64,000 nucleotides of DNA from a virus (lineage: Duplodnaviria > Caudoviricetes): the IMG/VR virus record IMGVR_UViG_3300027838_000002, positions 1 through 64,000 of that record, one strand, 5' to 3'. Made by a program: the position numbers and the translations under genes. Positions within the stretch are counted from its first letter, which is position 1, and the number at the start of each line of letters is the position of its first letter. This document shows, one piece after another, positions 1-64,000 of the stretch. The notes below the pieces were generated by a model. It was not told the origin of the DNA. It did not search any database and saw only the letters and a list, made by a program, of their open reading frames with translations.

Positions 1-84
1 GGGCTCATCAACGGGTTCGTCAACGGGCTCATCAACGGGTTCGTCAACGGGTTCGTCAACGGGTTCGTCAACGGGTTCGTCAAC
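1..84. repeat. 12-bp tandem repeat GGG(T/C)TC(G/A)TCAAC x7, coding VDEP on minus strand
   Basis: read directly; variation only at synonymous positions. Confidence 0.9.
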
Positions 85-234
85 GATCCCGCCATTGGTC
101 CATTCCCAGCCACAGCCAGGTTGAAGAATACGGCGAGGCTTTTTGGCCTCTTCCACCGCCGCCGCTGCCTGCCGCTCACGTTCTTCAGCGTGAGCATTTT
201 GAGACGCGCTCAGGTTACTGTCGTTATGTGCCAT
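1..234 (-). CDS. hypothetical protein with VDEP tetrapeptide repeats (runs off window start)
   Basis: ATG at 234 with AAGGA SD; MAHNDSNLSASQ...GGI-VDEP-VDEP...; frame open to base 1; not in ORF track. Confidence 0.7.
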   Translation of the reverse strand, partial: MAHNDSNLSASQNAHAEERERQAAAAVEEAKKPRRILQPGCGWEWTNGGIVDEPVDEPVDEPVDEPVDEPVDEPVDEP

Positions 235-307
235 CAGTCGAATCCTTTCGTGTATGTGGAACAATACGTAGCTTATCAATTTTCATGGGTGGCGGCACCC
301 CGAAAGA

Positions 308-1348
308 TCAGTCTAGAACAAAAGGCCATATGTGTTCAAAGCTTTCTGAGCGACGTTTAGTACCTGCAGCAGTGTTGTTTGCCATTTCATGAATCTCTTC
401 CCGGTCTGACAGGAGTGCCAGCAGGCTCTCCTCGGTGCGTACCAGGTCGGGAATGAAGCTGGGGATGGCCTTGGCGTTCAATATTATGCGACCAGGAATA
501 CGGCGGCAACGAGCAGGCGCCAGTATTTCGCTGATAATTGGAGCGCCGTACCCTATGACCGGCGTACCCATTGCCAGGGAGATCAAGCCTGGCAGTCCGT
601 ACGACTCAATCGTGGATAGCCATATGGTCAAATCATGTTGACCGTATATGAGCCAACGCTTCTCCTCTCCGGGGTCGGTGATCCGTGTAACACGTCCCGG
701 CAACGCGCGCACCATCTTCCGTATCTGCTTGCTTACCTTACCACGCAGCTTGGAAGGGGATACCAGTAACGTCAGATCAACCCACTTACAGGTACGCAAT
801 ACCTTGGTTAAGACCTGAATAGTCTCAGGACGGATACGTGACGGCTGCGAATCATGTAATGGTAACAGGGCCTTTATACGTTCCTGCGGCTGATAATCAC
901 TAGGTTTTTGTGTTTGAGGTAGCCCGACATCCCAGGGTACAGCGAGTGACTGTATGAATCCCGCGGCAAAAAAGTACTCACCAGCCAGCATGGATGGCGC
1001 AACGATAGCGGTACACAGGTAAAACACCTCGGAGAACGCGTCTGACAGCTCATCCCAGGAGGCAACAACAACTGCTGGTACCTGCTTGTAATGCGCCCAT
1101 GTTATTTCATCCATAGAAGGTTCGTGAGTCCACACCACGGAGGTCAACGGCAACGACCACTGGGGGAACGCGCCACGACGGACATGCTGAACCCGCGTAT
1201 CCCAGTATGCGTTGATGGGACTGTTGCTAGGTTGCTCGTAGGTAAACATGGACACCGTGCCGCCGTGCGCCAGTACCCACTCAGCAATGCGGATGGCGGC
1301 AAGAGTGGCTTCGTGCTGCTTATACCGCGTAATGATACCTACGTGCAT
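308..1348 (-). CDS. GT-B fold glycosyltransferase (GT4-like)
   Basis: C-terminal ESYGLPGLISLAMGTPVI matches the E-x-FG-x7-A-x-G-x-PVI motif. Confidence 0.75.
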   Translation of the reverse strand: MHVGIITRYKQHEATLAAIRIAEWVLAHGGTVSMFTYEQPSNSPINAYWDTRVQHVRRGAFPQWSLPLTSVVWTHEPSMDEITWAHYKQVPAVVVASWDELSDAFSEVFYLCTAIVAPSMLAGEYFFAAGFIQSLAVPWDVGLPQTQKPSDYQPQERIKALLPLHDSQPSRIRPETIQVLTKVLRTCKWVDLTLLVSPSKLRGKVSKQIRKMVRALPGRVTRITDPGEEKRWLIYGQHDLTIWLSTIESYGLPGLISLAMGTPVIGYGAPIISEILAPARCRRIPGRIILNAKAIPSFIPDLVRTEESLLALLSDREEIHEMANNTAAGTKRRSESFEHIWPFVLD

Positions 1349-1354
1349 ATCGAA

Positions 1355-2044
1355 CTAAATATACGTTAATGGCTCTAGGTCCTGGAGGGGCGGCGGCTCC
1401 CACTCACACACGCGCTGCGAAGCTGGGTAGTTATCGTCGTGATACTCCTTGGTGTTCCTGTTGAACAGGAACGGATCGATGGCAGCGCCTACATCAATAA
1501 CCGTCTGCGGGTCGTCGGCCTTCGTCCAGTACTCATAAACCAGTATTGATGACAACGGCCCGGCAGCCACGAATATAGGTTTTTCCGATTCCCGCATCTT
1601 CTTGAGTACATTGCGGTAGTCCCAGCCAAGCTCAATATCCTTAGGTATCTGTATGTCAGCGTTTTCAGAAGGCGCAACCAACGTCAAGTAGTGCATGACC
1701 GGGAAGTACTTTATCTTGAAACGCTCGTAGTTTCCGTCCGCCAGCACATTGCTGTAAGTCATCCTCGACTCGGGCGTACTGGAAACTGACTTGAGCTTCA
1801 CGTGTAACTCACGGTTACAACATGAGCACGGAATACCCAGATGGTATCCGGGTACGTCCGCTTCTATGGCGCGCCGCAGGGTTCGCACCGAGTTCTTTGC
1901 AGAACGGCTCCCGAAATACACCGCAAGCTCGTGAGGACCTATCCTGGCAAATGCAAAATTAGCCGCGAACGGGTCGATCAAAAGGAAATCGTCCACAAAG
2001 CTGTGTGTCATGCACAGGTCGGTCATGCGGCCGGTATCTTTCAC
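1355..2044 (-). CDS. GT-D fold (DUF1792-like) glycosyltransferase-related protein
   Basis: FAFARIGPHE resembles FARFGDGE; VAAGPLSSIL and VIDVGAAIDP motifs. Confidence 0.6.
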   Translation of the reverse strand: MKDTGRMTDLCMTHSFVDDFLLIDPFAANFAFARIGPHELAVYFGSRSAKNSVRTLRRAIEADVPGYHLGIPCSCCNRELHVKLKSVSSTPESRMTYSNVLADGNYERFKIKYFPVMHYLTLVAPSENADIQIPKDIELGWDYRNVLKKMRESEKPIFVAAGPLSSILVYEYWTKADDPQTVIDVGAAIDPFLFNRNTKEYHDDNYPASQRVCEWEPPPLQDLEPLTYI

Positions 2045-2046
2045 AA

Positions 2047-3939
2047 CTACATCTGGCCATATTGCTGCGAAAGCATCTGCTGCTGCCCCATACTGCGCGC
2101 TTGTTGACGAATCTCATCCATAGCACTGGTCACAAGGCTATGCATGGTGGGATCAACTCTCTTGAGAGTGATAAGCTCAGACCGCCGCTGCGATGATGGT
2201 AGTGACATCATCTGTTGCGCGAGGGTCTGCGCCTGTCCCACCATTTCCTCCGGAGTAGTCGGCTTGTTCATCTGGGTAGGCTGCGCGGTCGCAAACTGCT
2301 GCGCTGCCGCGCCCTCGGGACCAGCAGGAGGCGCGCCCGGAGGGGCTCCGCCAGCAGCTGGAGGTGCGCCAGGAGGCATCATACCCGGAGCGCCGCCCAT
2401 CATGCCGCCAGCAGGAGGCACTCCACCTGCAATCTCGTCCATCGCCGCAGCCTGCTGCATCTGCTCCTGCATGGTGGCAGTTTCCTCGGCGATGAACATC
2501 TCCTCTTCGAGCTTCCGCCTCTGCTCTTCCTCGAAATCGAGCCCAACAGATTTGAGGCCGGTGGTCTGGCTGACCTGTTGACCCATCATCAACTGCAGCT
2601 TGGCCATCTGGCGGTTAAGATCATCAGCGTGAGTCACGCGGGCCAGGTTCACTTTGACCGGCTCCCATGACATCAGTTCAGCAACCTTGTCCACGATGTC
2701 CTGTAGGAACCTGTTCAAGTTATGCACCAGGTGGGTCCAGCTGGACTCAAACAGGCGCAGCGCCGCGGGAGCTGCCTGGACTGACAGTGATCCTTTATAC
2801 AACTCAACGGGAATACCTACTGATGTCAGCAGGGTATCCATACCCTGCTCCATCAACGCCTGCGGTGCGAGTTGTGTAGCATCGCCACCCAGCGCCTGGT
2901 ACTCCACCGGGAACGGCAGCGTGTGCCACCCCGCGGGATCTTTCCTGCGCTGCTTGAGCATCGAACGCACACGCGCGCCGAAACCACCCATATCCACGTT
3001 GAGCGCAGGATCACTAAACTCACCCGCGGCACCAGGTCGCGCGGCGGGAGTGATCAACCGAAACGGGATCACGTAATCCAGTGCAATGGCTTCGTTGTAC
3101 CTGTGTAATACCTGGACATACCACGCCTGGCGGAAGTTGGACAGCACCCGGCTGATACCCCATCCGCGATTACGCACACCGGAGAGTGCGTTCTCCTTCA
3201 TGTGGTAGACAATGTCGTTGTCGAAGCGGAGGTCCTGCTGGTTCTTGACAGCCTCAATGATTTCCCAGTTTGCTCGTTCAAGGTGATACAGGTTGCCATC
3301 AGTAATCAACCGACGGTATTCAGCCGGGATCTTCCAGATATAGCTCGCATCATCAGTGAGTGGATCCCAAAGGATTTCCATATCATGCGCACTCCACCGC
3401 CGTACACGGAGATCTTCCTCCTCGGTGGACCGTCGATCATTGTGCCTCCACTCACCGGTGTACTTGCACTTGGGACAATGCGCATTAAAAGCGAAACCCG
3501 ACCACTTGAATTGGAATGCAGGCTCGTTGAATATCTTGCGCAGCGGGAACTCAATCTTGCACTTGGGGCAAAACAGGTAGCGCCGGATGGGCACAAGCAT
3601 ACTGGTGAACGAGTTACCGTAGCACAGGTAGTCCATGCCTACCGTGTGCAACAAGTTCTTAACTCCCAGCGTGTCATCCAAAAATGACTTGAACTTGTCC
3701 TTCTCATCCTTATCGTCCCCGCGTATCTCTATCTCCGTGATGAAATACGAAACGATCCTGTCGCAAGCCTGGCGATACATACCGTTGGCCATGAAGATAT
3801 ATTCACACCAACGGAGAGCATCACCCATGCTATCCGGCATGTAGAGCGAAGAAACGTCACAGAAGGGGTCGGGAAACCCCTCCGATCCGCGTCCGTTCGG
3901 ACTGGACATGTTAGAAAAGGATGAGAGGCCGTCCGCCAT
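2047..3939 (-). CDS. putative portal protein with Zn-finger insertion
   Basis: 630 aa; DYLCYGNSF and VYHMK..SGVRNRGWGIS resemble portal motifs; two CPKC; Q/P/G-rich tail. Confidence 0.55.
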   Translation of the reverse strand: MADGLSSFSNMSSPNGRGSEGFPDPFCDVSSLYMPDSMGDALRWCEYIFMANGMYRQACDRIVSYFITEIEIRGDDKDEKDKFKSFLDDTLGVKNLLHTVGMDYLCYGNSFTSMLVPIRRYLFCPKCKIEFPLRKIFNEPAFQFKWSGFAFNAHCPKCKYTGEWRHNDRRSTEEEDLRVRRWSAHDMEILWDPLTDDASYIWKIPAEYRRLITDGNLYHLERANWEIIEAVKNQQDLRFDNDIVYHMKENALSGVRNRGWGISRVLSNFRQAWYVQVLHRYNEAIALDYVIPFRLITPAARPGAAGEFSDPALNVDMGGFGARVRSMLKQRRKDPAGWHTLPFPVEYQALGGDATQLAPQALMEQGMDTLLTSVGIPVELYKGSLSVQAAPAALRLFESSWTHLVHNLNRFLQDIVDKVAELMSWEPVKVNLARVTHADDLNRQMAKLQLMMGQQVSQTTGLKSVGLDFEEEQRRKLEEEMFIAEETATMQEQMQQAAAMDEIAGGVPPAGGMMGGAPGMMPPGAPPAAGGAPPGAPPAGPEGAAAQQFATAQPTQMNKPTTPEEMVGQAQTLAQQMMSLPSSQRRSELITLKRVDPTMHSLVTSAMDEIRQQARSMGQQQMLSQQYGQM

Positions 3940-3969
3940 TGCTTTACAATCCCTTGATTAAGAGTGGCG

Positions 3970-4209
3970 CTATTGCAATCCGGACTTGACCGCATCGGAG
4001 GCGCGTTTTGTCACGTGGTCTTCAAGCTCGACAATGCCCTCTTCGGTAGTATCCGCGGCAGCGGTCTTCGAAGCGACGCATGGATACATCATGTCGTTCG
4101 CGAGATTTCCAGTGACCTCATGAGGATAAACGATTTTTTCTCCTTCATCGTCGTATTCCTCTTGCGGCGTAAGCTCCGGGCGAATTTCTCCTTGCTTCTC
4201 CATCATCAC
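3970..4209 (-). CDS. hypothetical protein
   Basis: operon-spaced ORF with SD. Confidence 0.6.
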   Translation of the reverse strand: MMMEKQGEIRPELTPQEEYDDEGEKIVYPHEVTGNLANDMMYPCVASKTAAADTTEEGIVELEDHVTKRASDAVKSGLQ

Positions 4210-4218
4210 AAGTACTCC

Positions 4219-4761
4219 TTACTCGTCTTCGATTTCGATTTCCTGCTCAACTAGCATAACGCAGTATTCACGGGAACCATCCATGAACTCTATGCCCGTC
4301 GTGTGCCCCATCAGCGCTGTATTGCTGTTACCAACACGGATTCCGACAGGGTGTTCCGTAGCTCTGGGAAAGAAACGCTGGCCTCCGGGAATAGCCATAT
4401 CATACACGAGTATAAGATTGCTGCCATTCCGAATCACAGCATGGTAAGGCGCACGGTGCTCCCCAAAGCCCTCAATTTCAAAAATAACCCACACGGGATC
4501 AGGCACTGGCTCAGTTTTAGCCGGTGACGGCCGCGGCTCCGACGTAACAGGTTCGGCTACTGCGGTACTCACTTCCTCCGGTGTGTGACCTGCAGTAACT
4601 GCGTCATACACAGCAAACGCATGCGTTTCACGTGTCTCGCTCAATTCTGTCTTAACACTCAGGTCTCCGCCCTCCAGTGTAACAGCACTGTTACCGTCCA
4701 TATCCGGATCTAGCACCAACTTGGTGTTTTCCGGATGAAAACCCGTCGTCGCTTCTTCCAT
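4219..4761 (-). CDS. hypothetical protein
   Basis: GGAGG SD, 180 aa acidic. Confidence 0.7.
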   Translation of the reverse strand: MEEATTGFHPENTKLVLDPDMDGNSAVTLEGGDLSVKTELSETRETHAFAVYDAVTAGHTPEEVSTAVAEPVTSEPRPSPAKTEPVPDPVWVIFEIEGFGEHRAPYHAVIRNGSNLILVYDMAIPGGQRFFPRATEHPVGIRVGNSNTALMGHTTGIEFMDGSREYCVMLVEQEIEIEDE

Positions 4762-4831
4762 TTAACTCCCTCCGGTTTGGCACAGTCTAGTGTACACCAG
4801 GAAGTTTGCAGTTCCTAGTTCCGCTGATAGC

Positions 4832-4876
4832 TAAAAAAAAAGAACCAGCCCCGGCCCCGAAGGGCCGAGAGCTGGT
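4832..4876 (-). terminator. intrinsic terminator
   Basis: ACCAGCTCTCGGCCC-TTCG-GGGCCGGGGCTGGT followed by TC and T9 on minus strand. Confidence 0.8.
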
Positions 4877-4909
4877 GTAGGTTCGTCCGCCTACTAATTA
4901 CCCGGCAGG

Positions 4910-5266
4910 CTACCTGAGTCCGCGCAGATCGCACGGTTCCCAATGAACCAGTGTGTGCACCTCCGACCTAGGCCGATAGGTGTGCGACCGGCAACAGGGA
5001 AAGAGAACGCGGTGCAGCAGCGAGTGCGTGCCGTGCACGACTCCGCCAACCACACCAACAGCGCCCTCGGCCACATCAGCGGTCAAGTCAACCGCCTTGT
5101 GACTGACGCATCTCAGGTCAAGAACGGGGATCCGCAGACGACCAGCTTTGATGGTCGTGATGCAGGTCCGCTTATTCTTCTTGACCTTGATAATGCACTT
5201 GTCACAGGCATCCGCCTGTGCGCACATCACCGAGATCACCATCGCTGCAAAGATCCCAAACTTCAT
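4910..5266 (-). CDS. hypothetical secreted protein
   Basis: signal-peptide-like N-terminus MKFGIFAAMVISVMCAQADA. Confidence 0.55.
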   Translation of the reverse strand: MKFGIFAAMVISVMCAQADACDKCIIKVKKNKRTCITTIKAGRLRIPVLDLRCVSHKAVDLTADVAEGAVGVVGGVVHGTHSLLHRVLFPCCRSHTYRPRSEVHTLVHWEPCDLRGLR

Positions 5267-5514
5267 TTCGCATCCCTCTCAAAATCCTCCACGGATATAC
5301 CCTGGTCCACGCGGGCCAGGGTTTTCCGCGGAATTCGGAACCACAGTTTGCTGTCCTCCTTGTCACCGATTGCCGCCATATCACGCATGGCGGCCTGGGT
5401 GAGGGGGACAATGACCTTGAGAGCATCACCAGCTGCGGCGACAAGCACAAGGCACATCACCGACCCCGTTGGCCACTCAGGAATGAGTGCGGGGGCGGTG
5501 TCGTAATTGAACAA
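5263..5514 (-). CDS. hypothetical protein
   Basis: ATGA overlap with next gene. Confidence 0.55.
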   Translation of the reverse strand: MFNYDTAPALIPEWPTGSVMCLVLVAAAGDALKVIVPLTQAAMRDMAAIGDKEDSKLWFRIPRKTLARVDQGISVEDFERDAK

Positions 5515-5537
5515 CCACCCGAGTGGTTGGTCCAGAG

Positions 5538-7037
5538 TCAGCTCGACGCGGTCGGTGTCGATGTCAGTCCCCCGAAGAGCCCTGCGGGATTCTTCTTGGC
5601 CGCGTCCTGCAGGTTCTCGGACACGGTCCGATTAGCCTGCTCACCCCGCACCCTCGCGACCGAGACGTTGCGGAACGGCAAGCGACTCGGAGGAACCGAG
5701 TGGAGGTCGAGACTGGTCTTCCCCGACGGGTCCGTGAAGAGCAAAGACGTCGGGTTGGCCTCCATCATCGCGAAGGCCTGGATCGGCATCCTGCCTCCGG
5801 GGAGCAGCAGCTCGCTGAAGTCCGTGAGAAGACGGAGTTCCTTCCGGTCCTTCTCAATGGACATTGCGGCCATTAGGTCGGAGTCGATCGACCAGGTAGT
5901 CGGCTTCAGCAACTCGGAGTTCACCAGCCGGACGTCAATCCACCTGATCGTCTCCGGCCAGTACTCCGAGCCCTTCTTGATGCCGAACTCCTTGCCGCCC
6001 TGCCAGGCCCGTGCCCAGGCAGCGTCAAGAACGAAATCTACCTCCTCCGCCGTCAGCTCATCCGCGATCTGTTTCCAGGTCGCGTACTGGCCTTGGGGGA
6101 CGACCACATTTGCTTCGTTAGAAGCATCAATGTAGTCAATCGTGCCCGAGGCAGGTGCCCTGACTTCAGCAGCACCCGGGAAGGAGCTGGCATAACCGAT
6201 GAGCTGCCCCGCCTCAAGGACGGTGCCGACATCGAAGGGGATGTCCTCCGCGTGCCGCTTCAAAAGTTCGAACCCGGGCGGAAGTACGAACTCCTCCTCG
6301 ACGACCGAGAAGCCGGGAGCCATGTTAACCAAGGCCTGCGGCACGTCGTGATCGCAGGTTTTGCCTGCAAGCCGGACGCGGATGCCGCCCTCGACCTCAT
6401 CCGACCAGCCCACGTCGTACAGGCTGTGTCGGTTCAGCAGCTGGGTTGCGTAATTACCCAGTTGCTTGAAGTCCGCCAAGTCGGTCACCGGGAGGTCCGG
6501 TAACAGGGTTGGACCACCGATCTCGGAGAGCCCGGCCTTCTTCTCCCCGTCCGCCCGCTCGAACCCGAGCAGGACGACAGGGAGCTTGGGCGCAGCATCG
6601 AGGACGCGCTTCTTGCGAACAGCGTCCCCGATCTCCTTGTCCATCGCGATCGCGGTCACCATGGCGCTGGTGTTGCCAAGCGCCATGTGAAAGTGCTCAC
6701 CCTTCGCCGTCGCGATGAGTGAAGCGTCCTTGTTGACCGGAGTCAACGAGTTAGGACCTCCCCAGGTGAAACGGCCCTGGCGGCTCAACCCACCCTTGTG
6801 GATGTTGAAAGCCATCCCCAGTCGTGACCCTTCAGCCTTCCCAGACGCCGCGCCGTCCTTAGGGAAGAGATCGTGGAAGAGGGACATCCACGAATAGTCG
6901 GTGGTCCGCGGGCACGGCCACGGAGTGTTTGTGACGTGCGACGCGTTGGGCCGCACTGGGACCACCGCCGCTAGGAGAAATTCCCCCGGAGCGCGGTCCC
7001 GTGTCATCATGTTCTTGTGCTGCTGTTGGAGCTTCAT
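5538..7037 (-). CDS. hypothetical protein containing a barrel-sandwich-hybrid-like motif
   Basis: long ORF; GTVLEAGQLIG...EVRAPASGTI; start moved to ATG with GAGG SD. Confidence 0.6.
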   Translation of the reverse strand: MKLQQQHKNMMTRDRAPGEFLLAAVVPVRPNASHVTNTPWPCPRTTDYSWMSLFHDLFPKDGAASGKAEGSRLGMAFNIHKGGLSRQGRFTWGGPNSLTPVNKDASLIATAKGEHFHMALGNTSAMVTAIAMDKEIGDAVRKKRVLDAAPKLPVVLLGFERADGEKKAGLSEIGGPTLLPDLPVTDLADFKQLGNYATQLLNRHSLYDVGWSDEVEGGIRVRLAGKTCDHDVPQALVNMAPGFSVVEEEFVLPPGFELLKRHAEDIPFDVGTVLEAGQLIGYASSFPGAAEVRAPASGTIDYIDASNEANVVVPQGQYATWKQIADELTAEEVDFVLDAAWARAWQGGKEFGIKKGSEYWPETIRWIDVRLVNSELLKPTTWSIDSDLMAAMSIEKDRKELRLLTDFSELLLPGGRMPIQAFAMMEANPTSLLFTDPSGKTSLDLHSVPPSRLPFRNVSVARVRGEQANRTVSENLQDAAKKNPAGLFGGLTSTPTASS

Positions 7038-7302
7038 CTCTCGTACCTCTCTTCTTCGTAAAAGACTTCTCGTGGCCGCACCATACGGCCATCCATCTAT
7101 GCCCTCAGCAGCTGTATTAGTCATCAGAACTAGGGCATGTTCTGAGACCATCAACCCGCCAGCGAGCGGGGTAGTTTGCATAAGAGCCCACACGGAACGG
7201 TTTCCGCGCGGGCTCGCAGGATCATCGGCGCGAAGACGCTCGCGTAAACGCATACGCAAGCTAGGGAGCCTCAAGGAATTATGACCGGTTTTCGGCCGCT
7301 AT

Positions 7303-7686
7303 TTAGGCTTCCGCTGGGTACTCATCTTCTTCGGCCGGTGCGTCCTCTTCCTCAGCAGCTTTCTCTGTCGAGTCGTAGCCAACACCAATCATCGGAAGCC
7401 GCGCGTCGCCCAGGTATCCCCCGCTGTCCAGCTCCAGTGCCTCCGGAACTACTTCCTCGAACAGTGGGTGATACTCCTCATCAATCTTGAGGTAACGCGG
7501 GCTGCCCTTCGTGGTGAAGAGACGCCGACCCTGAAAAATGCTGACGGTGACAGATTGGTGGCTAAGTGCAACGAGTCGTGACACCAGCTCTGCCACGTCG
7601 TCGTAAGTCTCGACCACGACCTCCCCGGTGTCGGGAACCACGGTGAGATGGTACTGATCTTGCTGTTGTGTGTCCTGCTCCGACAT
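7303..7686 (-). CDS. hypothetical acidic protein
   Basis: MSEQDT start after GGGAG SD. Confidence 0.6.
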   Translation of the reverse strand: MSEQDTQQQDQYHLTVVPDTGEVVVETYDDVAELVSRLVALSHQSVTVSIFQGRRLFTTKGSPRYLKIDEEYHPLFEEVVPEALELDSGGYLGDARLPMIGVGYDSTEKAAEEEDAPAEEDEYPAEA

Positions 7687-7688
7687 GA

Positions 7689-7949
7689 CTATCTCCCGGA
7701 GTTGTAATACATAATCACGAAAGCGATAACGATACACTTCACCGTCATCCCCTCATCACACCAAAGTTGACTGATACCAGGCGCAGAGATGTTATCAATC
7801 ACTGCTCCCGTATCGGCGATCCAGCGATTAACCTGGTCATCGACAGAGTCAGTACTACTCATGTGCTCCCACGAATCAGGCTCCGCCCCCGGCGCCCGTT
7901 TCATGTAGCGAATCTCTTGGAACGTTTTGGTGTGGACCGTGGCAATCAT
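7689..7949 (-). CDS. hypothetical protein
   Basis: ATGA-coupled ORF. Confidence 0.6.
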   Translation of the reverse strand: MIATVHTKTFQEIRYMKRAPGAEPDSWEHMSSTDSVDDQVNRWIADTGAVIDNISAPGISQLWCDEGMTVKCIVIAFVIMYYNSGR

Positions 7950-8206
7950 GTGACTTCACTCTTTCTGATCGAGTCGAACTTCGTCTGCACCCGCCGCTCC
8001 TTGGTTGCCCAGCAGCTCGGCTTGCCGGTCTTCCCGCTCACCTGCAAGACGGCGCGCTGCTCAGCTCCACCATCACCGAGTACCTGCACATACCCGAATG
8101 GCTGGTTGCCCGCTATCTTCGTGAAAAAGGGGATGACTAACAACTCACGTGTGGCTGCGTCGTAGGTGATCTTCGCGTCTGCTGGTAGCTGTAGCTTGAT
8201 TTTCAC
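7946..8206 (-). CDS. hypothetical protein
   Basis: GTGA-coupled ORF. Confidence 0.6.
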   Translation of the reverse strand: MKIKLQLPADAKITYDAATRELLVIPFFTKIAGNQPFGYVQVLGDGGAEQRAVLQVSGKTGKPSCWATKERRVQTKFDSIRKSEVT

Positions 8207-8910
8207 GAGTGTCTCCCGTTTCGCTTGGGGTCGATCACGTCATATGGACGTGGGTGATCACCGAAGATGGCGTCTGCAAACGATACCGCCTCGGGGTTAG
8301 GGGGGCGTATGACAAGCCTGGGCGCTGACGGCTTCTTATCAGCACCACCTATATCTGAATCCGTGACCTTGATGAACTGCTTGTTTCCGTCGAGGCCGAA
8401 CAGGGCCACGCGCAACGTGGGCCATGCATCCATGGCCGTGTGCTGCTCAACTGAAATCCAGTCAACAATTTTTACCGGCTTGTAGTACGCCTTGTGGAAC
8501 TTCTGGTTGGCCAGGTCCAGGATGCCGGACTCGATGAGCATGCGCGAAATACCCAGCCAATGATCAGTTGGCACCGCCAGTAACGAATGATCCCAGTGCT
8601 GGGAATCCTTCTTACCGTTGGATACGCCCCTGAACACGGGCTTGGGCGTCACGAGTAACTGCACCTCGCACTTGTTCTCAACACAGTACTCCTGGGCCGG
8701 ATCAACCCGCATTTCTCCGTAGGTGAAAAGCGCCCCGTGATTGAAGAAAACGTATTCGTTGGCCAGATCATTCAAGGTAGCTGTGGCGGGCAGCGACAGT
8801 GCCTTGAACGGCCTACTATCTCCATCAACGGAGTCGGCGTCCTGCCGACCTTCCCTGTAGGGAACACGGGGTTTGTCATCGTCCATGACGTCTCCAAAAA
8901 AATACCGCAC
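8203..8910 (-). CDS. hypothetical protein directly downstream of TIGR-like array 1
   Basis: 235-aa ORF; the true start may be ATG 8886. Confidence 0.65.
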   Translation of the reverse strand: MRYFFGDVMDDDKPRVPYREGRQDADSVDGDSRPFKALSLPATATLNDLANEYVFFNHGALFTYGEMRVDPAQEYCVENKCEVQLLVTPKPVFRGVSNGKKDSQHWDHSLLAVPTDHWLGISRMLIESGILDLANQKFHKAYYKPVKIVDWISVEQHTAMDAWPTLRVALFGLDGNKQFIKVTDSDIGGADKKPSAPRLVIRPPNPEAVSFADAIFGDHPRPYDVIDPKRNGRHS

Positions 8911-9240
8911 GCCGTAGGTTTGTTACTAGCGATTAATATGGTTGCACGCTCAACAAGTGGAACTCGCTCAGACGCTGGTTGCACGCCAATGACATGATAC
9001 TCTCCGTGACTCTGGTTACACACGATACTCGTGGTACTCGCGCGTTGGATGGTTGCACGCCATCGGCTTGTTACTATCGCGAATGATGGTTGCACGCAAT
9101 GATCCTGGTACTCGCAACGACGCAGGTTGCACGCTCCTGTGTTGGTACTCTCCGCTGCCCTGGTTACACGCTTACCTCTTGGTACTCGCAGTCATGATGG
9201 TTGCACGCTCCGCTTTTGGTACGCTCGCGACCCGTGGTTA
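8907..9240 (-). ncRNA. TIGR-like dual-repeat guide array 1 (9 x 37-nt units)
   Basis: + strand alternation TGGTTGCACGC-N8-TGGTACTCGC-N8, exact 37-nt period, variable spacers. Confidence 0.9.
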
Positions 9241-9247
9241 TTGATTC

Positions 9248-9925
9248 CTACGCAGTCACCAGTGACCTCACGAGGCCAGAGGCTTCAGCAACGTGCTTCG
9301 CCCTGAGAGCGTCGTAGTGGGCGGCCGGTACGCCCCTATCGTGATCAACGTAATCGGTTGCGTCGAAGCTGAACTTGAAAAACGTGTCAGCACGAATGGG
9401 ATCGAAACCAGGCACCCCGCTACCCAGCACCTCGTAAGGATCAACGCAAAATGCGCTGCGACCATACCACAACCTGGGCGGAATGTCGTTCGGGCGAAGG
9501 GCGCCGACCGCCAACGCCTCCATGGCAGCCATCTTGAGCGCATCCTTAACGACTTTCCCGACCAGCTGCGCTGGCTCATCGTTGTACAGCAGTTGCGGCC
9601 AAGTAAGCTCGAAGGGGCCGGTGTGATCCGGAAACTTGAACATGTTGATCAGGAAATCCGTAAACATGGTTCCTGTATCCATATCCTGCTCACCGTCGTT
9701 GTGCTGCAACAATACGTCACCAGCTGGCGATAGCATGCAGATCGAGGATAGCTTTCCGTAGAACGGCGAGAAGCGAGCATCAGCTTCCTGCTTCTCCTTC
9801 TTCGCAGCCACTGCGGCGGCAATCTTAGCGGGGTCCTTGTAATTGGAAGGAGCCTCGGGCTCCGGCAGCAGGTCTGTGCGATACGCATCGCTCGTCCAAC
9901 CAATATAAAAGCTGTTCATCATCAC
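9248..9925 (-). CDS. PolB-type 3'-5' exonuclease-like protein, probably inactive
   Basis: PEAPSNYKDPAKI..FSPFYGKLSSIC resembles phage RNaseH-like exonucleases, but no DxE at ExoI (IGWTSD). Confidence 0.45.
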   Translation of the reverse strand: MMMNSFYIGWTSDAYRTDLLPEPEAPSNYKDPAKIAAAVAAKKEKQEADARFSPFYGKLSSICMLSPAGDVLLQHNDGEQDMDTGTMFTDFLINMFKFPDHTGPFELTWPQLLYNDEPAQLVGKVVKDALKMAAMEALAVGALRPNDIPPRLWYGRSAFCVDPYEVLGSGVPGFDPIRADTFFKFSFDATDYVDHDRGVPAAHYDALRAKHVAEASGLVRSLVTA

Positions 9926-10110
9926 TCCTTGTTCAACTCTTCTGCGATCTCGCGATCGACCTCTAAAGAACCATCCACGTAACTTGCTTCGTGTGGTAAC
10001 GGAAAATCGTCTGCTTCGACTTTGGTCACAGCCTCGTCCAGGTTATCCGCCTCAACCTCGACGATTCCGTACACTTCCCAGGAACAGGGAATTTCGTAGC
10101 TCCTACTCAT
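9922..10110 (-). CDS. hypothetical protein
   Basis: MSRSYEIPCSWEVYGIVEVEADNLDEAV, common small phage protein pattern. Confidence 0.65.
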   Translation of the reverse strand: MSRSYEIPCSWEVYGIVEVEADNLDEAVTKVEADDFPLPHEASYVDGSLEVDREIAEELNKE

Positions 10111-10256
10111 CACTTCTTGTCGCGACACTCGCGCTTCCACGAAGTCTTGTCACAGTAGCTCCAGCCTTTGTTGAGAAAGCGCTTGATAACCACATCATCG
10201 TCCTGGGTCTTGTTCTTGACCCGCTTGAAATCACTTCCCTTGCGCAATGTCTTCAT
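10110..10256 (-). CDS. small basic hypothetical protein (48 aa)
   Basis: MKTLRKGSDFKRVKNKTQDDDVVIKRFLNKGWSYCDKTSWKRECRDKK; TGATG coupling; below ORF track cutoff. Confidence 0.6.
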   Translation of the reverse strand: MKTLRKGSDFKRVKNKTQDDDVVIKRFLNKGWSYCDKTSWKRECRDKK

Positions 10257-10394
10257 CGGTGTCTTCCTTCTTCTCTGTTGGTGCTTCACGGAACCGGTCC
10301 AAGTGGTCTTCGTAGTCTTCCCACATGATCTGTCGGTCCAACGCGCTCTCTTCCGAATAATTATTCGGGTTTGGTGGAATGAACATTCTCGTCC

Positions 10395-10541
10395 TCACTC
10401 ATCTTCAATCTCCGCTTCAAGTTCACTAACAATATAAGCCAATTTACAACTGACACTGTTAGGAATGGGTGCTTCAACAATCATTACATTTAAATCGCTA
10501 ATAACATCACCAACGGTTTTATATTCGCCAACGCTACTCAT
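10395..10541 (-). CDS. hypothetical protein
   Basis: MSSVGEY start overlapping upstream stop. Confidence 0.45.
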   Translation of the reverse strand: MSSVGEYKTVGDVISDLNVMIVEAPIPNSVSCKLAYIVSELEAEIEDE

Positions 10542-10884
10542 CTTCAATGCCTGCTTCGTCACCAGTAGCAGCGTGCGCTTCAACAAAAGCCACGGCACGC
10601 CCACTGAGCGCCTCAACCAGTTCTTCGGTCGTGTATCCCTTTGTAGCCTGGTCACGCATGGACTCAACAACGATTCGACGGATGGTCTCCTGCTCTTCTA
10701 CGTCCTCAGCGAACTCCTGCACGCACGGAAGCAGAGCCGCATGCGCCATGAAGTACAACCTCCATGAATCCAGCATGACCACCATGATCTGCTGGACCTC
10801 TTCACTGGAAGTTGCCAGCACGCGGGCCTTTTCTGCAGCCGCGCCCAGGGCATCATCTTCCGATGGTTGCGCGTCGTCGCTCAT
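10534..10884 (-). CDS. hypothetical protein
   Basis: AGGAG SD, acidic 116 aa. Confidence 0.65.
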   Translation of the reverse strand: MSDDAQPSEDDALGAAAEKARVLATSSEEVQQIMVVMLDSWRLYFMAHAALLPCVQEFAEDVEEQETIRRIVVESMRDQATKGYTTEELVEALSGRAVAFVEAHAATGDEAGIEDE

Positions 10885-10983
10885 CAGTCATCTCCCTTTA
10901 ACCAGCCGAAGTAGTCGGCCAGCAGTGAAAAAATACCCAGCGCTACAATTGCCGCTACCAAATATGATCCGCTGGGCCCCAGT

Positions 10984-11256
10984 TTATTCATCATCCGTCA
11001 ACTCATCGCCGCGTTTGCGTCGCCTCTTGGCATCACTATGCCGTTCGAGGCAGGTATCACACACGCGCCGATTAACGGATTGATGCGCCCAAGCCTCTGG
11101 GCTCACTTTCTCGCGCAGGAGCGTCTCCCACGCGGTAGCGGAATTCTCGCACCTGTGGAGTAGGCCAGGAAAACCAGCACCCGCAAAACCATATACGGTC
11201 TCGCAGCGAGGTAAACCGTCCGACGTTATGTTGGAATTACTGTTGTGTACCTGCAT
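10984..11256 (-). CDS. hypothetical Cys-containing protein
   Basis: overlaps RuvC stop; CDTC motif. Confidence 0.45.
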   Translation of the reverse strand: MQVHNSNSNITSDGLPRCETVYGFAGAGFPGLLHRCENSATAWETLLREKVSPEAWAHQSVNRRVCDTCLERHSDAKRRRKRGDELTDDE

Positions 11257-11683
11257 CTTTATAATCCCGTACTCCGTATTCGGCTATCAAAAGAGCGTCA
11301 GCTACGGCATGCGTGATCTTGATATTAGGAAACAGTTCCTGCGCTTTTGACTTGGTCACGTTTTTGTCGCCCTTTGTCAGGCAACCCAGGGTGCGCTGCC
11401 ACTTGGCGGGTGTCACCGCTTCAAACGGGATCTCCGACGCTACCAACATTCCACGCAAAAACCCGTAACTGGTACCAAACTTAAAGGTGGATGAAACGCC
11501 CTGTCGAGGCATAGCAGATACGCGTTCAATGTAGGCGCAGTCAATTTTTTCACGCCATTCCTTCAAGCAATCCCAAATATCTCGCTCCGTGTTATCCAAC
11601 TTGAATACGTCGATCGCGCCTAGGCTGCCCACTAGAGCCAGCGCACCCGACTTACCTGGATCCACTCCAAGTACAGTGGTCAT
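11237..11683 (-). CDS. RuvC-like Holliday junction resolvase
   Basis: VLGVDPGKSG, AYIERV, STFKFG, VTPAKWQ, ADALLIA catalytic D/E/D. Confidence 0.9.
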   Translation of the reverse strand: MTTVLGVDPGKSGALALVGSLGAIDVFKLDNTERDIWDCLKEWREKIDCAYIERVSAMPRQGVSSTFKFGTSYGFLRGMLVASEIPFEAVTPAKWQRTLGCLTKGDKNVTKSKAQELFPNIKITHAVADALLIAEYGVRDYKDAGTQQ

Positions 11684-11698
11684 GTATGGCTCCTTTTT

Positions 11699-11917
11699 TT
11701 AGCTATCAGAGTACGGATTCCCAGTAACCGGATCATCGCCAGCACGCTTTGACCGCTGGATGTTGTCAGTGTTACAAGTAGGGCACAAACGATTAATCTT
11801 TCCGAGAGATGTAAACTCCTTATTACACTTGAGACATACGCGTTTAGTGGTCGGAAGCATCTTGAGAAGACGCGGCCGAATCGAACGGTACTGCGGATCC
11901 GGCCGCTCACTCGCCAT
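11699..11917 (-). CDS. small zinc-finger protein
   Basis: RVCLKCNKEF...NRLCPTC; paralog at 38610. Confidence 0.65.
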   Translation of the reverse strand: MASERPDPQYRSIRPRLLKMLPTTKRVCLKCNKEFTSLGKINRLCPTCNTDNIQRSKRAGDDPVTGNPYSDS

Positions 11918-12812
11918 TACCAGCTTCCTCCGCCGCTATTTCTCGATAAGTCTCAAAGAGGTGATGAGTCAACAGGCAGTCGAACCCAGCATCGTGGGCT
12001 TCACCTTCAAGCTCGAACCGCTCCATGAGCTTGTATTTGTCAGCACAGTGCTGATCAAGGTTCCACTTCACTCGCATGGGTACGTTGTATATGCGCTCTG
12101 ACCATTCCTTGATCGTGTCTCCGGGCCAGGGCAGGTTGCTGCCGGGCATCTGCGATGCCTTCTCAACCATTCCGGTATCCAGGAGCTCGTTGGCGCCGAA
12201 CTTGAAATCCTTGTTCAGGTACTGCTGGAAATGGTACCTGAGAAACTTCCCGTCGAAACTGTGGGCGTTGTGCCCAACGAAGAAGAAAGCCTCAGCTCGT
12301 GCATCCATGAACAGCTTGTAGTAGAAGTCGAGGACATGCAGTGGATCACCGCCCTCCGCCCGCATACGCTCGACGGGAACCTGATAGGTGCGACCCTTGT
12401 CTTCGAAAATTTGCACCAACCGATCCAGGCTATCCGACAGCCAGTTTTCGGTCATGACGTCCGGGTACTCGTGTAGGTCTTCGTACTGGGGGTCGTACCA
12501 ATTAAGTATGAGCCCGTCATTGGCAACTCGCTTGCGATCCTTGACAACGCAATGCCCAATTTGCGTGATCAAGTCGTGGTACCCTTTCACGTGCGCCTTG
12601 TTACCGAAGACAGTCCCGGTGGTTTCCAGGTCGAAAACTATGTAGTTGTCTGGGAAATTGCCGACAGCATCGTTGAAATCGGCAAACCATGTACCTAACA
12701 CCATTCGGATTACCTCTTCCTGAGGACTAAGCTCTGCCCTGTGCCTGCTCCGAACAACTGCCCGCTTAGCTGCTTCCAGCAGCCCTGTCAGCTTTTGTTG
12801 ATTCAATGTCAT
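11907..12812 (-). CDS. DEDDh 3'-5' exonuclease (DnaQ-like)
   Basis: VFDLETTG, VGHNAHSFD, LLDT, AHDAGFD. Confidence 0.9.
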   Translation of the reverse strand: MTLNQQKLTGLLEAAKRAVVRSRHRAELSPQEEVIRMVLGTWFADFNDAVGNFPDNYIVFDLETTGTVFGNKAHVKGYHDLITQIGHCVVKDRKRVANDGLILNWYDPQYEDLHEYPDVMTENWLSDSLDRLVQIFEDKGRTYQVPVERMRAEGGDPLHVLDFYYKLFMDARAEAFFFVGHNAHSFDGKFLRYHFQQYLNKDFKFGANELLDTGMVEKASQMPGSNLPWPGDTIKEWSERIYNVPMRVKWNLDQHCADKYKLMERFELEGEAHDAGFDCLLTHHLFETYREIAAEEAGNGE

Positions 12813-13254
12813 CTGTGAGTCTCGCTGCTTCAGCTACCATCGTTGCCATGTCATCACTGACCGGTGACCTGCTTCCTGCAGGGGTAATGTCGCGAACCGC
12901 GGTAAAAAACAAGCCGGTGAGCACCTGCCCAATACGGGCGCTGAGAATCAGCTGCGCGGCTGGTGGTGAGTCGAGAAAACCGGACTGATCAAGCGACTCA
13001 TGCGGTGTCTCAGGCGGCTTATCAGCATCCACGAAGTGTGCAATACCGTCTGCCATCGCCTTGGCTGCTGCGCAAAGGTCGTCTTGCGTGGTTCCGGTGT
13101 ACTCCATGTAATCCGCTATCCAGGGCGGGCGCTTCTCTTCGTCATCCAACGCGGCCAGTGCTACGCGCACTATATGCGTGAAACAATACGCAATATCGCG
13201 GTTTGGCGCGTAGAACCTGGGGTCGCCGCCCTGGGGGCGCATCTGCATGCCCAT
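12766..13254 (-). CDS. hypothetical protein
   Basis: GGAG SD, 162 aa. Confidence 0.65.
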   Translation of the reverse strand: MGMQMRPQGGDPRFYAPNRDIAYCFTHIVRVALAALDDEEKRPPWIADYMEYTGTTQDDLCAAAKAMADGIAHFVDADKPPETPHESLDQSGFLDSPPAAQLILSARIGQVLTGLFFTAVRDITPAGSRSPVSDDMATMVAEAARLTDDIESTKADRAAGSS

Positions 13255-13291
13255 TGTGTGCTCCGTGCTGTGGTTTTACCTACCAGTAATT

Positions 13292-14137
13292 CTATGTGTG
13301 CGAATGCGCGCACGCAACACATAAGTCAGAACCAGCCTCAGGATCAAACCACTGGTCTGGCCCACAATTAGGGCATACCCCCTCCACGTAATCCTCTTTG
13401 TGAGTGCCGCCGGGACAGCTCGTATAACCAATTATGCACTTGTGGCACTCGTGTTCGAATCCACGAGGACAGTGCGCAGCGTGCGGCTGCTTCACCCGGT
13501 GCTTGAGGATAGCTTTGTTATGCGCCTCAAAAGAGGGGGAGCTCTCAACACGGAAAAACCCAGGATGTTCCCGGCACATATTGGGCTCCACCAACGCGTA
13601 GAACCTCATGCCAACCAGATGCATCGGGTGCGTATACGGATAGCTACGCCAGTGAGGCGTGAATCCGATGTGCTGCGAAATAGCGTAGCACGCATCATTT
13701 CCCCAGAAACGGTACACCTGTAATGGACAGGAGGTACCGGCCAATACCTGAAAACAAAACATGCAACCGAAGCGCTCGCCGGTGCTCCTACGCGGAATTG
13801 CTCTCAGTATTTGTAGCGGAATCCATTCATCACTGTGTTGTGTAGTCCAGGGCCGTACTGGTGTCCCCTCCTTAAGCCGGTCGGTGTTACCGGCCAACCT
13901 CCACGAGAGATCATTTATGCGCTCTGCTGACAACTCAACGCCAGCCAAATAACGCATGGATTCGTACATAGTATCCAGCGGAATGCCGGACGGGAGCGCA
14001 CGATGAAAAGCGCGGACAAACTGATTGAAATCGTCACCCTCCACCGTGCATGCGTAGTAGGGTATAGCCGTTTCATTTCTAAGCCTGTTACGCAGCTTGA
14101 TCACACGCTTAATAGAATATGTTTTGAAATCAGGCAT
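13292..14137 (-). CDS. hypothetical protein with Cys-rich Zn-binding C-terminus
   Basis: HCPRG..CHKC..C..CPNC..CVAC. Confidence 0.65.
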   Translation of the reverse strand: MPDFKTYSIKRVIKLRNRLRNETAIPYYACTVEGDDFNQFVRAFHRALPSGIPLDTMYESMRYLAGVELSAERINDLSWRLAGNTDRLKEGTPVRPWTTQHSDEWIPLQILRAIPRRSTGERFGCMFCFQVLAGTSCPLQVYRFWGNDACYAISQHIGFTPHWRSYPYTHPMHLVGMRFYALVEPNMCREHPGFFRVESSPSFEAHNKAILKHRVKQPHAAHCPRGFEHECHKCIIGYTSCPGGTHKEDYVEGVCPNCGPDQWFDPEAGSDLCVACAHSHT

Positions 14138-14299
14138 GGGCAATAAAACAGGGGCAAGGCCTGAGAAACAGACCCTGCCCCCGCTCTTCAATCCCGTCGA
14201 AGAGTGTCACATGACTACTCTCTAAATTTTAAACGCCTAAATGTGACCTCCTAGGTCAGGTCACGGGGCGCCAGGTGCTCACCCTTCAGGACGGGATCG

Positions 14300-14599
14300 T
14301 TAGTTCGTGCAACTACTGACTGTCTTGTACCACGCCCGGGCTTCGGGCAGGGTGCAGCTAGTTTCTGATTGATGCGCCTTAATTGCTGACCAATAGCCAG
14401 CAACACTCTTGGCCTGGTTCGACGCGCCCGTTTTTGTTTTGCGGGCCATCTTCTTGATACCGGACGACCCGGACGACCCGGTTGCCGTTGTAGTCGTCTG
14501 CGGAGAAACTGCCAGTTGAAAACCAACGGTATTCAGTTGCTCGTCAAGGCACACGCACTGTTGCATCAATGTGCCACAAAGTTGAGGAATGGTCGCCAT
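14300..14599 (-). CDS. hypothetical protein
   Basis: 99-aa ORF with low-complexity linker. Confidence 0.45.
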   Translation of the reverse strand: MATIPQLCGTLMQQCVCLDEQLNTVGFQLAVSPQTTTTATGSSGSSGIKKMARKTKTGASNQAKSVAGYWSAIKAHQSETSCTLPEARAWYKTVSSCTN

Positions 14600-14667
14600 A
14601 AGAACAAGTTCCTTGTTTGCCTGAAAAAAAAATTCAATGTCACTCTGACACTACGCACAGCTGCAGA

Positions 14668-14991
14668 TTATTCGTCAGTAAGTTTCCAAACACTCACAGG
14701 ACGTGCATGGCTGCCCTGGGCAGCCCATCCCACTCGGGTCCAACCACGATTGCGCCGAAAAACCGCGCCCATGAACCGGCGATCTACGCCAGCAACAGCT
14801 TCAGGGTGCTCCTTCTGCAACCTATCCAGCACTGCTGGACTGGTCACCACACCCAGCTGTTGGGCGATCTCCTGCGCTATCTGCGTTGCACAGGAAATCA
14901 ATTCTGCTCTCTTCTCTTCCAGTAAATTCAATGCTGCGTCTCGCGCCTCGCCGTGCGTTTGCTCAAACAGATTAAGTTGCCTTATGCGCAT
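14668..14991 (-). CDS. hypothetical (wHTH-like) protein
   Basis: RFMGAVFR...SHARPVSVW, common phage family pattern. Confidence 0.65.
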   Translation of the reverse strand: MRIRQLNLFEQTHGEARDAALNLLEEKRAELISCATQIAQEIAQQLGVVTSPAVLDRLQKEHPEAVAGVDRRFMGAVFRRNRGWTRVGWAAQGSHARPVSVWKLTDE

Positions 14992-15003
14992 TGCTCACTC
15001 CGT

Positions 15004-16110
15004 TCACTGCTTGCTGTTTTCGCAGATCTCCACTGCTTCATCGACCAAAGGCTTTATTTGCTCGATCCATGTCGTCACAATTTTCTCGCCTTGAGCGGAC
15101 ACAAGCGGAATGGAAAACTCTCTGCTTATATTTACAAGAGTCTCCATATCACCCTGCGCCCACGCTTCCAAGAGAGTAGCTCGTGACTTTGCTTCATTGC
15201 TTGCTGTCTGTGCCATCTTCCTTAGCTGCCCAAAGGTTTTCAAGTCATCGGACATACTTTTCACGAGATTCAGTAGAAGATCATTGATCTCCTCCAACCT
15301 CGCCTTTTCTGGTGTGTATGCATTTGATGCCAGGACCGCCGATGAGGCGTACCCCGTGGTAATTGCATCGTAAATTTGCTTCGTCACACCAGGCTCGTAG
15401 TCGACACCTATTCGCTTTTGATCCACTCCCCTGCGGGGGGCGCGGCTCTCACGACCTGTGCCGTCTGCATTAATTGCTACGTCAGCACTGTACCGTTGCA
15501 CGCTGAGGCCCTGTTGGTACATCAACGCACTGAGCATCATATCTCCGCCACAGTGATCGATAGCCTGTACTGGCCAATCGAAACGGTTGATCACATCCAA
15601 TGCCAAACACCACCAACCACCGGTAACAAACGATATCTTCTTAGCCGTCGGCTTACCGGTGTACCAGGACTGATCCTCTATCCACTGCTTCTGGTTGCCT
15701 TCAAGCCCAATCGAATAAGTCGACCCGATCATGGACGCCGAATCCATCATGTCATGGATCTGCGCCCAGTTCTGGGAGTCGAACGTGGGCTTCAAGTACG
15801 AGTCATCGTCGAACCACATCACGAATGGGGTCGTGATGGGGTTCGACGCGTCGTGAAACATCCGACGCATCATGGGATACTTTCGGATGTTATCTGGGGA
15901 GCTGTATATGTTGCGCTCCTCCAGGACTCCTTTGACTTGGAGTCCTCGGATAAGCTCCCGCGTCACCGATTCCGCTGAAACGTCGTTTATGCCGACGCGC
16001 AGCTCGTACTCACCAGCAGGGAGTTGGTCACGGATAGACTCCAAGCACCGACGATGCAAAACGTGATACTCGTCAGCGTACAGGAGTACGGCTACAGTGC
16101 AGCTTGGCAT
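15004..16110 (-). CDS. GT2-like (GT-A) glycosyltransferase with C-terminal helical extension
   Basis: RRCLESI, MWFDDDSY (DxD), GGDMML. Confidence 0.75.
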   Translation of the reverse strand: MPSCTVAVLLYADEYHVLHRRCLESIRDQLPAGEYELRVGINDVSAESVTRELIRGLQVKGVLEERNIYSSPDNIRKYPMMRRMFHDASNPITTPFVMWFDDDSYLKPTFDSQNWAQIHDMMDSASMIGSTYSIGLEGNQKQWIEDQSWYTGKPTAKKISFVTGGWWCLALDVINRFDWPVQAIDHCGGDMMLSALMYQQGLSVQRYSADVAINADGTGRESRAPRRGVDQKRIGVDYEPGVTKQIYDAITTGYASSAVLASNAYTPEKARLEEINDLLLNLVKSMSDDLKTFGQLRKMAQTASNEAKSRATLLEAWAQGDMETLVNISREFSIPLVSAQGEKIVTTWIEQIKPLVDEAVEICENSKQ

Positions 16111-16113
16111 AGC

Positions 16114-16320
16114 TCATTCAGCCATTGCTGTCACATCCTCTGCGCGGGGCCCCTTATCTCCTTGGCCCTCGCTGAAGGAAACGCGCTGACCTTCATACAG
16201 GTCATCGAAACTCACGCCCTGTAAAGCTGATACGTGAAAGAAAATCTCTTTACTGGCCTGGTCTGATTTAATGAAACCAAAACCGCGGTCAGTAAGCTTT
16301 GTGATCTCGCCAAAAGCCAT
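16114..16320 (-). CDS. csp: cold-shock domain protein
   Basis: RNP1 RGFGFI, RNP2 IFFHVS, GDKGPRA. Confidence 0.95.
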   Translation of the reverse strand: MAFGEITKLTDRGFGFIKSDQASKEIFFHVSALQGVSFDDLYEGQRVSFSEGQGDKGPRAEDVTAMAE

Positions 16321-16350
16321 GCCACTATATCCTCATCCTTGTCACGAAAT

Positions 16351-16462
16351 AAACACAGTCATCTTGTTACAAGCTACAACCTTGGTTACGCACCTGTGGC
16401 GTGTTACTGACCAGAAGTAAGGCTAGACGCAACATCTTTGGTACCCGCCAATCAACTGGTTA
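16351..16462 (-). ncRNA. degenerate TIGR-like array (3 units)
   Basis: 37-nt period kept (tgttacaagc/tggttacgcac/tgttactgac/aggctagacgc/tggtacccgc/tggtta); starts at stop of 16460 ORF. Confidence 0.65.
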
Positions 16463-17383
16463 CTGATTTCGACGGGCTCGTCGTAGTGCGCGCCGCGCTA
16501 CGCTTGTTGCCTCCTGCATCTCATCAGTTGTCTCTGTTGTCTCTGTTGAATTATCTTCCTCATCATCTGCCTGCGGGTCAAGAGCCGCGTTAACTGTTTC
16601 TCGAATACGGTTGCCTCGACTGGCGTTTGCCGTAGCCAAAGCAGCCAGTCTTTCCATTGTGATAATTACCTGATCCAGCTTTTCAGCAATTTGATCACCG
16701 TATTCCTCTGTGGGCATGGCCTCCAGCGATGCCAGGACGGAGTCATCTTCCCCGGCCCACACCGACGCGTTCTGCCTCTCCCACTTCTCGCAAACGGTTG
16801 TCATCTGATCTAGCCCGGCTGCGATAGTACGCGGCTGCTGGTAAGCGCGGCCGGGAGAGTTTGCCGGTCGCTGGTTAGCTGTATTCATATCTTTGACCAG
16901 CTTACCCAGCTCACGAGTTGAAAGGTTTTCCTGGCCAACTCGCTGCTGTAACTCCTCGCGTACGGTCTTATCGTGTATCGCTAGGAGAGTGGTGGTGTGC
17001 GTCCATGAAATGCCGATTTCTCGTAGCGCGTCGAACTCTGACTGTGTGTACTGCTGAGCGAAATCCAGGCACTTGTAGATAAGGCTCTCACCAATTGACC
17101 AAGCAGCCACCAATTTATCGATAGGCGCAGGTCCGTACGTTTCTTCGTTAGACGTCTCAATACTCGACAACTTGTTGCCAAGCGCGTAGTAGAAATCAAG
17201 GGTTTCCTTGAACTGCACCTCGGCGGTATCCAACATCTCGTCGTACTGCTGACGCAAATCTTCGTTCATCGAACGGATAGCGTCAATCTTCGCGTGATAC
17301 AGCTCCTGGGCCTCCGCACTGAGCTGCTCGACTGCCTCGGTCGTCTTCTCGTACTTAGCCAGTGGGTTCTCGTTCTTTGCCAT
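16460..17383 (-). CDS. DUF1016-N/ParB-HTH-like protein
   Basis: ISWTHTTTLL...ENLSTREL resembles LSWSHY...WSVREL. Confidence 0.55.
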   Translation of the reverse strand: MAKNENPLAKYEKTTEAVEQLSAEAQELYHAKIDAIRSMNEDLRQQYDEMLDTAEVQFKETLDFYYALGNKLSSIETSNEETYGPAPIDKLVAAWSIGESLIYKCLDFAQQYTQSEFDALREIGISWTHTTTLLAIHDKTVREELQQRVGQENLSTRELGKLVKDMNTANQRPANSPGRAYQQPRTIAAGLDQMTTVCEKWERQNASVWAGEDDSVLASLEAMPTEEYGDQIAEKLDQVIITMERLAALATANASRGNRIRETVNAALDPQADDEEDNSTETTETTDEMQEATSVARRALRRARRNQ

Positions 17384-18549
17384 TACTCCACTCCTGTTCG
17401 AACCATATAGTCGTGTGCCGTGCGCTCAACTCCCTCCCGCACCGGGATGGATAAACGTTGTGCTTCACGGGTTATAGCGTTGTACACATCAAACTGGGTA
17501 CGCTCCCGTATGACGCTATTACGGTGCGTAAGGTATTCCACATCGGTGTCAGGCTCCGCGCCGTAACTACCCACGTACACAGAGTGCTTAACAATATTTC
17601 GTGCCATGGCGTTGGTTACGGCCTTGGTATCGTATCGCAGGGATTGCGCCAGTGATTCCATTTGTCTCTTTAAAGCACCAGGCGTCTCGGGATCAAGGTC
17701 CAGGGTGCGCTTTGACATGGCTACCAAGGATGCACGTAGACGCGCGCTGTCGGTATCTGTCAGCAGTACCGACGAAACCAGATGGGACAGCTTGGCGGCA
17801 AAATCCTTACCCGTGTGAAACTGTCTCCCCGCCTCCTTAAGGTGGATCAGAGAACCAGTCCCGTCAAGCGCGCGGTAGATCAACGGCGCAGCGCGTACGC
17901 TGGCGTCGCCAGATTCACTGTTCGCAAAATGGTAACCGTAATAGAAGGCATCAGGCTCCTCGCCGTCTATCGTGATTAGTTCCTCTGTGTGCGTGTAACG
18001 CAGCATCAAGTGCCTGCCAGCTACCAGGCCTTCACAAAATTCCGTATCGACAGTGTCACCCAGCATGTCCTGTATCATCTGAAAGAGAGTCAGATTTTCA
18101 AGATACTGCGTCTTGGGCCCTAGCAATCCCTCTATGTGCCCATCCCGTTCATTGACGACAATCTGACACAAGGACAGGTCATCATCGAAACGTAGGTCCA
18201 CAATCGCGTTGAAAATACGGATGGCCTCTTTCTGCGAGAACGCCTCCCTAGAACTACGCGGCCTACGGTTGATACCGGCAATATTGGGCACCAGCAGCGA
18301 CAAGCCTGGTGCCACCGCCTGCGCCACGGAGTTGAACGCCGGAACGGTGTACCGGTTACCGTGCACCCTAGTCGTCCCGTTTGACTTCAGCATTAGCTCA
18401 TCAGCAGAGGATGGGGGGTAAATGACAGTACCCTCATCCGTCTCACGCAATTCCCGCTCCAGTTTGATTGGGCACGAGAACGACTTTTTACGGGGCTTCA
18501 CGTACAGACTAAGGCTATCCGTGCTGCTCCCACTCGTTACTGATGGCAT
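17383..18549 (-). CDS. DUF932-like protein
   Basis: FANSESGDASVRAAPLIYR, TQFDVYNAIT. Confidence 0.55.
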   Translation of the reverse strand: MPSVTSGSSTDSLSLYVKPRKKSFSCPIKLERELRETDEGTVIYPPSSADELMLKSNGTTRVHGNRYTVPAFNSVAQAVAPGLSLLVPNIAGINRRPRSSREAFSQKEAIRIFNAIVDLRFDDDLSLCQIVVNERDGHIEGLLGPKTQYLENLTLFQMIQDMLGDTVDTEFCEGLVAGRHLMLRYTHTEELITIDGEEPDAFYYGYHFANSESGDASVRAAPLIYRALDGTGSLIHLKEAGRQFHTGKDFAAKLSHLVSSVLLTDTDSARLRASLVAMSKRTLDLDPETPGALKRQMESLAQSLRYDTKAVTNAMARNIVKHSVYVGSYGAEPDTDVEYLTHRNSVIRERTQFDVYNAITREAQRLSIPVREGVERTAHDYMVRTGVE

Positions 18550-19063
18550 GAAGCAAAAAATCCAACTCGTCGTACGCGTATGTAACCCGCGGACTGACGT
18601 TACCGATCGTACGGGTAATTCTAGTCCACGATGTGCCTATGTCGATCAACTCTTCGTCAATCATGTAGTTGTGTAGCACCATGGTAGCTATCCCGGGCCA
18701 CCTGAAAATAACCCCGAACGCTTCCGATCGTGGATCAACGTCTAGTTCTTCGCAGGCGGACTCATACGCACGGAACGCCGTGGTCCGGGTGAACGATTTG
18801 TATATGTCCTCAACCAACATGTCCCGCAACCAATAGGCTTTTCTGGCTGTCAACCTGACGGGAAAGCTGGGGTACTCGTCATGAAACCACTCAAAGTTGA
18901 GGTCCCTGCGCCCCGTCGCCTCCTGGCAACGTTGGCGCAGGTTCTCAAGGTTGTAGATCAATCCGGTTTTCTGCATGACCTTCTTGACCATGCCGTCTTC
19001 CATTGACTGCTTGGTCCAGTTGCCTGCAGGCTCCTCGACTACATCATCCCACCCTACCATCAA
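18515..19063 (-). CDS. hypothetical protein
   Basis: coupled to RecA-like gene. Confidence 0.65.
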   Translation of the reverse strand: MMVGWDDVVEEPAGNWTKQSMEDGMVKKVMQKTGLIYNLENLRQRCQEATGRRDLNFEWFHDEYPSFPVRLTARKAYWLRDMLVEDIYKSFTRTTAFRAYESACEELDVDPRSEAFGVIFRWPGIATMVLHNYMIDEELIDIGTSWTRITRTIGNVSPRVTYAYDELDFLLHAISNEWEQHG

Positions 19064-20445
19064 ATATCCGCCAAATCCTCAGCGTCGCTGGGATCAAAAG
19101 CAGCTTCCTCAGTAGTTTCTGGTGGAAGCAGCGTACCAATGGTATCAGCAATATCTGCTGACGTATTGACAGACTTACCATACATGGTTGGGTCAGGTGG
19201 CCCACCTGCTGGACCTGGGTTATCGACCATGTTCACGTAATCCTGCCCAAACTTAAACGCGCGGCGTTGTCGAATTCCCAGGATCTTATAAAGCTCCAGG
19301 AGGATATCCGGACGATCATACTCGATAATCCTGTAGGCATCGGCAAACGAAGCCGGTGACTCTTCCGAGATGCCGAGCTCGCGGGACCACACACGCCGCT
19401 TACTGAGCTGCGGGTGCAGGTCGACGACCTCGTTGATGCGCTTCCACACCGTCTTCTTGTCCTTGGCTTGCTGCACCAGCAACGCCATGGACGCGTCATC
19501 CCAGTCGAAGAGATGCTTCTGGATACGCAAACCCGTGGCAGGATCATCTTCCCACCACCAACGGAACACCACGTCGATCGTAATGCGACCTGGGCCCAAA
19601 GAGTTCTTCCTCGTTTGAATCCGAAGGTTGACGCCGCCCTCATCGATCTTCTGGATATCACGGACGCGCACCATTTCGAATTCGAACGTTTCCATGAAGG
19701 CAATAGCCTTGCCACCCGGCTTGTTACGGATAACAGCTCCGGTACGTGGATCGTTCGTCTTCTTGAGGTGCTGGATACCGATCACGGTAAACGGCCAGTC
19801 AATCAAGTAGGTCGGGAGTGCCTGCAAGTACTTCGTCGTGTGCAGTGCGACATTGGAGTACCCGCGTTCCGCATGCCCTACCTTGTTGATTTTGACGAAG
19901 TCTTCCTGTGATGCCTTGGCACTGAGAGAATCAACACCGAAAACACAGGGAATAGCGCGCCCGGGACCGCCAGACTTATTGCAGTACTTCTTCGCAGCAT
20001 CGATGGAGTAGGTCAGCACCTGCTGCCACTCCTCGACATTCTGAGTCTGTACTGCCCGGAACTTCCTGTTGAGAAAGTCATTATTGTGATCCCAAAGACC
20101 CTCCCGAATGTCAGGTGAGTCTTTGGTCTCGTTCTCAACCAACATCGCCAGCCCGCCATAAACGAGGTGCCAACGCATGATCTCGAACATGAGCGAAGAC
20201 TTGCAGCTCTCCTGTAGTCCGTTAATCGTAGTAATCCGACCCAGCGGGAACACGTCCTGCTGAATCAGGTACCGGAACGCCAGCCCCGGCATGGGAAGAC
20301 CCACGAGACGTCTAACGATTTCCTCCTGGCTGCGAATCCTGTCACCACCCAGCTCAACCTTGAGCGAGTCGCACATCGCGGCCAACATTCCATCTTCTGC
20401 CGTTTTATGGGTCTCCGATGGCGTAACAGATTTCTTTCTGCCCAT
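19060..20445 (-). CDS. recA: RecA/UvsX-like recombinase
   Basis: FPLGRITTINGLQESCKSS (variant Walker A), GVDSLS Walker B, PGGKAIAF, KNSLG. Confidence 0.85.
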   Translation of the reverse strand: MGRKKSVTPSETHKTAEDGMLAAMCDSLKVELGGDRIRSQEEIVRRLVGLPMPGLAFRYLIQQDVFPLGRITTINGLQESCKSSLMFEIMRWHLVYGGLAMLVENETKDSPDIREGLWDHNNDFLNRKFRAVQTQNVEEWQQVLTYSIDAAKKYCNKSGGPGRAIPCVFGVDSLSAKASQEDFVKINKVGHAERGYSNVALHTTKYLQALPTYLIDWPFTVIGIQHLKKTNDPRTGAVIRNKPGGKAIAFMETFEFEMVRVRDIQKIDEGGVNLRIQTRKNSLGPGRITIDVVFRWWWEDDPATGLRIQKHLFDWDDASMALLVQQAKDKKTVWKRINEVVDLHPQLSKRRVWSRELGISEESPASFADAYRIIEYDRPDILLELYKILGIRQRRAFKFGQDYVNMVDNPGPAGGPPDPTMYGKSVNTSADIADTIGTLLPPETTEEAAFDPSDAEDLADI

Positions 20446-20452
20446 GATATCC

Positions 20453-20734
20453 TCAGTTAATGTCAACGTTCTGCGCCTCGGCCATGGCTGTGATCCGTGC
20501 GTCATTCACGGCTTCTCGAACTTCGTGGTCAATGACGGCGGCACGGAGGATCTTCACTATGGTTTCCCTAAAATGCTCCGTCTGCGGCTGCGGATTGGGA
20601 ACCTCAGACTCTTCGCCCGTCGCCTCGTCGACCTCCATAATGGTGGCTTCCCATCCGTGGCAGTGGCAAAACGCGGTGTAAACACGATCAACCTGCTCAT
20701 CGGGAACTTCAATCTCTAGTGTTATCGTCGCCAT
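20453..20734 (-). CDS. hypothetical protein
   Basis: AGGAG SD. Confidence 0.65.
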   Translation of the reverse strand: MATITLEIEVPDEQVDRVYTAFCHCHGWEATIMEVDEATGEESEVPNPQPQTEHFRETIVKILRAAVIDHEVREAVNDARITAMAEAQNVDIN

Positions 20735-20786
20735 CTGGTTCTCCTATCTCTATTGGCGCCAATAGGACGCGCCCATGATACGCTGT

Positions 20787-20833
20787 GAAAAAAGAAATGA
20801 TACGAGTACCGCGATCCGTGCGGTACTCGTATC
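20787..20833 (-). terminator. intrinsic terminator
   Basis: 14-bp stem GATACGAGTACCGC/GCGGTACTCGTATC followed by ATTTCTTTTTT. Confidence 0.8.
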
Positions 20834-20893
20834 GGATTGCGCTGGGATTCAGTGTTGGAGGCTCACGTCATCCCCGCGGCCCGAGCAAAATAG

Positions 20894-22264
20894 TTACTCG
20901 GACTGCTGTTCGCGCACTGCTTCCCTAGCGGCATCCATCACCGCCTGAGAACGCCCCGGCCGAATCGCGGCGTCCTCTGGGATGCTTCCCGTGGGTACAA
21001 TTGGATCCTGCGTCTCGGCGGCCAAACCGGTGGCCGCACCGGTGGCCGCACCGGTGGCACCGCGCACAGAGCCAAACCCACCAGCAGTAGTTTCCGTGCT
21101 AGCGTCAGTAGTAGCCGGAGCGGCAGCGGCTGGCGCACCAAACGCCTCATCAGCGGTTGAGGCTGCTGCAACGGAATCCGACGTAGGCTGCTGGTAAGTG
21201 GTACCCGACTGCGTGAAACTAACAGAAGCTGCCAGCTTGGCCCGAACACGATCTGTGATCCATTCCGGGAAATCACGAAAACCGTATTCGATGACATCCG
21301 GCGCAAACGAGTCGCAGAGCAACGCAGCCTGATCTTCATCAGGCATGATGTTGATCAACTCATCCCAGGCCATGACCTTGCCACGGACCATGTCAGCTAC
21401 TCCGGACAGGTCAGCAGGGACGCTGTTCCATGCGTCATAGATAGTGCAACCAAATCCAAAGATACGGTTTTCACGCTCACCGGTGGTACGACTTTCACCG
21501 AAAGAACCACTCTGAGACTGCATCGAAGGATCGGCAGCGCCGCCAGCTTGGTAGAAGCTGATGAACTTACCCTTTCCCTCTTCAAGCGAGGTCGGGTCAC
21601 CATGGGTGAACATCTCATCCCAAGTGCCGTCGTCAGTAGCCCCATCTACCCTGGTATTCAGCAGGGTGGACAACCTGTCGTAGCACGATGGCCCCATCTC
21701 AAGCACGACGAGATCGTCATTCTGAGCTCCCCCGCGCGGAGGACTGTAGGTCTTCCCACGATGCTCCAGCAAGGCACCCTGCATGAGGTACAGATCAGAC
21801 GGAGCACGCAATTCTGCACCACGTCCGGATCCCCCCTCAAGAAGCGGAGCCCATGATGCGTCAGCCTGACCAGCATCACGTGCGCCCTTGATTGCACGGA
21901 ACAACACCCATGCCGGATTGGTTGCCGGGTCATAGGTCTCGTCACGAGGGTCGTACAGCAAATAGGTCAAACCCTTGCTGCCGAAGTTGCGTACTGCCGG
22001 ATACCCGCGAATCCAGTCCCCAAAATCATCAGGGGCTGACGAGTAACGGTATTCCGTTAGCTGCCCCTCATCTTCCTGGGCCACAACGGGATACGGTCTG
22101 AATACCGTTGTGGTGTGATTCCAGCTGGGAACCCACCCTTCCACTGAATTGCGGTAGCGGGGATTGAAAACGTAATCGCCCTGTCGTCCCTGCTTTTTAC
22201 TCTTTCCATGCTGTTTGAACTTGAAGGCCCCGCCTCCAGTAGATGGTCGTGCCGCGTGCGTCAT
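20894..22264 (-). CDS. putative ssDNA-binding protein
   Basis: lies between PolA and RecA, has own promoter and terminator, low-complexity tail; function inferred from context only. Confidence 0.4.
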   Translation of the reverse strand: MTHAARPSTGGGAFKFKQHGKSKKQGRQGDYVFNPRYRNSVEGWVPSWNHTTTVFRPYPVVAQEDEGQLTEYRYSSAPDDFGDWIRGYPAVRNFGSKGLTYLLYDPRDETYDPATNPAWVLFRAIKGARDAGQADASWAPLLEGGSGRGAELRAPSDLYLMQGALLEHRGKTYSPPRGGAQNDDLVVLEMGPSCYDRLSTLLNTRVDGATDDGTWDEMFTHGDPTSLEEGKGKFISFYQAGGAADPSMQSQSGSFGESRTTGERENRIFGFGCTIYDAWNSVPADLSGVADMVRGKVMAWDELINIMPDEDQAALLCDSFAPDVIEYGFRDFPEWITDRVRAKLAASVSFTQSGTTYQQPTSDSVAAASTADEAFGAPAAAAPATTDASTETTAGGFGSVRGATGAATGAATGLAAETQDPIVPTGSIPEDAAIRPGRSQAVMDAAREAVREQQSE

Positions 22265-22325
22265 GGTCGCTTCCTTTTTCAATTTTCCGAAAAAACGATT
22301 TCTTGCTTACATTGCTGAAGAACCC

Positions 22326-22354
22326 ATTATAGTTCAGGTATGAGCTGAATTCAA
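22326..22354 (-). promoter_or_regulatory. sigma70-type promoter
   Basis: TTGAAT-17 nt-TATAAT on minus strand. Confidence 0.75.
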
Positions 22355-22372
22355 CAACACAGTGCAAACAAA

Positions 22373-22561
22373 TCAAGATGCTTTTCTCTTCACCTTTCTG
22401 AGTTGATGCGCCTTGCGCATACGGTCCTCAGCGTTATCAGGCACATCACGCGGCTCACCGGTGAATATGTCGCAGTTGCCGTCTGCGCGCTCTCCATAGA
22501 GCAATATCCGGTCGTCGCGGGTTGGATCCTCCGGCAGTGATGGAGCTTTGCTAGTAGCCAT
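22373..22561 (-). CDS. hypothetical protein
   Basis: MATSKAP start coupled to polA stop. Confidence 0.55.
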   Translation of the reverse strand: MATSKAPSLPEDPTRDDRILLYGERADGNCDIFTGEPRDVPDNAEDRMRKAHQLRKVKRKAS

Positions 22562-25500
22562 CACTCTTCCTCCTCTATGAACTGCGCCACCTCGGCCGGA
22601 CTCAGGGTCTGACCCCAGTAACGACATACATCTACATCAGTGGATAGGTAGTACGGACCTGGTTGCCCTTCCTGCCAAAGCGTGCCATCGATGTCATTCG
22701 GATATACCGGGACATCTTCGGTCATGCACTTGGGCAATACGACTTCACACACTTCCTGCATGTGCCGATACGGCACTTCAAGAAGGACGGCATCATGAAT
22801 CTGCAACACGATCCGGTAATCAACATCATGGTGCTTGCGATACTCGTAGAGATTGTGCAGCGCAAGACTCATTGCGTCAGCCACAAGGGACTGAATCGGG
22901 AAGTTCTGCGCCTGCCGTTCTGCCTCGCCGACCTTGGAACGGAGATCCGGAGAAATCTCATAGAAGCGCCTGTACCGCCCAAAGGCATTACGCAACCACC
23001 TCTGATCCGTGGCACGCTCGCGGCATTTGGATAAGAATCCTTCGACGCCGGGATATGTCTCAAAGTAATTGTTGATCAGTAGCTGCGCTTCAGATTCGAC
23101 GATATCCACGCCCTCTTCACGACACTGCCGCGCGATTGCAGCTGCGCCACGTCCGTATGGTATCCCGAAGTTCACGTTCTTCGCCGCAACCCGCATACCG
23201 GAAACCCCAGCATCCTTGAGTCCGCTCTTGGTTGGCAGGCAGTCCAGGCGAAACGCACGGACTGCTGCCTGGGAATGGATGTCATAGTGGTCGTCATGGA
23301 CCTCAGGAAGCATGTTCCTGCGTACATGTTCGATGCCAGTGGGGTCATCAGCCAACCACATGATCGCAGCCAGTTCGGCTCCCGTATAATCAGCCTCCAC
23401 CAGCAAGTGACCAGGACTGGCCGCAAAGATACTCCGGATTGGATACTCGTACCGCTCACCTATGATGCGGCGGTAATCGTCTTCACGCCGTTTGCTTATG
23501 TTCTGAAGATTGGGGCGTGCCGAAGACGCTCGCCCAGTCTCCAAGATCTGCATCAGGTGCGTGTGGATACGCCCGTCGCTGCTGACGTGGGACAGAAGAC
23601 CCTGCTTGTAAATCTTGTCCCCATCATCGTCGAGCTCGGGCAAACCTTGCTCGTCCACCACGGAATGTCGCAAGGTGGTTTTCAATACCTGGTCCAAGAA
23701 CCGAATGTCCCGGATCTGCGCAGCAATCGGATGCTGCTGGCCCAGGATACCCAAGGTCTCACGGTTGGTTGATGGGGTGTGCAGGTGCTCCTCGTTCCGG
23801 GTACAAATGTCGTCCCAGCTCTGTGGACGTGCGCCCGTGCTAGTGATGGGCTGCAGATTGAGCGTCACAACGCCGTCAGGGCGCATCAACTGCTGCGTGC
23901 CGTCGGGTAACATCTTGAACGCGTGCCGATCTCCGAACAGGACAGCGCGACAATGATGCGATGACGCAGGATTGAACTCAGCCCACCCAAGCTCTGCCCG
24001 CAACGACTCCACTTCACGAGATTTTGCTTCACTGAACAACCTGATCAAGTGCTCTGCCCGTTCCATGTCTACGAGCAGCCCACTTTGCTCCATCTCAAGG
24101 AAAGCCAGCGATGCCTTGTGACTAGTGGCATAAGCATCTCTGCAGTCATTACCGAACTCATCAGAGTTCAGCTCCTCGTCGAAGACGGAGTACAGGCGCC
24201 TGGTGACGTCTGCGTCGTAGTTAGCGTACGGATGCAAAACCTCTGCAGGACACTCACCGTATCCCTCCATGTCCTTGGCGGTTATCCCATTCTGTTTACA
24301 GTAATCAGTCTTCCACTGCTCCAGCTCCGTGTCGTACCGAGGACACCCAGTACGTCGAACAGCCTGCTCTTCCAGTTTGAACCTGGTTGTCTCGTGTAGT
24401 GCGTGGCACATCAACGATGTGTCAAAGCCATCAGCATATTGCTCACGTAGATCCAGCCCCAGCTTGTGTCTGAGCCATGGGAGATCCGACCTGAAGAAAT
24501 GACCACCGACCTTCACGCCAGGTCGAGCAAACAAGCGGCTGAGCTGACGTGCCGCGGCATCAATTGACGGCACAAAGGCTGATTCCCCGCCTGCATGATT
24601 CAGCACGACACACACGGCAAACTTTGACCGGTGTGACCACTGAACGGTACGCAAGTAGGAGTTGGGCTCCCACGGGTAATCACCATGCCACTCGGCATCG
24701 ACCGCGATCACGTCACCACTCGGGTCAGCTAACGCTTCATCCACGAGACGAGCTAGCTCGCGCTCCTTGTACACAACGTGATGCTCGATATCATCTTCGG
24801 CGAAACCAATCGGCTGCCCGTGCGCCAGTGAGTAAAATTGCCTGATCGTGCCCAGCAGTTCATCGTACCTTTCAGGAGTGTGATGCACGGCAGCAGGGTG
24901 TACCGCGGTCATGACACGCGCAGTGTGGTGTTCCGGTGTTGCGCCCAGCTCGTGGGTTGGGAACTCATAGTCCATCACCCGCCCCTTCATGGCCTCGACG
25001 CCGTACCCGCGCCCAAGCAGGCACTTACTCGCTTCGCTGCCAAGACACAGGATGTAATCTGGACGTGTCAGTCGCAGCTCCTGCTGCAGAATGATCTCAC
25101 AGTTTTTAACCCACGCAGCAGGCAGTGCCCCGCTGCTGGCCCGCGGACTGACATGGCGTACCACGTTAGTCATGTACCACTCGGAAGCTTCTGATTCAGG
25201 TATTCCTGCTTCACCAACAGCCTTGTAGAGCGGCTCACTGATGGGGCCAACGAAGTTACGCCTGCCCGTGGGCCAGCTGATTGCATTAACGCTCGGCTGC
25301 TTACCGATAACCATCACCTTCGGGTAGTGCTCTGAGAGCGCCACCGGCCCGCTCGCCTCCTGCCCCCATGGATGCCCCACTACAAAATCAACAACGTGCT
25401 GCTGACCCTTGTGCGACACCGTCAGCGCGAACTGACTGTCATACAGCGCCCGCCAGTACAGGTATTTCAGGTATTTGCCCGGGTTCGTGATACTACGTTC

Positions 25501-25695
25501 ACTGACCCGTCCTTTTGTGTACGCAGGCTCGGGATCTCCGAGACTCTGCGATGCAGCAATAAAGTCAGGACCAGGGAGCGGCATCCCAGGGCTGTTTAAC
25601 GCGTACAATGGGTATTCGTCAAAAAGCCCGTCGACGTCGTCGGCCAACAGCAGTTGCCGAAACTCCGCGTCCAACATGGGAAACGTCGGTTGCAT
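22561..25695 (-). CDS. polA: family A DNA polymerase with N-terminal uracil-DNA-glycosylase-like domain and 3'-5' exonuclease
   Basis: UDG: VIGKQP..FVGP..TNVV..HPAAV; Exo: VDAEW, YANYDAD; Pol motifs A EADYTGAEL, B RVAAKNVNFGIPYG, C QIHDAV. Confidence 0.95.
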   Translation of the reverse strand: MQPTFPMLDAEFRQLLLADDVDGLFDEYPLYALNSPGMPLPGPDFIAASQSLGDPEPAYTKGRVSERSITNPGKYLKYLYWRALYDSQFALTVSHKGQQHVVDFVVGHPWGQEASGPVALSEHYPKVMVIGKQPSVNAISWPTGRRNFVGPISEPLYKAVGEAGIPESEASEWYMTNVVRHVSPRASSGALPAAWVKNCEIILQQELRLTRPDYILCLGSEASKCLLGRGYGVEAMKGRVMDYEFPTHELGATPEHHTARVMTAVHPAAVHHTPERYDELLGTIRQFYSLAHGQPIGFAEDDIEHHVVYKERELARLVDEALADPSGDVIAVDAEWHGDYPWEPNSYLRTVQWSHRSKFAVCVVLNHAGGESAFVPSIDAAARQLSRLFARPGVKVGGHFFRSDLPWLRHKLGLDLREQYADGFDTSLMCHALHETTRFKLEEQAVRRTGCPRYDTELEQWKTDYCKQNGITAKDMEGYGECPAEVLHPYANYDADVTRRLYSVFDEELNSDEFGNDCRDAYATSHKASLAFLEMEQSGLLVDMERAEHLIRLFSEAKSREVESLRAELGWAEFNPASSHHCRAVLFGDRHAFKMLPDGTQQLMRPDGVVTLNLQPITSTGARPQSWDDICTRNEEHLHTPSTNRETLGILGQQHPIAAQIRDIRFLDQVLKTTLRHSVVDEQGLPELDDDGDKIYKQGLLSHVSSDGRIHTHLMQILETGRASSARPNLQNISKRREDDYRRIIGERYEYPIRSIFAASPGHLLVEADYTGAELAAIMWLADDPTGIEHVRRNMLPEVHDDHYDIHSQAAVRAFRLDCLPTKSGLKDAGVSGMRVAAKNVNFGIPYGRGAAAIARQCREEGVDIVESEAQLLINNYFETYPGVEGFLSKCRERATDQRWLRNAFGRYRRFYEISPDLRSKVGEAERQAQNFPIQSLVADAMSLALHNLYEYRKHHDVDYRIVLQIHDAVLLEVPYRHMQEVCEVVLPKCMTEDVPVYPNDIDGTLWQEGQPGPYYLSTDVDVCRYWGQTLSPAEVAQFIEEEE

Positions 25696-26773
25696 TTGCC
25701 TCTACTCGAAGTTGTACTCCACGCTCGCGCGCTGAGTTGTGAATAATTTCCCAAAGGGTATCTCGGTCAAAATCTGCGGGGTCTTTACCCGCCGGAAGTT
25801 GTACCGGCACGACACCACCAGACATGACGGGCAATAACCGCGCGGTAACGGCATCAATCTCTTTAGATGCATCGCCATCGAACATGATCACGGCGACACC
25901 ACCCGACCAGGTTTCCGCCATCAACCGGGCTTGCATCTCATGCAAACTCTTCCCAAAAACAGCCACGGCCTGCGGACCAACTGACCATACGTCTGTAGCA
26001 CCCTCGACCAGCACAACGGGGTAATGCCGTGACGCAACATCGTAGTTGTACAGAATCCGTCGCTTGGGCATCTTTGGTCGCGTGTAGTACTTGGGTATGC
26101 CGGTGTAGTTCCAGTTGGCATCCCCGATGTACCTACACTGCCAGCCTACCAGCTCGCCGTGCAGATGCACCGGCGCCACTATCCGGTTGGTAGCGGTGGG
26201 GTATTCAGGCCGCGCCACCTCGCAGTACGAGATATTGAAAACGCTATCCAGCTCGTTGATGTCGTAACCACGCTCCTCCAGATAAAGGATCGCGGCGTGC
26301 TGGCTCGGCAGATCACGCAGACGTATCACTGACCCGGGAGGGTCTACTGCAGACAGCGAAATGGGCACCTCTTCGCCACCGGCGTGCACCATGGTATCCC
26401 GCCGACGTCTCCAGTTGATTCCGCGATACACCATGTTCTCGAACTGGTGCCTGCGCGCAGCGGAACTGATGCAGCCCTCGTTGTAACAAATGGCGAGATG
26501 CAGATTCTTACTCCGTTGGACCTCATCGTATACGCCGAATCGATGATTCACCCAAAGACGATGCCGCGCGTCATTGCAGAAGGGGCAACACACGCGGTAG
26601 TACTCACCGTAAGCTACGGCTGGTGCGTTACGCTCTCCTTCTCGAATGCTCATGGAGCGCAACGAGGGAATGTAGGCCTCTCCCTGATTGGCAACCATTA
26701 CCAACCCGAACTCTCGCGTTAACCTCTCGTAGAGAGTTGGGTTTAACGGCTTCACCGTGCTGTCCATCATCAA
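25619..26773 (-). CDS. dnaG: DnaG-type primase
   Basis: CCPFC Zn finger, TOPRIM VLVEGATD, MFDGDA, KDPAD. Confidence 0.9.
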   Translation of the reverse strand: MMMDSTVKPLNPTLYERLTREFGLVMVANQGEAYIPSLRSMSIREGERNAPAVAYGEYYRVCCPFCNDARHRLWVNHRFGVYDEVQRSKNLHLAICYNEGCISSAARRHQFENMVYRGINWRRRRDTMVHAGGEEVPISLSAVDPPGSVIRLRDLPSQHAAILYLEERGYDINELDSVFNISYCEVARPEYPTATNRIVAPVHLHGELVGWQCRYIGDANWNYTGIPKYYTRPKMPKRRILYNYDVASRHYPVVLVEGATDVWSVGPQAVAVFGKSLHEMQARLMAETWSGGVAVIMFDGDASKEIDAVTARLLPVMSGGVVPVQLPAGKDPADFDRDTLWEIIHNSARERGVQLRVEANATDVSHVGRGVSATAVGRRRRRAF

Positions 26774-28443
26774 ATCCCATGAAAGTCCGTTCCATCTGTT
26801 GAGTACTGACGATAACTCCGTACCTGACCTTGTGCGGGGGCGTCGGTAGTGCCCTGAAAACGATCCGCAACTTCCTTTGCCAGAATGGAACCAGTCTGCT
26901 TATCCACTCTGTGTGTAGCCTCTGCCGACACAATTTTCACCATGTCACCAGCTATCCTGAGCAGCATAGGTGGCTGCGGGTCACCCGCTCGCCGCCGCTT
27001 GGTGACCTGCATCCGCAGACAGTGATTTACCGGGTCACGATTTCCAAAGCACACACAGAACGATAAGTACATCGCGAACGACTTGGACTCACTAGCTTGC
27101 GAATGATGTAACAGCTTAGCGGGGGACTTCTCGTTAGCCTCGCCAGAGAACTGATGCATAACCCATACCGGAATATCGTACTTCTCGGCGATCTTACGCT
27201 TGATCTCATCGGGAAACATGGTGACCAGGTGCCGCAGGTTAGTAACATCACCGAGGCTGTCCCCGATGCGCCGCATGCACGCGGCATACACGTAATCCAC
27301 GACGACTAACGCCGGTCTTGAATCTGTCTCTCGACCGTCACGGGCCACCGCTGCCACAATCTCTTCCACGAATCCAGAGCCGATATCACCAGGTTGCCCG
27401 CCTTGCTGACAAAAGTCCACAATACGCATGCACTTATTGAGCATAGGGCGTGCGTCCACGTATCGCTCGTACTCGCCCTTGGGCTCCGGGTCCGCCATAC
27501 GTTCTTCTCTCGTACGATTCGCAAATCGTTCTTCTTCGTACGGCTTGTAGTCACCACGTCGACTCAGGTCGGTTTCCGGATCAGTCATGTTCTTGACAGT
27601 GTCGAGAGCAATACTCGCCGCGCAAGAAAGCATACGCTGGCGGATATACTCCTCAGTCTGCTCATAGCTGACCAAATAAACCTGCCGGGGTGATCTCCCC
27701 TCTTCTGCCGCTATCATCATCTCACTCTTCATTGCCTCGACGCAGAGATGTATAGCTAACGTGGTTTTACCGCTGCCTAGCGGAGCAATCACACCATTCA
27801 CTTCTCCCGGCGCGTGACCCCCATCCATGTACCGATCCAGGAATTCGAGCCCCGTGGTAAACGATCGCGTTGGTTTTGGTGTCCAGTCGTCCGGTATACC
27901 GGCTTTGACTGGGTTATGTGACACACTGCCGATCTTATTCAGCTGATCGGAAATTGGCTGAAGCAACCCCATCAAGTTTGATGGAGTACCACTGATGTGT
28001 GTGAATATCTTTCGTAACTCATCCGCCACCGTACGCTCTTCCATAAACTGGCGCAGCAGCTGTCGTCCGGTGTCCAGATCAAGCTTACCAGGGACCACCC
28101 GCTCGAACGTCCAGTACAACATGCCAGGGTCGCTGGGATCCTCGCGCATGATGTTTTCGTACTCTTCACCGGACAGGCCTTCGGGATCGTCGTTGATCAA
28201 CTTATCGACCACATCGACCATGGATGTATACGACAATTCACCACCACGTTCATGGAGCATAATTGCTGCGCGCCAGATCGCCGCGAACCCTAGCTCCTGG
28301 GTACTGAAGTGTTCTGGCTTGAGCAGCTTGGCCGCCTCCTGAAAAAGGATTGGATTCGTCAAGATCCGCACCATCAATGATTCCAGCATCCGTGGATTAA
28401 CGCGACCCTGCACGTAGCCTGGGTCCAGTCTTTGCTTGTCCAT
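26770..28443 (-). CDS. dnaB: DnaB-like replicative helicase
   Basis: APLGSGKTT Walker A, VSYE, VVVDY, IPVWVMHQ. Confidence 0.9.
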   Translation of the reverse strand: MDKQRLDPGYVQGRVNPRMLESLMVRILTNPILFQEAAKLLKPEHFSTQELGFAAIWRAAIMLHERGGELSYTSMVDVVDKLINDDPEGLSGEEYENIMREDPSDPGMLYWTFERVVPGKLDLDTGRQLLRQFMEERTVADELRKIFTHISGTPSNLMGLLQPISDQLNKIGSVSHNPVKAGIPDDWTPKPTRSFTTGLEFLDRYMDGGHAPGEVNGVIAPLGSGKTTLAIHLCVEAMKSEMMIAAEEGRSPRQVYLVSYEQTEEYIRQRMLSCAASIALDTVKNMTDPETDLSRRGDYKPYEEERFANRTREERMADPEPKGEYERYVDARPMLNKCMRIVDFCQQGGQPGDIGSGFVEEIVAAVARDGRETDSRPALVVVDYVYAACMRRIGDSLGDVTNLRHLVTMFPDEIKRKIAEKYDIPVWVMHQFSGEANEKSPAKLLHHSQASESKSFAMYLSFCVCFGNRDPVNHCLRMQVTKRRRAGDPQPPMLLRIAGDMVKIVSAEATHRVDKQTGSILAKEVADRFQGTTDAPAQGQVRSYRQYSTDGTDFHGI

Positions 28444-28464
28444 TTCAAACTCCGTTTTGTAGCA

Positions 28465-29214
28465 TCACGACGCGCGCAGCGCCGCATCAAGATTGTCAGC
28501 TATATTCTTGACGACGACAGGAATGAAATCCTGCCATGCCGTGTCGTAGGCGTCCCTGTCAAACAGATACTGCCACGTTGCCGCATCTTCAAAATGCGTA
28601 GTCCATTCGGGGTAATCCACCTGAGCAGCAGCGCACACCCGGAACATCGGGGTAAGTGCCATCTGGGTGCTTATCAACGTCCGGTACATCGCGGACGAAA
28701 GATCCAACGGATCCACTTCAGCGTTCTGCAGCTGAAACACCTCGCGCTTGGTGAGCTGCCGCTGTACGCTCAGCTCAACTTGAAGCTGGTGCGCCTGCTC
28801 AGCAGTGTGCTGTGCGTACTTGGCCCCCAAGTTATCACTCATCAGCCACGGAGGAATTGGTGGCTTACCACCTTCCCACGTGCTGAACACCAGCGGTATC
28901 AGAGTGTAGGGATTCATCTTACCGCTAACGACGTGCTTGGCGATGCTAGGCCAAATAGCCTTCTTAACTCGGCGACCGCTGGGAGTTTCCCCGCCGTCCC
29001 AACTAGGAATAGGCCTGTTACCATAATTGGATTGCATCCCCTTTGTCTGAAACTGCCACGCACGGTACTCGCGCACCCACAAGGTGCGTATCAACGCAGC
29101 CAGCTTAGAGACCGGCGGCGCTACGGACTGGTACTCCGCCTCGGGCTGGTTCAGTTCTGCTGCGATGTCAGACATAGTTACACGTACGATTCCGCTCCGA
29201 ACTGGCTGGGCCAA
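28465..29214 (-). CDS. hypothetical protein (possible helicase loader)
   Basis: ORF upstream of dnaB; role is contextual only. Confidence 0.55.
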   Translation of the reverse strand: MAQPVRSGIVRVTMSDIAAELNQPEAEYQSVAPPVSKLAALIRTLWVREYRAWQFQTKGMQSNYGNRPIPSWDGGETPSGRRVKKAIWPSIAKHVVSGKMNPYTLIPLVFSTWEGGKPPIPPWLMSDNLGAKYAQHTAEQAHQLQVELSVQRQLTKREVFQLQNAEVDPLDLSSAMYRTLISTQMALTPMFRVCAAAQVDYPEWTTHFEDAATWQYLFDRDAYDTAWQDFIPVVVKNIADNLDAALRAS

Positions 29215-29525
29215 CCACGCTCACTCGCTTCCCTGAAAGCCTCGATGAAGTTCTCTGATGTAAGCCCCTCAGTTGGAGCGACCTCAGTCTCTTCAAAATC
29301 CTCGACGTCGAGTTCACACCAACAATGGTCCGCCGCAGGGTGCGGGAAATTACTTTGATCCGCCCCCGGATGACCCAGGCTTACATCAGCAGGACAAAAG
29401 TAGGCTTCATCATCCAGGTAATCAGCGATATCTTCGAAGCTGACGTCTCCTTCGACGACTACTTCGGCGTACGATTTCCAGTTATCCGCATCTCTGTACA
29501 TGTATGAGACATTGGTGTTAGACAT
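29178..29525 (-). CDS. hypothetical acidic protein
   Basis: YMYRDADNWK motif. Confidence 0.65.
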   Translation of the reverse strand: MSNTNVSYMYRDADNWKSYAEVVVEGDVSFEDIADYLDDEAYFCPADVSLGHPGADQSNFPHPAADHCWCELDVEDFEETEVAPTEGLTSENFIEAFREASERGWPSQFGAESYV

Positions 29526-31041
29526 CTGCTACCTCCTGCGCCGAAAGCTTAATCTGCACCCATCCCTTCTTGGCATAGTTGCGATAACGCTTCTGGCTCT
29601 TGTTCTTGAGCGTACGATCAAAGTTATCCATGCAGTCGACTACTATGCCTTTCTGCTTACCTGACTCCTCGTGAATACGCGCCACACGTCCCGGCGCTTG
29701 GGTATCAAGGATTTCACTACCCCGGGCGTCCGCCCTAACCAGCACAGCCAACTGCTCAAAACTCACGCCAGTCGACCACACATCCGTAGCAATCACTTTC
29801 TTATACAGCTTGTCTTCGAACCCCATTCGAAGCTCTTCTCGTCGATCAGGGGTGACAGGCTCGTAATCCTCTGGAAGCATTCCGTTACGTTGGTAGCGCT
29901 CGATATCTTCTGCTTCGATGCTGGCGTAGCAAAGCTCATACTCCGGCAGCTCCTGCCAGAGATAGATCGCATGCTCTATGGTTTCCACCAATATCAGCAC
30001 TTGGTCGTCATCAGCGTAGGAGCGTACGGCGGAGGCGATTAACGCATTCCGATTCGCGTTTCTCCATATCCCATGACGCTTTTTAGGCACTCCCTCCATT
30101 CCGGCGCACGGTGATGCACCCTGAACCGGCAGCCAGATGACTTGGATGGGAACGACAAGACCAAGCTCAGTAGCTTCAGCCCACGACATCTCAAAGATTT
30201 TCGGTCCGAACAGGTATTCCAGCTTGGCATCAGATCCGTCTGCACGGCCTTCGGGCGTAGCTGTCAGGCCGTAATTTCTGCTCAGCGTATACATCTTAGA
30301 GATGGCTGCAGAGTGTTTCGGGCTCATCAGCTCATGGACCTCGTCCGCCAGCAGGATGTCACAATCACCGCTGCTGTGGTGTAACGAGTCCGCCGTGAAC
30401 ACGGTAACACGTGCCTCTTCCCGTTTGCCGCCGCCGACTTGCCCGACGCTGGGAAGAAACCGCCTCAACGCCCGCACGGTACGCTGAACGACATCCTTCC
30501 GCCTGGTCACGATATGAATCTTGGCCTTCGGGAAAAGCAGGCCCACCATCGCCATCAGGTGAGATTTACCGAACGCCGGTGGGGCGTCGATGATCCCATA
30601 TTCGTTCTCCACTATAGCTCGCAAGCACTCTTCCTGGCGTGCACGGAACTCGATGTTCCTGCGTACGTTGTCCCAGTCTTCCTCGAACGCGTTTACGCGA
30701 GGGCTTGGGGGCGTGTAGTCGACAAAATCGATGGTGTACCCGGCCGCGCCCAAGATCGACTGAATTTTCTGCAAGTAGCCGCAGCAGGTAACGATCTTGT
30801 TGTCACGGATACGATACAACTTCGTACGCGTTTGCTTCGTCGTATGACGCTGCCCTGTAACCTCGTCACGTTGTGCGTATCCGTACAGGAACTGTACGTA
30901 CGTATACGTCATCGCTGGACGTAGCAGCGAAAAAACGTGCGATTCCTCGACGGCGCTTCCGTCGGAGTACGACACCTCTAGCATTGTGCCGTACTTGCGA
31001 ACCAGTACATCTTGTGTCACGGCATTTAAACTCCACCCCAT
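29518..31041 (-). CDS. SF2 DEAD/H helicase (UvsW-like)
   Basis: APPAFGKS, DEVH, GLTATP, QAPGRVAR. Confidence 0.9.
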   Translation of the reverse strand: MGWSLNAVTQDVLVRKYGTMLEVSYSDGSAVEESHVFSLLRPAMTYTYVQFLYGYAQRDEVTGQRHTTKQTRTKLYRIRDNKIVTCCGYLQKIQSILGAAGYTIDFVDYTPPSPRVNAFEEDWDNVRRNIEFRARQEECLRAIVENEYGIIDAPPAFGKSHLMAMVGLLFPKAKIHIVTRRKDVVQRTVRALRRFLPSVGQVGGGKREEARVTVFTADSLHHSSGDCDILLADEVHELMSPKHSAAISKMYTLSRNYGLTATPEGRADGSDAKLEYLFGPKIFEMSWAEATELGLVVPIQVIWLPVQGASPCAGMEGVPKKRHGIWRNANRNALIASAVRSYADDDQVLILVETIEHAIYLWQELPEYELCYASIEAEDIERYQRNGMLPEDYEPVTPDRREELRMGFEDKLYKKVIATDVWSTGVSFEQLAVLVRADARGSEILDTQAPGRVARIHEESGKQKGIVVDCMDNFDRTLKNKSQKRYRNYAKKGWVQIKLSAQEVADV

Positions 31042-31067
31042 ATTGTGCTTACTGGGGTGGAATTGAC

Positions 31068-31096
31068 TTGCCAGGCTCGCAAATAGCGCTTACAGT
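31068..31096 (+). promoter_or_regulatory. sigma70-type promoter for candidate sRNA
   Basis: TTGCCA-17 nt-TACAGT. Confidence 0.5.
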
Positions 31097-31102
31097 AAGC
31101 GT

Positions 31103-31185
31103 GTGCCTGCACAACCGTCCTCCCAGTGGCAAAATGTAGGGACAACCGAAAGCCTGCCGTTTACCCACGGCAGGCTTTCTCTTTT
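31103..31185 (+). ncRNA. candidate small RNA (~80 nt)
   Basis: between promoter and terminator; two ACAACCG copies 31 nt apart. Confidence 0.4.
31148..31185 (+). terminator. intrinsic terminator (possibly bidirectional)
   Basis: GAAAGCCTGCCGT-TTACCC-ACGGCAGGCTTTC-TCTTTT. Confidence 0.8.
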
Positions 31186-31198
31186 ACATCTACGTATT

Positions 31199-31720
31199 TT
31201 ACGTCGACTCGACTGGTGACTTACGCACAGTCGTTGGATCTATTGACCGCCTACGCGGCCGAACCTCTTCCACGCGAAACGTACCGTAGCCCTCGTCCGG
31301 CTTGAACGACGAGATACCCTTGTACGTCCCCGCGACATCCATCAGCTGCCACAAGTCATCCATACTCAACCCATCAGGGAGCACGCAGTTCACCCCGATG
31401 GTGTCGCCAGATAAAAACGCCTCATGGAGGGCGTATCTGGGACGCGCCTCCGGCTTATTTTCCGGCGCCGGGAAATACCGACGCCATTTTTTAGGGACAC
31501 CGTCGACGACGGGATCCCATCGAATCCTCTTCACAGCAGACTGGTGACGGCTCAAAACCTTGGCCGCGTATCGTATGATACCCGCCCACCAGGTTGGCAG
31601 AAACAGCACTCTGCCCTCGGGGTCGCGCCGCATTGCGAGAATGTGGTTCTTCCCATCAGCCCGTTTGACATCACCCGGGCAAGGCTGGTTGAACTGAATT
31701 CTCACCGTCACTTCTTGCAT
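31199..31720 (-). CDS. stand-alone Cas7/Csm3-like RAMP-fold protein
   Basis: VTVRIQFNQPCPG; RDPEGRVLFLPTWWAGIIR; HEAFLSGDTI; G-rich loop GISSFKPDEGYGTF. Confidence 0.6.
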   Translation of the reverse strand: MQEVTVRIQFNQPCPGDVKRADGKNHILAMRRDPEGRVLFLPTWWAGIIRYAAKVLSRHQSAVKRIRWDPVVDGVPKKWRRYFPAPENKPEARPRYALHEAFLSGDTIGVNCVLPDGLSMDDLWQLMDVAGTYKGISSFKPDEGYGTFRVEEVRPRRRSIDPTTVRKSPVEST

Positions 31721-31777
31721 CCCACCGACCCCTTGCGGGTACGAAGCATCCTACCGGTCATCCAAACGAATGTCGAG

Positions 31778-32719
31778 TCAGTGCTTCTCGGAAAGCATGT
31801 GTTTCTTGAAAGCACCAATCTCGGACTCAGACTTGAAGAAATACTCGGGGACAAAAAGACCGTCACCCCCGTGATACAGCGAGTCCAACCACGTGTGCCG
31901 CAAAAATCGCAGAAAGGTCTGCGCGGCACGTAATTGCCCCTTTATCGGATCGGTCGTGGCATGTTTTGCCCATACGCGATACACGAAATTGCCCGGCGCC
32001 TGCAAACTAGGGTCTGACTGCATCACCGACTCCATGCAACGGTGCCAGCAATCCATCACAATACGACAGCGCGGATTAAACTGACGCGACTTATAGGAAT
32101 GCGCTGCGCCCGAATATGCCATCCGCACATTGTGCACTGTCAATCCGAGGTATGCTTCCAATCGAGCTGTGCGCTCCGGATGATGCTGATCGATGTACCA
32201 GCGCGGATCACGAATAACAGCAATGAGACGAGCACACGCATGCTGCTCGCTCGACGCAAACGATAGCGCTGGCCAGACAGGGTGATTATGCAAAATTTGC
32301 AAAGATTGGTCTGAGACCTCTCCTCGCCGCTCCTGCACGGCCAACATGTAGGACGGATAGTCATGCGCGCCGAACTGGTGCCACCCACCCAGGCTAGACG
32401 CAAGCATGAAACGCCGAGATCTCACGAGCACAACTTCCGGGTCAGCGCGCTCCGATGCTGAATGACACAGCAGCGGGGTACATATATACAACCGAAAGTT
32501 GGGGTCGTGGTGCTTCTTCAGATAAACCTCAAGGATTAACTCGGTGTTATCTGGGGTCGCCACGACATGGAACAAGGAAGACTGCTGGATGCGCGGTGAC
32601 TGCATAAATTCACGCAGATCACTACCACTACACACCGGCAACTCTTGCCCATCCAGATACCATATGATCCCATCCGTATCTGAATGCAATTTAAGGCTGA
32701 CGTCTAGCGGATTATGCAC
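31778..32719 (-). CDS. divergent Nop/IS110-C-terminal-like protein
   Basis: HPVWPALSF..ACARLIAVIRDPRWY..RLEAYLGL and LRAAQTFLRFLRHTW match the Transposase_20/Nop helix pattern; no DEDD. Confidence 0.5.
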   Translation of the reverse strand: MHNPLDVSLKLHSDTDGIIWYLDGQELPVCSGSDLREFMQSPRIQQSSLFHVVATPDNTELILEVYLKKHHDPNFRLYICTPLLCHSASERADPEVVLVRSRRFMLASSLGGWHQFGAHDYPSYMLAVQERRGEVSDQSLQILHNHPVWPALSFASSEQHACARLIAVIRDPRWYIDQHHPERTARLEAYLGLTVHNVRMAYSGAAHSYKSRQFNPRCRIVMDCWHRCMESVMQSDPSLQAPGNFVYRVWAKHATTDPIKGQLRAAQTFLRFLRHTWLDSLYHGGDGLFVPEYFFKSESEIGAFKKHMLSEKH

Positions 32720-32730
32720 CAGTTAGTCCC

Positions 32731-34911
32731 CTACAGTTGCACTACGTTATCAAATAGATGGCCTAGTGAATTTTCATGCGTAATCAGTACACACTGCAAA
32801 CCACGTGACCCTGACAAATCTCGTAGCTTGCCCAACGCAACCGACAAGCAACCAAGATTGTCGTCGTCCAGGTAAGCCGTCGGCTCATCCAGACACAACA
32901 AGCTGAGATCGTTTGCAAACATCGAATTCACTGCGATCCGGAACGCCAACGCCAACACGACCTTTTGACCGCCCGACAGACGCGTCGCCGGTTGAATTCG
33001 CCCATCCTCAAACAGAACTTCAAAGCCCATGCCCTCGATAGCGCGAATTTGGTAATCGGTATCAAATAGGGTAAGCAATTCGTTGGTATCTGTCTCCAGC
33101 AATTCCAGGTAGTTCTGCGCGACGATTCGCGGCAGATTGTCCCGGTGTAGCAGCGTACGCACGGATTCCAGGTGTGTGTAGAACACGTCCTCATGCGCCA
33201 GGCTCGCAGCCGCCTCCTGGGCCTGGGTTAACTGGCTTCGACGACGAGTCACAACCTCGGTGGCGATGGCGGCGTTGTTGGCCGCCTCGATGCGTCGGTA
33301 GTGCTGGCTACGATTATGCGCACATCGCTCCTCTGCCTCCTGGACCTCGTCTTGCGTCATCCGCGCGTGCTCATCACGCTTACGGGTAATTGCCTCGATC
33401 TCGATGAGAAGATCTTCCATTATGCGCTGGGTGTAACCCCTGACTCCAACAGCCTTATCATATTCTCCGGTAAAACTGGCTGCCAGGATAACCTGCTGAT
33501 CGTACTCGTCGACGAAAGTCATATTCTCGGATATCTTGTGATGATCGAGGAGTTCGCCGCCTGGCTCAGGTAGCTGGCCATACTCTTCCTGATCCCGGTT
33601 TGTGGCCTTCTCCCACGAACTTCTCCAGCCGTTCCAACGCACCAGCGCCAGCCTATGCTCGGTGGCGTCGTCAATCTTCTTCTCGAAATCGGCTAGCTCA
33701 TTAGATATTTCACCGAGGCGTGTACGTAACTCATCCGCATCCACGTCGATATCGTCCACGTGCGTGCCGCACGTAGGGCATTCAGCCTTGTGATGCGCGG
33801 ACTCCGGGTCAGCGAAATACGCCAGAAGATGATCACACTTTCGCTGCTCTATCTTAAGTTCGTCGATGACAGACAGCGCATCAGGGGAAGACAGCTCATC
33901 AAGTGGCACCCAGCCTTCAGGAGGAGTCGGCTCAGGGTTAGCTTCCTCTTCCAGGCAGGCAGTATTTATACGCTGCTGAAGACGCTGCCGTTTATCGTGC
34001 TCTGCCCGCAACGACGTCTGCGCGGCCAATACCTCTTTTGTTTCCTCGCACGTCTTTCTGCCCTCATCCACAAGACAGACGTAATTATCACGATCTTGCC
34101 GCGCACGCGCACAAACTTCCGCCAACCCCAGCAACTCCACTTCGTAACCCTGCAGTTTCTCGTGTTTCCCACCAGCTTCAACGTCATAACGCGTCCACTG
34201 ATTGTGTGACGTAATGCGTATCCGGTCAGGATCCTCAGCATCAATGTAGTCACCGGAAATGCCAGGAAATTGGGTTGCCAGTATGATGTCGCAATTGCCC
34301 AGATCACGCTCAGACTCCGCTAGCTCGGACTGTAGGTGGTCCAAGTTAGGAAGAAGCACATGCGATCTGCGTTGCTCGATCAAGAACGAGCCCACCGCCT
34401 CCCAGCACTTCTCTGCCTGCGAGACGCCGAAAAGCTTTTGAAATGACCGCGCACGCTCTGCAGGCTTTGCGGCCAGGGGAGCAAATATCTCACCCTGTTC
34501 CACAAAGACGTACTGATTGAGCATCTGCGTCGACACGCCGAGCAAGTCGGCAACAGCAGCACTCGCTGCTTTGTCGCCGCGAATCTTGTCGGCGTGGGAG
34601 TAGCTATGGTCAAGCTGAAAATACGACTGCTTGCCACGGAGACCACGTTGAACCGTGGCTGTAGTACCGTTGTGCTCAAACTTCAGCTTGACGTAAGACG
34701 GCTCATCGTCATCAGCAAACTGGCAGATGTTCTCGACCTTCTTACCATTGGTACGACTGAAGTCACCGGTTAACGCGCCAAGCGCAGACACCAACAGGTT
34801 TGATTTTCCAGAACCGTTATGCCCAAGAAAGGCGTTGAGCCGGTTATGAAATTCAACCTCCTTGTGCCTGTGCTGACAAAAGTTGTGAACCTCCAGGCTC
34901 AGCAATTTCAT
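32731..34911 (-). CDS. sbcC: SbcC/Rad50 (gp46-like) ATPase
   Basis: GHNGSGKS, coiled coil with CPTCG hook, LSGGQ, LDEPT, ITH. Confidence 0.95.
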   Translation of the reverse strand: MKLLSLEVHNFCQHRHKEVEFHNRLNAFLGHNGSGKSNLLVSALGALTGDFSRTNGKKVENICQFADDDEPSYVKLKFEHNGTTATVQRGLRGKQSYFQLDHSYSHADKIRGDKAASAAVADLLGVSTQMLNQYVFVEQGEIFAPLAAKPAERARSFQKLFGVSQAEKCWEAVGSFLIEQRRSHVLLPNLDHLQSELAESERDLGNCDIILATQFPGISGDYIDAEDPDRIRITSHNQWTRYDVEAGGKHEKLQGYEVELLGLAEVCARARQDRDNYVCLVDEGRKTCEETKEVLAAQTSLRAEHDKRQRLQQRINTACLEEEANPEPTPPEGWVPLDELSSPDALSVIDELKIEQRKCDHLLAYFADPESAHHKAECPTCGTHVDDIDVDADELRTRLGEISNELADFEKKIDDATEHRLALVRWNGWRSSWEKATNRDQEEYGQLPEPGGELLDHHKISENMTFVDEYDQQVILAASFTGEYDKAVGVRGYTQRIMEDLLIEIEAITRKRDEHARMTQDEVQEAEERCAHNRSQHYRRIEAANNAAIATEVVTRRRSQLTQAQEAAASLAHEDVFYTHLESVRTLLHRDNLPRIVAQNYLELLETDTNELLTLFDTDYQIRAIEGMGFEVLFEDGRIQPATRLSGGQKVVLALAFRIAVNSMFANDLSLLCLDEPTAYLDDDNLGCLSVALGKLRDLSGSRGLQCVLITHENSLGHLFDNVVQL

Positions 34912-35393
34912 GCGCTGTTACCTCCCAAGTTCATGGCCCTCCCATACGATTTACCATGAGCACCAACTCCAACAGTTGCTGGCATGACAGTGTGCTCCAG
35001 ATTGTACATCACATAGCAGTAATTTCTGAGAAACACCTCGCGATCGTAATCGCTAGTCATCATCAGGATTAATTTCTCCGCCGTGATCAGGGTCACGCGT
35101 GCATAGTACAACCCGTCGTAATACACATGAGAATTACGAATAGGAATAGACGCGGCTACCGGTCGATCCATACTTAACACTGACCGTAAATCTTCTGCGC
35201 TCAATGCACGCGCCAGATAGACTTTCTCACTCGTTGTAAACTTCTCTCTGTAAGAGAGACTTGCCACCAGCGACCCTGTTTCAAAGCTGATTTCTCCCCA
35301 GGGACCAAGTACGATACCAGTATTATCAAGAGTATGATCGTCATCCGAGTCAGTCGGACGCTGTTTGGGTTTCCTCAGCAGCAGGTACTGCAT
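34908..35393 (-). CDS. hypothetical protein
   Basis: ORF between sbcD and sbcC. Confidence 0.55.
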   Translation of the reverse strand: MQYLLLRKPKQRPTDSDDDHTLDNTGIVLGPWGEISFETGSLVASLSYREKFTTSEKVYLARALSAEDLRSVLSMDRPVAASIPIRNSHVYYDGLYYARVTLITAEKLILMMTSDYDREVFLRNYCYVMYNLEHTVMPATVGVGAHGKSYGRAMNLGGNSA

Positions 35394-36537
35394 TCATATG
35401 TTCCCTACGCATTTTGACAAGAAGTTCCCGCAGATCCGTAATACCGGAGCTAGACAGTAGCCGCATCGCTGTCTGGTATTCTGCTGAATCAGGGTCCGCC
35501 ACCAAACCTAGTGCCCCGGCGAGTCCCTGATCAATAACATCACGACGTGCTTGATCTTCAACTTCTGGCGAGTCTTGCTCAACCGATACCGGGCTCGTAA
35601 ACAAGTACGCTTGGTCGCCGACCGTGGCGCGAATGCGGTTGTAGACGTCTGGAATAGTGTCCAAGTACGACACTCGGAGCAACGGCTTCGCGATAACCGC
35701 TGGAAGTGAATCCAGACGCTCGCCCTGGTTTACCAGCACGGACAACTCGTGGAGATCATCCTCGTGCTCAATAGCGACCTCATCGAAATGTCGAGTTTCC
35801 AGATTGTGATGCGACATAGAATGGCCTGGCTCGGACGAAATGTCGCCGTCGCGGAAATGGTAGAAGCACTTGTTGGACGGCTCGGAGATTGACCGCATGC
35901 TAATCGAGCCGGGGGAGTACATAGTGAGCTCATCGACATCCGGACCGGCCGGATAACACGCCTCCGTGTGCTCATGGAAATCGCCGGTCAACACATGCTT
36001 AATCTGCGGCGCACGTACTAACAGCATGCTGAGCTCACACTCAGAGGGTATCCACCCTCCCATGAACTCCGACCAAACCTGGTGAGCCACCAGCACCGAG
36101 GCCTCGTCAGGAATGTTGTCGAAGGCTTCCTCGATGTGTTCTTTGGGCGTCCAATCAAGCCCGTAGAACGTTGCGCCGTCGATCTCGAACGTCTGCCCAT
36201 GCACATGCGTGGGCCACGGATGCACACGCATCCACTCAGGTCGCCCATGATCTTCTCCAAGGTTACGTCGCACGCGCTCGTGCTGGCCCTGGATGAAGTA
36301 GACAGGTAGTCCGTCTTCCTGCATCCTGTCCATCTCCCGGCACATCACGTTGACGCTCACGGGATCCGGATCAGGCTTATCGAAAAGGTCGCCACCTGCG
36401 ATCAACGGCAGCTCGTTCTCGATACAGTAATCAACAATCTGCGCCAAACTGTGGTAGGAATCACCAACCATGGTTGGATACTTCACCCACGTCGTGTAGC
36501 TCAGATGCCAGTCAGCACTAAAAACGAAACCTGCGAT
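35350..36537 (-). CDS. sbcD: SbcD/Mre11 (gp47-like) nuclease; probable ATC start
   Basis: ADWHL (upstream of track start), GGDLFD, QGQHE, AHQ, GDFH, YSPGS. Confidence 0.9.
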   Translation of the reverse strand: MAGFVFSADWHLSYTTWVKYPTMVGDSYHSLAQIVDYCIENELPLIAGGDLFDKPDPDPVSVNVMCREMDRMQEDGLPVYFIQGQHERVRRNLGEDHGRPEWMRVHPWPTHVHGQTFEIDGATFYGLDWTPKEHIEEAFDNIPDEASVLVAHQVWSEFMGGWIPSECELSMLLVRAPQIKHVLTGDFHEHTEACYPAGPDVDELTMYSPGSISMRSISEPSNKCFYHFRDGDISSEPGHSMSHHNLETRHFDEVAIEHEDDLHELSVLVNQGERLDSLPAVIAKPLLRVSYLDTIPDVYNRIRATVGDQAYLFTSPVSVEQDSPEVEDQARRDVIDQGLAGALGLVADPDSAEYQTAMRLLSSSGITDLRELLVKMRREHMNAVPAAEETQTASD

Positions 36538-36540
36538 GGC

Positions 36541-36879
36541 TCAGCCCTCCCCTTTCGGGAACGATTTGATAACCGTATTCATCATCTCAGTGATGTGTTG
36601 TATCAGCTCCGCAGGCGGCTGAGAAAGTGCGTCGCCAAAGCCTCCCCAAGCCTCGCCGCAAATTCGGCAGACTGGTACATCATTAATCCGCGAATCGATA
36701 TCAGCCATGCTACTCCGAAATTCTTCTCCGGCGCCGTTGAGACCCTGCGCCGTATCGTACCTGTCGACAATGTGTGAATTCGGAAAAGCCGACTGTAAGC
36801 TGAGCGCCAACTGAAGCGCGCAGTGATCTCGCAACGCAGACTTTTCGTAAAGCTCTTTAAAAAACGAAATTTCAGTCAT
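36541..36879 (-). CDS. hypothetical protein
   Basis: MTEISF start; stop is in frame with sbcD. Confidence 0.5.
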   Translation of the reverse strand: MTEISFFKELYEKSALRDHCALQLALSLQSAFPNSHIVDRYDTAQGLNGAGEEFRSSMADIDSRINDVPVCRICGEAWGGFGDALSQPPAELIQHITEMMNTVIKSFPKGEG

Positions 36880-36969
36880 CAAAATCTTCCACATTACAGG
36901 AGCGTTTGCTACAATTCGGCCCAACCAGTAAAACGACACGCCCACAAAAGGCTAACCAAGGAGCAGACA

Positions 36970-37164
36970 ATGGGACGACTTGTGCTGACTCGTCGACCTA
37001 ACCAAGCTATTCTGATCGACAACAAGACGACAGTCACTATCATTAGCTGCTCACGGGGCAAAGTACGGCTAGGTATCGACGCGCCGCCCAGCGTCCATGT
37101 GGTCAGAGACGACGCACACAAAGGTGCCCCTGACCACGAAGACAAATCAGTTAAGCAAGCCTGA
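36970..37164 (+). CDS. csrA: CsrA/RsmA translational regulator
   Basis: LVLTRR..I.I..VRLGIDAP..VVR; AAGGAG SD. Confidence 0.9.
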   Translation: MGRLVLTRRPNQAILIDNKTTVTIISCSRGKVRLGIDAPPSVHVVRDDAHKGAPDHEDKSVKQA

Positions 37165-38607
37165 CACCGTTGACGTAGTGCTGTAATCGTCGAGCTCGTC
37201 CACGAGCAACACCTCTCCGTCATGCTGGCGCACGAACTCTGCGCCTGGAATGGCCCCATAAGCATTACTGCTGCCTTTAACCAGCGCGTCCGGCTGGATC
37301 TCTCGGATCAGAGCCTCGGGCGTGTCTTCGTCGAACCAGGTCACAACGTCGACGAACGGAAGCTGCGCAATCGTTTTTGCGCGCAGCTCCAGCGACTGAA
37401 ACGGACGGTCGTCCCCTTTGCCACGCTTGGCGGACGCGTCCGTATTCAGCGCGACTACAAAGTAAGGCCTGTCCAGCAGTCGGCTAGCCTCACGTAGCAG
37501 GTGCATGTGACCCTTGTGCAACAGGTCAAAATGCCCGTTCGTGAACGCGATACTGGCGTCCCTATTACGATGGACAGCCGCTCTGCGGATAGCTTCGCCT
37601 GGCGCACAGATCTTGTCCTCGATCAAACCCGCAGCTAGCTCTTCTTGAGTTACAGGATCCATCCCACGTTTCCTCACGAAAAGGCCAGCGGCAACATTTG
37701 CGTGGTTCACGTCGTCAGTTACTGCGTACGTCGCAGTAACCACATCACCAGCGCCGGAGACATCAACCACAGCTCTCGTATCTGCAATAGCAGGGATTTC
37801 ACCGAACTTATTGATGACGTGCGCCACTCCAGCGGAACCACACGTACAGATAATCTGCTTCCAGTTATAGGCAGACATCATCTGTTTGCATGCGTGAAAA
37901 ATCTCCTGCCGATCGCCATAGAGCTGATACAGCTCAGACTCATTAATCACAACACAATCCGCCCCAATGAATGCCTTGGCATTCGCGGGCTTTGGCGCTG
38001 CGATGATGCGATATTCGTTATTTCTGGCGATAAACTCCGCCGTGGCGGCATGATCTGCGAAGGCACCGCCGTCATAGTCCACCAGAATCACGGTATCGAC
38101 GCCTGGCTTACTGTTGCCTTCAGCTCCATACAGATCATCTATGACAGACTGCGCCGCGTTCAACAGTCCGTCCTGTAACAACTCTACCTGCTCCGGCAGC
38201 TCCCGCTCGCAGTCAAACCGGAACAGGTGCCGCCCGGTAGCAGCCTCAACGTAGCGCGTCTTGGTCGGCACCCTGAACTGCCTGTTAATACGGACTGGGG
38301 CGTACTCCAGACAGAAATCCCGGCCCTGCTGCTTAGCGTAGGCATCAATGCGCTTTTGAGCCTTGAGCGCAACAGCGCCCACCAAGCTCCCTGTGCCCGT
38401 CGGTGCAACCAGGATTGTATTGGCACCCAACATAGCAGCACTCACGGCCACCTGTCCGGCGCCGCCAGGAGTGTATTCATCGATATACGCGTCATCTTCG
38501 GTACTCCTGCCCACAAGGACGGGCGCTTCAGGGGCAAGACGGCCCACCGTACACTCGACGCGCCGGTCAAGTATCAGATCTCCGACCACAAGGATGCTCT
38601 TCGGCAC
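37147..38607 (-). CDS. hldE: bifunctional heptose-7-P kinase/heptose-1-P adenylyltransferase
   Basis: VVGDLILD..RLAPEAPV, DVSGAGD, FTNGHFDLLHKGH, KGDDRP, YSTT. Confidence 0.9.
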   Translation of the reverse strand: MPKSILVVGDLILDRRVECTVGRLAPEAPVLVGRSTEDDAYIDEYTPGGAGQVAVSAAMLGANTILVAPTGTGSLVGAVALKAQKRIDAYAKQQGRDFCLEYAPVRINRQFRVPTKTRYVEAATGRHLFRFDCERELPEQVELLQDGLLNAAQSVIDDLYGAEGNSKPGVDTVILVDYDGGAFADHAATAEFIARNNEYRIIAAPKPANAKAFIGADCVVINESELYQLYGDRQEIFHACKQMMSAYNWKQIICTCGSAGVAHVINKFGEIPAIADTRAVVDVSGAGDVVTATYAVTDDVNHANVAAGLFVRKRGMDPVTQEELAAGLIEDKICAPGEAIRRAAVHRNRDASIAFTNGHFDLLHKGHMHLLREASRLLDRPYFVVALNTDASAKRGKGDDRPFQSLELRAKTIAQLPFVDVVTWFDEDTPEALIREIQPDALVKGSSNAYGAIPGAEFVRQHDGEVLLVDELDDYSTTSTVSGLLN

Positions 38608-38609
38608 AA

Positions 38610-38795
38610 CTACTCCATGTCCGCGTACTGCGCGGATTTGTTTTGGTCCCGCCTACTGGCGCGGGCGTTATCGTCGTTGCATCTCTTGCAAAGACGATTC
38701 CCGCAACTAGTAGAGCAAAACTCTTTCATACACTTCAAACACTGGCGAAACACCCCGTCGCACTCGTCGGAAATCTTCTTCTTGGAACGCGGCAT
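38610..38795 (-). CDS. small zinc-finger protein
   Basis: RQCLKCMKEF..NRLCKRC; paralog of 11699. Confidence 0.6.
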   Translation of the reverse strand: MPRSKKKISDECDGVFRQCLKCMKEFCSTSCGNRLCKRCNDDNARASRRDQNKSAQYADME

Positions 38796-38809
38796 CCGTG
38801 CCTCCCGCA

Positions 38810-39577
38810 TTAAACTGGTGCAACCGCATCAAACACTGCCGCAGAAAGCGTCAGAGAATAGTCCTTATCGTCATACTTGATGGTCAACGGTGTGCAGTCG
38901 TCGCTACCGTTCTGCCCAACGAAATCCAAATCACGTATCGGAGGATGCTCTGCTACCACGTCCTCGCCGCCTGACAGCAGGTACGCGTCAACGTAATGAT
39001 AGTTCTCAGCCGTCGATATCTCGACTACAAAATCAAGCGGCCCATTCTCGTGTGTAAACTCCGCATGCGCAAGACGTAACAACGATGACCCAACCGGGGA
39101 ATCTGGATCAGGTTCTGCCAATAACGCGAGAGCGTTATCCAGATCCGACTGGGTAACGGTCTGCTCGATCGGCTCCAAGATCTCCTCGTAGCCAGGATCC
39201 TCCGGAGTTTCTACTGGCGCCAATAGAGCAGCAGGAGCCTCGTCGTGTGCATCAAGATCGGCGCCCTCCTCTGATTCGAACACCTCGGTCAGATACTCGG
39301 TAAGAGACAGCTCCACGTTATCGTCGAGCATATCCGCGTAGTAGCTGAGCAGCGTTACCTTGGTCTCGTCAGCGATCTCGCGCTGTCCCCAGACATTCTT
39401 GGTACGCAGCGCTGCTGAATAAAGGGCGCTACCATTCTCGTCGAAGCTCGCTGATTTCACAAAAGAGTCAAACGGCATATTCGGAAACAGCTTCTTGAAC
39501 ACGATGAACAGGCGCAACAGCTCCAGTTGTCTGACAAGTGACAGTTCGGTCGCGGTCAAAATATCAATGGCTGCCAT
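38810..39577 (-). CDS. hypothetical acidic protein
   Basis: 255 aa, GAGG SD. Confidence 0.7.
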   Translation of the reverse strand: MAAIDILTATELSLVRQLELLRLFIVFKKLFPNMPFDSFVKSASFDENGSALYSAALRTKNVWGQREIADETKVTLLSYYADMLDDNVELSLTEYLTEVFESEEGADLDAHDEAPAALLAPVETPEDPGYEEILEPIEQTVTQSDLDNALALLAEPDPDSPVGSSLLRLAHAEFTHENGPLDFVVEISTAENYHYVDAYLLSGGEDVVAEHPPIRDLDFVGQNGSDDCTPLTIKYDDKDYSLTLSAAVFDAVAPV

Positions 39578-39632
39578 GATCAGCTACCTCTCACACGGGC
39601 GTCAAAACAAAAGTTGTAACCAAGCTGCGCTA

Positions 39633-40619
39633 TCAATAAATACGCTGCTTGCGAAAACATCCATACATCAGTCGCATCTTCTTGCCCTCCAGGGCGTGCA
39701 AGATGCTAACGGTATCAGTAACGTCTCCCGTCAACAGAGCCACAGGATACGAGCAAGTTAACGACGCCACCCGTACCAACTCTGGCCTGGACGGACGCAC
39801 GATGCGCACGTATCGAGAGCACGCTCGCTTGAAAGCTAGTGGCAACTCCTTGTCGGCAGGTACTACAATCATCGCACGGTGCTGAATGCACCACTTATGT
39901 TTCATGGGAGTCACGGATGAAACAAGTAAAGCTCCAACAGGATCCAAAGCGCGCACGACATTGGCGCGGCTAGCAAACGAGTCATTTATCACTTTTGACA
40001 ATGTTACTTCGTCTTTTCTGTGCTCCCGACGAATGTGCCCGAACACCACGTGATGCGTATAGGTCCTGTCAGCCACCGGGCTATACCTGCGCACAGACTC
40101 GTCATGGGCGCCATTGAACACCATAGCCCGCCCTCTGGGGACATATGGATCACCAGTACCACCGACCGGGGTAGGTGGTTGGTATCCTGCGGGAAGCGAA
40201 AAATCACCGGGAAACCGGTCTTCGATTCGTTTCCACATCTCGGATACCCAGCGCCCGTAGCAAAATGGGCAAATCACCACCCGGTTACAGCTACGTGTAG
40301 CGGGATAAGCAGCCATGAAATACGGACGACAGTTTTTCATGTACTGCACACGAGAGCTGTTTGGTAACGCATGCCACCCCGCGTCCGCTAGCTCCGCCAC
40401 ACGAGAACGCCACTGACGGATAGCCTTCTTAACCAGACGAGGCACCACGACTTCCGCTAGGCTGGGACTTCGTGGGATAGTCTCGTAAATAGCACTCAGC
40501 ACTGACTCACGTGCCACTACAGAGTGGTAGTTGTTCGGGACAAACTCACCCCGAAATGCTACATCAAACATCCCCCGCTTCCTCTTTTGTCTTGTGGCCG
40601 TTTCGGCAGCGGCGGGCAA
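39633..40619 (-). CDS. Rep_1-like (rolling-circle HUH) protein, degenerate
   Basis: CNRVVICPFC; SSVTP..WCIQHRAMIVVP; LHALEGKKMRLMYGCFR. Confidence 0.45.
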   Translation of the reverse strand: MPAAAETATRQKRKRGMFDVAFRGEFVPNNYHSVVARESVLSAIYETIPRSPSLAEVVVPRLVKKAIRQWRSRVAELADAGWHALPNSSRVQYMKNCRPYFMAAYPATRSCNRVVICPFCYGRWVSEMWKRIEDRFPGDFSLPAGYQPPTPVGGTGDPYVPRGRAMVFNGAHDESVRRYSPVADRTYTHHVVFGHIRREHRKDEVTLSKVINDSFASRANVVRALDPVGALLVSSVTPMKHKWCIQHRAMIVVPADKELPLAFKRACSRYVRIVRPSRPELVRVASLTCSYPVALLTGDVTDTVSILHALEGKKMRLMYGCFRKQRIY

Positions 40620-40779
40620 TATGCTTCAACACGACAGCCCACCGCGTACTGACCCTGGGCCACTCCTCATCATCGTACTGATAGCGTATCGAGGAAAGTA
40701 CTTCTTCGATCGCTTTAGCCTCGCTTTGTCCGCTGGAACGCATGCGCTCCAAAACAACCTCAATCAACTCATCCATCAC
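40564..40779 (-). CDS. hypothetical protein
   Basis: GGAGGAG SD. Confidence 0.6.
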   Translation of the reverse strand: MMDELIEVVLERMRSSGQSEAKAIEEVLSSIRYQYDDEEWPRVSTRWAVVLKHIARRCRNGHKTKEEAGDV

Positions 40780-40787
40780 TCTCCTCC

Positions 40788-40824
40788 AAAAAGAAGAGAC
40801 GGCCGGGTGTTACCCCGGCCGTCT
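40788..40824 (-). terminator. intrinsic terminator (copy 1)
   Basis: AGACGGCCGGGGTAACACCCGGCCGTCT-CTTCTTTTT. Confidence 0.8.
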
Positions 40825-40826
40825 TT

Positions 40827-40863
40827 CACGCTTCAATCGTGGTACTCGCAGACCATGTGGTTA
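40827..40863 (-). ncRNA. single TIGR-like unit
   Basis: TAACCA-CATGGTCT-GCGAGTACCA-CGATTGAA-GCGTG. Confidence 0.75.
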
Positions 40864-41160
40864 CTCTTCAATCTCCTCCTTGACCGACAAGTGAATCGTC
40901 GATCCGCCGGTCGCGTCAATGTGAAAGCCAGTCTCCTTCAGATTGGCTGAGAGTTGACACCCGACGTGGTACGCGACATCGGCTTTCAGGTTGATGCCGT
41001 CGCGGGGGTCTCCCTTGCCGCTTGCTGCGGCGAAGATAGCGCCACAGGCTTCCTCGTCGCTCACGTCCTCGGGTACGTTGAACTCCAGCACCAGCCCGAA
41101 GTCGATCTTCAGTTTCCTAGTCTTCGTTGGAAATACGATGCGGCCATGCTGCTCACTCAT
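40861..41160 (-). CDS. hypothetical protein
   Basis: MSEQHG start with GAGGAG SD. Confidence 0.6.
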   Translation of the reverse strand: MSEQHGRIVFPTKTRKLKIDFGLVLEFNVPEDVSDEEACGAIFAAASGKGDPRDGINLKADVAYHVGCQLSANLKETGFHIDATGGSTIHLSVKEEIEE

Positions 41161-41371
41161 CTTCAATCTCCTCTTCGTCGCCAAACATCTTGTCAAAACA
41201 AGACCCGCACGTCCCACTGATGAGAACTTCGCGATCATCCGCCGACAGGTACGGCATGGCATCATGAATCAGTGCGCCATTATGCCAGTTCGCAAGATCC
41301 TCAGCCACCACCGTGATACGCTGTGTTTCTTTGCACTGGACGCAATCAATCTCCATGAGCGTCTTCGGCAT
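41153..41371 (-). CDS. small zinc-binding protein
   Basis: CVQC...IHDAMPYLSADDREVLISGTCGSCFD. Confidence 0.7.
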   Translation of the reverse strand: MPKTLMEIDCVQCKETQRITVVAEDLANWHNGALIHDAMPYLSADDREVLISGTCGSCFDKMFGDEEEIEDE

Positions 41372-41384
41372 GTTGCTCTCCTCC

Positions 41385-41421
41385 AAAAAGAAAAGACGGC
41401 CGGGTGTTACCCCGGCCGTCT
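41385..41421 (-). terminator. intrinsic terminator (copy 2)
   Basis: same hairpin as 40788 followed by T-tract. Confidence 0.8.
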
Positions 41422-41458
41422 CACGCTCGCGGCATGGTACTCACGTATACCGTGGTTA
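41422..41458 (-). ncRNA. single TIGR-like unit fused to the tasA stop codon
   Basis: TAACCA-CGGTATAC-GTGAGTACCA-TGCCGCGA-GCGTG. Confidence 0.8.
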
Positions 41459-42742
41459 CTCTTCAGAAGCTTCGTCCTCGGAGTCTTCGTCATCCACTTC
41501 CGGTGCCGGTGCCGGTGCCGGACGCGGAGCGTACAAGTCGCTAAGCGGCTTGCCACCCAGGTCGTCCGCAAGCGGGAAGTGCGGAATAGGGATGGTATGC
41601 GTGTGCGTACCATCGCCGTGCTCGATAATAAACGGCTTCGGAGGATCTTCCCCGTTGAGATCCACGTACATCACGTGATGTAGATGCGACATGAAGATCT
41701 TCACCGCATAACGGCGAGCACGCGCATGAATATGCGCCGGGGCAAGCATTACAACGCCGCTACCAGGTGCGCCCTCGTTCGTGTTGAGGTACGGCAACCG
41801 CTTGGCCTGGTCCAGTGCCAGCACCTTAAGCATGGTGTCTGCGGTGTAACAGCCTTTCATCCACTTGGTAGCATAGGCGTCATCACTACGCTTCTGCTTC
41901 GTCAGGATGCTTACTGCCTGGTCCGAAAACGCACCAGCCATATTACGCTCGACCTCCAGGGCCTTCCGAGCCTGGAACAAATGGCCGTAATCGCAGTCTT
42001 CGTGATTTTGAAACTTCACGAAGCACTCGCCCATCTTGAACGCACAAAGCGACTTAAGCTCAGCGTTCCACGGACGCGCAGCCAGGTACTTCTCCATAGC
42101 AGCATACTTCTTGTACTTGGCAAAGCCATCAGACCAAACCTGCTGCAGCCGGACAGGATTAACGTTACACAGCGACGACAACTCCGTAGCCAGCGGTAGC
42201 GAAAGGGTGCGCGCGGTCTTTTGCAGGTCGACCTGTTGCAACATGCTCTTCGCTTCCTCTTTGCCGTGCCAAGTGCGGGACGGATCCAAGCCAGCGAAGC
42301 GCCACCACTTGCCCACGGTGGGAGTATTCCTGATATCCAGGTGCGCCAACAACCCAGCAGTAATCACCGGACCGATACCGTGATTTGACAAACACCATCG
42401 TCCAGCTGCGTACGAGGCAGCAAACTCACCCAGCGCACGCTTGATGTCCTCTTCTGCACGCTTAATATTCGCCAGTCCCCAACAGATGACCTCGTTAGGC
42501 TCAGCGTGCTTCTCAGTCTGCCGCTGCTGGCCCCGAAAACGGATACGCACGTTCTGCATCTGGTAGTACATGTCTACCAGGAACCGCGCCTCCTCGGATC
42601 CAAGTTCCGTAGCGGCTTTCCGCAAATCGCTGTCAAGCCTTTCAAGCAGCTCCCACTGAGACGCATCCACGGTTTGGGCTTCAGTATTCTCGCTAGCATT
42701 ATCATCGTGTTCTGGCACATCAGGAAAATAAATTGAGCTCAT
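41456..42742 (-). CDS. TasA-like Nop-domain RNA-guided DNA-binding protein (IS110-related, no RuvC/HNH)
   Basis: LVDMYYQMQNVRI coiled coil; HGIGPVITAGLLAHLD; KWWRFAGLDP; RPWNAELKSLC; HIHARARRYAVKIFMSHL; guide unit at its stop. Confidence 0.85.
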   Translation of the reverse strand: MSSIYFPDVPEHDDNASENTEAQTVDASQWELLERLDSDLRKAATELGSEEARFLVDMYYQMQNVRIRFRGQQRQTEKHAEPNEVICWGLANIKRAEEDIKRALGEFAASYAAGRWCLSNHGIGPVITAGLLAHLDIRNTPTVGKWWRFAGLDPSRTWHGKEEAKSMLQQVDLQKTARTLSLPLATELSSLCNVNPVRLQQVWSDGFAKYKKYAAMEKYLAARPWNAELKSLCAFKMGECFVKFQNHEDCDYGHLFQARKALEVERNMAGAFSDQAVSILTKQKRSDDAYATKWMKGCYTADTMLKVLALDQAKRLPYLNTNEGAPGSGVVMLAPAHIHARARRYAVKIFMSHLHHVMYVDLNGEDPPKPFIIEHGDGTHTHTIPIPHFPLADDLGGKPLSDLYAPRPAPAPAPEVDDEDSEDEASEE

Positions 42743-43023
42743 TTTGTGTTCTCTGTTTCGTCATGTTCTTGTTTTGGTAGGTACTCATTATCGAGGCAAC
42801 GCTTAAGCGCTACCTCTAATCGTCGGTTCTTACGCAACAACCACTTAACATCGAGAAACATAGTGCGCGAATCCAACTCAAAAACGGTTGGCGCTGCATA
42901 CCTCTCGCGTAATTTACTGACGAGAACATCATCAGAAATGTCGTCGTCTGGATAGCTAGGATCAATCACAGCTCTGTCTCCAACATTGCCATGCGCACAA
43001 TCGGCACACCGTAATCCAGCCAA
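42739..43023 (-). CDS. hypothetical protein
   Basis: ATGA-coupled to tasA; start uncertain. Confidence 0.45.
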   Translation of the reverse strand: MAGLRCADCAHGNVGDRAVIDPSYPDDDISDDVLVSKLRERYAAPTVFELDSRTMFLDVKWLLRKNRRLEVALKRCLDNEYLPKQEHDETENTK

Positions 43024-43466
43024 AACGCATCGTCCGAGTTACCCCGGTGACCGCTACGGTTGTCCAGGTACACCAATCGCTTGATACCGCTTTGCATAAT
43101 CAGTAGCGCGCAATCCTTGCACGGAATACCACTGATGTACATCGTGCCGCCCCGCCGGGCGTCCACCGACGAAAACATCAATGCATTCTGCTCACTGTGA
43201 ATACAACAGTTCGGCTTATCGGTCGAATTGGGTGATAACCCCTCGCGGTAGCACACACCATCATTGCACGCGCCGCGGGGTTTCCCGTTGAAAGCCGTAG
43301 TAACAACCAGCCCTTCCTCCGATACGATTACCGTCCCATACTGTGCGCGCACACACTTGGACATCTCCGCTACTTCAAGAGCCAGGCGCATATAGCCCCT
43401 GTCCTTCTCGGTAGCAATGGGTGCGCGCATCCTATCCCATGCCGGTACGGTCATACCTTCGCTCAT
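42966..43466 (-). CDS. dCMP deaminase
   Basis: SKCVRAQYG, FNGKPRG, IHSEQNAL, PCKDC, SGIKRLVY. Confidence 0.9.
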   Translation of the reverse strand: MSEGMTVPAWDRMRAPIATEKDRGYMRLALEVAEMSKCVRAQYGTVIVSEEGLVVTTAFNGKPRGACNDGVCYREGLSPNSTDKPNCCIHSEQNALMFSSVDARRGGTMYISGIPCKDCALLIMQSGIKRLVYLDNRSGHRGNSDDAFWLDYGVPIVRMAMLETEL

Positions 43467-43714
43467 GTCACTACTTTCTCGCCATCAATTGCGATATCAG
43501 CGGTTGTAATCAGGACCAACCTAGCGCCGCAGCTCATCAAGGGCGTGTGCGCAGAGTAAATCAACTTAGATGGTCCCAGGATCTCTGCCTCAGAACACTT
43601 GTGATTCTCTTTACCTACTTTCACCGTTATCGGTGGGTCCTCTGTACCTTCCTTGGTGTTCTTACGGATGACATGCATATTAACGTGCACCCGCTTAATA
43701 CGCTTTCTTGCCAT
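43463..43714 (-). CDS. conserved phage hypothetical protein
   Basis: VHVNMHVIRKN..PPITVK..GPSKLIYS..LMSCGAR. Confidence 0.7.
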   Translation of the reverse strand: MARKRIKRVHVNMHVIRKNTKEGTEDPPITVKVGKENHKCSEAEILGPSKLIYSAHTPLMSCGARLVLITTADIAIDGEKVVT

Positions 43715-43715
43715 A

Positions 43716-44015
43716 TTAGTTCCACTCAGGCGTCCCTTCGTCGGTCTTAAGCGCTGTGACAAGTTCTGATGGAAACGCTACAGGTTTCAAATCAGAATCC
43801 TGTACGGTCCAGCCCAGCGTCTGAAAGAGAATCTTGGTCTTTTCCCGAAACTCCGCAAAAGGCGACGGGATGCGCTCGATGAGCGTCTTATTCTCGTGAT
43901 CAATCTCGTATACACAGACTCCTTGCGGAGCTGCCCAAGTAGCACCCTGCTTGGTGGTACGAATTAACTGCTGCCCGAATTGGATATCCTCTTCATCGGG
44001 TGTCCAGTCTGGCAT
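43716..44015 (-). CDS. hypothetical protein
   Basis: operon-spaced ORF. Confidence 0.6.
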   Translation of the reverse strand: MPDWTPDEEDIQFGQQLIRTTKQGATWAAPQGVCVYEIDHENKTLIERIPSPFAEFREKTKILFQTLGWTVQDSDLKPVAFPSELVTALKTDEGTPEWN

Positions 44016-44620
44016 TCTTCTTCCTCACGATACCTGTCAATAGCTCGGTAAATGGTCGCACGGCCTACACCGTAACGACGCGCCATCTCGGCTACACAAA
44101 CACGGCCAGGGCCTGGTTCAAAACGACCCTGATTATAGAACCTCCCTACGATGCCAAGCTGACTGTCCGTCAACTTCCCCTTACCCTTAGGAAACCTCTT
44201 CCGACCCCTCGCGTACTTACGCAAATGCGTAACAGCTTCTGACTTTGTGGCGTAGGCGAGATTGGACGGGTGAAAATTGTTCGGGTTGCCGTCCAACCGT
44301 ATTACCTGAAACTTGTCTGCAGGCCGCGGCCCTAAAAAGGCCTCCGACACGATACAGTGGATGCGTCGCGAGTGGCCGCCATTGCGCGCCTCAACAGCGT
44401 GATACAACGTTACCGAGGGATCGCCGGAGCTGGGGAATGGCCAGTGCTTCAGGATACGCGGCTCACCTGCGATGGTACCGCCGCGCCATGTCACCCAGGA
44501 ACGCACCCGCCCCTCTGAAGAGACGTCATATCTCCCGCCGTAACCAGGGACCTCTCGCCATTCCTCTACCCGCAGTCCGACCTCGGAGCTGCCAACGGGT
44601 TGGTGGGTTCGGTCATCCAT
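43964..44620 (-). CDS. NUMOD4/HNH homing-endonuclease-like protein with C-terminal HTH
   Basis: EEWREVPGYGGRYDVSSEGRVRS; IHCIVSEAFLG; RLDGNPNNFHPSNL (first His replaced); MARRYGVGRATI. Confidence 0.85.
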   Translation of the reverse strand: MDDRTHQPVGSSEVGLRVEEWREVPGYGGRYDVSSEGRVRSWVTWRGGTIAGEPRILKHWPFPSSGDPSVTLYHAVEARNGGHSRRIHCIVSEAFLGPRPADKFQVIRLDGNPNNFHPSNLAYATKSEAVTHLRKYARGRKRFPKGKGKLTDSQLGIVGRFYNQGRFEPGPGRVCVAEMARRYGVGRATIYRAIDRYREEEECQTGHPMKRISNSGSS

Positions 44621-44689
44621 TCGACGATTTCCTGGTTACTTTCGCACCAGGCCTCGGCTGACGTGTCTACAGCGTCATCGCTTCTTTCG

Positions 44690-44956
44690 TCATCCATCAC
44701 CCGTATCCTTAGTCCCGGCCTTCCTACGAATCACCCAGTCGATCGTGCTGTCGTCCGTATCCTTAGTCCCGGCCTTCCTACGAATCACCTCGATCAGCAT
44801 CAGTATCAATGCTGTAATCACAGCATCCAACCCAATCGCACGCCCCTCGGTTTCGTCGAAGTTGGTGGCGGTAATCCACAACACAAACGAAATGGCGAGC
44901 AGTCCTGTCAACCAGTACAAGAACGGCCACAGCTGACTATTCCTCGGGGGAATCAT
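44690..44956 (-). CDS. small membrane protein
   Basis: two hydrophobic segments; internal duplication VIRRKAGTKDT. Confidence 0.55.
   Translation of the reverse strand: MIPPRNSQLWPFLYWLTGLLAISFVLWITATNFDETEGRAIGLDAVITALILMLIEVIRRKAGTKDTDDSTIDWVIRRKAGTKDTGDG
44701..44789. repeat. 35-bp direct repeat x2
   Basis: CCGTATCCTTAGTCCCGGCCTTCCTACGAATCACC at 44701 and 44755. Confidence 0.85.
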
Positions 44957-44999
44957 TTTCCATTCTCCATTATCGCGTGGCTGTAATTCGCATGATAAC

Positions 45000-45370
45000 A
45001 CACTCCCGCCTTTTGGTACTCTCCGTTCGCTTGGTTGCACGCTCCTGTGTTGGTACTCTCCGCCGCCCTGGTTACACGCTCGACAAGTGGAACTCGCTCA
45101 AGCCATGGTTGCACGCAATGAGGTTGGTACTCGCGGTGATGATGGTTGCACGCATACCTTCTGGTACTCGCAGTCATGCTGGTTGCACGCCAAAACTTTG
45201 GTACTCGCAGCTGGATTGGTTGCACGCGTGGTCTTTGGTACTCGCGAACGACTTGGTTGCACTCCCGTGCTATGGTACGCGCTCTTGAGTTGGTTGCACG
45301 CGGTTCAAATGGTACGCACGCCATCGCTGGTTGCACGCTCATAGTGTGGTACTCGCAGCCGTCACGGTTA
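45000..45370 (-). ncRNA. TIGR-like dual-repeat guide array 2 (10 x 37-nt units)
   Basis: same two repeats and 8-nt variable segments; starts at TAA of upstream gene. Confidence 0.9.
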
Positions 45371-45862
45371 GAAAACCCTGAAACCTCCGCAGTGCCGTAG
45401 AAACTCGATCCACTCCTTCAGGGATTCGTCATCAACGGAGTGCGGTGATCGCACCCCGTCAACGCCCTGCGCCCCGAAACGCGCCTGCGCCGACGCGACC
45501 AGCGCTGCCTCGGCCAGGAAACCGGTCTCATCCGACGACTTGGGGCGGAGGTCAACAAATTTCCCCTCTCCATCAACGCGCATCCCGTGATCGACTTCGT
45601 GCCCATCGATGTTGTGCTCCATCCACTGGGAGAACCGCATGGCTATCTCGTCGCAGGTTTGCTGATCTTCGGGGCCAGCTCCGTCGTTGAAGCTCATCTG
45701 TAGCAGCATCTCTTCGTCGAGAAAGTCGCTGCACAGCTGCCGCATCAGGTCGTGAATAGGTCGCCAGGACCAGACGTTGGCCCTGAAATAACACCCAGGT
45801 TGATCTTGACCAGCAGCCGCCCACTCGTTGGCGAACCGTCTCCCGTACACATCCATGCCCAT
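45368..45862 (-). CDS. conserved phage hypothetical protein
   Basis: MGMDVYG..YFRANVWSWRPI..EFLRHCGGFRVF; GGAGG SD. Confidence 0.75.
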   Translation of the reverse strand: MGMDVYGRRFANEWAAAGQDQPGCYFRANVWSWRPIHDLMRQLCSDFLDEEMLLQMSFNDGAGPEDQQTCDEIAMRFSQWMEHNIDGHEVDHGMRVDGEGKFVDLRPKSSDETGFLAEAALVASAQARFGAQGVDGVRSPHSVDDESLKEWIEFLRHCGGFRVF

Positions 45863-46080
45863 TGATATGTTCCTCCGTCTCGTTTGTTGTTGAATAGCCT
45901 GCCACCCACCAACTGGTGGGTTGAGCGCATAAAAATTCCACCCTAACGGAAACTCGCGTGCCAAAAAACGGGTGGTCATTTGCATGGACTGCCTGGACGC
46001 GCTCTCCAAGTGGTTCTGATCTCTGGACTTAAGACATGGCCATGCCTGGACATACCCTGGACGTCCCATGCACCTCCGGT

Positions 46081-46215
46081 ATAGGGGTTTCTTTGAGCTA
46101 TAGTGACTGGGAGAGACGAGCCAGAGACGAGCCAGAGACGAGCTCGGGGGAGGTGCGCGGGAGGTGCACGGGAGTTAACGACCATAGGGGTTTCTTTGAT
46201 CTATAGTGACTGGGA
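46081..46215. repeat. 32-bp direct repeat enclosing 11-bp tandem repeats
   Basis: ATAGGGGTTTCTTTGA(G/T)CTATAGTGACTGGGA at 46081 and 46184; AGAGACGAGC(C) x3; GGGAGGTGC x2. Confidence 0.8.
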
Positions 46216-46547
46216 CGGACGCTGTCCGGCCCATCCTGTCCGACTGTCCGACAACCCGACACATGCGGTGACACAGTTGTCACTCAACTTGAAAAATGTG
46301 CGCGGCATACAAACAGATCGGCCAGATTGACATTGACGGCAGCACAAATCTAGGAGTCGTAGCACATGACGTGGAATTTTGCTATAAGGTAAGCCTTACC
46401 TTATTAACCGTAGGTTGGTGACCGTCCCGGCCTAAAAGGGCCGGTCCGGTAGGAAAATATAATAGGTATCCTACTTGAGGACAACGACTTATGGAAAGAG
46501 CAAGCAGACAACGAAAGTAATTCACGTGTATTCTTCCTCAAAAGTCA

Positions 46548-46937
46548 TTACCGAGTCTGTTTTTCCTCTTCCGACCCGCTACTGGCGCCAATAGGCTCCA
46601 TGAACTCCTCTTCTCGTGCGTAACCTCTCAACATCCACTCCGTTGGACGAATCTCTCCGAGCCAGTCCTGCACCGATGGGATCCGTCCCAGGTCTTCCAT
46701 GACATGCTGTTCGCCAACAGAACGCACAGGAACCTTCCTGAGGTCCGAATTGACGATCGTGGTACCAAAGCGCTGCTCGCACTCGAAGATGCCCTGAGAG
46801 TGGTGCCTGAGGGCCCTGTGGCGTAGATCTGCCATGTGGGCCTTCGACTCGTCGAACCAGGTATGGATCTCGACGTAATCGTCAGCTACGCCGCCAAATT
46901 TACGTGCGGAAGACACCGCGTGATAATACGGCTTCAC
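46548..46937 (-). CDS. DUF6915-like protein
   Basis: PYYHAVSSARKFGG..IHTWFDESK..HRALRHH..EQHVMED. Confidence 0.75.
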   Translation of the reverse strand: MKPYYHAVSSARKFGGVADDYVEIHTWFDESKAHMADLRHRALRHHSQGIFECEQRFGTTIVNSDLRKVPVRSVGEQHVMEDLGRIPSVQDWLGEIRPTEWMLRGYAREEEFMEPIGASSGSEEEKQTR

Positions 46938-47392
46938 AGGGTTGACTCATGCTCAGACCATTCGGTGTGCTGGTAGTGCGCGCCATGAGAATGCGTAACC
47001 GTGCCATCGTGCAGGTCCACGAACATTTCACCCGTCGACCCCTCGTTAATCTCCCAGCCAGGGTGTCGATTAGCCAATAGTCGGTAGGCGTAATCTTCGA
47101 TCACCTCCTCAACTGTTGGTTTTTCGTTCTGCCACTGATGCGGGCTCTCTGCTGCACTCACACCGGATAACTGGTGCGCAAGGAGCATCGCGTTCTCCGG
47201 GTGCTCTTGACCTGGCGCATCGATTTTTCTCGGTTGCTCGATGAACCTGATAAAGCCGAATGAACCGGAGTCGCCGTATCCGTTGTAATCCATGGCGATG
47301 CGAGTGACGCCTTTTGTCTTCAGAAAGTCTACTGCCGTTTTAAGGGCCACGGCAAACGGGTCACTAGCTTCCTGTTGTTGGTCTTCTGGCAT
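46934..47392 (-). CDS. DUF6878-like protein
   Basis: YNGYGDSG..GWEINEGSTG; usual neighbour of DUF6915. Confidence 0.7.
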   Translation of the reverse strand: MPEDQQQEASDPFAVALKTAVDFLKTKGVTRIAMDYNGYGDSGSFGFIRFIEQPRKIDAPGQEHPENAMLLAHQLSGVSAAESPHQWQNEKPTVEEVIEDYAYRLLANRHPGWEINEGSTGEMFVDLHDGTVTHSHGAHYQHTEWSEHESTL

Positions 47393-47395
47393 CTG

Positions 47396-48388
47396 TTACT
47401 CCTCAAATACGATTGCACGCGTGTGCTCTTTGGTTAGTGCTCCCGAGGTATTGGGTACTTGTCGGTCGATTTTGCGCGTGGGGAGCTGGCGGAGGGTGGC
47501 AGAGCTGGCAGCGAATTCCTCGTCGTTAACGGTGCTCTGAAGCGCACGAATCAGCTGCTCGGCGATCTGCGGATCGTCCGTAGCAATACGCACCAGCTTT
47601 CGTATGTAGTCTGCGCTGGTCCGCGCGTGCTTATTGGCTGTAATCTGCTCCCCGCGCGTTACCAGTGTTTCACCACTTACCAGGTCGTAGGGCTTCCGTC
47701 GTTTATCTGTAGGCAGCACCACGCTGACATTAGGCTGGTGAAAACCTTGACGATCACACTGAAATACGAAACGACGATCCCGATTAGGAGATCCCCAGGC
47801 GTTTTGAAAACTGAAAAAAGCTTGCCCGCGTTCGCGCCATACCTGCACCGGGGAAAAGCAGTTAGCAACCTTTCGAAGACCGCATTCGAACTGCGACCCG
47901 CTGCTACGTGAGATTACGCACGACCCGTCCGGCCGCCATACCACCACGTCACGCATTCGCCGCACCGATCCGAATGTATATGAAAATGCGATACGGCCGT
48001 TGGGAATAAGCCCCTCACGCACATACGCATTATCCACGGTAGTCGCATGCAGCTCAGCAGGTAATTGACTCACGTAAATACCTGGCCAGCTCCTGCGAGC
48101 TACGAGGACGGTGGCACGATTCTGCATATCACGCCGGTCCGGAAAATGCACCCCCATCGCGTTACTCTGCCGGACACCTGCGAATCGCCAGACCCGCATC
48201 TTTCTGTACAAGCTCGCATCGTCCATCTTGTACCTGCGAATCGCCGGTCGATGCAGCACCATCGGATCGCGGTTGCCGTCGAAGAGGGGCGTCGTGTGTA
48301 ACGCCCCGCGACGGGAAGCTGACACATCCTGGTAGATAGCGAGAGCTTGTTCGTATGAGCGTACGGGGAACCTCAGCTTACGTGTCAT
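47396..48388 (-). CDS. hypothetical protein (paralog of 48705)
   Basis: VVWRPDGSCVIS, PTDKRRKP. Confidence 0.7.
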   Translation of the reverse strand: MTRKLRFPVRSYEQALAIYQDVSASRRGALHTTPLFDGNRDPMVLHRPAIRRYKMDDASLYRKMRVWRFAGVRQSNAMGVHFPDRRDMQNRATVLVARRSWPGIYVSQLPAELHATTVDNAYVREGLIPNGRIAFSYTFGSVRRMRDVVVWRPDGSCVISRSSGSQFECGLRKVANCFSPVQVWRERGQAFFSFQNAWGSPNRDRRFVFQCDRQGFHQPNVSVVLPTDKRRKPYDLVSGETLVTRGEQITANKHARTSADYIRKLVRIATDDPQIAEQLIRALQSTVNDEEFAASSATLRQLPTRKIDRQVPNTSGALTKEHTRAIVFEE

Positions 48389-48692
48389 TTAATAGCCCCG
48401 GAAGATTTTTCATGGCGAAGCCCAGACCACTGCCGTATTCAGGCTCAATTCCACGAGCAGGTAACTGATCCCAGTCAATCACGACGTCGATTTTAACCGT
48501 ACCAAGAGGAGCTATCTGAACGAAATCCAACGCAGCTTTGAGCTCCTCCTTAAACATCGGGCGCCCAAAATCACGTTGATAAATTCCGTTGAGGATGTCC
48601 ACCACACTGTCGTCAATCTTGGTGAGGCCCTCTAACAGATCTGCAACCTCATCCCCCATATACATTTCCTGGGTGATTTGCCACCAACCCAT
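48378..48692 (-). CDS. hypothetical protein
   Basis: AGGAG SD; MGWW..MGDEVAD. Confidence 0.65.
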   Translation of the reverse strand: MGWWQITQEMYMGDEVADLLEGLTKIDDSVVDILNGIYQRDFGRPMFKEELKAALDFVQIAPLGTVKIDVVIDWDQLPARGIEPEYGSGLGFAMKNLPGLLNDT

Positions 48693-48704
48693 GTGTTTGG
48701 CTCC

Positions 48705-49766
48705 TTATGCGTCTGTGAAATGAAATGCTCGACCAGTCTTCTTGCTGTAATCGAGTGGCTTACGTGTACTTGACGACAGACCCGCCGCAGGGATCACTTC
48801 TGCTGCTGCGTGTATTCTCTGTCTCGTAGCAACCTGTTGTGCGTATTCACGCAGATCCGGATGCGCTAACAGCAATTCCGGTGACCGTCGCAGCGTGTAC
48901 TGCAATGAGCGTATAGCGCGCGTCCGGCGGTTTGCCTGCCGTTGATTTTGTCGCACATCGTACTCTGATAGCAACTTCGTCAGGACCACGTCACGACCAA
49001 GTTTAAAGTCATGGCGAACGTATGACATCGAACTTATTGGTCGTTTCCGCTTGTCTGCCGGGATGATGAATCCCGAATTTCTTAGAGTTCCGTCGGCAGT
49101 TCGCGGGAGCCCTAGTAGATCCATGTGCTCCAGGTTACTCCCATCCCCCCGAACCCACGGAAAGTGGTAATGGTATTTGATGTTCGGAACCCACTTGTCT
49201 GGGCTCTTTATCCAGAACTTATCATTGATCGTTATTTGCACACTGCCATATTTGGACCATATGTAGTGCACGGGAGTGAAGTTGTAGACGCAACTACGTG
49301 TACCGTTTTCCCCGTAAGCACACACTCTTTTAGAAATCACACAAGAGCCGTCAGGACGCCAGACAACGAGAGGTACTGGCGTCCGCGCGCTCGGCGCATA
49401 GGAGATCTCAAAGCGATCTCGCGGCACTTCTTCATCTGTCACGTAGTTGTCATCTATGTCTGACACACCAAGCAAGGCGGGAAGCTTATAGATGTACGTG
49501 TTACAGGGCCACTGATACCACCAGTTACTGGCGAGCCAATCTTTACTATGACCTCTGCAGCGCCATGATGACCGTGGCAACTTAATAGGGTACCCGGCGC
49601 CACAGCGCATGTGCTTGCGAGTCTCGGAAAGAGACGCTGGGCGGTCGATGCACATCAACATGGTGTCGCCGCGCGGACCGATGCGCTGATTTCGAACTGC
49701 CGCTACTGAGTTGTCGTAGATCCTTTTGATGGCAGCGTAGTTCACTTTTGCTTTAGCATTATACAT
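48705..49766 (-). CDS. hypothetical protein (paralog of 47396)
   Basis: VVWRPDGSCVIS, PADKRKRP. Confidence 0.7.
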   Translation of the reverse strand: MYNAKAKVNYAAIKRIYDNSVAAVRNQRIGPRGDTMLMCIDRPASLSETRKHMRCGAGYPIKLPRSSWRCRGHSKDWLASNWWYQWPCNTYIYKLPALLGVSDIDDNYVTDEEVPRDRFEISYAPSARTPVPLVVWRPDGSCVISKRVCAYGENGTRSCVYNFTPVHYIWSKYGSVQITINDKFWIKSPDKWVPNIKYHYHFPWVRGDGSNLEHMDLLGLPRTADGTLRNSGFIIPADKRKRPISSMSYVRHDFKLGRDVVLTKLLSEYDVRQNQRQANRRTRAIRSLQYTLRRSPELLLAHPDLREYAQQVATRQRIHAAAEVIPAAGLSSSTRKPLDYSKKTGRAFHFTDA

Positions 49767-49849
49767 GCGTCACGACCCCATGAAAGCAACCCGCCGTACC
49801 CACAAGGGCACGGCGGGTTGTGAATCTGCATCTGACAATGTAACCCAGC

Positions 49850-50845
49850 TTACGCTTTTTTACGGCTGTGAAAACTGCAAGTCTCATCCAGGATACGTTG
49901 TACGGCTTCGGCCCTACTGTATCCGGAACTTGCTTCCTTGCTGTTGGAAGCTTTGATATGCAATCCTTCCGCCGTCAACTTTTTCGCAGTAACAGCCTCG
50001 ACGATACGATCACGTCTGATAAGTCTCCGCGCGGCCATATACCCTTCCAGCCAGCCTGCCGGACGCCGTTCGTTGTACCGCGTGAACTTGATAAAGCGAT
50101 GCAGTCCGCCAATCACGTCTTCACGTACCGCATCATCTTCACCCTCCCACATGTCATGGATCATTGAAAGTACGGTAATGATGAGCTCAGAGCCGCCGTC
50201 CTTGTACAGCCGCTCCAGCCGACTCAGTGCGCGGACATACGGCCACTTACCAGTAACACCGGGCTCCAGCGGGATATCAAACCCGGCAGCACACACGGCA
50301 CTGTAAATGTCGACCGCAAACTGATTATCAGCCTTCAGGGCTGAGCGAAAGATTTCAATCTTGGTAAGACGTGTCTTACGTGCGTTCAACTGGTGGAACA
50401 GGTTTGCCTCGAACTTTGCGCCGGTAGACGCAACGATTTCGACGTTTACCTTTGTCACGCCCAGTCGTAAGGCGGCCTCGATGCGCTGCTGCCCATCGAT
50501 AATGTAAAGCCCTCCACTTTGTCGCTTACCTACGACAGGCGTGCTGAAGGCGTCCCAGTTGAAGTAGTCGATGATCTGAGCAACCTGGCGCTCAACGAGC
50601 TTACGCTGGTAGGAGTAATCAACCTGCAAATCAGTGACGGTAATGCACTGGTACCGGCCCTTGTGACTGGGTTGTGCACTGACGCTGTTGATGTTTTCTA
50701 CTTTCAGCTTAGTTGCTGCCCGTTTGTCCAGGCGATGCTCAGCCGGACTGAGCATCGCGTCATCCGTGCGCCGTAGCGCCCGCACGGCTTTCTTCTCTGG
50801 CTGTACCTGCACCCGCTGACGAAGTTTCTGTTTGCGCCGACTCAT
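49850..50845 (-). CDS. ParB/DGQHR-like (DUF6551-like) protein
   Basis: LQVDYSYQR..IIDGQQRIEAA..EANLFHQLN. Confidence 0.8.
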   Translation of the reverse strand: MSRRKQKLRQRVQVQPEKKAVRALRRTDDAMLSPAEHRLDKRAATKLKVENINSVSAQPSHKGRYQCITVTDLQVDYSYQRKLVERQVAQIIDYFNWDAFSTPVVGKRQSGGLYIIDGQQRIEAALRLGVTKVNVEIVASTGAKFEANLFHQLNARKTRLTKIEIFRSALKADNQFAVDIYSAVCAAGFDIPLEPGVTGKWPYVRALSRLERLYKDGGSELIITVLSMIHDMWEGEDDAVREDVIGGLHRFIKFTRYNERRPAGWLEGYMAARRLIRRDRIVEAVTAKKLTAEGLHIKASNSKEASSGYSRAEAVQRILDETCSFHSRKKA

Positions 50846-51518
50846 CTAACTGCTCCTCGAATTCTGCCAAGAACTGTTGCACATCTTTCCATACGATATG
50901 CGCCTGTTTTGTAGTAGTCACCATCCGCATCGCAGATGAAAATTCAAACGTAGCCGAGTCAAGTACCGTAGACAGTCGACCTATTGGATGATTGTGTGTC
51001 AATTCTGCGGCTACAGCAGAAGTGTAAATAGTTAACTCCCGTGCGTGCTCGGACCTCGGTACAAACGAGCCACTTGCGTGGTAGTGGCCTTCATTACTTT
51101 CCACGGCTAATAGCTCATCCAGAGATGCATACAAGTCATTACCATCAGAACGCAAAACCTGCAGACTTTTTTCGCGTGCTTCGTAGAGACCTTGCTTTTT
51201 CTCGCGCTCACCGTCGATCTCGCTGTTCAGGGATTTGCATAACTTATCAATAGAGTCACGCATCCACGCACAACGATCTTCGAGCTTGGCGCACTCACTC
51301 TCGTATTCCTTTTTTTGCGCTTGCCATGTCAGTCCCAGCTCTTCCATCTGTTGCAATACGGACGTGACCCCCAGCCGTTCGTGCGCCTCGACGGTGGCTT
51401 CCTTTTTCAAGGAATTTATCAGCCCGGGTTCTGCAGATAGCAGCCGCGACCTAAGTACTTCGACCTGCTCGGTTATCTTGTATAGCCATTCACTCTTTTC
51501 TGCTTGTGTCAGCGCCAT
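50760..51518 (-). CDS. coiled-coil hypothetical protein
   Basis: GGAGG SD, heptad-rich. Confidence 0.65.
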   Translation of the reverse strand: MALTQAEKSEWLYKITEQVEVLRSRLLSAEPGLINSLKKEATVEAHERLGVTSVLQQMEELGLTWQAQKKEYESECAKLEDRCAWMRDSIDKLCKSLNSEIDGEREKKQGLYEAREKSLQVLRSDGNDLYASLDELLAVESNEGHYHASGSFVPRSEHARELTIYTSAVAAELTHNHPIGRLSTVLDSATFEFSSAMRMVTTTKQAHIVWKDVQQFLAEFEEQLDESAQTETSSAGAGTAREESRAGATAHG

Positions 51519-51527
51519 TTTTGCGCG

Positions 51528-52223
51528 CTAACCTCCTGATGGGTTCAAGTTATAGATTGACACCGCGGGGTGTTCGTCTTCGGCATCGGGTAAGAAGTCC
51601 TCCAATACCAGGTCATTTAACGCGATGCGCGCTTTGCCTGCCATCTGGTCAGCTCCCCAGTTGAGTTCAACGGTGAGCCTTTCAATCCAGTGGTAGTGGA
51701 AAACAAAACCCTGTCGAGACAGGGCTTTCATGGACATCCACAGTGCACGGTTGGCAACAGATTCATTGCTCGCCAATTCCACCGCTGTCCCCTGGTTTGC
51801 TATCACACGACTGTCTGTTACGACGTGTACGTTTAGTGGGCGCTTTTTAGTACCATCTTTCGCAATCTGTCCGCTGTACCAAAGCATGGCATGCACGTAC
51901 GCCATGAGTTCGCCAACATTCACCGTACCGGAGTTCATCGCGCCATACAGCATCTTCCGTGAGCGCGATAAACGATCAATGAGAATACATGACCATCCGC
52001 AACCAATCCCCCAACCGTGCCCGGAACCATCACCAAATAACAGCACATCCCAGTCCCTGATGTTCAACTGATCAAGGACTACACTGAGTGGCGTTCTTTC
52101 AGGTTTCCGGTTCTTCTTCTGTCGTTTGCGGGATCGTTGCAGCAAGCTCTTCGAGAGTTGTGATTTTTCTCCCGAGGTCTTCGATGATCTTTTCTTTTTC
52201 CGTGATAGTTTCTTGGCGCTCAT
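51528..52223 (-). CDS. RNase HI-like protein (start uncertain)
   Basis: FGDGSG, VGELMA, VVTDS, NWGADQMA catalytic DEDD. Confidence 0.85.
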   Translation of the reverse strand: MSAKKLSRKKKRSSKTSGEKSQLSKSLLQRSRKRQKKNRKPERTPLSVVLDQLNIRDWDVLLFGDGSGHGWGIGCGWSCILIDRLSRSRKMLYGAMNSGTVNVGELMAYVHAMLWYSGQIAKDGTKKRPLNVHVVTDSRVIANQGTAVELASNESVANRALWMSMKALSRQGFVFHYHWIERLTVELNWGADQMAGKARIALNDLVLEDFLPDAEDEHPAVSIYNLNPSGG

Positions 52224-52569
52224 TAATGACCTTTGCTTGCTGATCAGCGGTTTCCCCTGCGGCGAAGAGTAATTCATGAAACTTGCTTGTTTGATACTCT
52301 AACGCTCGCACCATTCGATCTGTCACCAACAATATGTGGTGTGGTGACATGCCAACACCTTCTCGTGTTATGTATATTGCTGGCACCAATTCCTGCTGCG
52401 GTACGCTCCACGCAGGTACGACCGTCAGTACTTCCAATTCAGGCACGTCCTGAACTAGCTCACTGGCAAACTCGAACACGCGCCGAATGACTTCCTGGTC
52501 AAATCGTTCACGTTGTGCTGGAGACTCGTCCTTGGTAGTCTGTTGTTCTTCCGGCGTTTCTTCAGGCAT
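52099..52569 (-). CDS. hypothetical protein
   Basis: AGGAG SD. Confidence 0.65.
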   Translation of the reverse strand: MPEETPEEQQTTKDESPAQRERFDQEVIRRVFEFASELVQDVPELEVLTVVPAWSVPQQELVPAIYITREGVGMSPHHILLVTDRMVRALEYQTSKFHELLFAAGETADQQAKVINERQETITEKEKIIEDLGRKITTLEELAATIPQTTEEEPET

Positions 52570-52578
52570 ATTGCTCTC

Positions 52579-52896
52579 CTAGTATCTGAGATTTGCTGGG
52601 AGCACGGCATTCAGGACAGTCGATACCCTGAGTGCGGCGAGTCCGTAGATCGGGAGTTTTACGATATCGTCCCACGGACCCGGTAGGAAGCATGAAATCA
52701 GCAAAAGTAGGCAAAGCATCCACGCAACATGGTGCGACAAGCAGAACGGGCAATTGAACAGCTCAGCAAGCTTACTGCCCTGCTCTTCCTTGACTTCCAA
52801 ATATGCGCGCGTGCTGGCAAAAACGCTACCATTGAACCAGGTGTCACAAACCTGGCCAATGGACAGCGCAAGGCAGATCAGATCGAGAATTGACAC
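52579..52896 (-). CDS. DUF1360-like membrane protein
   Basis: ELFNCPFCLSHHVA between TM segments. Confidence 0.6.
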   Translation of the reverse strand: MSILDLICLALSIGQVCDTWFNGSVFASTRAYLEVKEEQGSKLAELFNCPFCLSHHVAWMLCLLLLISCFLPGPWDDIVKLPIYGLAALRVSTVLNAVLPANLRY

Positions 52897-52905
52897 GGCT
52901 ACCGC

Positions 52906-53112
52906 CTATTTGTGTCTCGATTGTTTGTATTCGTCATACGTGGCCATCGTGCGTTCACCGTTACCTTCTGCCCGATTATGCAACTTCAACAGAAGCCACA
53001 ACACAAGTACAATTGCAAAGACTGGCATCCCACTTCCACCTACCAGCATAAACCCGCCAACAACAAACCACACTGCTACCACCCAAAAACTGTTCAACTC
53101 AACTACCTCCAC
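52906..53112 (-). CDS. small membrane protein
   Basis: two TM segments, GGAGG SD. Confidence 0.55.
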   Translation of the reverse strand: MEVVELNSFWVVAVWFVVGGFMLVGGSGMPVFAIVLVLWLLLKLHNRAEGNGERTMATYDEYKQSRHK

Positions 53113-53308
53113 CCTCCTCGAACCAGGGGTCTGTTACTTGGTTAGTATCAGGCCCCGTCGTGTTGGTTAGCTCTGGAGGAAAACTTGTCGGATACGTGTG
53201 AATACGGTTACCGGACTCGTTGTACTCGGACGTTGGACCACGGCGAGTGTCCACGAGTCGTTTACGCTCACGGTACAGTCGAGCGCTTTTGCCGATATTG
53301 ACTGGCAT
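53099..53308 (-). CDS. hypothetical protein
   Basis: AAGG SD. Confidence 0.5.
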   Translation of the reverse strand: MPVNIGKSARLYRERKRLVDTRRGPTSEYNESGNRIHTYPTSFPPELTNTTGPDTNQVTDPWFEEGGGS

Positions 53309-53369
53309 GTTAAACCTTTCTACGGTTCAAAGAGGAGGATGCCGCGCACCCTTTAGTAGCGGCATATTA

Positions 53370-53621
53370 TCAATAATCCTCTTCGATTGTAACAATTTCC
53401 CGTACGATGGTCGTCCGACGTCGCTTAGGTTGTTGCGACCTAAGCTGCTGTCGATTTCGCGAGCGTCCCTGCTTCGCAAGTGGTTCCGACTTCTTACGTG
53501 AAAGTGCCTTGAACGGTGTCGTAACAACATCAACCGCCCAACTTGCTAAGAACTCGATTCCGTCTTCCAATCCCTGTAAATCTGACGGGCCCTCATTCTT
53601 GTAACGGGACAGATCGGACAT
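53370..53621 (-). CDS. hypothetical basic protein
   Basis: MSDLSRY with GAGGAGG SD. Confidence 0.55.
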   Translation of the reverse strand: MSDLSRYKNEGPSDLQGLEDGIEFLASWAVDVVTTPFKALSRKKSEPLAKQGRSRNRQQLRSQQPKRRRTTIVREIVTIEEDY

Positions 53622-55494
53622 GGTAACGTCCTCCTCTGCTTCACGGAACGTAGCCGACATCGTAGCATCGTTCCAAAATGATGTAACTGGAGCGCAAGAT
53701 CTCGGTCTACTGGAGCGCGTAGTTGGACTACGCTCCATGGCCGATCTCCGATGTCTACCCTCCATCGTCCCAATTTTGCCGCTACTGCTTAATCTGAAGG
53801 GAAAGCCGTATACTTTAGAGCAGCACTTCCCATTTAAGCAGTTGTTCCGGAACCACCAACCTCGGCGGGTGGTACTCAAAACGGGACGTCAGGTATCAAA
53901 ATCAACGAGCCTGGCAGCGCATGGAGTCGTCGTGTCGAATATGCACGACCACTTCTCCACGCTGTACATTACGCCATTGTACGAGCAGATTCGTCGATTC
54001 TCCAACAACTACGTACGACCATTTGTCGATGAAAGTCCGGTGAAAAATTCGTGGCTGGAGGGCGCGGGATCTGAGCAGTCTGTGCTCCAGCGCAGCTTCA
54101 AGAATAGATCCAGAATGATCTTCTCGTTCGCGCTACTAGACGCCGACCGCATACGTGGTATCCAGGCAGACAAGGTAGCGATTGACGAAGTGCAGGACAT
54201 GGACCCTGCGCACATCCCAATTATTCATGAAACCATGTCGGCATCTCCGCATGACCTTGCCCAATACACAGGAACCCCGAAGACATTGGACAACGCTATC
54301 GAAGGGCTGTGGCAGCAAAGTAGCCAAGCCGAATGGTTTATGCGCTGCAATAGCTGTAACACGTGGAATATTCCTTCGATGGATTACCACGTGGACAAAA
54401 TGATCGGGCCAGTCCGCGAAGACATCAGCGCCGATAATCCCGCGGTGGTGTGCTACTCTTGCCAAAAATCCCTCCACCCCAGGCAAGGACGATGGGTGCA
54501 TCGCTACCCTGACAAGCGGTGGGATTTTGCAGGGTACCATGTGCCTCAGATCATAATGCCGCTTCACTATTCCAATGCCGACAAATGGTCAACTCTGCTC
54601 GGTAAGCGTGACGGCTGGGGCAGCACGTCACCAAATATCTTCTACAACGAAGTACTGGGTGAAAGCTACGATGTTGGCCAGAAACTGGTCAGTCTATCGG
54701 AGCTCAAAAAAGCTGCATCGTTGCCGTGGAAAAACAATCCGGATGAGCCCGATCCGCAGGCACTTAGCTCGGCGAAGCAGTATGCAAACCTGGTGCTGGC
54801 AATTGACTGGGGCGGTGGTGGAATAGAGGGTGTCAGCTTCACTACTATCGCCGTGCTGGGATGGTCAAGTGGGAAGATTGACTGCCTATGGGGTAAGCGA
54901 CTACTGACTCCGCATGATCACGTCGGCGAAGCAATGGAGTGCCTCAAGTGGTTCAAGACGTTCGGTTGTCAATACATCGCTCATGACTACACAGGTGCTG
55001 GCACCGTACGTGAGACGATCATGGTGCAACAGGGTTTCCCTATCAGTCGCCTGCTGCCAATATCCTACGTGCGCGCCGCCACACATGCGCCCATGTATCA
55101 CGTACCAGCAACAGTGTTACACCCTCGGGATCATTACCGGGTAGACAAGACCCGAACGCTCCTGTACACCACCACGTCTATCAAGCTGGGCCATATACGA
55201 TTCTTCCAGTACGACCACGAAAACGTCGATAATCCTGGCCTACTCCACGACTTCCTGGCCCTGGTGGAAACGAAGACCGCATCACGGCAAGCCAGTGACA
55301 TCTACACGATCACCAGGGCTGCCGGTGTATCCGATGACTTCGCGCAGGCTATGAACATCGGATGTGCTTCGCTTTGGCACGTCACTCAATCCTGGCCAAA
55401 GTTTGCAGGGGCAGCGCCGCTCACATCAGCTCAGGTTGAGGCGGCAACAGACAGGCGAGAGGATGTGATGGGCGGCTACGGGGCTATTCCATAA
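53620..55494 (+). CDS. terL: terminase large subunit (GpA-like)
   Basis: KTGRQVSKST Walker A, RIRG..AIDEVQD Walker B, TGTPKT, CNSC/CYSC, nuclease AIDWGGG and DDFAQA. Confidence 0.9.
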   Translation: MVTSSSASRNVADIVASFQNDVTGAQDLGLLERVVGLRSMADLRCLPSIVPILPLLLNLKGKPYTLEQHFPFKQLFRNHQPRRVVLKTGRQVSKSTSLAAHGVVVSNMHDHFSTLYITPLYEQIRRFSNNYVRPFVDESPVKNSWLEGAGSEQSVLQRSFKNRSRMIFSFALLDADRIRGIQADKVAIDEVQDMDPAHIPIIHETMSASPHDLAQYTGTPKTLDNAIEGLWQQSSQAEWFMRCNSCNTWNIPSMDYHVDKMIGPVREDISADNPAVVCYSCQKSLHPRQGRWVHRYPDKRWDFAGYHVPQIIMPLHYSNADKWSTLLGKRDGWGSTSPNIFYNEVLGESYDVGQKLVSLSELKKAASLPWKNNPDEPDPQALSSAKQYANLVLAIDWGGGGIEGVSFTTIAVLGWSSGKIDCLWGKRLLTPHDHVGEAMECLKWFKTFGCQYIAHDYTGAGTVRETIMVQQGFPISRLLPISYVRAATHAPMYHVPATVLHPRDHYRVDKTRTLLYTTTSIKLGHIRFFQYDHENVDNPGLLHDFLALVETKTASRQASDIYTITRAAGVSDDFAQAMNIGCASLWHVTQSWPKFAGAAPLTSAQVEAATDRREDVMGGYGAIP

Positions 55495-55495
55495 A

Positions 55496-55718
55496 ACACG
55501 CGCGGTAGTTGGTACTCGCGAGGAGTTTGGTTACACACCAATATCATGGTACTCACTCAGAACTTGGTTGCACGCAGCTAGCATGGTACTCGCCTCTGCC
55601 GTGGTTGCACGTGCTTCTTTTGGCACTCTCCCCGCACCTGGTTGCACATTCCCCTATTGGTACTCTTCTCGAACCTGGTTGCACGCACGCAGATTGGTAC
55701 TCGCTCGTGGTTTGGTTA
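55496..55718 (-). ncRNA. TIGR-like array 3 (6 units)
   Basis: 37-nt period; abuts terL stop convergently. Confidence 0.9.
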
Positions 55719-55814
55719 CTGCTTCCTGCGCCCGTACCTACAGATGATCAGCGTCGTTATCACGACACAGGCACAGATGAGCAGGGTCTTCAGGACTTCA
55801 GGTGAAACACACAT
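55716..55814 (-). CDS. 32-aa single-pass membrane peptide inside the array
   Basis: MCVSPEVLKTLLICACVVITTLIICRYGRRKQ; its TAA is part of edge repeat TAACCA. Confidence 0.5.
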   Translation of the reverse strand: MCVSPEVLKTLLICACVVITTLIICRYGRRKQ

Positions 55815-55955
55815 CTACTATGGTACTCGCAAGTTTTGTGGTTGCACGCATCGATCGTGGTACTCGCGTCGATGGTGGTTGCACGCGCTTCTTTTGGTAC
55901 TCGCGCGACGCCTGGTTGCACGCGATACGCATGGTACTCGCTCGATCAATGGTTA
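55807..55955 (-). ncRNA. TIGR-like array 4 (4 units)
   Basis: 37-nt period; starts at TAA of 55953 ORF. Confidence 0.9.
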
Positions 55956-56570
55956 TTGACACCATTCGGAATCCCAGATCATCTCCACATTCTCACCGTG
56001 CAGGATTCCAGTGGGTGAGATGTACGGGCGCCCCAGCCCGATCAGGTCTTCGTACGAGACCTTGAGCCGCTTCTCGGGGTCGCTGGCTACCACTAGTTCC
56101 GAGCAATACAGCGCTTTCACGCCCAGCTCGAACTTGTTGTCGTAGTCCAGGCCCTCAAACGTCAGGCAGGTTTCGACGACCTTCTTGACATACTCGCCAT
56201 CCCAGTCCGTACAGCGCAGGATGACAACCCTGTCTGCCTCGTGGCAGATGTCGTAGAACTCGGACTTCTTGTAGCCGACGCGTGTCATTTCGGCAACTTC
56301 GAAGCCGCGCTCTGGTGACTTGCTGAGGCACAGCGCAGCGTGAGGCAGTTCCCCCGGGATGATGAAGCTGGTGAGCTTCCAGTTGTCCTTGGTCAGGAGA
56401 ATGTCACCTACGCGCAGCAGCTCAAAGCCTTCCCGGTACGTGAAGCCGCGGATGGCGCTGTAGTACGTGTTGAAACGCACGTACGGGATCTTGTCGAGGA
56501 TCCAGTTGTAGAGCCATGTTTCCATGGCCCAGAAGGCAAATCGTGACCAGAGGCTACGTAAGAGTTGCAT
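55953..56570 (-). CDS. permuted papain-like NlpC/P60 (YiiX/YebB-like) hydrolase
   Basis: LRVGDILL..IPGELPHAAL..GLDYD..LYCSELV (His before Cys). Confidence 0.85.
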   Translation of the reverse strand: MQLLRSLWSRFAFWAMETWLYNWILDKIPYVRFNTYYSAIRGFTYREGFELLRVGDILLTKDNWKLTSFIIPGELPHAALCLSKSPERGFEVAEMTRVGYKKSEFYDICHEADRVVILRCTDWDGEYVKKVVETCLTFEGLDYDNKFELGVKALYCSELVVASDPEKRLKVSYEDLIGLGRPYISPTGILHGENVEMIWDSEWCQ

Positions 56571-56574
56571 AGAT

Positions 56575-56834
56575 TCACGCTGCTATTGTGGTACTCGCTG
56601 ATATCATGGTTGCACGCATTTCTATTGGTGCTCGCCCAGGCACTGGTTGCACGCTTGTTTTTTGGTACTCGCGCGGGTCCAGGTTGCGCGCCGTCTTCAT
56701 GGTACTCGCTGCTGGATTGGTTGCACGCTGTGATCGTGGTACACGCGGGTCTGTTGGTTGCACTCTGGGACCGTGGTACTCGCGCCGAGTTTGGTTGCAC
56801 GCAGATATGTTGGTACTCACCAATACTATGGTTA
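56575..56834 (-). ncRNA. TIGR-like array 5 (7 units)
   Basis: 37-nt period; starts at TAA of 56832 ORF. Confidence 0.9.
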
Positions 56835-59741
56835 GAACTCGTCGTCAGGAGGTACTTCGTTGTACCACCCTTCGGCTTCCGCTACGTCAAAATCACTCTG
56901 GGCGTTGTCGTCAGTTTCTTCCGTGGCCTCGTCGTCTGACTCATCGTCTTCCACGACGTCAAAGTTGTCCTCGCGTAGTCTGTCGTCGGGCATTGGGGCT
57001 CCTCCGTAATTTTTTGCTTTATGACGAGAATCGCGATCGCTGAGAATCTCGGTCCACCAGAGCTTGTCCACCCACCAGTGCTCGGCGTCGTCCCGAATAA
57101 GCACCCCTGCGCTGTGCATCTCCTGCGATAGCCGCACCATGTCTAATAACGGTATCTCGGGTACGGTGACAAGACTATTTATGCGTTTCTTGCTCACCCT
57201 GACGTGCTCACCTGATACCGCTATGGCTGGCGCGTGACTCTGTTCGAATTCTTCGTTGATCGTTGTCAGCTTACCTGACACCAATCCGTGGTACACCAGC
57301 TCTGCGAAGTAGTCTAGCGGGTCCGGCGCAGAGTCTAACAACGCCGCCGCTTGACGAAATACCGTGTCGTCATTGGTCAGGTCCCCGAACCATGCTGACA
57401 TATCCGCGAGCACCGACTCCACGTACGAGCCTGTGTACGTTAAACGAAAGCGGCGGGCCGCCAGGTGCTGTATGTACGCGGGTAAAATTGGCGCGCCCAC
57501 ACGTTGCAGCGTTCCGCCGACTGAAGGTGCACCATCTACATGGATCAGGTTCCAGCCACCGTTGATCATCAACGCCTGTGCGTGCTGCGGCAACAGATCA
57601 ACTATGGCGTTCTTTGCGTCAGGGTGCTGTAGCCAGTCTGCTAGCAGCTTGTTCTTGTACTTGTCACAGCGCAGGTATACCGGCCACTGGTGCCGTACAA
57701 TGGCTGCCGAATTTTTGGCAACAACTCTCTTGAAAGCCCCAAGCGCACTGACATCAGTGGTGATGCAGCCCAGGCTGGTGGCAGTAGCAGCCCCCAGCGA
57801 GGTAGCTGCAGCTCCTAGAAGTACCAACCCCCTGCGATCTTGATGGAGTACCTCTGCAAGCAGATTACTGGTGATGTGTGCTGCGGTCGCCCAGAATACT
57901 GCGGATGATTGACTGGACGCGCCCAGTGTTTTCAGCGTCTCGTGTGGAATATTCCCGGGGGCCTGTAGATCACGTGCCGGTGTCATTTCAGTCAGGGTAT
58001 ACCAGGCGTCTTGCTCTAAGACGTGTCCGCCAGGGTGTACCTCGAACCGTGGAAACACGAAGCGGTCGTCTACCCACCCAAACGACTCGATCCCTTTGTT
58101 CGATGTTGGTTCGTGGAAACCTTGTGCCAGTCCCAACAGGTGTTGCGACCAACGTGGCTGTATGTTGGGACGACCCATGCCGTGGCGGGCGAGCAGGTTG
58201 CGCAGCCAGGCGCCTGTTTTATTCTCCATAACGCTAGCCAGCTCAGCGAATTCAATAACCTGCTCGTCACGAGTGACGTTTCCGCGATACTCCGTTACGT
58301 TTTCGTCAGGGTAGTAAACTACGTTCTCCAGTCGAATGATCGTGTCGGATAAAATCTCGCCGGAAGCTAGCGTCCAGTGTCCGTCCTTTTCGAGAACGGT
58401 CTTACCGTTTATGGCTATGCTGCGGTGCTTTTCCTTACCCGCGGTCTTTATCTTCTGCAGCTTGTTACATATCGCTTCGCTGCACTGCTGCATAAACCGC
58501 GCCAACTCTACGTCTGACATGTTTAGGTACAGCAGCAGATTCTCACATTCAGCGAGCTCCATCTTTTCCAGCTCGGTTTCCAGCACGTCTTCCCAGGCCC
58601 GCGACTGCCGCACCATCCGCTCCAGCCACTCAACTGGACGACGCCTACTCACGTCGTCAGGAAGGGCACGCAGAGAGTCACTCACAGCAATGCGTCCCTT
58701 GGCGCACATAGCCTGTTGTATCAGCTCCGGACTTAATTCCGGTGCCCAAATGATGTAGTCGCGGTGGGCTGCATTCTTCCACACGTGCCTGTTCGAGATA
58801 CGCCCGTCTATGATTGACCCACATATCGGGAGAGGGGTGTTATTGTCCCGGAGGTGCCGCAGCTGTAGTTTCAACGCTGTGACCGGGTCGTTCAGTACGA
58901 AAGTTGTTGATCCAAACTTCTTGTGTTCGATCGTCAAGGTCTCGTACATAGAGAGCCCTGAATCCCATATCGGGGCCTGATCCTTGGTTTCGAACTGGTG
59001 CGAAACCACTGGAACACGTTTGAATACAAAGTCGTCCGGAGCCTCGGCATCCCTTCCGATAAACATGAACGCGTGGATCTTGCCGGGGGCCGTGTAGAAC
59101 GGGATGACAAGCACGTCGGCCCAATCCTTACCCTTGAATACACGGCCACGCCCAGCGTTGAGCGAGTCGCCTTTTTTGAGACGGTTTGTGCACATCGTGT
59201 GGTGCAGCGCCATGCGTACGTCGTTAGCGTGGCAGCCACCCAGGAACCTCCCGGCACGCTCAAACCAGGTGGACGTCGGAGTTGCCGCTCGTCCAACTAG
59301 TTTCTGGCACAGTTCTACCATCTGTTCGGTGTCCTGCAGCGGAAGGCGTTTTTGCGCGGACTCCCACATATCTTGCAGGCGCTGACGGTGCCGTATGTGC
59401 GCTTCCTCGTATTTTTCCACAGCGATGGGATCCAACACCTTCGAGATTACCGCGATCCCCTGATCACGCAATTTTCGAAAAACGTTGACGGGGTCTAACC
59501 CCCAGGCTTTTCCGGCCAATTCCACCGTATCGCCCGTAAACTGGCACGCGGAGCAGTAGTGCCATTCGCCACCTGATATACTATCCTTGTAGACACGAAG
59601 GCCCTGCTGTCGGCATAATGGGCAGCAACACACAGTTGGTAATACCTTTACCGGTATTTCCACGCCCAGTAAGGGCAGAACCTGGTCCCAGCTAATATGG
59701 TAGTTGAGACTGCAGACTCTCGTGCTTTTGGAGAATGACAT
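56832..59741 (-). CDS. large protein with primase-type Zn finger and DUF927-like segment
   Basis: CCCPLC..WHYCSACQFTGDTVEL; GIESFGWVDDRFVFP; no intact TOPRIM or Walker motifs seen. Confidence 0.55.
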   Translation of the reverse strand: MSFSKSTRVCSLNYHISWDQVLPLLGVEIPVKVLPTVCCCPLCRQQGLRVYKDSISGGEWHYCSACQFTGDTVELAGKAWGLDPVNVFRKLRDQGIAVISKVLDPIAVEKYEEAHIRHRQRLQDMWESAQKRLPLQDTEQMVELCQKLVGRAATPTSTWFERAGRFLGGCHANDVRMALHHTMCTNRLKKGDSLNAGRGRVFKGKDWADVLVIPFYTAPGKIHAFMFIGRDAEAPDDFVFKRVPVVSHQFETKDQAPIWDSGLSMYETLTIEHKKFGSTTFVLNDPVTALKLQLRHLRDNNTPLPICGSIIDGRISNRHVWKNAAHRDYIIWAPELSPELIQQAMCAKGRIAVSDSLRALPDDVSRRRPVEWLERMVRQSRAWEDVLETELEKMELAECENLLLYLNMSDVELARFMQQCSEAICNKLQKIKTAGKEKHRSIAINGKTVLEKDGHWTLASGEILSDTIIRLENVVYYPDENVTEYRGNVTRDEQVIEFAELASVMENKTGAWLRNLLARHGMGRPNIQPRWSQHLLGLAQGFHEPTSNKGIESFGWVDDRFVFPRFEVHPGGHVLEQDAWYTLTEMTPARDLQAPGNIPHETLKTLGASSQSSAVFWATAAHITSNLLAEVLHQDRRGLVLLGAAATSLGAATATSLGCITTDVSALGAFKRVVAKNSAAIVRHQWPVYLRCDKYKNKLLADWLQHPDAKNAIVDLLPQHAQALMINGGWNLIHVDGAPSVGGTLQRVGAPILPAYIQHLAARRFRLTYTGSYVESVLADMSAWFGDLTNDDTVFRQAAALLDSAPDPLDYFAELVYHGLVSGKLTTINEEFEQSHAPAIAVSGEHVRVSKKRINSLVTVPEIPLLDMVRLSQEMHSAGVLIRDDAEHWWVDKLWWTEILSDRDSRHKAKNYGGAPMPDDRLREDNFDVVEDDESDDEATEETDDNAQSDFDVAEAEGWYNEVPPDDEF

Positions 59742-60906
59742 GGACGTCGTGCTCGATCAAATCCAAGATACAACTGGCCGCGAGATCCATCGACTTACTT
59801 CACTTTACCCGCCTCCGGATTTCGTAAAAACTGCTTCTCATGATAACATCTGCGGCACATCTAAAGCATTGCCAGCCCATCTCTATGGCGATGCGATTAA
59901 GCGAACATACCCGTGCCACAACCCCGCGGCAACCTGGATGAGTGCAGCTTTCTTCGGTGACAAACAGGCTAGCTACAACCAAGACAACTCACAGCGTATC
60001 AAGAGTAACATTTTACGTTGCGCTATTTACTACGGTATTGGCGGGCAAGTCACCGCGCTCATGGACAAGATTGCGACTGACAGCAACGACACGATGGAAT
60101 CGCTGCCAGATTCTGATTTCGCCTGGGTGTGGTTACAAGACGACGGACGAAAAGAACGCCACCTGCCCCTGCGCAATGCGCATGAGATCAAAGCGGCAGC
60201 CGACTATCTTGTAAGCTATCGTGACGAATTTGTGTTCGACGATCGCCACAAAATGTCGGAAAAGATCATCAAGAAGGCGCACGCCCACGGCGTGACCGTG
60301 AACGAAGACGTGCTAAAGCAGGCTGGGCACGGCCACTGCTCCATCAAGGCGGCTGCCCGCTTTCTACGTGATCGCGCACGGATTATCAAGAACGCAGAGA
60401 TTGCCGACCAGCTGATCAAAACAGCTGTAGCGATTGAACAGTGTCCGGCCAACTCTCGTGAGCATATGTTGAAGCTCGCGAAAACAGTATCCGACATCGA
60501 CCAGGAATTTGGTATCCACCGTGACTACAGTGCGGCAGTACCAAGACCCGAGGATGCCTTGTTCGGAATTACCGAGATGACAATAAAAACCGCGCACTCC
60601 GCACACATTCCGATGACTAGTGGTGCCATCTACAAATTGGCCGATTTGGCCGGGGTCAAGCTGCAAGACGTGCGTGATTGGATGGGTAGCGAGCTTGCTG
60701 ACGAAGTCAGCGCTGGCGGGTTACTCGTTGATCAGGAAAAACTGGCTGAGATCTTGCCAACCCTGCCCCGCGAAGATGCTGAACTGTTTGAGCGCATGCT
60801 CAACAAGAACGGGATTAACCCGTTCGCGAAGGAGGCATCATCCGAAGAGCAGGGCTTGAGCAAGCAAGATCTGTTCAAGATCGCAGCTGGTTACGTCGAG
60901 AACTGA
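59740..60906 (+). CDS. hypothetical protein, possibly virion/head-associated
   Basis: GGAG SD; same strand as terL; recurring K-x-A motifs. Confidence 0.6.
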   Translation: MDVVLDQIQDTTGREIHRLTSLYPPPDFVKTASHDNICGTSKALPAHLYGDAIKRTYPCHNPAATWMSAAFFGDKQASYNQDNSQRIKSNILRCAIYYGIGGQVTALMDKIATDSNDTMESLPDSDFAWVWLQDDGRKERHLPLRNAHEIKAAADYLVSYRDEFVFDDRHKMSEKIIKKAHAHGVTVNEDVLKQAGHGHCSIKAAARFLRDRARIIKNAEIADQLIKTAVAIEQCPANSREHMLKLAKTVSDIDQEFGIHRDYSAAVPRPEDALFGITEMTIKTAHSAHIPMTSGAIYKLADLAGVKLQDVRDWMGSELADEVSAGGLLVDQEKLAEILPTLPREDAELFERMLNKNGINPFAKEASSEEQGLSKQDLFKIAAGYVEN

Positions 60907-61247
60907 GCAACAAGCTCGGCCATTTTCTCTTCTGGGACGACAGCTTTAAACTGAGGCTTCGTGTCGTCGTCACCACCGCAGTAGTGCACGGGGTCTCCGC
61001 ACTTTACTGCTTCGCAGAAGATCGGGTCGTTGTTTAGCGTCCCGATGCCTGCGTTCTCACCCCCGGCGATCACCTCAACCCACATCGACTCACCGCCGAC
61101 ATTTTGATCATTCTCCGCTACCGGAAAATTGATCACCTTGACGTATTCATCCCCATCTTCGGATCGGAGCCAGTACGGGGGTGCTCCCTTAGATTCAGCT
61201 GTTATCATTCTTGCCACCTTTCGATTTTCGTTCGAAGCGTTTGTCAA
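60891..61247 (-). CDS. DUF2314-like protein
   Basis: GESMWVEV..GTLNNDP. Confidence 0.5.
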   Translation of the reverse strand: MTNASNENRKVARMITAESKGAPPYWLRSEDGDEYVKVINFPVAENDQNVGGESMWVEVIAGGENAGIGTLNNDPIFCEAVKCGDPVHYCGGDDDTKPQFKAVVPEEKMAELVAQFST

Positions 61248-61572
61248 TCATTTGCTTAGCCGTATCAAACCCGCGTGCGCAGAGGTAGACGAGCACCACC
61301 GGCGACACCAACACAGCAGCTACCAGGGTGCCGATCATTACCACTACGAAAGAGACGAACGTAATCGACGCCTCCAGGTACGGCATAGCGCGACTGGTTG
61401 ACGTCTCGATTGCGCGTACATTGAGTTCATTTTGTTCGTGTAGTTTATTCGTGACATCAGTAACAACTTCTTCAGTCACGTCTCGGGCGTCTCCGACGAC
61501 AGTTCTGAAGGGGACGCTTTCGCTAAGGGTTTGACTTCCCATAAGTGTTCTCCGGTTTTGAATACTGCCCAT
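61195..61572 (-). CDS. hypothetical membrane protein
   Basis: long hydrophobic segment. Confidence 0.45.
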   Translation of the reverse strand: MGSIQNRRTLMGSQTLSESVPFRTVVGDARDVTEEVVTDVTNKLHEQNELNVRAIETSTSRAMPYLEASITFVSFVVVMIGTLVAAVLVSPVVLVYLCARGFDTAKQMIDKRFERKSKGGKNDNS

Positions 61573-61892
61573 TCTTTATTGGTCAGCGCCCTAAGTTCTC
61601 CGTCAGAGTAATCGTACTCTTGGTAGCGTTGGTATTGGACCCATTTGTCAGACTCTGGCGTCGTGTTGGTTTCCGTAGGAGTACACTCCCACACGTAGAT
61701 TCCAAATGTTGGCCAAGCATCACAACCACCTGGCCACGCATAGCTGCCGCCCATGTAATCGACGAAATCGTCGGCGCCAGAGCTAGCGTGCTCTTCTTCT
61801 ATGGCGGGGCCAGTGACCGCCAGGATCTGTGGCGTGTTCGGCCCAAACGCGACAAGGAAGCGATCTGTGCGCTTCCGTTTCTGCTTAGCCAT
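61476..61892 (-). CDS. hypothetical protein
   Basis: PTFGIYVWE..GELRALT..EW. Confidence 0.6.
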   Translation of the reverse strand: MAKQKRKRTDRFLVAFGPNTPQILAVTGPAIEEEHASSGADDFVDYMGGSYAWPGGCDAWPTFGIYVWECTPTETNTTPESDKWVQYQRYQEYDYSDGELRALTNKEWAVFKTGEHLWEVKPLAKASPSELSSETPET

Positions 61893-62148
61893 TGTCGAGA
61901 CTTACAGGCTCAGGTGCGTCGATCATGACCATAAAATTGTAGCTCCCGTCACCATCCGTCTTACTTCCAAAGAGCTCGCCAGGACCATTACCCTCTGCAT
62001 CTCGGCTGGGGTAGATCAGCGTACCATCGTCGAGCACGAACACGGGAACCGAGCCAAACTGCTGCGCGTCCCATCCTTCCGCCTCTAATTCTTCGTTACT
62101 CATCACGCGCGCCTCTACGATACGCCTTCCCACAAACTCAGTTGACAT
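61885..62148 (-). CDS. conserved phage hypothetical protein
   Basis: LDDGTLIYPSRDAEGNGPGELF. Confidence 0.7.
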   Translation of the reverse strand: MSTEFVGRRIVEARVMSNEELEAEGWDAQQFGSVPVFVLDDGTLIYPSRDAEGNGPGELFGSKTDGDGSYNFMVMIDAPEPVSLDNG

Positions 62149-62425
62149 AGTGTCTCTCGAATGAAATGTTGAACGTCGGTCCGATGTCCCGTGTATTTTT
62201 CCATATCCTTATGTTCGGGACACCGTTCAAAAAGTAAATCTCAATGGGAAACGCTTTCCCGTCTGATTCCTGCGGCCCATGACTGTAACCATCAAACCCT
62301 ATTTTCAAAGATGACGTGGACAGGCTGTCAATCAATACAGCTCCCACCGGCGCGCCATCAGGCTTCGTGGAATCAGGCATGGGCCGATGTGAACGCTTAA
62401 TTGTCAATTCTGTCTCGCTGTTCAT
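62138..62425 (-). CDS. hypothetical protein
   Basis: operon ORF. Confidence 0.55.
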   Translation of the reverse strand: MNSETELTIKRSHRPMPDSTKPDGAPVGAVLIDSLSTSSLKIGFDGYSHGPQESDGKAFPIEIYFLNGVPNIRIWKNTRDIGPTFNISFERHYVN

Positions 62426-62612
62426 CCTTGCAACCTTTTGATTTCAGAAAACAATTAGCGTTGTAGACTATGTCTTTCAGGAGGTCGTCGATTTCTTCGT
62501 GAATCGACTGTTTTCCTTTTAACCAGTCGTGCGCATCGTCCCTTATGGCCTCCAGCATATCCTCAGCTGTCGGCCGGTGGGACTTCGTCTTCTGAGGGCG
62601 ATCCTCCGTCAT
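62397..62612 (-). CDS. hypothetical protein
   Basis: GAGGAG SD. Confidence 0.55.
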   Translation of the reverse strand: MTEDRPQKTKSHRPTAEDMLEAIRDDAHDWLKGKQSIHEEIDDLLKDIVYNANCFLKSKGCKDEQRDRIDN

Positions 62613-62781
62613 CGTCCCGCTCCTCGATATCGAACTGCGCGCGTAATGCGTCCACTTGTTTGTGCGCTAATGCCGACGGCCGCCCATCAATCCATGACGA
62701 CAGATTAACAGCCAACGCAAGTGCACGGTCTCGCTGCTCAAGATAACTCTCTGCAGACAACTTACTCATATGTTGCCTCAT
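62563..62781 (-). CDS. hypothetical protein
   Basis: ORF after promoter. Confidence 0.5.
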   Translation of the reverse strand: MRQHMSKLSAESYLEQRDRALALAVNLSSWIDGRPSALAHKQVDALRAQFDIEERDDDGGSPSEDEVPPADS

Positions 62782-62806
62782 CTTTGACTGTCAAGAACGT
62801 CTGCAA

Positions 62807-62835
62807 TTTATACTGACTGGCCCCACGCGCAGCAA
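62807..62835 (-). promoter_or_regulatory. sigma70-type promoter
   Basis: TTGCTG-17 nt-TATAAA. Confidence 0.45.
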
Positions 62836-62843
62836 TAGCCCTG

Positions 62844-63047
62844 CTACTCAGTATCGATGCGGGAAAGCTCAACCAATTCGTCCGCCGCGTTTATGCGTGC
62901 CTGCACTTCACCCCTGTGGATAATCACGCTCTTGGGCGCTTCGACACCAAGACGGACGGCACCTTTATGGATCTCAAGAACGGTAATCACAACACGACCG
63001 CCGTCGATGACGATCGTTTCTTCCGGTTTCCGTGACATTACTAGCAT
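62844..63047 (-). CDS. csrA: CsrA/RsmA translational regulator (second copy)
   Basis: MLVMSRKPEETIVI..VRLGVEAPKSVIIHRGEV. Confidence 0.95.
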   Translation of the reverse strand: MLVMSRKPEETIVIDGGRVVITVLEIHKGAVRLGVEAPKSVIIHRGEVQARINAADELVELSRIDTE

Positions 63048-63056
63048 TTACGCTCC

Positions 63057-63329
63057 TCAGCCCTCCACTCGTTTTAAGATGTCCCACAGTTTGCATATCG
63101 CTGCACCCCCTGATCCGGAGTGCGCGAGCGCATCCCATTCGACTGGCGCTTCGTCTCTTGCCTTTCGCAGCAAGTTTAAGCAATCGCTTGCGAGCAAGGC
63201 ATCCATCGGTATATTCTTCTGCAATCCCAATGCATCAGCGACACGCGCTATCTCGCTGATGAGCTTGGGTACCGCTCCTCCGTAAAATTGCTGGCCCATG
63301 GCCGTCTGAAAAAACTCTGGTCCCGCCAT
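63057..63329 (-). CDS. hypothetical protein
   Basis: FFQTAMGQQFY..VPKLI; AGGAG SD. Confidence 0.65.
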   Translation of the reverse strand: MAGPEFFQTAMGQQFYGGAVPKLISEIARVADALGLQKNIPMDALLASDCLNLLRKARDEAPVEWDALAHSGSGGAAICKLWDILKRVEG

Positions 63330-63341
63330 CTGGTTCTCCTA

Positions 63342-63377
63342 AACAAATACCCCGACCTCCACGAAGGGAGGCCGGGG
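63342..63377 (-). terminator. intrinsic terminator
   Basis: CCCCGGCCTCCC-TTCG-TGGAGGTCGGGG-TATTTGTTT. Confidence 0.6.
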
Positions 63378-63420
63378 CGGCTACACGCAAGCCTGATGGT
63401 ACTCGTCGGGACTATGATTA
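63378..63420 (-). ncRNA. single TIGR-like unit
   Basis: TAATCA-TAGTCCCG-ACGAGTACCA-TCAGGCTT-GCGTGTAGCCG, followed by terminator. Confidence 0.7.
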
Positions 63421-63999
63421 GAACCGGATAGCTCGACTATACCTTCCGAACGCTTCCATCTGCGAAGCCTGATCCTCAGCCTGTTCACGCACGTTGCGCA
63501 TTGCCTCGGCCAGCCCATTATTCTCAGCCTCACTCATCACGCTCACATCTTCACGCCTTGCAACGCGTAGACTTTCCAGCGTGTCAGGGTTGCCGATTTG
63601 CTGTTCCAGCTCACGGATGCGGCGCTCCAGGGTGGCGTCACCCATAGATCCGAACACGCGCAGCTTCTCGATAGCCCGTTTAACCGGTTCCACCGAGTTG
63701 CTTTTCACCTGTCCGTCTCGTGACATTAACTCGTGAAGCACGTCCAGAGTACGTACCAGCTCGGCACGTGGCTCAGCCACAACAGATTCGGCAATAGCTT
63801 CAGACAATTCCTGCGTACGCTGCCGCGCCCGCTGACGCGTTGCGCTCACATTGACCTCTTCGGCCTCTTCGACACGCAGGTTTAGCGGAAGCACAGTAAA
63901 CTCAACCGCGGTGTGCCGCAGCATGTGTTCCCTCGACGGGATATGCCTCGCCGCTTCACGATACGCATCAGTATCGCCCAGTTGCTCACTGATCGCTTC
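63418..63999 (-). CDS. DUF3150-like protein (5' part beyond window)
   Basis: frame open to window end; IPSREHM..FTVLP; GDATLERRI. Confidence 0.45.
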   Translation of the reverse strand, partial: EAISEQLGDTDAYREAARHIPSREHMLRHTAVEFTVLPLNLRVEEAEEVNVSATRQRARQRTQELSEAIAESVVAEPRAELVRTLDVLHELMSRDGQVKSNSVEPVKRAIEKLRVFGSMGDATLERRIRELEQQIGNPDTLESLRVARREDVSVMSEAENNGLAEAMRNVREQAEDQASQMEAFGRYSRAIRF

Positions 64000-64000
64000 G

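Follow-up and report, generated by a model that had tools for sequence, protein, structure and literature searches.

Nine arrays of guide units among ordinary genes

The window, a 64,000-nt stretch of an 82,979-nt phage record (IMG/VR record IMGVR_UViG_3300027838_000002, positions 1 to 64,000), carries a gene for a coiled-coil and Nop-domain protein, here called TasA, and nine short repeat arrays (Table 1). A register-based listing gave 42 guide units at nine loci, each exactly 37 nt long and all on the minus strand, in agreement with the first-pass annotation, which had proposed about 42 dual-spacer 37-nt units at nine loci on that strand. Every unit consists of an 11-nt edge repeat (GCGTGCAACCA), the 8-nt spacer A, a 10-nt loop repeat (GCGAGTACCA) and the 8-nt spacer B. 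The edge motif was matched 54 times with two or fewer mismatches, compared with 25.9 +/- 4.1 in shuffled sequences, none of which (0 of 100) reached 54, and the loop motif 103 times compared with 56.5 +/- 7.8 expected. The array copies of the edge motif are confined to the minus strand and spaced by precisely 37 nt. Column information was 0.01-0.23 bit in the two 8-nt variable blocks and 0.55-1.63 bit in the repeats, in a profile in which 4 of the 42 rows (from A2 and A9) stood out of register. A register-based scan of all 82,979 nt returned no plus-strand unit, and the remaining 19 kb of the record contained no convincing unit, the one doubtful match being at 80593 with five mismatches.

Both repeats end in ACCA, which places a CCA box C at the 3' end, and both begin with GCG(U/A)G, a 5' start of box D type. 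Since the start common to both is GCG.G here and box D of TaTasR is UG, the box D agreement is one of motif and not of letters. All nine arrays open with a 5'-truncated half edge of the (T)AACCA type and close with a 3'-truncated half edge of the GNGTG/GCGTG type. The TIGR-Tas-like anatomy that had been recognised was thus borne out: two alternating 10-11-nt repeats ending in CCA, two short spacers and truncated edges at the ends all match the published dual-repeat form. The array start is the TAA stop codon of the upstream gene in all arrays except A1. One of these genes is tasA, which ends in the TAA of the A4 half-edge TAACCA, and the claim that one unit is fused to the stop of the Nop gene is therefore correct. 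The arrays are co-oriented with tasA and with their flanking genes, and they seem to lack any recognisable dedicated promoter. Terminator-like hairpins of 11-12 pairs follow three of the nine arrays, namely the solo units A3, A4 and A9; a search for a terminator-like site after the six multi-unit arrays detected none.

Table 1. Arrays, hairpins and tasA in the window. First-base coordinates of the arrays are in plus-strand numbering.
Feature	Position	Strand	Description
A1	8908..9245	-	9 units; first base 9245; starts 7 nt past the TAG stop of ORF 9248-9925
A2	16352..16467	-	3 units, degenerate repeats; first base 16467; on TAA of 307-aa ORF 16460-17383
Hairpin after A3	40797..40824	-	terminator-like, 11 pairs
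A3	40827..40868	-	1 unit; first base 40868; on TAA of 134-aa ORF 40861-41265
Hairpin directly 3' of A4	41393..41422	-	intrinsic-terminator-like, 12 pairs, 9 GC, T-rich tail
A4	41422..41463	-	1 unit; half-edge TAACCA includes the tasA stop; ends in truncated edge GCGTG
tasA (P0001)	41456..42742	-	428 aa; coiled coil and Nop domain, without nuclease domain
A5	45001..45375	-	10 units; first base 45375; on TAA of 233-aa ORF 45368-46069
A6	55497..55723	-	6 units; first base 55723; on TAA of 32-codon ORF
A7	55808..55960	-	4 units; first base 55960; on TAA of C92 amidase gene 55953-56570
A8	56576..56839	-	7 units; first base 56839; on TAA of 969-aa ORF 56832-59741
Hairpin after A9	63349..63378	-	terminator-like, 12 pairs, 9 GC
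A9	63384..63425	-	1 diverged unit, TAATCA ... ACGAGTACCA ... GCGTG; first base 63425; on TAA of upstream ORF

The arrays differ in how they relate to one another. A3 is a cassette copy of A4, with which it is identical at 11/11 positions of the half-edge, 9/10 of the loop and 5/5 of the 3' edge, and the spacers agree at just 2/8 and 2/8 positions. The two cassettes also have the hairpin and an RBS in common and differ in the vicinity by two substitutions and short gaps. Several units of A1 are diverged copies of units in A5. In A1, A5, A6, A7 and A8 the repeats are near consensus and the spacers are at chance identity; A2 and A9, judged by their degenerate repeats, may be inactive. The 3' end of A6 faces the end of a plus-strand terminase gene, and the ATG of the amidase gene lies 5 nt beyond the truncated edge GCGTG of A8. 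Two RNA-library contigs span 55910-56188 (the A7 region) and 56319-56682 (the A8 region); as assembled sequences they carry neither ends nor strand, and library DNA is a possible source of both.

The units are spread over 54.5 kb, close to the 55 kb estimated earlier. Only two of the 42 lie within 1 kb of tasA (one each in A3 and A4). The other 40 occupy other gaps between genes at 2.3-33 kb from it: A5 at 2.3 kb, A6-A8 at 12.8-14.1 kb, A9 at 20.6 kb, A2 at 25 kb and A1 at 32 kb. Published TIGR searches are described as covering about 5 kb around tas, with arrays typically next to it. Most of the arrays here do not lie beside tas, which is a difference of layout and not of mechanism.

A Tas-family protein without a nuclease domain

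Several lines of evidence relate TasA to known Tas proteins. A PDB sequence search with TasA alone retrieved TIGR-TasR (9mty) at E 1.2e-8, and a profile of the TasA family retrieved TaTasR (9mty) at E 6.2e-22, TasH at 3.1e-7 and IS621 at 9.5e-5. The AF2 model, built on an alignment of 41 rows, has a pLDDT of 86.3 and a pTM of 0.82; about 44 residues at the N-terminus are modelled with low confidence (pLDDT 44-51 at residues 1-30), a flexible loop near the C-terminus falls below pLDDT 50 at 374-380, and the C-terminal tail is acidic. When this model was used for a Foldseek search, TasR and TasH chains filled ranks 1-10, as expected for the Nop-like fold that had been predicted for 41456..42742. 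VIA gave Z 18.1-19.4 for Tas structures over model residues 45-391, with Z 19.4 for TasH residues 65-309 and Z 18.5 for TasR residues 111-322 (rmsd 2.4, 194 aligned residues, 24% identity), compared with just 14 for IS621 and ISCro4. The alignment begins at residue 64-66 of TasH and at residue 111 of TasR, that is, past their nuclease domains. The profile matches, the modelled fold and the range of the domains together place TasA in the Tas family, without RuvC or HNH, which upholds the first-pass description of a Nop/IS110-like effector lacking RuvC. An IS110-family recombinase was considered and rejected: there is no domain before the coiled coil, the sole Pfam match (Transposase_20, 16.2 bits) is under the 21.3 cut-off, and IS621 reaches Z 14 versus 19 for Tas.

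A homodimer model places the contact in the helical hairpin 36-103, with an ipSAE of 0.59 versus 0.00 for the best control. Three runs agreed in at least 82% of contacts, with a partner pLDDT of at least 81. In calibration, 20 of the 30 solved homodimers reached the mark used, as did 1 of the 23 single chains; since solved Tas dimers exist, the pass of TasA may reflect those structures. In the 41-row alignment P370 is invariant, and H380 and H382 are present in 38 and 34 rows, respectively. Position 371 is Phe in TasA and its close relatives (Tyr in 21, Phe in 18 and Trp in 2 of the 41); if it corresponds to the processing tyrosine of SpTasH, whose C-terminal processing loop has Y289 and H296 as catalytic residues, TasA may have Phe in place of that tyrosine.

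Array positions persist while spacers turn over

Blocks with a period of 34-37 were present in 72 of 80 loci of TasA relatives, and for 69 of the 72 IMG/VR relatives with arrays, the array closest to tas lies within 2 kb of it. In the four relatives whose whole records were scanned, units are co-oriented with tas in every case. Synteny with A7, A8, A1 and A5 was seen in L001-L004, four metagenome fragments from related phages. Their flanks are 69-95% identical to the window, and their spacers are mostly different: 3 of 26 register-listed units fall within 2/16 mismatches of a window unit, and one additional unit (L001 at 1158) is identical to A7.4. L003 and L004, whose flanks are merely 69-78% identical, keep the array positions and have well-formed repeats with differing spacers. 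The second unit of A2 (A2.2) recurs in L002 with 1/16 mismatch and similarly deviant repeats. Related phages thus keep array positions while spacer content turns over.

The array positions also reappear in metagenome contigs of independent origin and in a DNA run that carries no flag as the source, which bears out the scattered repertoire. Unit-sized length variants were seen in other samples: one DNA run has an A5 variant shortened by a net 37 nt (one unit), and a DNA-run variant of A8 omits 185 nt, equal to five units. One contig joins A5 to A7, which indicates that the repeats permit recombination, or mis-assembly, of arrays.

No target was found for any guide in the searches made. Within the phage's own genome there were no matches at one or fewer mismatches in either real spacer geometry; at two mismatches there were 6 and 3, close to the 2 and 4 of the control geometries, and phase-restricted near-matches were not clearly above the shuffled null. 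Most likely the targets are not in the genome of this phage and are found in the host or in competing phages.

A probable dual-repeat TIGR-TasA system with scattered guides

We conclude that this uncultured marine phage very probably has a genuine TIGR-TasA system of the dual-repeat type, the guide genes of which are dispersed over the genome. Going by published systems, the arrays would form the 3' tails of transcripts from eight or more different genes, among them replication-module genes, tasA itself, the amidase gene and the 969-aa gene. A TasA dimer would bind each unit via the CCA-ending repeats, and cutting of the precursor within the edge repeat would yield 37-nt tigRNAs; the truncated array ends suggest a cut between GCGUG and CAACCA. 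Each RNP would then bind 16 bp of DNA, where spacer A pairs with one strand and spacer B with the other. Because TasA has no nuclease, occupancy would be its mode of action, blocking transcription or replication as with MbTasA, which a preprint describes as an RNA-guided repressor (10.64898/2026.09.09.750476).

Part of the repertoire might instead be functionless, the distant arrays (A1, A2, A9 and perhaps others) being decaying copies spread by repeat recombination. The degenerate repeats of A2 and A9, the diverged units common to A1 and A5 and the A5-A7 contig, whether recombined or mis-assembled via repeats, speak for this reading. We nevertheless consider it quite unlikely: L003 and L004 retain array positions and repeats despite their distance, even the degenerate A2.2 is conserved in L002, and five of the arrays combine near-consensus repeats with spacers at chance identity. 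It is very unlikely that the units are mainly cis RNA elements, at which binding or cutting by TasA at the stop-codon half-edge would control how stable the upstream mRNA is or how well it is translated, and DNA targeting would be secondary or absent. Such a role would fit the overlap of eight of the nine arrays with an upstream stop codon (tasA included), the location of the three solo units between stop codon and terminator, and the outcome of the target search. However, the spacers are hypervariable, both from cassette to cassette and among related phages, which argues for guides since cis elements need the repeats alone; a cis signal would not require ten-unit arrays; and the TasA proteins tested so far are described as binding DNA under guide control (10.64898/2026.09.09.750476).

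Alternatively, the repeats could be unconnected with the Nop-domain protein and serve as iterons, or as a centromere-like array, to which a DNA-binding protein, for example a ParB-like one of this phage, attaches. A ParB-like gene is present at 49850-50845 (PHROG 1033, E 3e-15, DUF6551), and the ORF immediately upstream of A2 gave ParB-HTH and DUF1016_N matches below the threshold. We regard this as extremely improbable given the specific TIGR grammar of the unit, the strict co-orientation with transcription and the stop-codon starts, neither of which a DNA site needs, and the recurrence of period 34-37 blocks near tas among TasA relatives. CRISPR-Cas was rejected on the structure of the unit, which combines 8-nt spacers with two distinct repeats of 10-11 nt, versus a single 25-36-nt repeat with similar-sized spacers. 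No cas gene was present among the 47 different ORFs scanned, and across the 82,979 nt every Rfam family stayed below its gathering score.

Within the TIGR-TasA reading, it is possible, though unlikely, that guide processing is wired into the phage mRNAs. A TasA-dependent cut between GCGUG and (C/U)AACCA in the first unit would strip the UAA stop from the messages of eight genes including tasA and turn them into non-stop mRNAs. Distinct sets of guides would come from the scattered arrays, which would also feed back on the genes they trail, and unit shuffling would diversify the repertoire. If so, guide sets would differ by transcription unit (replication module, lysis region and tasA), the arrays would act as RNA-guided operon punctuation, and shuffling of units between arrays, for which shared half-spacers and the presence of relatives' guides in different arrays could be read as traces, would provide repertoire diversification without adaptation machinery.

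Comparison with known systems

The first-pass annotation had presented a phage TIGR member with a 37-nt unit and 8-nt variable segments. Membership is supported, and the unit was overstated as something new: 8+8-nt spacers are known from SpTIGR (16 variable nt), and periods of 34-37 nt occur among the relatives. Truncated edges, a terminator and a CCA box C belong to the TIGR definition as given by Faure et al. (2025; PMC12045711). In the same source, the dual-repeat TIGR-TasA of Flavonifractor plautii (FpTasA) is described as a phage-borne, nuclease-free solo protein of coiled coil and Nop domain, with alternating CCA-ending edge and loop repeats, two short spacers and truncated first (5') and last (3') edges, all as in the window. 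Unlike that system, the window has a unit of 37 nt (with an 11-nt edge) instead of 36, only two of 42 units within 1 kb of tasA and eight of nine arrays overlapping the stop of an unrelated gene; its TasA also exceeds the solved Tas cores by about 100 residues.

The best structural match is SpTIGR-TasH of Salicola phage CGphi29 (PMC12045711; PMC13421893; PDB 9w03, 21kl, 9vzx), which is likewise phage-encoded with 8+8-nt spacers. TasH, however, has an N-terminal HNH and cuts DNA, its residues 1-63 have no counterpart in TasA, and its array is described as adjoining tasH. TaTasR, the best sequence match, differs in its RuvC domain (residues 1-110), which is absent from the window protein, and in its 9+9-nt spacers. 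Repressors based on MbTasA or on catalytically dead TasR (Xu et al. 2026, 10.64898/2026.09.09.750476), described as nuclease-free and binding DNA under guide control, provide the functional model adopted here provisionally, although MbTasA comes from a Minisyncoccota (CPR) bacterium and is introduced there among stem-loop-binding systems. The IS110/IS621 bridge-RNA recombinases (PDB 8wt6, 9t56) share the Nop-like RNA-binding domain and the weak Transposase_20 similarity, but the window protein has no DEDD/RuvC-like catalytic domain, bridge RNA or transposon ends. What the window adds is a new layout of the known TIGR-Tas system, with guides in nine places among ordinary genes and not in one array beside tas.

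Dual-spacer units at nine loci on one strand

The repeat pattern could be read directly from the minus strand at 8850-9300, and Tandem Repeats Finder returned period-37 arrays at five places. The edge motif gave 54 matches at up to two mismatches versus 25.9 ± 4.1 in shuffled sequences, and the loop motif gave 103 versus 56.5 ± 7.8; every array copy of either motif lies on the minus strand, spaced by exactly 37 nt. A register-based listing of the whole 82,979-nt record identified 42 units at nine loci (A1-A9, see table) and no plus-strand units, in agreement with the unit counts, coordinates, strand and period proposed in the first-pass annotation. A column profile, computed with the A2 and A9 rows in an earlier, uncorrected register, showed two information-free 8-nt blocks (spacers A and B) flanked by the 11-nt edge and 10-nt loop repeats, both with an ACCA end. 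A period-36 signal at record positions 76.4-76.7 kb (L085 12440-12700), beyond the window, was rejected as a TIGR array because it is a coding repeat of the collagen-like Gly-X-Y type (GGGCCGATA x 6 and variants). Other tandem repeats were seen: a perfect-looking 12-nt repeat at the record start (window 8-85, TCAACGGGTTCG x 6.5), and two 11-nt repeats at 46112-46174, upstream of an ORF at 45368-46069.

Positions of arrays and selected genes (arrays: first base, plus-strand coordinate)
Feature	Position	Strand	Description
A1	9245	-	9 units; 32 kb from tasA
A2	16467	-	3 degenerate units; 25 kb from tasA
A3	40868	-	1 unit; 0.6 kb from tasA
A4	41463	-	1 unit; distance from tasA 0
A5	45375	-	10 units; 2.3 kb from tasA
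A6	55723	-	6 units; A6-A8 at 12.8-14.1 kb from tasA
A7	55960	-	4 units; see A6
A8	56839	-	7 units; see A6
A9	63425	-	1 unit; 20.6 kb from tasA
tasA	41456-42742	-	product P0001, 428 aa
ORF ending in first half edge of A2	16460-17383	-	sub-threshold ParB-HTH and DUF1016_N matches
dCMP/cytidine deaminase	42966-43466	-	PF00383, E 2.7e-16; two genes upstream of tasA
HNH gene	43964-44620	-	NUMOD4 + HNH_3 + HTH; between tasA and A5
ParB-like protein	49850-50845	-	PHROG 1033, E 3e-15; DUF6551; 7 kb from tasA

The tasA product is a predicted nuclease-free Tas protein

P0001 matches Pfam Transposase_20 below threshold and a PHROG annotated as 'transposase'. As a single sequence it matched the TIGR-TasR structure 9mty with an E value of 1.2e-8, and a family profile built from 41 homologues matched 9mty (6.2e-22), TasH (3.1e-7) and IS621 (9.5e-5). 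An alignment-based model reached a pLDDT of 86.3, while a single-sequence fold (pLDDT 37.5) was discarded. The top ten Foldseek hits of the model in the PDB were TasR or TasH chains only. VIA-align gave Z 19.4 against TasH and Z 18.5 against TasR (rmsd 2.4 over 194 residues, 24% identity), with lower values (Z 14) for IS621 and ISCro4. Model residues 45-391 align with TasH from residue 64-66 and with TasR from residue 111, in both cases behind the nuclease domain. P0001 is therefore a coiled-coil and Nop scaffold without a nuclease, as in the published definition of TasA (PMC12045711). The profile and Foldseek comparisons suggested in the first-pass annotation thus recovered a Tas fold, and its proposal of a Nop-domain effector lacking RuvC held.

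A homodimer model with interface residues 36-103 scored 0.59 versus 0.00 for the best control. In the calibration of the method, the mark was passed by 1 of the 23 single chains and by 20 of the 30 homodimers with solved structures. Contacts coincided between runs to at least 82%, with pLDDT of at least 81. Tas dimers have already been solved, and the score may echo them. P0001 also has a flexible C-terminal loop, the putative counterpart of the one that carries the processing dyad Y289/H296 in SpTasH (PMC13421893). H380 and H382 are conserved in the family alignment of 41 sequences, and position 371 is Phe in P0001 and Tyr, Phe or Trp in 21, 18 and 2 members, respectively. The family is large: of 8,000 candidates scored, 995 proteins reached E <= 0.001. 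Close relatives have TasA proteins that are 77-92% identical (P0002-P0010), and one close relative bears the name 'uncultured Mediterranean phage'. With P0001 as the sole query, no relative was found in viral_contigs.

Eight of nine arrays begin in stop codons

In eight of the nine arrays, the upstream ORF terminates at the TAA of the half edge that starts the array (TAACCA, TAACCG or TAATCA). These ORFs range from 32 to 969 codons and include tasA, confirming the earlier claim that one unit is fused to the stop of the Nop-domain gene. A1 starts 7 nt past a TAG stop. All nine arrays have a GCGTG-type half edge as their 3' end, and the array ends are the same as in the published TIGR description (PMC12045711). 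An 11-12-pair hairpin with a T-rich tail lies behind each single unit (A3, A4 and A9). No terminator-like hairpin was detected behind the multi-unit arrays, which continue into the next gene; at the junction of A8 and the amidase gene, the GCGTG end is followed by an ATG 5 nt on.

A3 and A4 represent the same cassette, found nearly identical behind different genes at 40790-40890 and 41385-41485 on the minus strand. Each copy comprises the final two codons, GAA GAG, the TAA, a single guide unit, the hairpin terminator and an GGAGGAGAG RBS. The half edge (11/11), loop (9/10) and 3' edge (5/5) agree, the hairpin is the same, the RBS stretch is nearly identical, and two substitutions and short gaps lie close by. 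Spacer identity is just 2/8 and 2/8. Such alike repeats and unlike spacers would be expected were the spacers the variable part under selection.

Genomic setting and expression

The IMG/VR virus record (82,979 nt) may be incomplete, since a 119.6-kb contig carries the same TasA protein. Genes for replication and nucleotide metabolism form a module on the minus strand of the window, which encodes a family-A DNA polymerase, a primase, DnaB-like and other helicases, SbcCD, a UvsX-like recombinase, dCMP deaminase, RNase H and a ParB-like protein. Just before A6, the plus strand encodes the large terminase, and a C92 amidase gene lies between A8 and A7. No tRNA genes that could hint at the host, no Rfam families and no close cultured phage were found. 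Published tasParB genes share operons with tasA (Faure et al., PMC12045711); unlike in those operons, neither of the two ORFs with ParB-type matches here (see table) adjoins tasA. The HNH gene was considered as a split TasH nuclease and ruled out by its homing-endonuclease domains; its segment 44094-44441 is a diverged replacement of equal length in a contig of one sample. A candidate second Nop/IS110-like gene at 31778-32719 (minus strand) was rejected (hhalign probability of 0.3% against the Tas profile, empty Pfam scan), and the Pfam scan of a proposed RAMP-like gene at 31199-31720 (minus strand) was likewise empty.

The phage is present, at a small share, in two metatranscriptome libraries, whose contigs cover 9 and 12 of 30 bins, with the uncovered parts uninformative. 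One contig (55910-56188) runs from the amidase stop into A7 and another (56319-56682) from the last A8 units into the amidase gene, both at 100% identity. These contigs, which come without ends or strand and could derive from DNA, fit co-transcription of the arrays with their neighbours.

Positions are kept while spacers turn over

A search with the exact array pattern recovered four short metagenome contigs of related phages (L001-L004) and gave no matches in viral_contigs. The four contigs show synteny with the window around A7, A8, A1 and A5; their flanks are between 69% and 95% identical, and an array occupies the same place in every one. When their units were listed in register, 3 of 26 were within 2/16 mismatches of a window unit, and for all three the array differs from that in the window; in addition, the L001 unit at 1158 is identical to A7.4 (unit 4 of A7). 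Inside the window, half-spacers are shared at up to one mismatch by three A-A and three B-B pairs versus means of 0.35 and 0.45 in shuffles (maximum 3 in 500). Contigs from other seawater samples contain a variant of A8 with a 185-nt skip, equal to five units, a variant of A5 that is net one unit shorter and, in one case, A5 joined to A7. The phage occurs in 18 DNA runs of marine or seawater origin from 15 studies; five of these runs (one per study) are possible sources of the record. An independent DNA run covers A6-A8 with zero differences. The arrays are therefore genuine, with lasting positions and changing content.

Target searches

The phage's own genome contains no match at up to one mismatch in any of four half-site arrangements; at two mismatches the counts are 6, 3, 2 and 4. 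When mismatches were restricted to a single codon phase, near-matches did not clearly exceed the shuffled null (A+rc(B) at two mismatches, 2 versus 0.3, one of them at wobble positions). Spacer A of A7.4 is the reverse complement of spacer B of A5.5, the one exact case of A/rc(B) identity in 1,764 comparisons between guides (about 0.03 expected). The two 24-nt tiles implied by this pair had no matches in genome_contigs or viral_contigs.

A1.3/A5.9 is the sole guide kept in two arrays. Its 16-mer matched viral_contigs 30 times as A+rc(B) (L087-L114), with the largest same-context cluster (11 of 30) at the family-A DNA polymerase site YATQDAAL, and 57 times as rc(B)+A (L116-L170), with 30 of 57 at the conserved family-A DNA polymerase motif YYAAHTGRW; the control order A+B gave 38 matches in clusters of at most 4. 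The window phage's own polymerase differs at the matched motif. Other guides did not exceed the control arrangements at the same polymerase loci. We treat the polymerase site as a lead rather than a finding because there is one control only and no second supporting guide. No natural target is established.

Scattering among related loci

For comparison we used 80 IMG/VR loci encoding Tas proteins 33-42% identical to P0001. A periodicity detector found blocks of period 34-37 in 72 of these (direct output, with blocks of period 30-33 or 38-44 left out). The closest block was within 2 kb of tas in 69 of the 72; six loci had some block more than 3 kb away, and three had distant blocks only. Four relatives were scanned by pattern over the whole record: in G001 (111 kb, 93% complete), 23 units lie no more than 0.8 kb from tas; the complete records G002 (120.7 kb) and G003 (47 kb) have, respectively, 25 units up to 1.2 kb away and 9 units next to tas. 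G004 (L019), a 30.5-kb IMG/VR fragment whose TasA is 37% identical, has 56 units in about five blocks at 3244-7687, 8.5-13 kb from tas, with gaps of 0.4-0.8 kb between blocks. It is a second lineage with remote, interrupted arrays. Scattered arrays are therefore the exception in the IMG/VR sample, and the window phage is not the sole case.

Discussion

The protein fold, array grammar, stop-codon overlap, kept positions with spacer turnover and lack of self-targets are directly supported. By analogy with published systems, the arrays would be transcribed as 3' tails of ordinary genes and each unit bound by a TasA dimer; cutting within the edge would yield 37-nt tigRNAs, 16-bp sites would be bound on both strands, and occupancy of host or rival-phage DNA would be the mode of action. 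In a more speculative reading, the most novel one considered, processing at the first half edge would strip the upstream stop codon and so tie the expression of eight genes to guide production.

TIGR-Tas was described in 2025 (PMC12045711), and the discussions of that paper and of a preprint (10.64898/2026.09.09.750476) raise its natural targets, role in phages and array origin as questions. The window phage is a well-covered natural case with a guide repertoire attached to ordinary genes via stop codons, and its relatives have fixed array positions with differing spacers. Together these open three questions to testing: the expression of guide sets with different gene classes, an effect of processing on the upstream mRNA, and the manner of spacer turnover.

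The two papers place arrays upstream, downstream or inside tas (PMC12045711; 10.64898/2026.09.09.750476). The methods of PMC12045711 give a search span of 5 kb either side of tas, and section 5 of the preprint gives it as 'surrounding tas loci'. Surveys of about 5 kb around tas would miss guides tens of kilobases off, or count them as orphan. A full-text literature search, including the main text of PMC12045711, found no description of genome-wide array scattering. What we describe is a new layout of the known TIGR-Tas system, not a new kind of system.

What the first reader, a model, noticed from the sequence alone, without database searches (positions are those of the whole stretch)
16351..63420. 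Arrays begin exactly on the stop codon of the upstream gene (TAA supplies the half edge repeat TAACCA)
Seen: in 8 of 9 loci the first half-edge is the gene's own stop: CAG-TAA-CCA (16460), GAG-TAA-CCA (40861, 41456), TTC-TAA-CCG (45368), CAG-TAA-CCA (55716), CAA-TAA-CCA (55953), TTC-TAA-CCA (56832), TTC-TAA-TCA (63418). Array 1 starts 7 nt after a TAG. Most arrays end on the other half, G(C/T)GTG. Inference: guides are processed out of polycistronic mRNA 3' UTRs without a dedicated promoter. The units may therefore also act as mRNA processing sites, or may insert site-specifically at TAACC sequences.
Basis: partly seen in the sequence, partly recalled or inferred. Interest (0 to 1): 0.8.

Follow-up and report, generated by a model that had tools for sequence, protein, structure and literature searches.

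The report
Phage guide-RNA arrays fused to stop codons
In this marine phage, small arrays of guide RNAs of the known TIGR-Tas system start exactly on the stop codon of the gene in front of them, an arrangement that is common in related phages and mirrors how archaeal C/D box guide RNAs ride on the ends of messenger RNAs.

Summary
Confirmed. The 82,979-bp virus record holds 42 dual-spacer TIGR units of 37 nt at 9 loci, all on the minus strand. At 8 of the 9 loci, the TAA in the first half edge (TAACCA, TAACCG or TAATCA) is the in-frame stop of the upstream ORF. One of those ORFs is the nuclease-less Tas gene. Position 1 is T in 9 of 9 first units but in only 6 of 33 internal units.

The pattern is not peculiar to this phage. 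I sorted 69 distinct tas 3' junctions from 80 related viral loci by eye. In 44 of them the stop codon overlaps or abuts the first repeat. At least 12 non-tas ORFs in 9 lineages show the same thing.

Best reading: the arrays are promoter-less cassettes in 3' UTRs or between cistrons, co-transcribed with the upstream gene. Coding sequence can run right up to box C because only the 3' half of the first edge repeat is needed.

[quoted passage not shown] Insertion at TAACC sites is not supported. No RNA ends were mapped. This scan had noted the same feature before on other phage DNA (e1-6112045, e1-6101556, e1-6026266, e1-5895815).

The parts
8908..9240 (-). TIGR array 1, 9 units. It starts with TAACCA 7 nt after the TAG of ORF 9248-9925, and is the one array not fused to a stop.
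9248..9925 (-). Upstream ORF of array 1 (225 aa). No family hit.
16352..16462 (-). TIGR array 2, 3 degenerate units. Its TAA (16462-16460) is the stop of the ParB-HTH-like ORF.
16460..17383 (-). Upstream ORF of array 2 (307 aa). Weak DUF1016_N and ParB HTH matches, both below the Pfam cut-off.
40827..40863 (-). TIGR array 3, a single unit. Its TAA is the stop of ORF 40861-41265 (134 aa).
40797..40824 (-). Intrinsic terminator directly after unit 3 (11 pairs, 9 G-C).
41422..41458 (-). TIGR array 4, a single unit. Its TAA is the stop of the tas gene.
41393..41422 (-). Intrinsic terminator directly after unit 4 (12 pairs, 9 G-C). Nearly the same hairpin as the one after unit 3.
41456..42742 (-). 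tas gene (428 aa). Coiled coil plus Nop domain, with no nuclease domain in the model.
45001..45370 (-). TIGR array 5, 10 units. Its TAA in TAACCG is the stop of ORF 45368-46069 (233 aa).
55497..55718 (-). TIGR array 6, 6 units. Its TAA is the stop of a 32-aa hydrophobic ORF.
55716..55814 (-). 32-aa ORF. Its ATG overlaps the last half edge of array 7 and its TAA is position 1-3 of array 6. Whether it is a real gene is not shown.
55808..55955 (-). TIGR array 7, 4 units. Its TAA is the stop of the Peptidase_C92 amidase gene.
55953..56570 (-). Amidase-like gene (205 aa, Pfam PF05708, E 3.9e-12). It starts 5 nt after the last half edge of array 8.
56576..56834 (-). TIGR array 8, 7 units. Its TAA is the stop of the 969-aa ORF.
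56832..59741 (-). 969-aa ORF upstream of array 8. No Pfam or PHROG hit.
63384..63420 (-). TIGR array 9, a single unit. Its TAA in TAATCA is the stop of a 413-aa ORF that runs on to 64659 of the record, beyond the window.
63349..63378 (-). Intrinsic terminator 6 nt after unit 9 (12 pairs, 9 G-C).

Best explanation
The nine arrays are dual-repeat TIGR guide cassettes without promoters of their own. They are embedded in the phage's long minus-strand operons and transcribed as the 3' UTR or the intercistronic part of the upstream gene's mRNA.

One guide's edge motif is composite. Box C (CCA) comes from the guide's own 5' half edge, and box D (UG) comes from its own 3' half edge. The 5' half of the first edge repeat is therefore dispensable, and coding sequence can run right up to box C.

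In this lineage the retained half edge is [C/T]AACCA. A T at position 1 turns it into TAA-CCA. The ORF then ends on the first three bases of the first guide, with no spacer.

This is the limit of compaction in a tightly packed phage genome. [quoted passage not shown]

Shown: the anatomy, the frame relation, and its recurrence in relatives. Inferred: co-transcription. Open: what happens to the mRNA at that boundary, that is, whether it is cut, trimmed or left joined.
For: Anatomy: 42 units share one 37-nt plan, [C/T]AACCA, N8, GCGAGTACCA, N8, GCGTG. Internal repeats hold no stop codon in any frame.

Junctions in the window:
- 8 of 9 first units supply the in-frame TAA.
- Position 1 is T in 9 of 9 first units against 6 of 33 internal units.

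The effector is a Tas protein:
- The sequence profile hits TasR (9mty) at E 8.6e-21 and TasH at 2.4e-7.
- The ten best structural matches are all TasH or TasR chains, probability 1.00.
- The model has pLDDT 81.8.

Transcription context:
- Single units lie between a stop codon and a strong terminator at 3 loci.
- No promoter-like site lies upstream of any array on the minus strand: 10, 3 and 1 sites found in the three scans against 13.9, 6.6 and 2.6 expected.
- The genome is compact. The median gap between adjacent minus-strand ORFs is 2 nt, and 28 of 59 pairs overlap or abut.

Relatives:
- Of 69 distinct tas 3' junctions from 79 loci with a tas ORF (80 fetched), sorted by eye, 44 have the stop overlapping or abutting the first repeat. 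Four have a gap of 1-30 nt, 5 are unclear, and 16 have no array within 60 nt.
- An automatic phase test could score 42 of the 69. It puts the stop 6-7 nt before spacer A in 16 of them, where about 2.3 are expected.
- Non-tas ORFs show the same in L005, L069, L063 (two ORFs), L012 (three), L072, L013, L025, L022 and L008.
- Tas proteins at 77-93% identity all end on the same ...SEE.
- Contigs of two other runs keep tas, unit and terminator without gaps (records 1 and 7).

RNA: one contig of an RNA library (55910-56188, no differences) bridges the amidase stop and array 7.

Literature:
- A quarter of archaeal C/D box sRNA genes carry the upstream stop, about half of those in box C, and most need no promoter (PMC7994747, passage seen).
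- Pyrobaculum has 23 such cases (PMC6009581, passage seen).
Against: There are no mapped RNA ends and no transcription start data.

- The RNA-library contig may be DNA carry-over, and contigs cannot show the strand.
- The promoter scan covers only the sigma-70 consensus, the host is unknown, and only 580 nt upstream of array 9 lie in the window.
- Array 1 keeps T at position 1 although its TAA is out of frame. The stop function alone therefore does not explain all nine T's.
- Pure compaction would predict a spread of small gaps rather than 8 of 9 at the one maximal overlap.
- In relatives some arrays start after hairpins in intergenic DNA (three of six in L063), so the fusion is not obligatory.
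- The 44 of 69 count was made by eye, and many loci are related lineages.
- In the phase test, two of the 16 hits (L029, L030) rest on doubtful anchors, and two clear cases (L023, L040) were mis-phased.
[quoted passage not shown] That leaves it unclear how a first or a lone unit with half edges matures.
Confidence: 0.6

Rival explanations
1. Functional coupling rather than mere compaction. The stop codon sits inside the first guide so that making the guide's 5' end, by Tas or by a Tas-dependent host RNase, cuts the mRNA at its stop codon. The cut mRNA then lacks a stop and is handled as such. This would feed back on tas and on seven other genes.
For: - Eight of 9 junctions sit at exactly the same maximal overlap.
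- SpTasH cuts pre-tigRNA within the edge repeat through Y289 and H296, and unprocessed ends impair DNA cleavage (PMC13421893, passages seen).
- The His is invariant in this family: H380 in 37 of 37 sequences.
Against: - The Tyr of the dyad is Phe (F371) in this Tas and in 22 of 37 relatives. TaTasR, which has Trp there, does not itself catalyse the cut.
- Published minimal arrays needed full edge repeats to be processed, which suggests half edges are not cut.
- Relatives also have arrays that are not fused to stops.
- No RNA data exist.
Confidence: 0.15
2. Genes were inserted into pre-existing arrays at edge repeats, rather than arrays being appended to genes. On this view arrays 8, 7 and 6 are one former 17-unit array, split by the amidase gene and the 32-aa ORF.
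For: - Both ORFs are flanked by a 5' half edge upstream (GCGTG or GTGTG) and by TAACCA downstream.
- One contig of run X14 joins 55593 to 55839 with 8 letters between. That would fuse arrays 6 and 7 and drop the 32-aa ORF.
- Unit number differs between strains: 2 units fewer in array 6 in X18, and a 185-nt (5-unit) skip in array 8 in X12.
Against: - Arrays 2, 5 and 9 follow genes that have no array or half edge on their 5' side. Arrays 3 and 4 are separated from the next gene by a terminator and a ribosome-binding site.
- A C-to-T change would still be needed to make the stop.
- The X14 joint is a single low-depth contig laid at 85% likeness, and it could come from another array.
Confidence: 0.15
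3. Units or arrays insert site-specifically at TAACC sequences, and only insertions at stop codons survive.
For: - T is present at position 1 even in array 1, where it is not a stop.
- Units 3 and 4 share the same module, made of GAAGAG-TAACCA, scaffold, terminator and ribosome-binding site. They sit behind unrelated genes and carry wholly different spacers, so the modules can be copied.
- How arrays arise is unknown.
Against: - Thirteen TAACCA sites on the same strand are empty, one of them at the end of a 118-aa ORF.
- There is no shared right flank and no target-site duplication.
- Relatives build the stop into different edge sequences and use TAG and TGA as well.
- No integrase-like activity is linked to Tas in this window.
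Confidence: 0.06

Closest known systems
Dual-repeat TIGR-TasA systems, including tasParB-tasA operons (Faure et al. 2025, Science, PMC12045711; passages read, supplements not seen)
   Same: - Alternating edge and loop repeats with two short spacers per unit.
- A Nop-domain Tas protein without a nuclease.
- Arrays start on a 5' truncated edge, end on a 3' truncated edge, and are often followed by a terminator.
- Arrays may lie between genes of an operon.
   Different: - The unit is 37 nt with 8-nt spacers.
- There are nine loci spread over 55 kb, eight of them behind genes other than tas.
- The first half edge supplies the upstream stop codon. The main texts I queried do not mention this: 'stop codon' occurs 0 times in Faure 2025.
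[quoted passage not shown] 2017 as summarised in PMC7994747; Lui et al. 2018, PMC6009581; passages read)
   Same: - Guide RNAs are bound by a Nop-family protein.
- Most have no promoter of their own and are cut out of longer transcripts.
- The upstream gene's stop codon lies inside the guide's 5' box C region.
   Different: - Those are single sRNAs that guide 2'-O-methylation together with L7Ae, Nop5 and fibrillarin. Their stop is usually the UGA of box C itself.
- Here the guides are tandem DNA-targeting guides of a phage. The stop is TAA just 5' of the CCA box, and no L7Ae or fibrillarin gene was looked for.
Intragenic tigRNAs within the tas coding sequence (Xu et al. 2026 preprint, 10.64898/2026.09.09.750476; sections 5 and 10 and passages read)
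   Same: Guide units overlap coding sequence at gene ends, and a link between guide maturation and translation is proposed.
   Different: That report is mainly about stem-loop arrays inside tas itself. Here dual-repeat arrays touch only the stop codon, and mostly that of genes other than tas.
Bacterial sRNAs derived from mRNA 3' UTRs that share the mRNA's terminator (recalled, no paper read here)
   Same: The single units 3, 4 and 9 lie between a stop codon and the terminator of the mRNA.
   Different: Those sRNAs act by Hfq-dependent base pairing with RNA. These are protein-bound DNA guides.

Membership tests
TIGR-Tas (dual-repeat) | Tas protein with a Nop domain | tested here: met
   - phmmer against 9mty_A (TasR): E 1.2e-8.
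- Profile A1 against TasR: 8.6e-21; against TasH: 2.4e-7.
- Foldseek top 10 are all TasH or TasR chains, probability 1.00, TM (target) 0.51-0.69.
TIGR-Tas (dual-repeat) | Array of alternating edge and loop repeats of 8-12 nt with about 9-nt spacers, and a unit of about 36 nt | tested here: met
   There are 42 units. The edge is GCGTG[C/T]AACCA (11 nt) and the loop is GCGAGTACCA (10 nt). The two spacers are 8 nt each and the period is 37 nt. The unit is one nt longer and the spacers one nt shorter than the published norm.
TIGR-Tas (dual-repeat) | Box C (CCA) at the end and box D (UG) at the start of both repeats | tested here: inconclusive
   CCA ends both repeats: unit positions 4-6 in 37 of 42 units (C 41, C 42 and A 38 of 42 at the three positions) and positions 22-24 in 37 of 42. 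UG is in the edge (positions 36-37, 40 of 42). The loop has AG in the corresponding place.
TIGR-Tas (dual-repeat) | Array begins with a 5' truncated edge and ends with a 3' truncated edge followed by a terminator | tested here: met
   Nine of 9 arrays begin on the 3' half edge and 8 of 9 end on the 5' half edge. Strong terminators follow 3 of 9.
TIGR-Tas (dual-repeat) | Units are processed into guides of about 36 nt bound by Tas | not testable with these tools
   Only contigs of an RNA library were available. There are no small-RNA data.
TIGR-Tas (dual-repeat) | Tyr/His processing dyad in the C-terminal loop of the Nop domain, as in SpTasH Y289/H296 | tested here: not met
   The His is present (H380, 37 of 37 sequences). 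The Tyr position is Phe in this Tas (F371; across the family F 22, Y 14, W 1). The alignment to TasH over this stretch is weak (1.7 bits), but it places H268, R278, R286, E292 and K293 as numbered in PMC13421893.
Archaeal C/D box sRNA genes overlapping ORF 3' ends (works like; not a member) | Stop codon of the upstream ORF lies in or beside box C of the guide | tested here: met
   TAA lies directly 5' of CCA in 8 of 9 arrays.
Archaeal C/D box sRNA genes overlapping ORF 3' ends (works like; not a member) | Single guide with C, D', C' and D boxes that directs 2'-O-methylation with L7Ae, Nop5 and fibrillarin | not tested
   The Pfam Nop model itself finds nothing in the record. L7Ae and fibrillarin were not searched. 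The units are tandem and of TIGR type.

The most novel reading that the evidence does not exclude
The stop codon built into the first guide may be a switch. When Tas, or a host RNase that it recruits, makes the 5' end of the first guide, it severs the mRNA at its own stop codon. Guide maturation would then convert the tas mRNA and seven other phage mRNAs into messages without a stop, which are rescued and degraded. Alternatively, an uncuttable half edge would leave a Tas particle parked on the mRNA's 3' end. Either way the guide system would regulate phage gene expression in cis, beyond targeting foreign DNA.
Probability: 0.15. Interest if true: 0.75.

Novelty: new variant of a known kind. Interest (0 to 1): 0.5.

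Why it matters
TIGR-Tas is a recently described family of RNA-guided systems. How its arrays are expressed, how they mature at their ends, and how they arise are all stated to be open.

This work adds three points:
- Arrays routinely start on the stop codon of the gene in front. That holds for tas in many lineages, and here for seven other genes across the genome.
- This gives a concrete, testable model of expression, namely guides as 3' UTR cargo of ordinary mRNAs.
- It also gives a defined place to ask whether half edges are cut.

The finding strengthens the evolutionary parallel with C/D box guide RNAs, whose genes do the same.

For annotation, it means array finders should look directly behind stop codons anywhere in a phage genome, not only within a few kb of tas.

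Tried and rejected
Close relatives for an empty-versus-filled comparison could not be fetched:
- The repeat pattern scan of viral contigs gave only 2 chance hits.
- Single-protein scans with Tas in viral contigs and metagenome contigs, and with the 969-aa protein in viral contigs, gave nothing.
- The phage collection gave nothing by megablast or by tblastn.
So the DNA around the 77-93% identical Tas proteins P0003-P0011 was not seen; only their C-termini were.

Looking for Tas:
- The Pfam Nop model found nothing in the record.
- PDB searches with three 225-235-aa ORFs next to arrays 1 and 5 gave nothing meaningful.

Other attempts:
- Exact 8+8 matches of the 42 guides to the record outside the arrays: 0 found, against a null mean of 0.07. 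Self-targeting was therefore dropped.
- A column-consensus pipeline for array starts failed on arrays with period slips, and a chain-based one mis-set several first units. I therefore classified junctions by eye and added the simpler phase test.
- The RNA run X19 covers 10 of 30 bins and none of arrays 3-6 and 8. Nothing is inferred from the uncovered parts.
- The joints 45153>55912 (X12) and 45227>55876 (X18) are probably arrays of other strains laid on the repeats, not rearrangements.
- Complex prediction, the protein-atlas search, the search of protein representatives and the RNA-model tools were not used.
- Chance as the explanation is rejected on the figures given in the observation check.

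Not in print, as far as I could check:
- 'stop codon' occurs 0 times in the main text of Faure 2025.
- It occurs once, in a figure legend, in the Xu preprint.
- It occurs 0 times in the 'Asymmetric' preprint.
- Of the 51 papers listed, I queried only four. That term was asked of three of them; the NAR paper was queried with other terms only.
- Supplements were closed. Figures S4-S6 and S14 of Faure 2025 and the Extended Data of Xu et al. may show such junctions.


Full report
**What is there.** The window is the first 64 kb of an 82,979-bp IMG/VR virus record. Runs that hold it are marine or seawater metagenomes. Nearly all long ORFs lie on the minus strand.

On that strand there are 42 units of 37 nt at nine loci. 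They share one plan: [C/T]AACCA, 8 variable nt, GCGAGTACCA, 8 variable nt, GCGTG. A profile of the 42 units finds all of them and nothing else in the whole record; the 5 other rows have E >= 2.1.

[quoted passage not shown] It has an 11-nt edge (GCGTG + [C/T]AACCA), a 10-nt loop and 8-nt spacers (Faure 2025, passages).

**The Tas protein.** The effector is ORF 41456-42742 (428 aa). The evidence:
- It hits a PHROG 'transposase' family.
- It matches the TasR chain 9mty_A at E 1.2e-8 alone and at 8.6e-21 as a profile, and TasH at 2.4e-7.
- Its model (pLDDT 81.8, all helical) has TasH and TasR chains as its ten best structural matches.
- No nuclease domain is seen, so it is TasA-like.

**The observation.** In eight of nine arrays the first six bases are TAACCA (TAACCG at 45370, TAATCA at 63420), and the TAA is the first in-frame stop of the upstream ORF.

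The upstream ORFs are:
- 307 aa (16460-17383)
- 134 aa (40861-41265)
- 428 aa (tas)
- 233 aa (45368-46069)
- 205 aa (a Peptidase_C92 amidase)
- 969 aa (56832-59741)
- 413 aa (63418 to 64659 of the record)
- a 32-aa hydrophobic ORF (55716-55814). Its ATG overlaps the last half edge of array 7.

Array 1 is the exception. Its TAACCA lies 7 nt after a TAG and is out of frame.

**Is it more than chance?**
- Position 1 is T in 9 of 9 first units and in 6 of 33 internal units.
- Internal repeats contain no stop in any frame, so the T is a specific change.
- The sequences upstream of the nine junctions are unrelated.
- All eight stops are TAA, where TAA ends 33 of 78 minus-strand ORFs.
- Of 25 TAACCA on this strand, 7 start arrays, 5 are internal and 13 are elsewhere. 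Only one of the 13 ends an ORF of 100 aa or more.

**Context in the window.**
- The three single units (40863, 41458, 63420) are each followed within 0-6 nt by a strong intrinsic terminator. Each unit therefore lies between the stop codon and the end of the transcript.
- No sigma-70-like site lies upstream of any array on the minus strand, and such sites are not enriched at all. This is weak evidence, because the host and its promoters are unknown.
- The genome is tightly packed. The median gap between adjacent minus-strand ORFs is 2 nt.
- Array 3' ends are less regular. They end in a terminator, in 21-45 nt with a ribosome-binding site, in 5 nt before the amidase ATG, or in an ATG that overlaps the half edge.

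**Relatives.** No close relative's DNA could be fetched (closed). A profile of 37 Tas homologs brought in 80 viral loci with Tas at 34-42% identity.

Seventy-nine loci have a tas ORF, giving 69 distinct 3' junctions. I sorted these by eye:

| Class | Count |
|---|---|
| Stop codon overlaps or directly abuts the first repeat block | 44 |
| Gap of 1-30 nt | 4 |
| Unclear | 5 |
| No array within 60 nt | 16 |

Twenty-six of the 44 are of the window's type: the stop lies inside a 5' truncated edge, followed by 8 nt and then the loop. The stop is adapted to each lineage's own edge. Forms seen are TAA-CCA/G, TAA-GCCA, TAA-GTCA, TAA-TCCG, TAG-CCA/G, TGA-GCCA, and AAGCC[A/G]-TGA.

An automatic phase test could score 42 of the 69. 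Eleven had no edge anchor and 16 had none within 62 nt. It places the stop 6 or 7 nt before spacer A in 16 of them, where a uniform phase gives about 2.3. Two of those 16 rest on doubtful anchors, and two clear cases were mis-phased.

Genes other than tas show the same thing:
- L005: a 270-aa ORF
- L069: a 409-aa ORF
- L063: 96-aa and 60-aa ORFs
- L012: 118-aa, 98-aa and 43-aa ORFs
- L072, L013, L025, L022 and L008: smaller ORFs

The fusion is not obligatory. In L063 three of six arrays start after hairpins. Several Tas proteins end at the same conserved motif but are followed by a terminator instead.

**Strain variation.** Contigs of three other DNA runs were laid on 40500-60400.
- tas, its unit and the terminator are kept without gaps at about 2.5% divergence (record 1) and nearly unchanged (record 7).
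- The number of units varies. Array 6 has two fewer in X18. Array 8 has a 185-nt skip in X12. Array 7 has a backward joint of about one unit in X12.
- One low-depth X14 contig joins arrays 6 and 7 across the 32-aa ORF.
- Tas proteins at 77-93% identity all end on ...SEE.
- One contig of an RNA library (55910-56188, identical) bridges the amidase stop and the first unit of array 7. It cannot show strand or ends and may be DNA.

**How it most likely works.** A TIGR guide's edge motif is made from its own two ends (Faure 2025, Figure 6 legend passage). [quoted passage not shown]

Coding sequence can then run right up to box C. A T at position 1 makes the stop. Together with the terminators and the absence of spacing, this makes the arrays 3' UTR or intercistronic cargo of ordinary mRNAs.

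The same organisation is documented for archaeal C/D box sRNAs:
- A majority of their genes overlap a neighbouring ORF.
- A quarter carry the upstream stop codon, and about half of those carry it in box C.
- Most need no promoter (PMC7994747).
- 23 cases are reported in Pyrobaculum (PMC6009581).

**What stays open** is the fate of the boundary.
- SpTasH cuts within edge repeats through Y289 and H296, and needs mature ends for activity. That would predict a cut at the stop codon.
- On the other hand, minimal arrays needed full edge repeats to be processed.
- This Tas has Phe at the Tyr position. Its His is invariant.

**Insertion at TAACC** is not supported. See the rival explanations.

**Novelty.** The TIGR papers I could query do not mention stop codons at array starts. 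Supplements were closed. The scan itself has noted the same feature on at least four other phage genomes.

I rate this as a new variant of a known kind. It is well supported as an observation, of moderate interest, and offers a clear experiment.

Noticed in passing
window 40780-40870 and 41375-41465 (minus strand): Units 3 and 4 sit in the same module: GAAGAG-TAACCA, loop, GCGTG, a near-identical 24-nt hairpin terminator, then GGAGGAGAG and a start codon. The two modules lie behind unrelated genes. Their two spacers differ at 6 of 8 positions each. The scaffold has therefore been copied while the spacers were replaced or diverged much faster.
   Followed up: partly
window 8908-9240 versus 45001-45370; also 56723 versus 45222: Arrays 1 and 5 share three related units (9166/45074, 9203/45185, 8981/45111) that differ by a few bases in the spacers. 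One unit of array 8 shares a near-identical spacer A (7 of 8 nt) with one of array 5, but spacer B differs. Guides are thus duplicated between distant arrays.
   Followed up: no
window 43964-44620 (minus strand): An HNH_3 + NUMOD4 + HTH protein, a homing-endonuclease type, lies just downstream of the largest array. A promoter-like site (44998..44969) sits at the array's end.
   Followed up: no
window 41456-42742, Tas residues 371 and 380: The position aligned with the catalytic Tyr of SpTasH is Phe here (across the family F 22, Y 14, W 1 of 37). The His is invariant. The model is all helical with a 170-residue helical insertion and no nuclease domain.
   Followed up: partly
window 55494-55497: Array 6 ends 3 nt from the stop of the convergent large terminase gene (53620-55494, plus strand), and no terminator was found between them. 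Minus-strand transcription would therefore run antisense into the terminase gene.
   Followed up: no
window 55716-56570: An amidase (Peptidase_C92) and a 32-aa hydrophobic peptide with a basic tail are interleaved with arrays 8, 7 and 6. They may form a small lysis-type cassette. One strain contig appears to lack the peptide ORF.
   Followed up: partly
L012:8525-8550 and the other L012 arrays: A 130-kb viral record has many mini-arrays of 1-4 units between small ORFs. Its edge consensus itself contains TAA (GCGTAACCA). Before one array there are three TGA codons, one in each frame, within 14 nt.
   Followed up: partly
whole record outside the arrays: None of the 42 guides has an exact two-spacer match elsewhere in the 82,979-bp record. 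The targets are therefore presumably foreign: other phages or the host.
   Followed up: yes
window 49850-50845 and 16460-17383: There are two ParB-like proteins. One has DUF6551, GmrSD_N and ParBc_2 matches; the other has a weak ParB HTH match. The second is the gene fused to the degenerate array 2. Published TasA loci are sometimes in operons with a parB-like gene.
   Followed up: no

Follow-up and report, generated by a model that had tools for sequence, protein, structure and literature searches.

Gene Organization of the Locus

The window analyzed here is the whole stretch of 64,000 nucleotides (positions 1 to 64,000 of IMG/VR record IMGVR_UViG_3300027838_000002, Caudoviricetes). An ATG-started open reading frame of 173 amino acids, at 31199..31720 on the minus strand, carries all the motifs quoted in the original prediction; its product is predicted to be a Csm3-like minimal RAMP from the AF2 model and from Foldseek and VIA-align comparisons, and it is referred to below as the Cas7-like gene. 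The neighboring gene g313 (31778..32719, minus strand, 313 aa) encodes a protein that appears TasR/IS110-like from its AF2 model, VIA-align and weak matches to NF052498, and the spacer from the g313 stop to the Cas7-like start (31721..31777, minus strand) measures 57 nt in this phage. The pair lies between an XPB/Rad25-like SF2 helicase (29518..31041, minus strand; Pfam ResIII and Helicase_C, PHROG 16 DNA helicase, XPBII at E 1e-14 in PDB sequences) and an SbcC/Rad50-like ATPase (32731..34911, minus strand; Pfam AAA_23 and SMC_N, PHROG 77), followed by an SbcD/Mre11-like phosphoesterase (35350..36486, minus strand; Pfam Metallophos, PHROG 100). A DnaB-like replicative helicase (26770..28443, minus strand), a DnaG-type primase (25619-26773) and a PolA with a UDG domain (22561-25695) belong to the same module.

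This organization was kept across the 48 Cas7-like loci found in relatives, where the replication-gene context was conserved. The module order SbcD, SbcC, g313, Cas7-like, XPB-like helicase, DnaB, primase, PolA held with each gene present in 43-47 of the 48 loci: g313 adjoined the Cas7-like gene in 47 and the XPB-like helicase was the conserved downstream neighbor of the pair in 47, SbcC was the conserved upstream neighbor in 46, SbcD was found in 43, and DnaB, primase and PolA were kept in 45-46. Seen from the partner, the Cas7-like gene was located downstream of g313 in 47 of 57 g313 loci. The gap between the two genes in the 47 loci was at most 10 nt in 36 and at most 15 nt in 38, with an overlap in two and more than 100 nt in three, so that it is mostly 1-10 nt in relatives versus 57 nt here. 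The carriers are marine phages, about 200 kb in size, that make up a lineage. The g313 and Cas7-like pair thus holds a fixed place in a replication-recombination module, and this fixed adjacency and tight spacing, that is, gene linkage, back the suggestion that the Cas7-like protein partners its Nop-like neighbor. In the literature searched, no description of a Cas7-like/TasR-like pairing was found.

The pairing is not obligatory. Ten g313 records, three of them at least 90% complete, had no Cas7-like gene anywhere, and one complete genome carried the Cas7-like gene and lacked g313; positive controls passed for both absence searches. At loci without the Cas7-like gene, the helicase followed g313 directly or after small unrelated genes. 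On the g313 tree, a quick tree with midpoint rooting only, two of the absences (L108 and L114) were nested among carriers, and the Cas7-like gene was therefore lost at least once while g313 stayed. A single gain of the Cas7-like gene on this tree was considered and found unsupported, four changes being needed and at least two of them forced.

A hint of expression came from RNA libraries, in which contigs identical to the window mapped to the Cas7-like gene (runs X16 and X17) and to g313 (runs X16 and X18). These contigs, from four runs, are short pieces of a 6.5-kb stretch whose uncovered parts are uninformative, and they may stem from carried-over DNA.

Sequence Features of the Cas7-Like Family

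The Cas7-like protein comprises an ordered core (residues 1-156) and a basic, disordered C-terminal tail. Its motifs are PCPG at 13-16, GRVLFLPTWWAGIIR at 36-50, E100-x4-G105, and GYGTF at 144-148. This set, read in the original prediction as the RAMP motif order, proved mostly family-wide in an alignment of 73 members: G16, W45, H99, E100, P115, G131, G135, S137, G146 and F148 were invariant, and F40, L41 and W44 were kept in at least 90% of the members. Part of it did not hold, however, since P13 and P15 were mostly replaced by other residues and G105 was common, no more. D33 was conserved in 89% of the 73 sequences. Arginine and aromatic residues (with one histidine) were conserved at R7, R9, R32, W44, W45, Y51, W68, W79, R81, Y96, H99, Y133, Y145 and R158, a pattern that would be compatible with nucleic-acid binding.

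The open reading frame is far above chance, because 76 relatives were found at E ≤ 1e-3, with identities of 35-92%, and the family extends to 171 representative clusters at 50% identity. These relatives and clusters are unnamed, and viral wherever their source is known. A tblastn search of 50,697 phage records gave no match to the Cas7-like protein, so that no cultured relative is known. The sole longer form (P0222, 477 aa) occurs in a single record, on a 3.2-kb contig; its junction and its C-terminal end appear frame-shifted, and it was therefore discounted as a natural fusion.

Predicted Structure of the Cas7-Like Protein

The AF2 model of the Cas7-like protein reached a pLDDT of 91.9, the five models spanning 90.4-91.9. 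Foldseek matched this model to 156 PDB chains at E ≤ 1e-3, and among the matches listed the best were nearly all type III Csm (Csm3) and type VII Cas7 entries. VIA-align, run against 48,161 chains, was in line with this: 31 chains were found at Z ≥ 8 (249 in a second round), CRISPR RAMP subunits filled the best 36 rows, and an unrelated chain first appeared at Z 6.4. The best match was a Cmr-beta chain (Z 12.5, rmsd 3.5, 151 residues aligned), followed by type VII chains (Z 12.1, 16-17% identity) and Csm3 crystal structures (Z 11.0-11.6), then by Csf2-containing type IV complexes (Z 9.2-9.6) and, at a lower level, by Cas6 chains (Z 5.9-6.8). The alignment to Csm3 and type VII proteins covered about 150-156 residues, with chain ranges near 4..205. 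The model thus supports a minimal RAMP with a Csm3-like Cas7 fold that spans the whole ordered part of the protein. The RRM/RAMP fold expected from the motifs was recovered in the predicted structure, with Csm3, Cmr and type VII Cas7 chains as the best structural matches.

Sequence comparisons gave a different picture, and the predicted fold is the sole basis for counting the 173-aa protein as a Cas7, all sequence-level tests being negative. Pfam returned no family at E ≤ 0.1, and PF03787 (RAMPs) was matched by none of the 73 family members at E ≤ 1. Searches of PADLOC, NCBIfam and PDB sequences with the protein yielded nothing, a profile search of the PDB with the family gave no match, and PHROGs gave two insignificant matches only (E 0.04-0.06). 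A local hhalign comparison of the family with 38 Cmr4 proteins ended at a probability of 0.4% (E 0.16). BFVD provided only three matches at E ≤ 1e-3, one of them named RAMP superfamily protein, and the ESM Atlas contained nothing beyond unnamed viral clusters and one RAMP lead below threshold (0.77).

The motif order of the family (beta-1, Gly, Asp-bearing loop, start of helix 1, C-terminal Gly-rich loop) resembles the Cmr4 alignment in a comparison made by eye and may be shared with Csm3/Cmr4, a correspondence that no alignment method bore out. In the same by-eye order, D33 is located between the beta-hairpin and helix 1, like the Asp of the Cmr4 GIVDLP motif, which we take to be the catalytic Asp of type III target-RNA cleavage. 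An RRM-like palm is common to Csm3/Cmr4, type VII Cas7 and the model of the whole ordered Cas7-like protein, with 137-156 residues aligned, whereas the phage protein is about 30-50 residues shorter and has no detectable sequence similarity to them. A shared Cas7 fold is not proof of a shared function.

The TasR-Like Partner Protein

According to its AF2 model (pLDDT 91.6, pTM 0.90), g313 would combine an N-terminal RuvC/RNase H-like domain with a C-terminal Nop-like helical domain. In VIA-align, TIGR-TasR (9mty) matched this model at Z 10.9-11.0 over 233 residues (model residues 7..306, both domains) and was the only entry at Z ≥ 8, with one or two chains. TasH followed at Z 7.9 over the Nop part (residues 121..308), and the IS110-family recombinases ISCro4 and IS621 at Z 7.0-7.5 over both domains, with 230-238 residues aligned. 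The profile NF052498 (TIGR_Tas_endo) recognized g313 at 15.5 bits (E 0.013), far under its cut-off of 100; such weak matches (14-29 bits) nevertheless recurred in 18 of the 48 relatives, and all 18 lay inside g313 homologs. The TasR-like RuvC and Nop fold and these recurrent matches speak for the Nop-like nature that had been assigned to this neighbor. An hhalign comparison of g313 with the true Tas of the window found nothing.

In the g313 family (39 sequences), no beta-1 position carried D or E in over 64% of the sequences and H12 was conserved in 90%, while N58 and H114 were invariant and position 120 was always D or E. Judged from this alignment, g313 appears to lack a conserved beta-1 acidic residue, the canonical RuvC set is apparently not conserved, and the protein may retain an unusual active site. 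Bax1, the nuclease partner of archaeal XPB, was considered as a counterpart of g313 or of the Cas7-like protein; it was absent among the best 50 rows listed for either model, which is absence alone and not exclusion.

Relation to CRISPR-Cas and TIGR-Tas Systems

PADLOC detected no cas family in the 48 open reading frames of the window, bar one generic DEDDh exonuclease match, and TRF found no CRISPR-like array in it. The absence of any other cas gene or array had been stated correctly, and the gene is indeed an orphan relative to CRISPR. What had been overlooked is that the window contains five TIGR dual-repeat arrays and a genuine tas gene (41456-42742; NF052498 at 139 bits, cut-off 100). The distance from the Cas7-like gene is about 10 kb to tas and 13 kb or more to the nearest TIGR array. 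None of the records of the 48 relatives, including 13 that are at least 90% complete, carried a tas above cut-off, and the tas gene and TIGR arrays of the window are therefore unrelated to the pair. In line with this, the Tas of the window had no tblastn match within 10 kb of the pair in any of the 48 relatives. TRF (period ≥ 25 nt, at least 2.5 copies), which stem-loop arrays with weak repeats could escape, found no TIGR-like or other short-period array within the same distance, nor anywhere in two complete relatives (G004 and G023). No conserved non-coding element was found within 10 kb of the pair in the 48 relatives, nor anywhere in these two genomes, and Rfam gave only two sub-threshold matches around the pair, on a hairpin. 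The TIGR literature searched never mentions RAMP or Cas7. The Cas7-like protein is thus a member of no CRISPR-Cas system, and it does not belong to the phage's own TIGR-Tas system.

Discussion

This work suggests that the Cas7-like protein most likely assists the TasR-like protein in replication or recombination, as a partner that binds single-stranded nucleic acid. Its RRM-like palm would be the surface along which the nucleic acid, most likely RNA, is bound, and the protein would form the small subunit of a complex with g313. This complex may recognize or hold an RNA-containing or branched intermediate of replication or recombination, candidate ligands being R-loops, primer RNA or a guide that has so far escaped detection, and it would act alongside the neighboring helicase and SbcCD. 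We consider such a complex of a Csm3-fold RAMP and a TasR-like partner within a replication-recombination module the best explanation as a whole, and hold it with moderate confidence. The original interpretation, taken together, is partly supported.

Several known systems offer points of comparison. The locus differs from class 1 CRISPR effectors in having no cas neighbor, array, Cas10, Cas5 or Cas11, and in adjoining a TasR-like gene in a replication module. In type IV CRISPR-Cas (Csf2 and DinG), a mobile element likewise encodes a Cas7-type RAMP next to an SF2 helicase, but the phage locus has no Csf1, Csf3, Cas6 or array, its helicase is XPB/Rad25-like and not DinG, and its context is one of replication genes. 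On the side of the partner, g313 resembles TIGR-TasR and the IS110 bridge-RNA recombinases in aligning over both a RuvC-like and a Nop-like domain and in the recurrence of a weak Tas HMM match. It differs from TIGR-TasR in scoring under the family cut-off, in having neither a nearby TIGR array nor a conserved beta-1 acid, and in being coupled to a RAMP. It differs from IS110 in that no bridge-RNA-like element was found near it; its syntenic position is fixed, and it is therefore not a mobile IS. The box C/D snoRNP (Nop5 and fibrillarin) provides a further parallel. Nop5 is described as an inactive RuvC-like domain joined to a Nop domain, the dead domain recruiting a partner enzyme (PMC12045711). 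Similarly, g313 would join a Nop-like domain to a RuvC-like domain in which the customary acidic residue is missing, and it has a small partner to which it is tightly coupled. This partner is a RAMP, however, and not a methyltransferase, and neither an L7Ae-like protein nor a K-turn RNA was identified, so that the analogy is architectural only.

Instead of serving as a general replication accessory, the TasR-like and Cas7-like proteins might constitute an autonomous, programmable RNA-guided effector that targets DNA or RNA. Its guide would come from another part of the phage genome, and its task would be to regulate genes, to compete with other phages or to recognize origins. The folds of both proteins do come from RNA-guided machines. 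Characterized RuvC and Nop proteins (TasR, IS110, Nop5) are described as binders of guide RNA or snoRNA (PMC12045711); catalytically dead TasR proteins are presented as RNA-guided repressors in a preprint (10.64898/2026.09.09.750476), and g313 seems to have no conserved beta-1 acidic residue. An effector of this kind is nevertheless unlikely in view of the lack of arrays near the pair in the 48 relatives or anywhere in the two complete ones, of the low score of g313 on the Tas profile and its empty comparison with a true Tas, and of the fact that defense or competition modules are seldom so fixed in a core replication operon. A bolder form of the replication reading, which we regard as rather improbable, would make the TasR-like and Csm3-like proteins a hybrid ribonucleoprotein of a kind not seen before, at the core of giant-phage DNA replication. 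RNA-guided or RNA-holding, it would flag origins, R-loops or intermediates of recombination to the XPB-like helicase and SbcCD.

The conserved residues also bear on a catalytic function. Like Cas6 and Csm3, the Cas7-like protein could be an RNA-processing endoribonuclease built on a RAMP scaffold, cutting primer, R-loop or transcript RNA within the replication module. Candidate catalytic residues exist in the invariant H99, E100 and S137, and in Y133 and the well-conserved D33, whose place in the motif order recalls the GIVDLP Asp, and Cas6 chains do match the model. The Cas6 scores, however, are well under the Cas7 scores, the invariant residues may be structural or involved in binding, and the equivalence of D33 was drawn by eye, which makes this function quite improbable. 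We consider it equally improbable that the protein is a protein-protein adaptor that keeps the RAMP fold only as a scaffold, binds no nucleic acid itself and serves, for instance, to tether g313 or SbcCD to the XPB-like helicase or to load the helicase. The gene does sit between g313 and the helicase in 47 of the 48 loci, it was lost at least once, and where it is absent the helicase follows g313 as if the Cas7-like gene were an optional add-on. By contrast, so many conserved Arg, Trp and Tyr residues, together with a disordered tail of basic character, are more typical of nucleic-acid binders, and the best 36 rows of the fold search were all subunits of CRISPR RNA-guided complexes.

The idea that the protein is an anti-CRISPR decoy, a Cas7 mimic that poisons the assembly of a host type III or type VII effector, fits poorly because the gene occupies a fixed position in a core replication module across distant phages (35-92% identity), and we judge it very unlikely. 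Phage-encoded Cas homologs can inhibit CRISPR, as set out in a preprint (10.1101/2023.06.24.545427), and the present protein is similarly a Cas-like protein from a phage without a CRISPR system, with a predicted fold nearest to type III and type VII Cas7. Unlike those homologs, it is encoded by a conserved core-module gene with an obligate-looking neighbor, is tightly coupled to g313 and belongs to a wide family, and its sequence shows no detectable resemblance to cellular Cas7 proteins, although the mimic of a subunit would be expected to remain similar to the protein it targets. An accessory role in the phage's own TIGR-Tas system, such as processing or guide holding for the five arrays, is suggested by the presence of tas and these arrays in the same window and by stem-loop tigRNA processing being described as open (10.64898/2026.09.09.750476), but it is close to refuted by the lack of a tas above cut-off in the records of all 48 relatives and of arrays in the two complete ones, by the distances within the window and by the silence of the TIGR literature searched on RAMP and Cas7.

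The locus brings together two kinds of protein fold. In the matched structures, every Cas7-type RAMP belongs to a CRISPR effector as one of its subunits, and TasR, IS110 and Nop5-type proteins represent a separate lineage of RNA-guided machines. If the hybrid ribonucleoprotein considered above is real, it would be the first case in which a class 1 CRISPR RAMP is directly paired with the Nop/IS110/TIGR lineage of RNA-guided proteins. At 313 and 173 aa, the two proteins are small and could inform the evolution of CRISPR effector subunits and of Nop-domain guide binders; they could also yield a compact new nucleic-acid-binding module. Its carriers are a widespread phage group, and the fixed association of the two genes suggests either that a RAMP scaffold has been recruited for DNA replication or recombination, or that these marine phages of about 200 kb have an RNA-dependent step not described so far.

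The Cas7-Like Gene and Its Family

The Cas7-like gene, at positions 31199..31720 on the minus strand, begins at an ATG codon and specifies a protein of 173 aa. The motifs on which the original prediction relied were all found in its product, namely PCPG at residues 13-16, GRVLFLPTWWAGIIR at residues 36-50, E100-x4-G105 and GYGTF at residues 144-148. Of the 111 candidates from a word-indexed search, 76 were relatives at E ≤ 1e-3 (43-92% identity), all of them without a name indicating function and without Pfam domains; all the relatives originated from uncultured contigs. When 1.84 billion representatives were searched exhaustively with HMMER, the family grew to 171 clusters at E ≤ 1e-3, of which 142 also passed E ≤ 1e-10. 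In the 73-member alignment, residues G16, W45, H99, E100, P115, G131, G135, S137, G146 and F148 were invariant. This ORF is not due to chance. No match to the protein was found in Pfam, PADLOC, NCBIfam or the PDB sequences, PHROGs gave two matches only, both insignificant, and tblastn detected no match to the gene among 50,697 phage records.

Predicted Fold of the Cas7-Like Protein

The AlphaFold2 model obtained from the 73-sequence family alignment was confident, with a mean pLDDT of 91.9 (90.4-91.9 across the five models) and a pTM of 0.81; the sole disordered part is the basic tail at the C terminus, beginning near residue 157. Along the chain, strand beta-1 (residues 2-10) and a beta-hairpin (18-29) precede helix 1 (42-56), four strands (67-114) separate it from helix 2 (120-133), and the final strand spans 148-155. 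Foldseek matched the model to 156 PDB chains at E ≤ 1e-3, the best being mostly from type III Csm and type VII complexes. Using VIA-align against 48,161 representative chains, 31 chains reached Z ≥ 8, the best 36 rows were without exception CRISPR RAMP subunits, and an unrelated protein first appeared at Z 6.4. The scores were Z 12.5 for a Cmr-beta chain (rmsd 3.5, 151 residues aligned), 10.9 for a Csm3 crystal structure, about 10 for Cas7-11/gRAMP domains, 9.2-9.6 for type IV complexes and 9.4 for Cmr4, with Cas6 at no more than 5.9-6.8. When the model was compared again with the best 1000 Foldseek chains, 249 were at Z ≥ 8, including Csm3 structures identified by name (Z 11.0-11.6) and type VII chains (Z 12.1, 16-17% identity). 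The alignments covered about 150-156 residues and spanned almost all of the targets of about 200 aa, and Csm3, Cmr4 and type VII Cas7 were the nearest proteins by fold.

The proposal of a minimal Cas7/RAMP protein was thus right at the level of the fold, but no link was detectable at the sequence level. None of the 73 members matched the PF03787 profile at E ≤ 1, and in hhalign the family reached a probability of 0.4% (E 0.16) against 38 genuine Cmr4 sequences aligned from a tool-derived seed.

The TasR-Like Neighbor

Directly upstream lies g313, a gene of 313 aa (31778..32719, minus strand), whose product matched the NCBIfam profile TIGR_Tas_endo weakly, at E 0.013 and with 15.5 bits where the cut-off is 100. 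Among the records of the 48 relatives, 18 also matched this profile weakly, at 14-29 bits, every time within the g313 homolog, at about residues 120-230. The AF2 model, built with 39 homologs from the fetched loci, had a pLDDT of 91.6 and a pTM of 0.90. Foldseek returned nothing at E ≤ 1e-3, its best rows being TIGR-TasR (E 0.03) and IS621. By VIA-align, TIGR-TasR was the sole entry at Z ≥ 8 (9mty, Z 10.9-11.0, 233 residues aligned, model residues 7..306), followed by TasH in the C-terminal (Nop) part (Z 7.9) and by the IS110-family recombinases ISCro4 and IS621 over both domains (Z 7.0-7.5); the remaining rows, among the matches listed, concerned only the N-terminal RuvC/YqgF/RNase H-like domain. 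TasR and IS110 are therefore nearest to g313 by fold, and the two models together show a predicted Csm3-like RAMP fold with a TasR/IS110-like partner.

The canonical RuvC acidic set is not conserved in g313, because in strand beta-1 an acidic residue occurs in at most 64% of the 39 sequences at any position. Conserved positions were H12 (90%), N58 (100%), H114 (100%) and position 120, which is D or E in all 39 sequences. The RuvC-like domain may be inactive.

Genomic Linkage in Relatives

Synteny was evaluated in 48 fetched viral loci, each encoding a Cas7-like relative, many of them from contigs of about 190-230 kb, several of which have terminal repeats and an estimated completeness of 100%. 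As looked for by tblastn with the window's proteins, the replication-module genes kept a constant order and orientation, with matches to g313 and the SF2 helicase in 47 of the 48 loci, to SbcC, DnaB and primase in 46, to PolA in 45 and to SbcD in 43. The distance from the g313 stop to the Cas7-like start was at most 10 nt in 36 of 47 loci and at most 15 nt in 38; the genes overlapped in two loci, the gap exceeded 100 nt in three, and it is 57 nt in the window. The two genes are thus tightly coupled, at a fixed site between SbcCD and the XPB-like helicase.

The reverse search from g313 yielded 56 viral loci and one MAG contig, on contigs partly shared with the previous set, and of these 57 loci, 47 had a Cas7-like HMM match on the downstream side of g313. 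In the other ten the helicase came next, directly or past small unrelated genes, and their whole records, three of them at least 90% complete, contained no Cas7-like gene. Conversely, the complete genome G047 carries the Cas7-like gene and lacks g313; positive controls of both absence searches passed (3/3 and 4/4). In a maximum-likelihood tree obtained by a quick search from 50 non-identical g313 proteins and rooted only at the midpoint, four changes in Cas7-like presence were needed, at least two of them forced. The loci L108 and L114, which lack the gene, were nested within a well-supported clade of carriers, so that the gene was lost at least once while g313 was retained. The linkage is strong, yet not obligatory.

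Some relatives also have insertions of about 1-1.7 kb, which separate the Cas7-like gene from the helicase in L017, L028, L036 and L037 (about 10500-11900) and g313 from the Cas7-like gene in L093 and L094; a homing endonuclease would be our guess for their content. P0222, a public protein of 477 aa on a 3.2-kb contig, is the sole record in which g313 runs directly into the Cas7-like protein. Rather than a natural fusion, this is probably an artefact of assembly or sequencing, because its junction and its C-terminal end depart from the family consensus as frame-shifts would.

Surrounding Genes and Expression

An ordinary replication-recombination module surrounds the pair. Its helicase is XPB/Rad25-like (matching XPBII chains at E 1e-14), the 384-aa gene encodes a DnaG-type primase, and positions 19060-20505 encode a UvsX-like recombinase. 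The phage may have modified DNA bases or sugars, as hinted by three products taken together: PolA with a uracil-DNA-glycosylase-superfamily (UDG) domain at its N terminus (22561-25695, minus strand), a fusion of PfkB kinase and cytidylyltransferase resembling heptose-phosphate kinase/adenylyltransferase (37147-38607, minus strand) and a dCMP deaminase (42966-43466, minus strand).

The Cas7-like gene and the helicase are 157 nt apart (31042-31198). This gap contains a GC-rich 13-bp hairpin (31148-31179), with a T run after it on the plus strand, and a promoter-like site (31068-31096, plus strand). Its RNA fold had a z of -2.96, and the Rfam matches, ar14 and sar, were both sub-threshold. Any short antisense or plus-strand RNA, or bidirectional terminator, at this site would be phage-specific, since this gap is short in most relatives. 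Other repeats were noted, i.e., a 12-nt tandem repeat at the extreme start of the window (8-85; 6.5 copies, 93% matches) and, near the right end of the complete 195-kb relative G004 (L060), six clusters of tandem units of 88-97 nt (about 185600-189400), each unit having a conserved head of about 40 nt and a variable tail with many pentamers that end in GC; these clusters might represent early promoters in repeated form or else a small-RNA array.

The runs containing this DNA were labeled marine or seawater metagenome. RNA-library contigs identical to the window fell on the Cas7-like gene in runs X16 and X17, and on g313 in X16 and X18; as DNA can occur in RNA libraries, they are no more than a hint of transcription.

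Proposed Role and the TIGR-Tas System

From a mechanistic point of view, the RAMP protein may bind single-stranded nucleic acid, in keeping with its basic tail and with the abundance of conserved Arg, Trp and Tyr in its sequence. Together with the TasR-like g313 it would form a complex, as the smaller subunit, and act on RNA-containing or branched replication/recombination intermediates. We give this reading about an even chance. It is unlikely that the pair constitutes an autonomous RNA-guided effector, whose guide would have gone unseen. We are more doubtful still that the Cas7-like protein is a RAMP-scaffold ribonuclease, with D33 or H99/E100/S137 as candidate residues, and equally so that it is a protein adaptor and nothing more. 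An anti-CRISPR decoy, one of the functions initially suggested, seems very improbable.

That it serves as an accessory of the phage's TIGR-Tas system is hardly credible; this system is unconnected with the Cas7-like gene. Five TIGR-type dual-repeat arrays lie at about 8940-9236, 44996-45366, 55529-55714, 55803-55951 and 56571-56830, with some 35 units in total spread across 48 kb and not beside tas. Each 37-nt unit interleaves two conserved 10-nt repeats with two 8-nt variable stretches, reading on the plus strand a 10-nt repeat starting with GGTTGCAC, 8 variable nt, a 10-nt repeat starting with TGGTAC, 8 variable nt and T; the 8-mer core was observed 29 times against 3.0 expected. The tas gene (41456-42742, minus strand, 428 aa) scored 139 bits on NF052498 (cut-off 100); its product also matched PHROG 4285, "transposase", and had no Pfam match. 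A homing-endonuclease-like gene (HNH_3 and NUMOD4; 43964-44620) separates it from the nearest array. No tas above the cut-off was found in the 48 relatives' records, 13 of them at least 90% complete, nor did tblastn find the window's Tas near the pair in any of the 48, and neither of two complete relatives had TIGR-type arrays. Being absent from all these records, tas looks like a recent add-on to the phage. Three ORFs of 82-129 aa on the arrays (44953-45342, minus; 55642-55959, plus; 56575-56823, minus) are probably open frames made by the repeats and not genes.

We found no report of the Cas7-like/TasR-like pairing in the literature searched, and full-text searches on combinations of Cas7-like/RAMP with Nop/IS110/TasR in phage offered nothing relevant; g313-like proteins may be listed in TIGRSafari. 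Neither RAMP nor Cas7 occurs in the main text of the TIGR-Tas Science paper, which describes TasA as having no clear associations with other proteins (PMC12045711), or in the consulted main text of the 2026 preprint on TIGR diversity (10.64898/2026.09.09.750476), and the pairing is not described in that of the 2025 CRISPR classification update (PMC12669027). What is new here is a predicted member of the RAMP superfamily outside CRISPR, with a new partner and in a new context.
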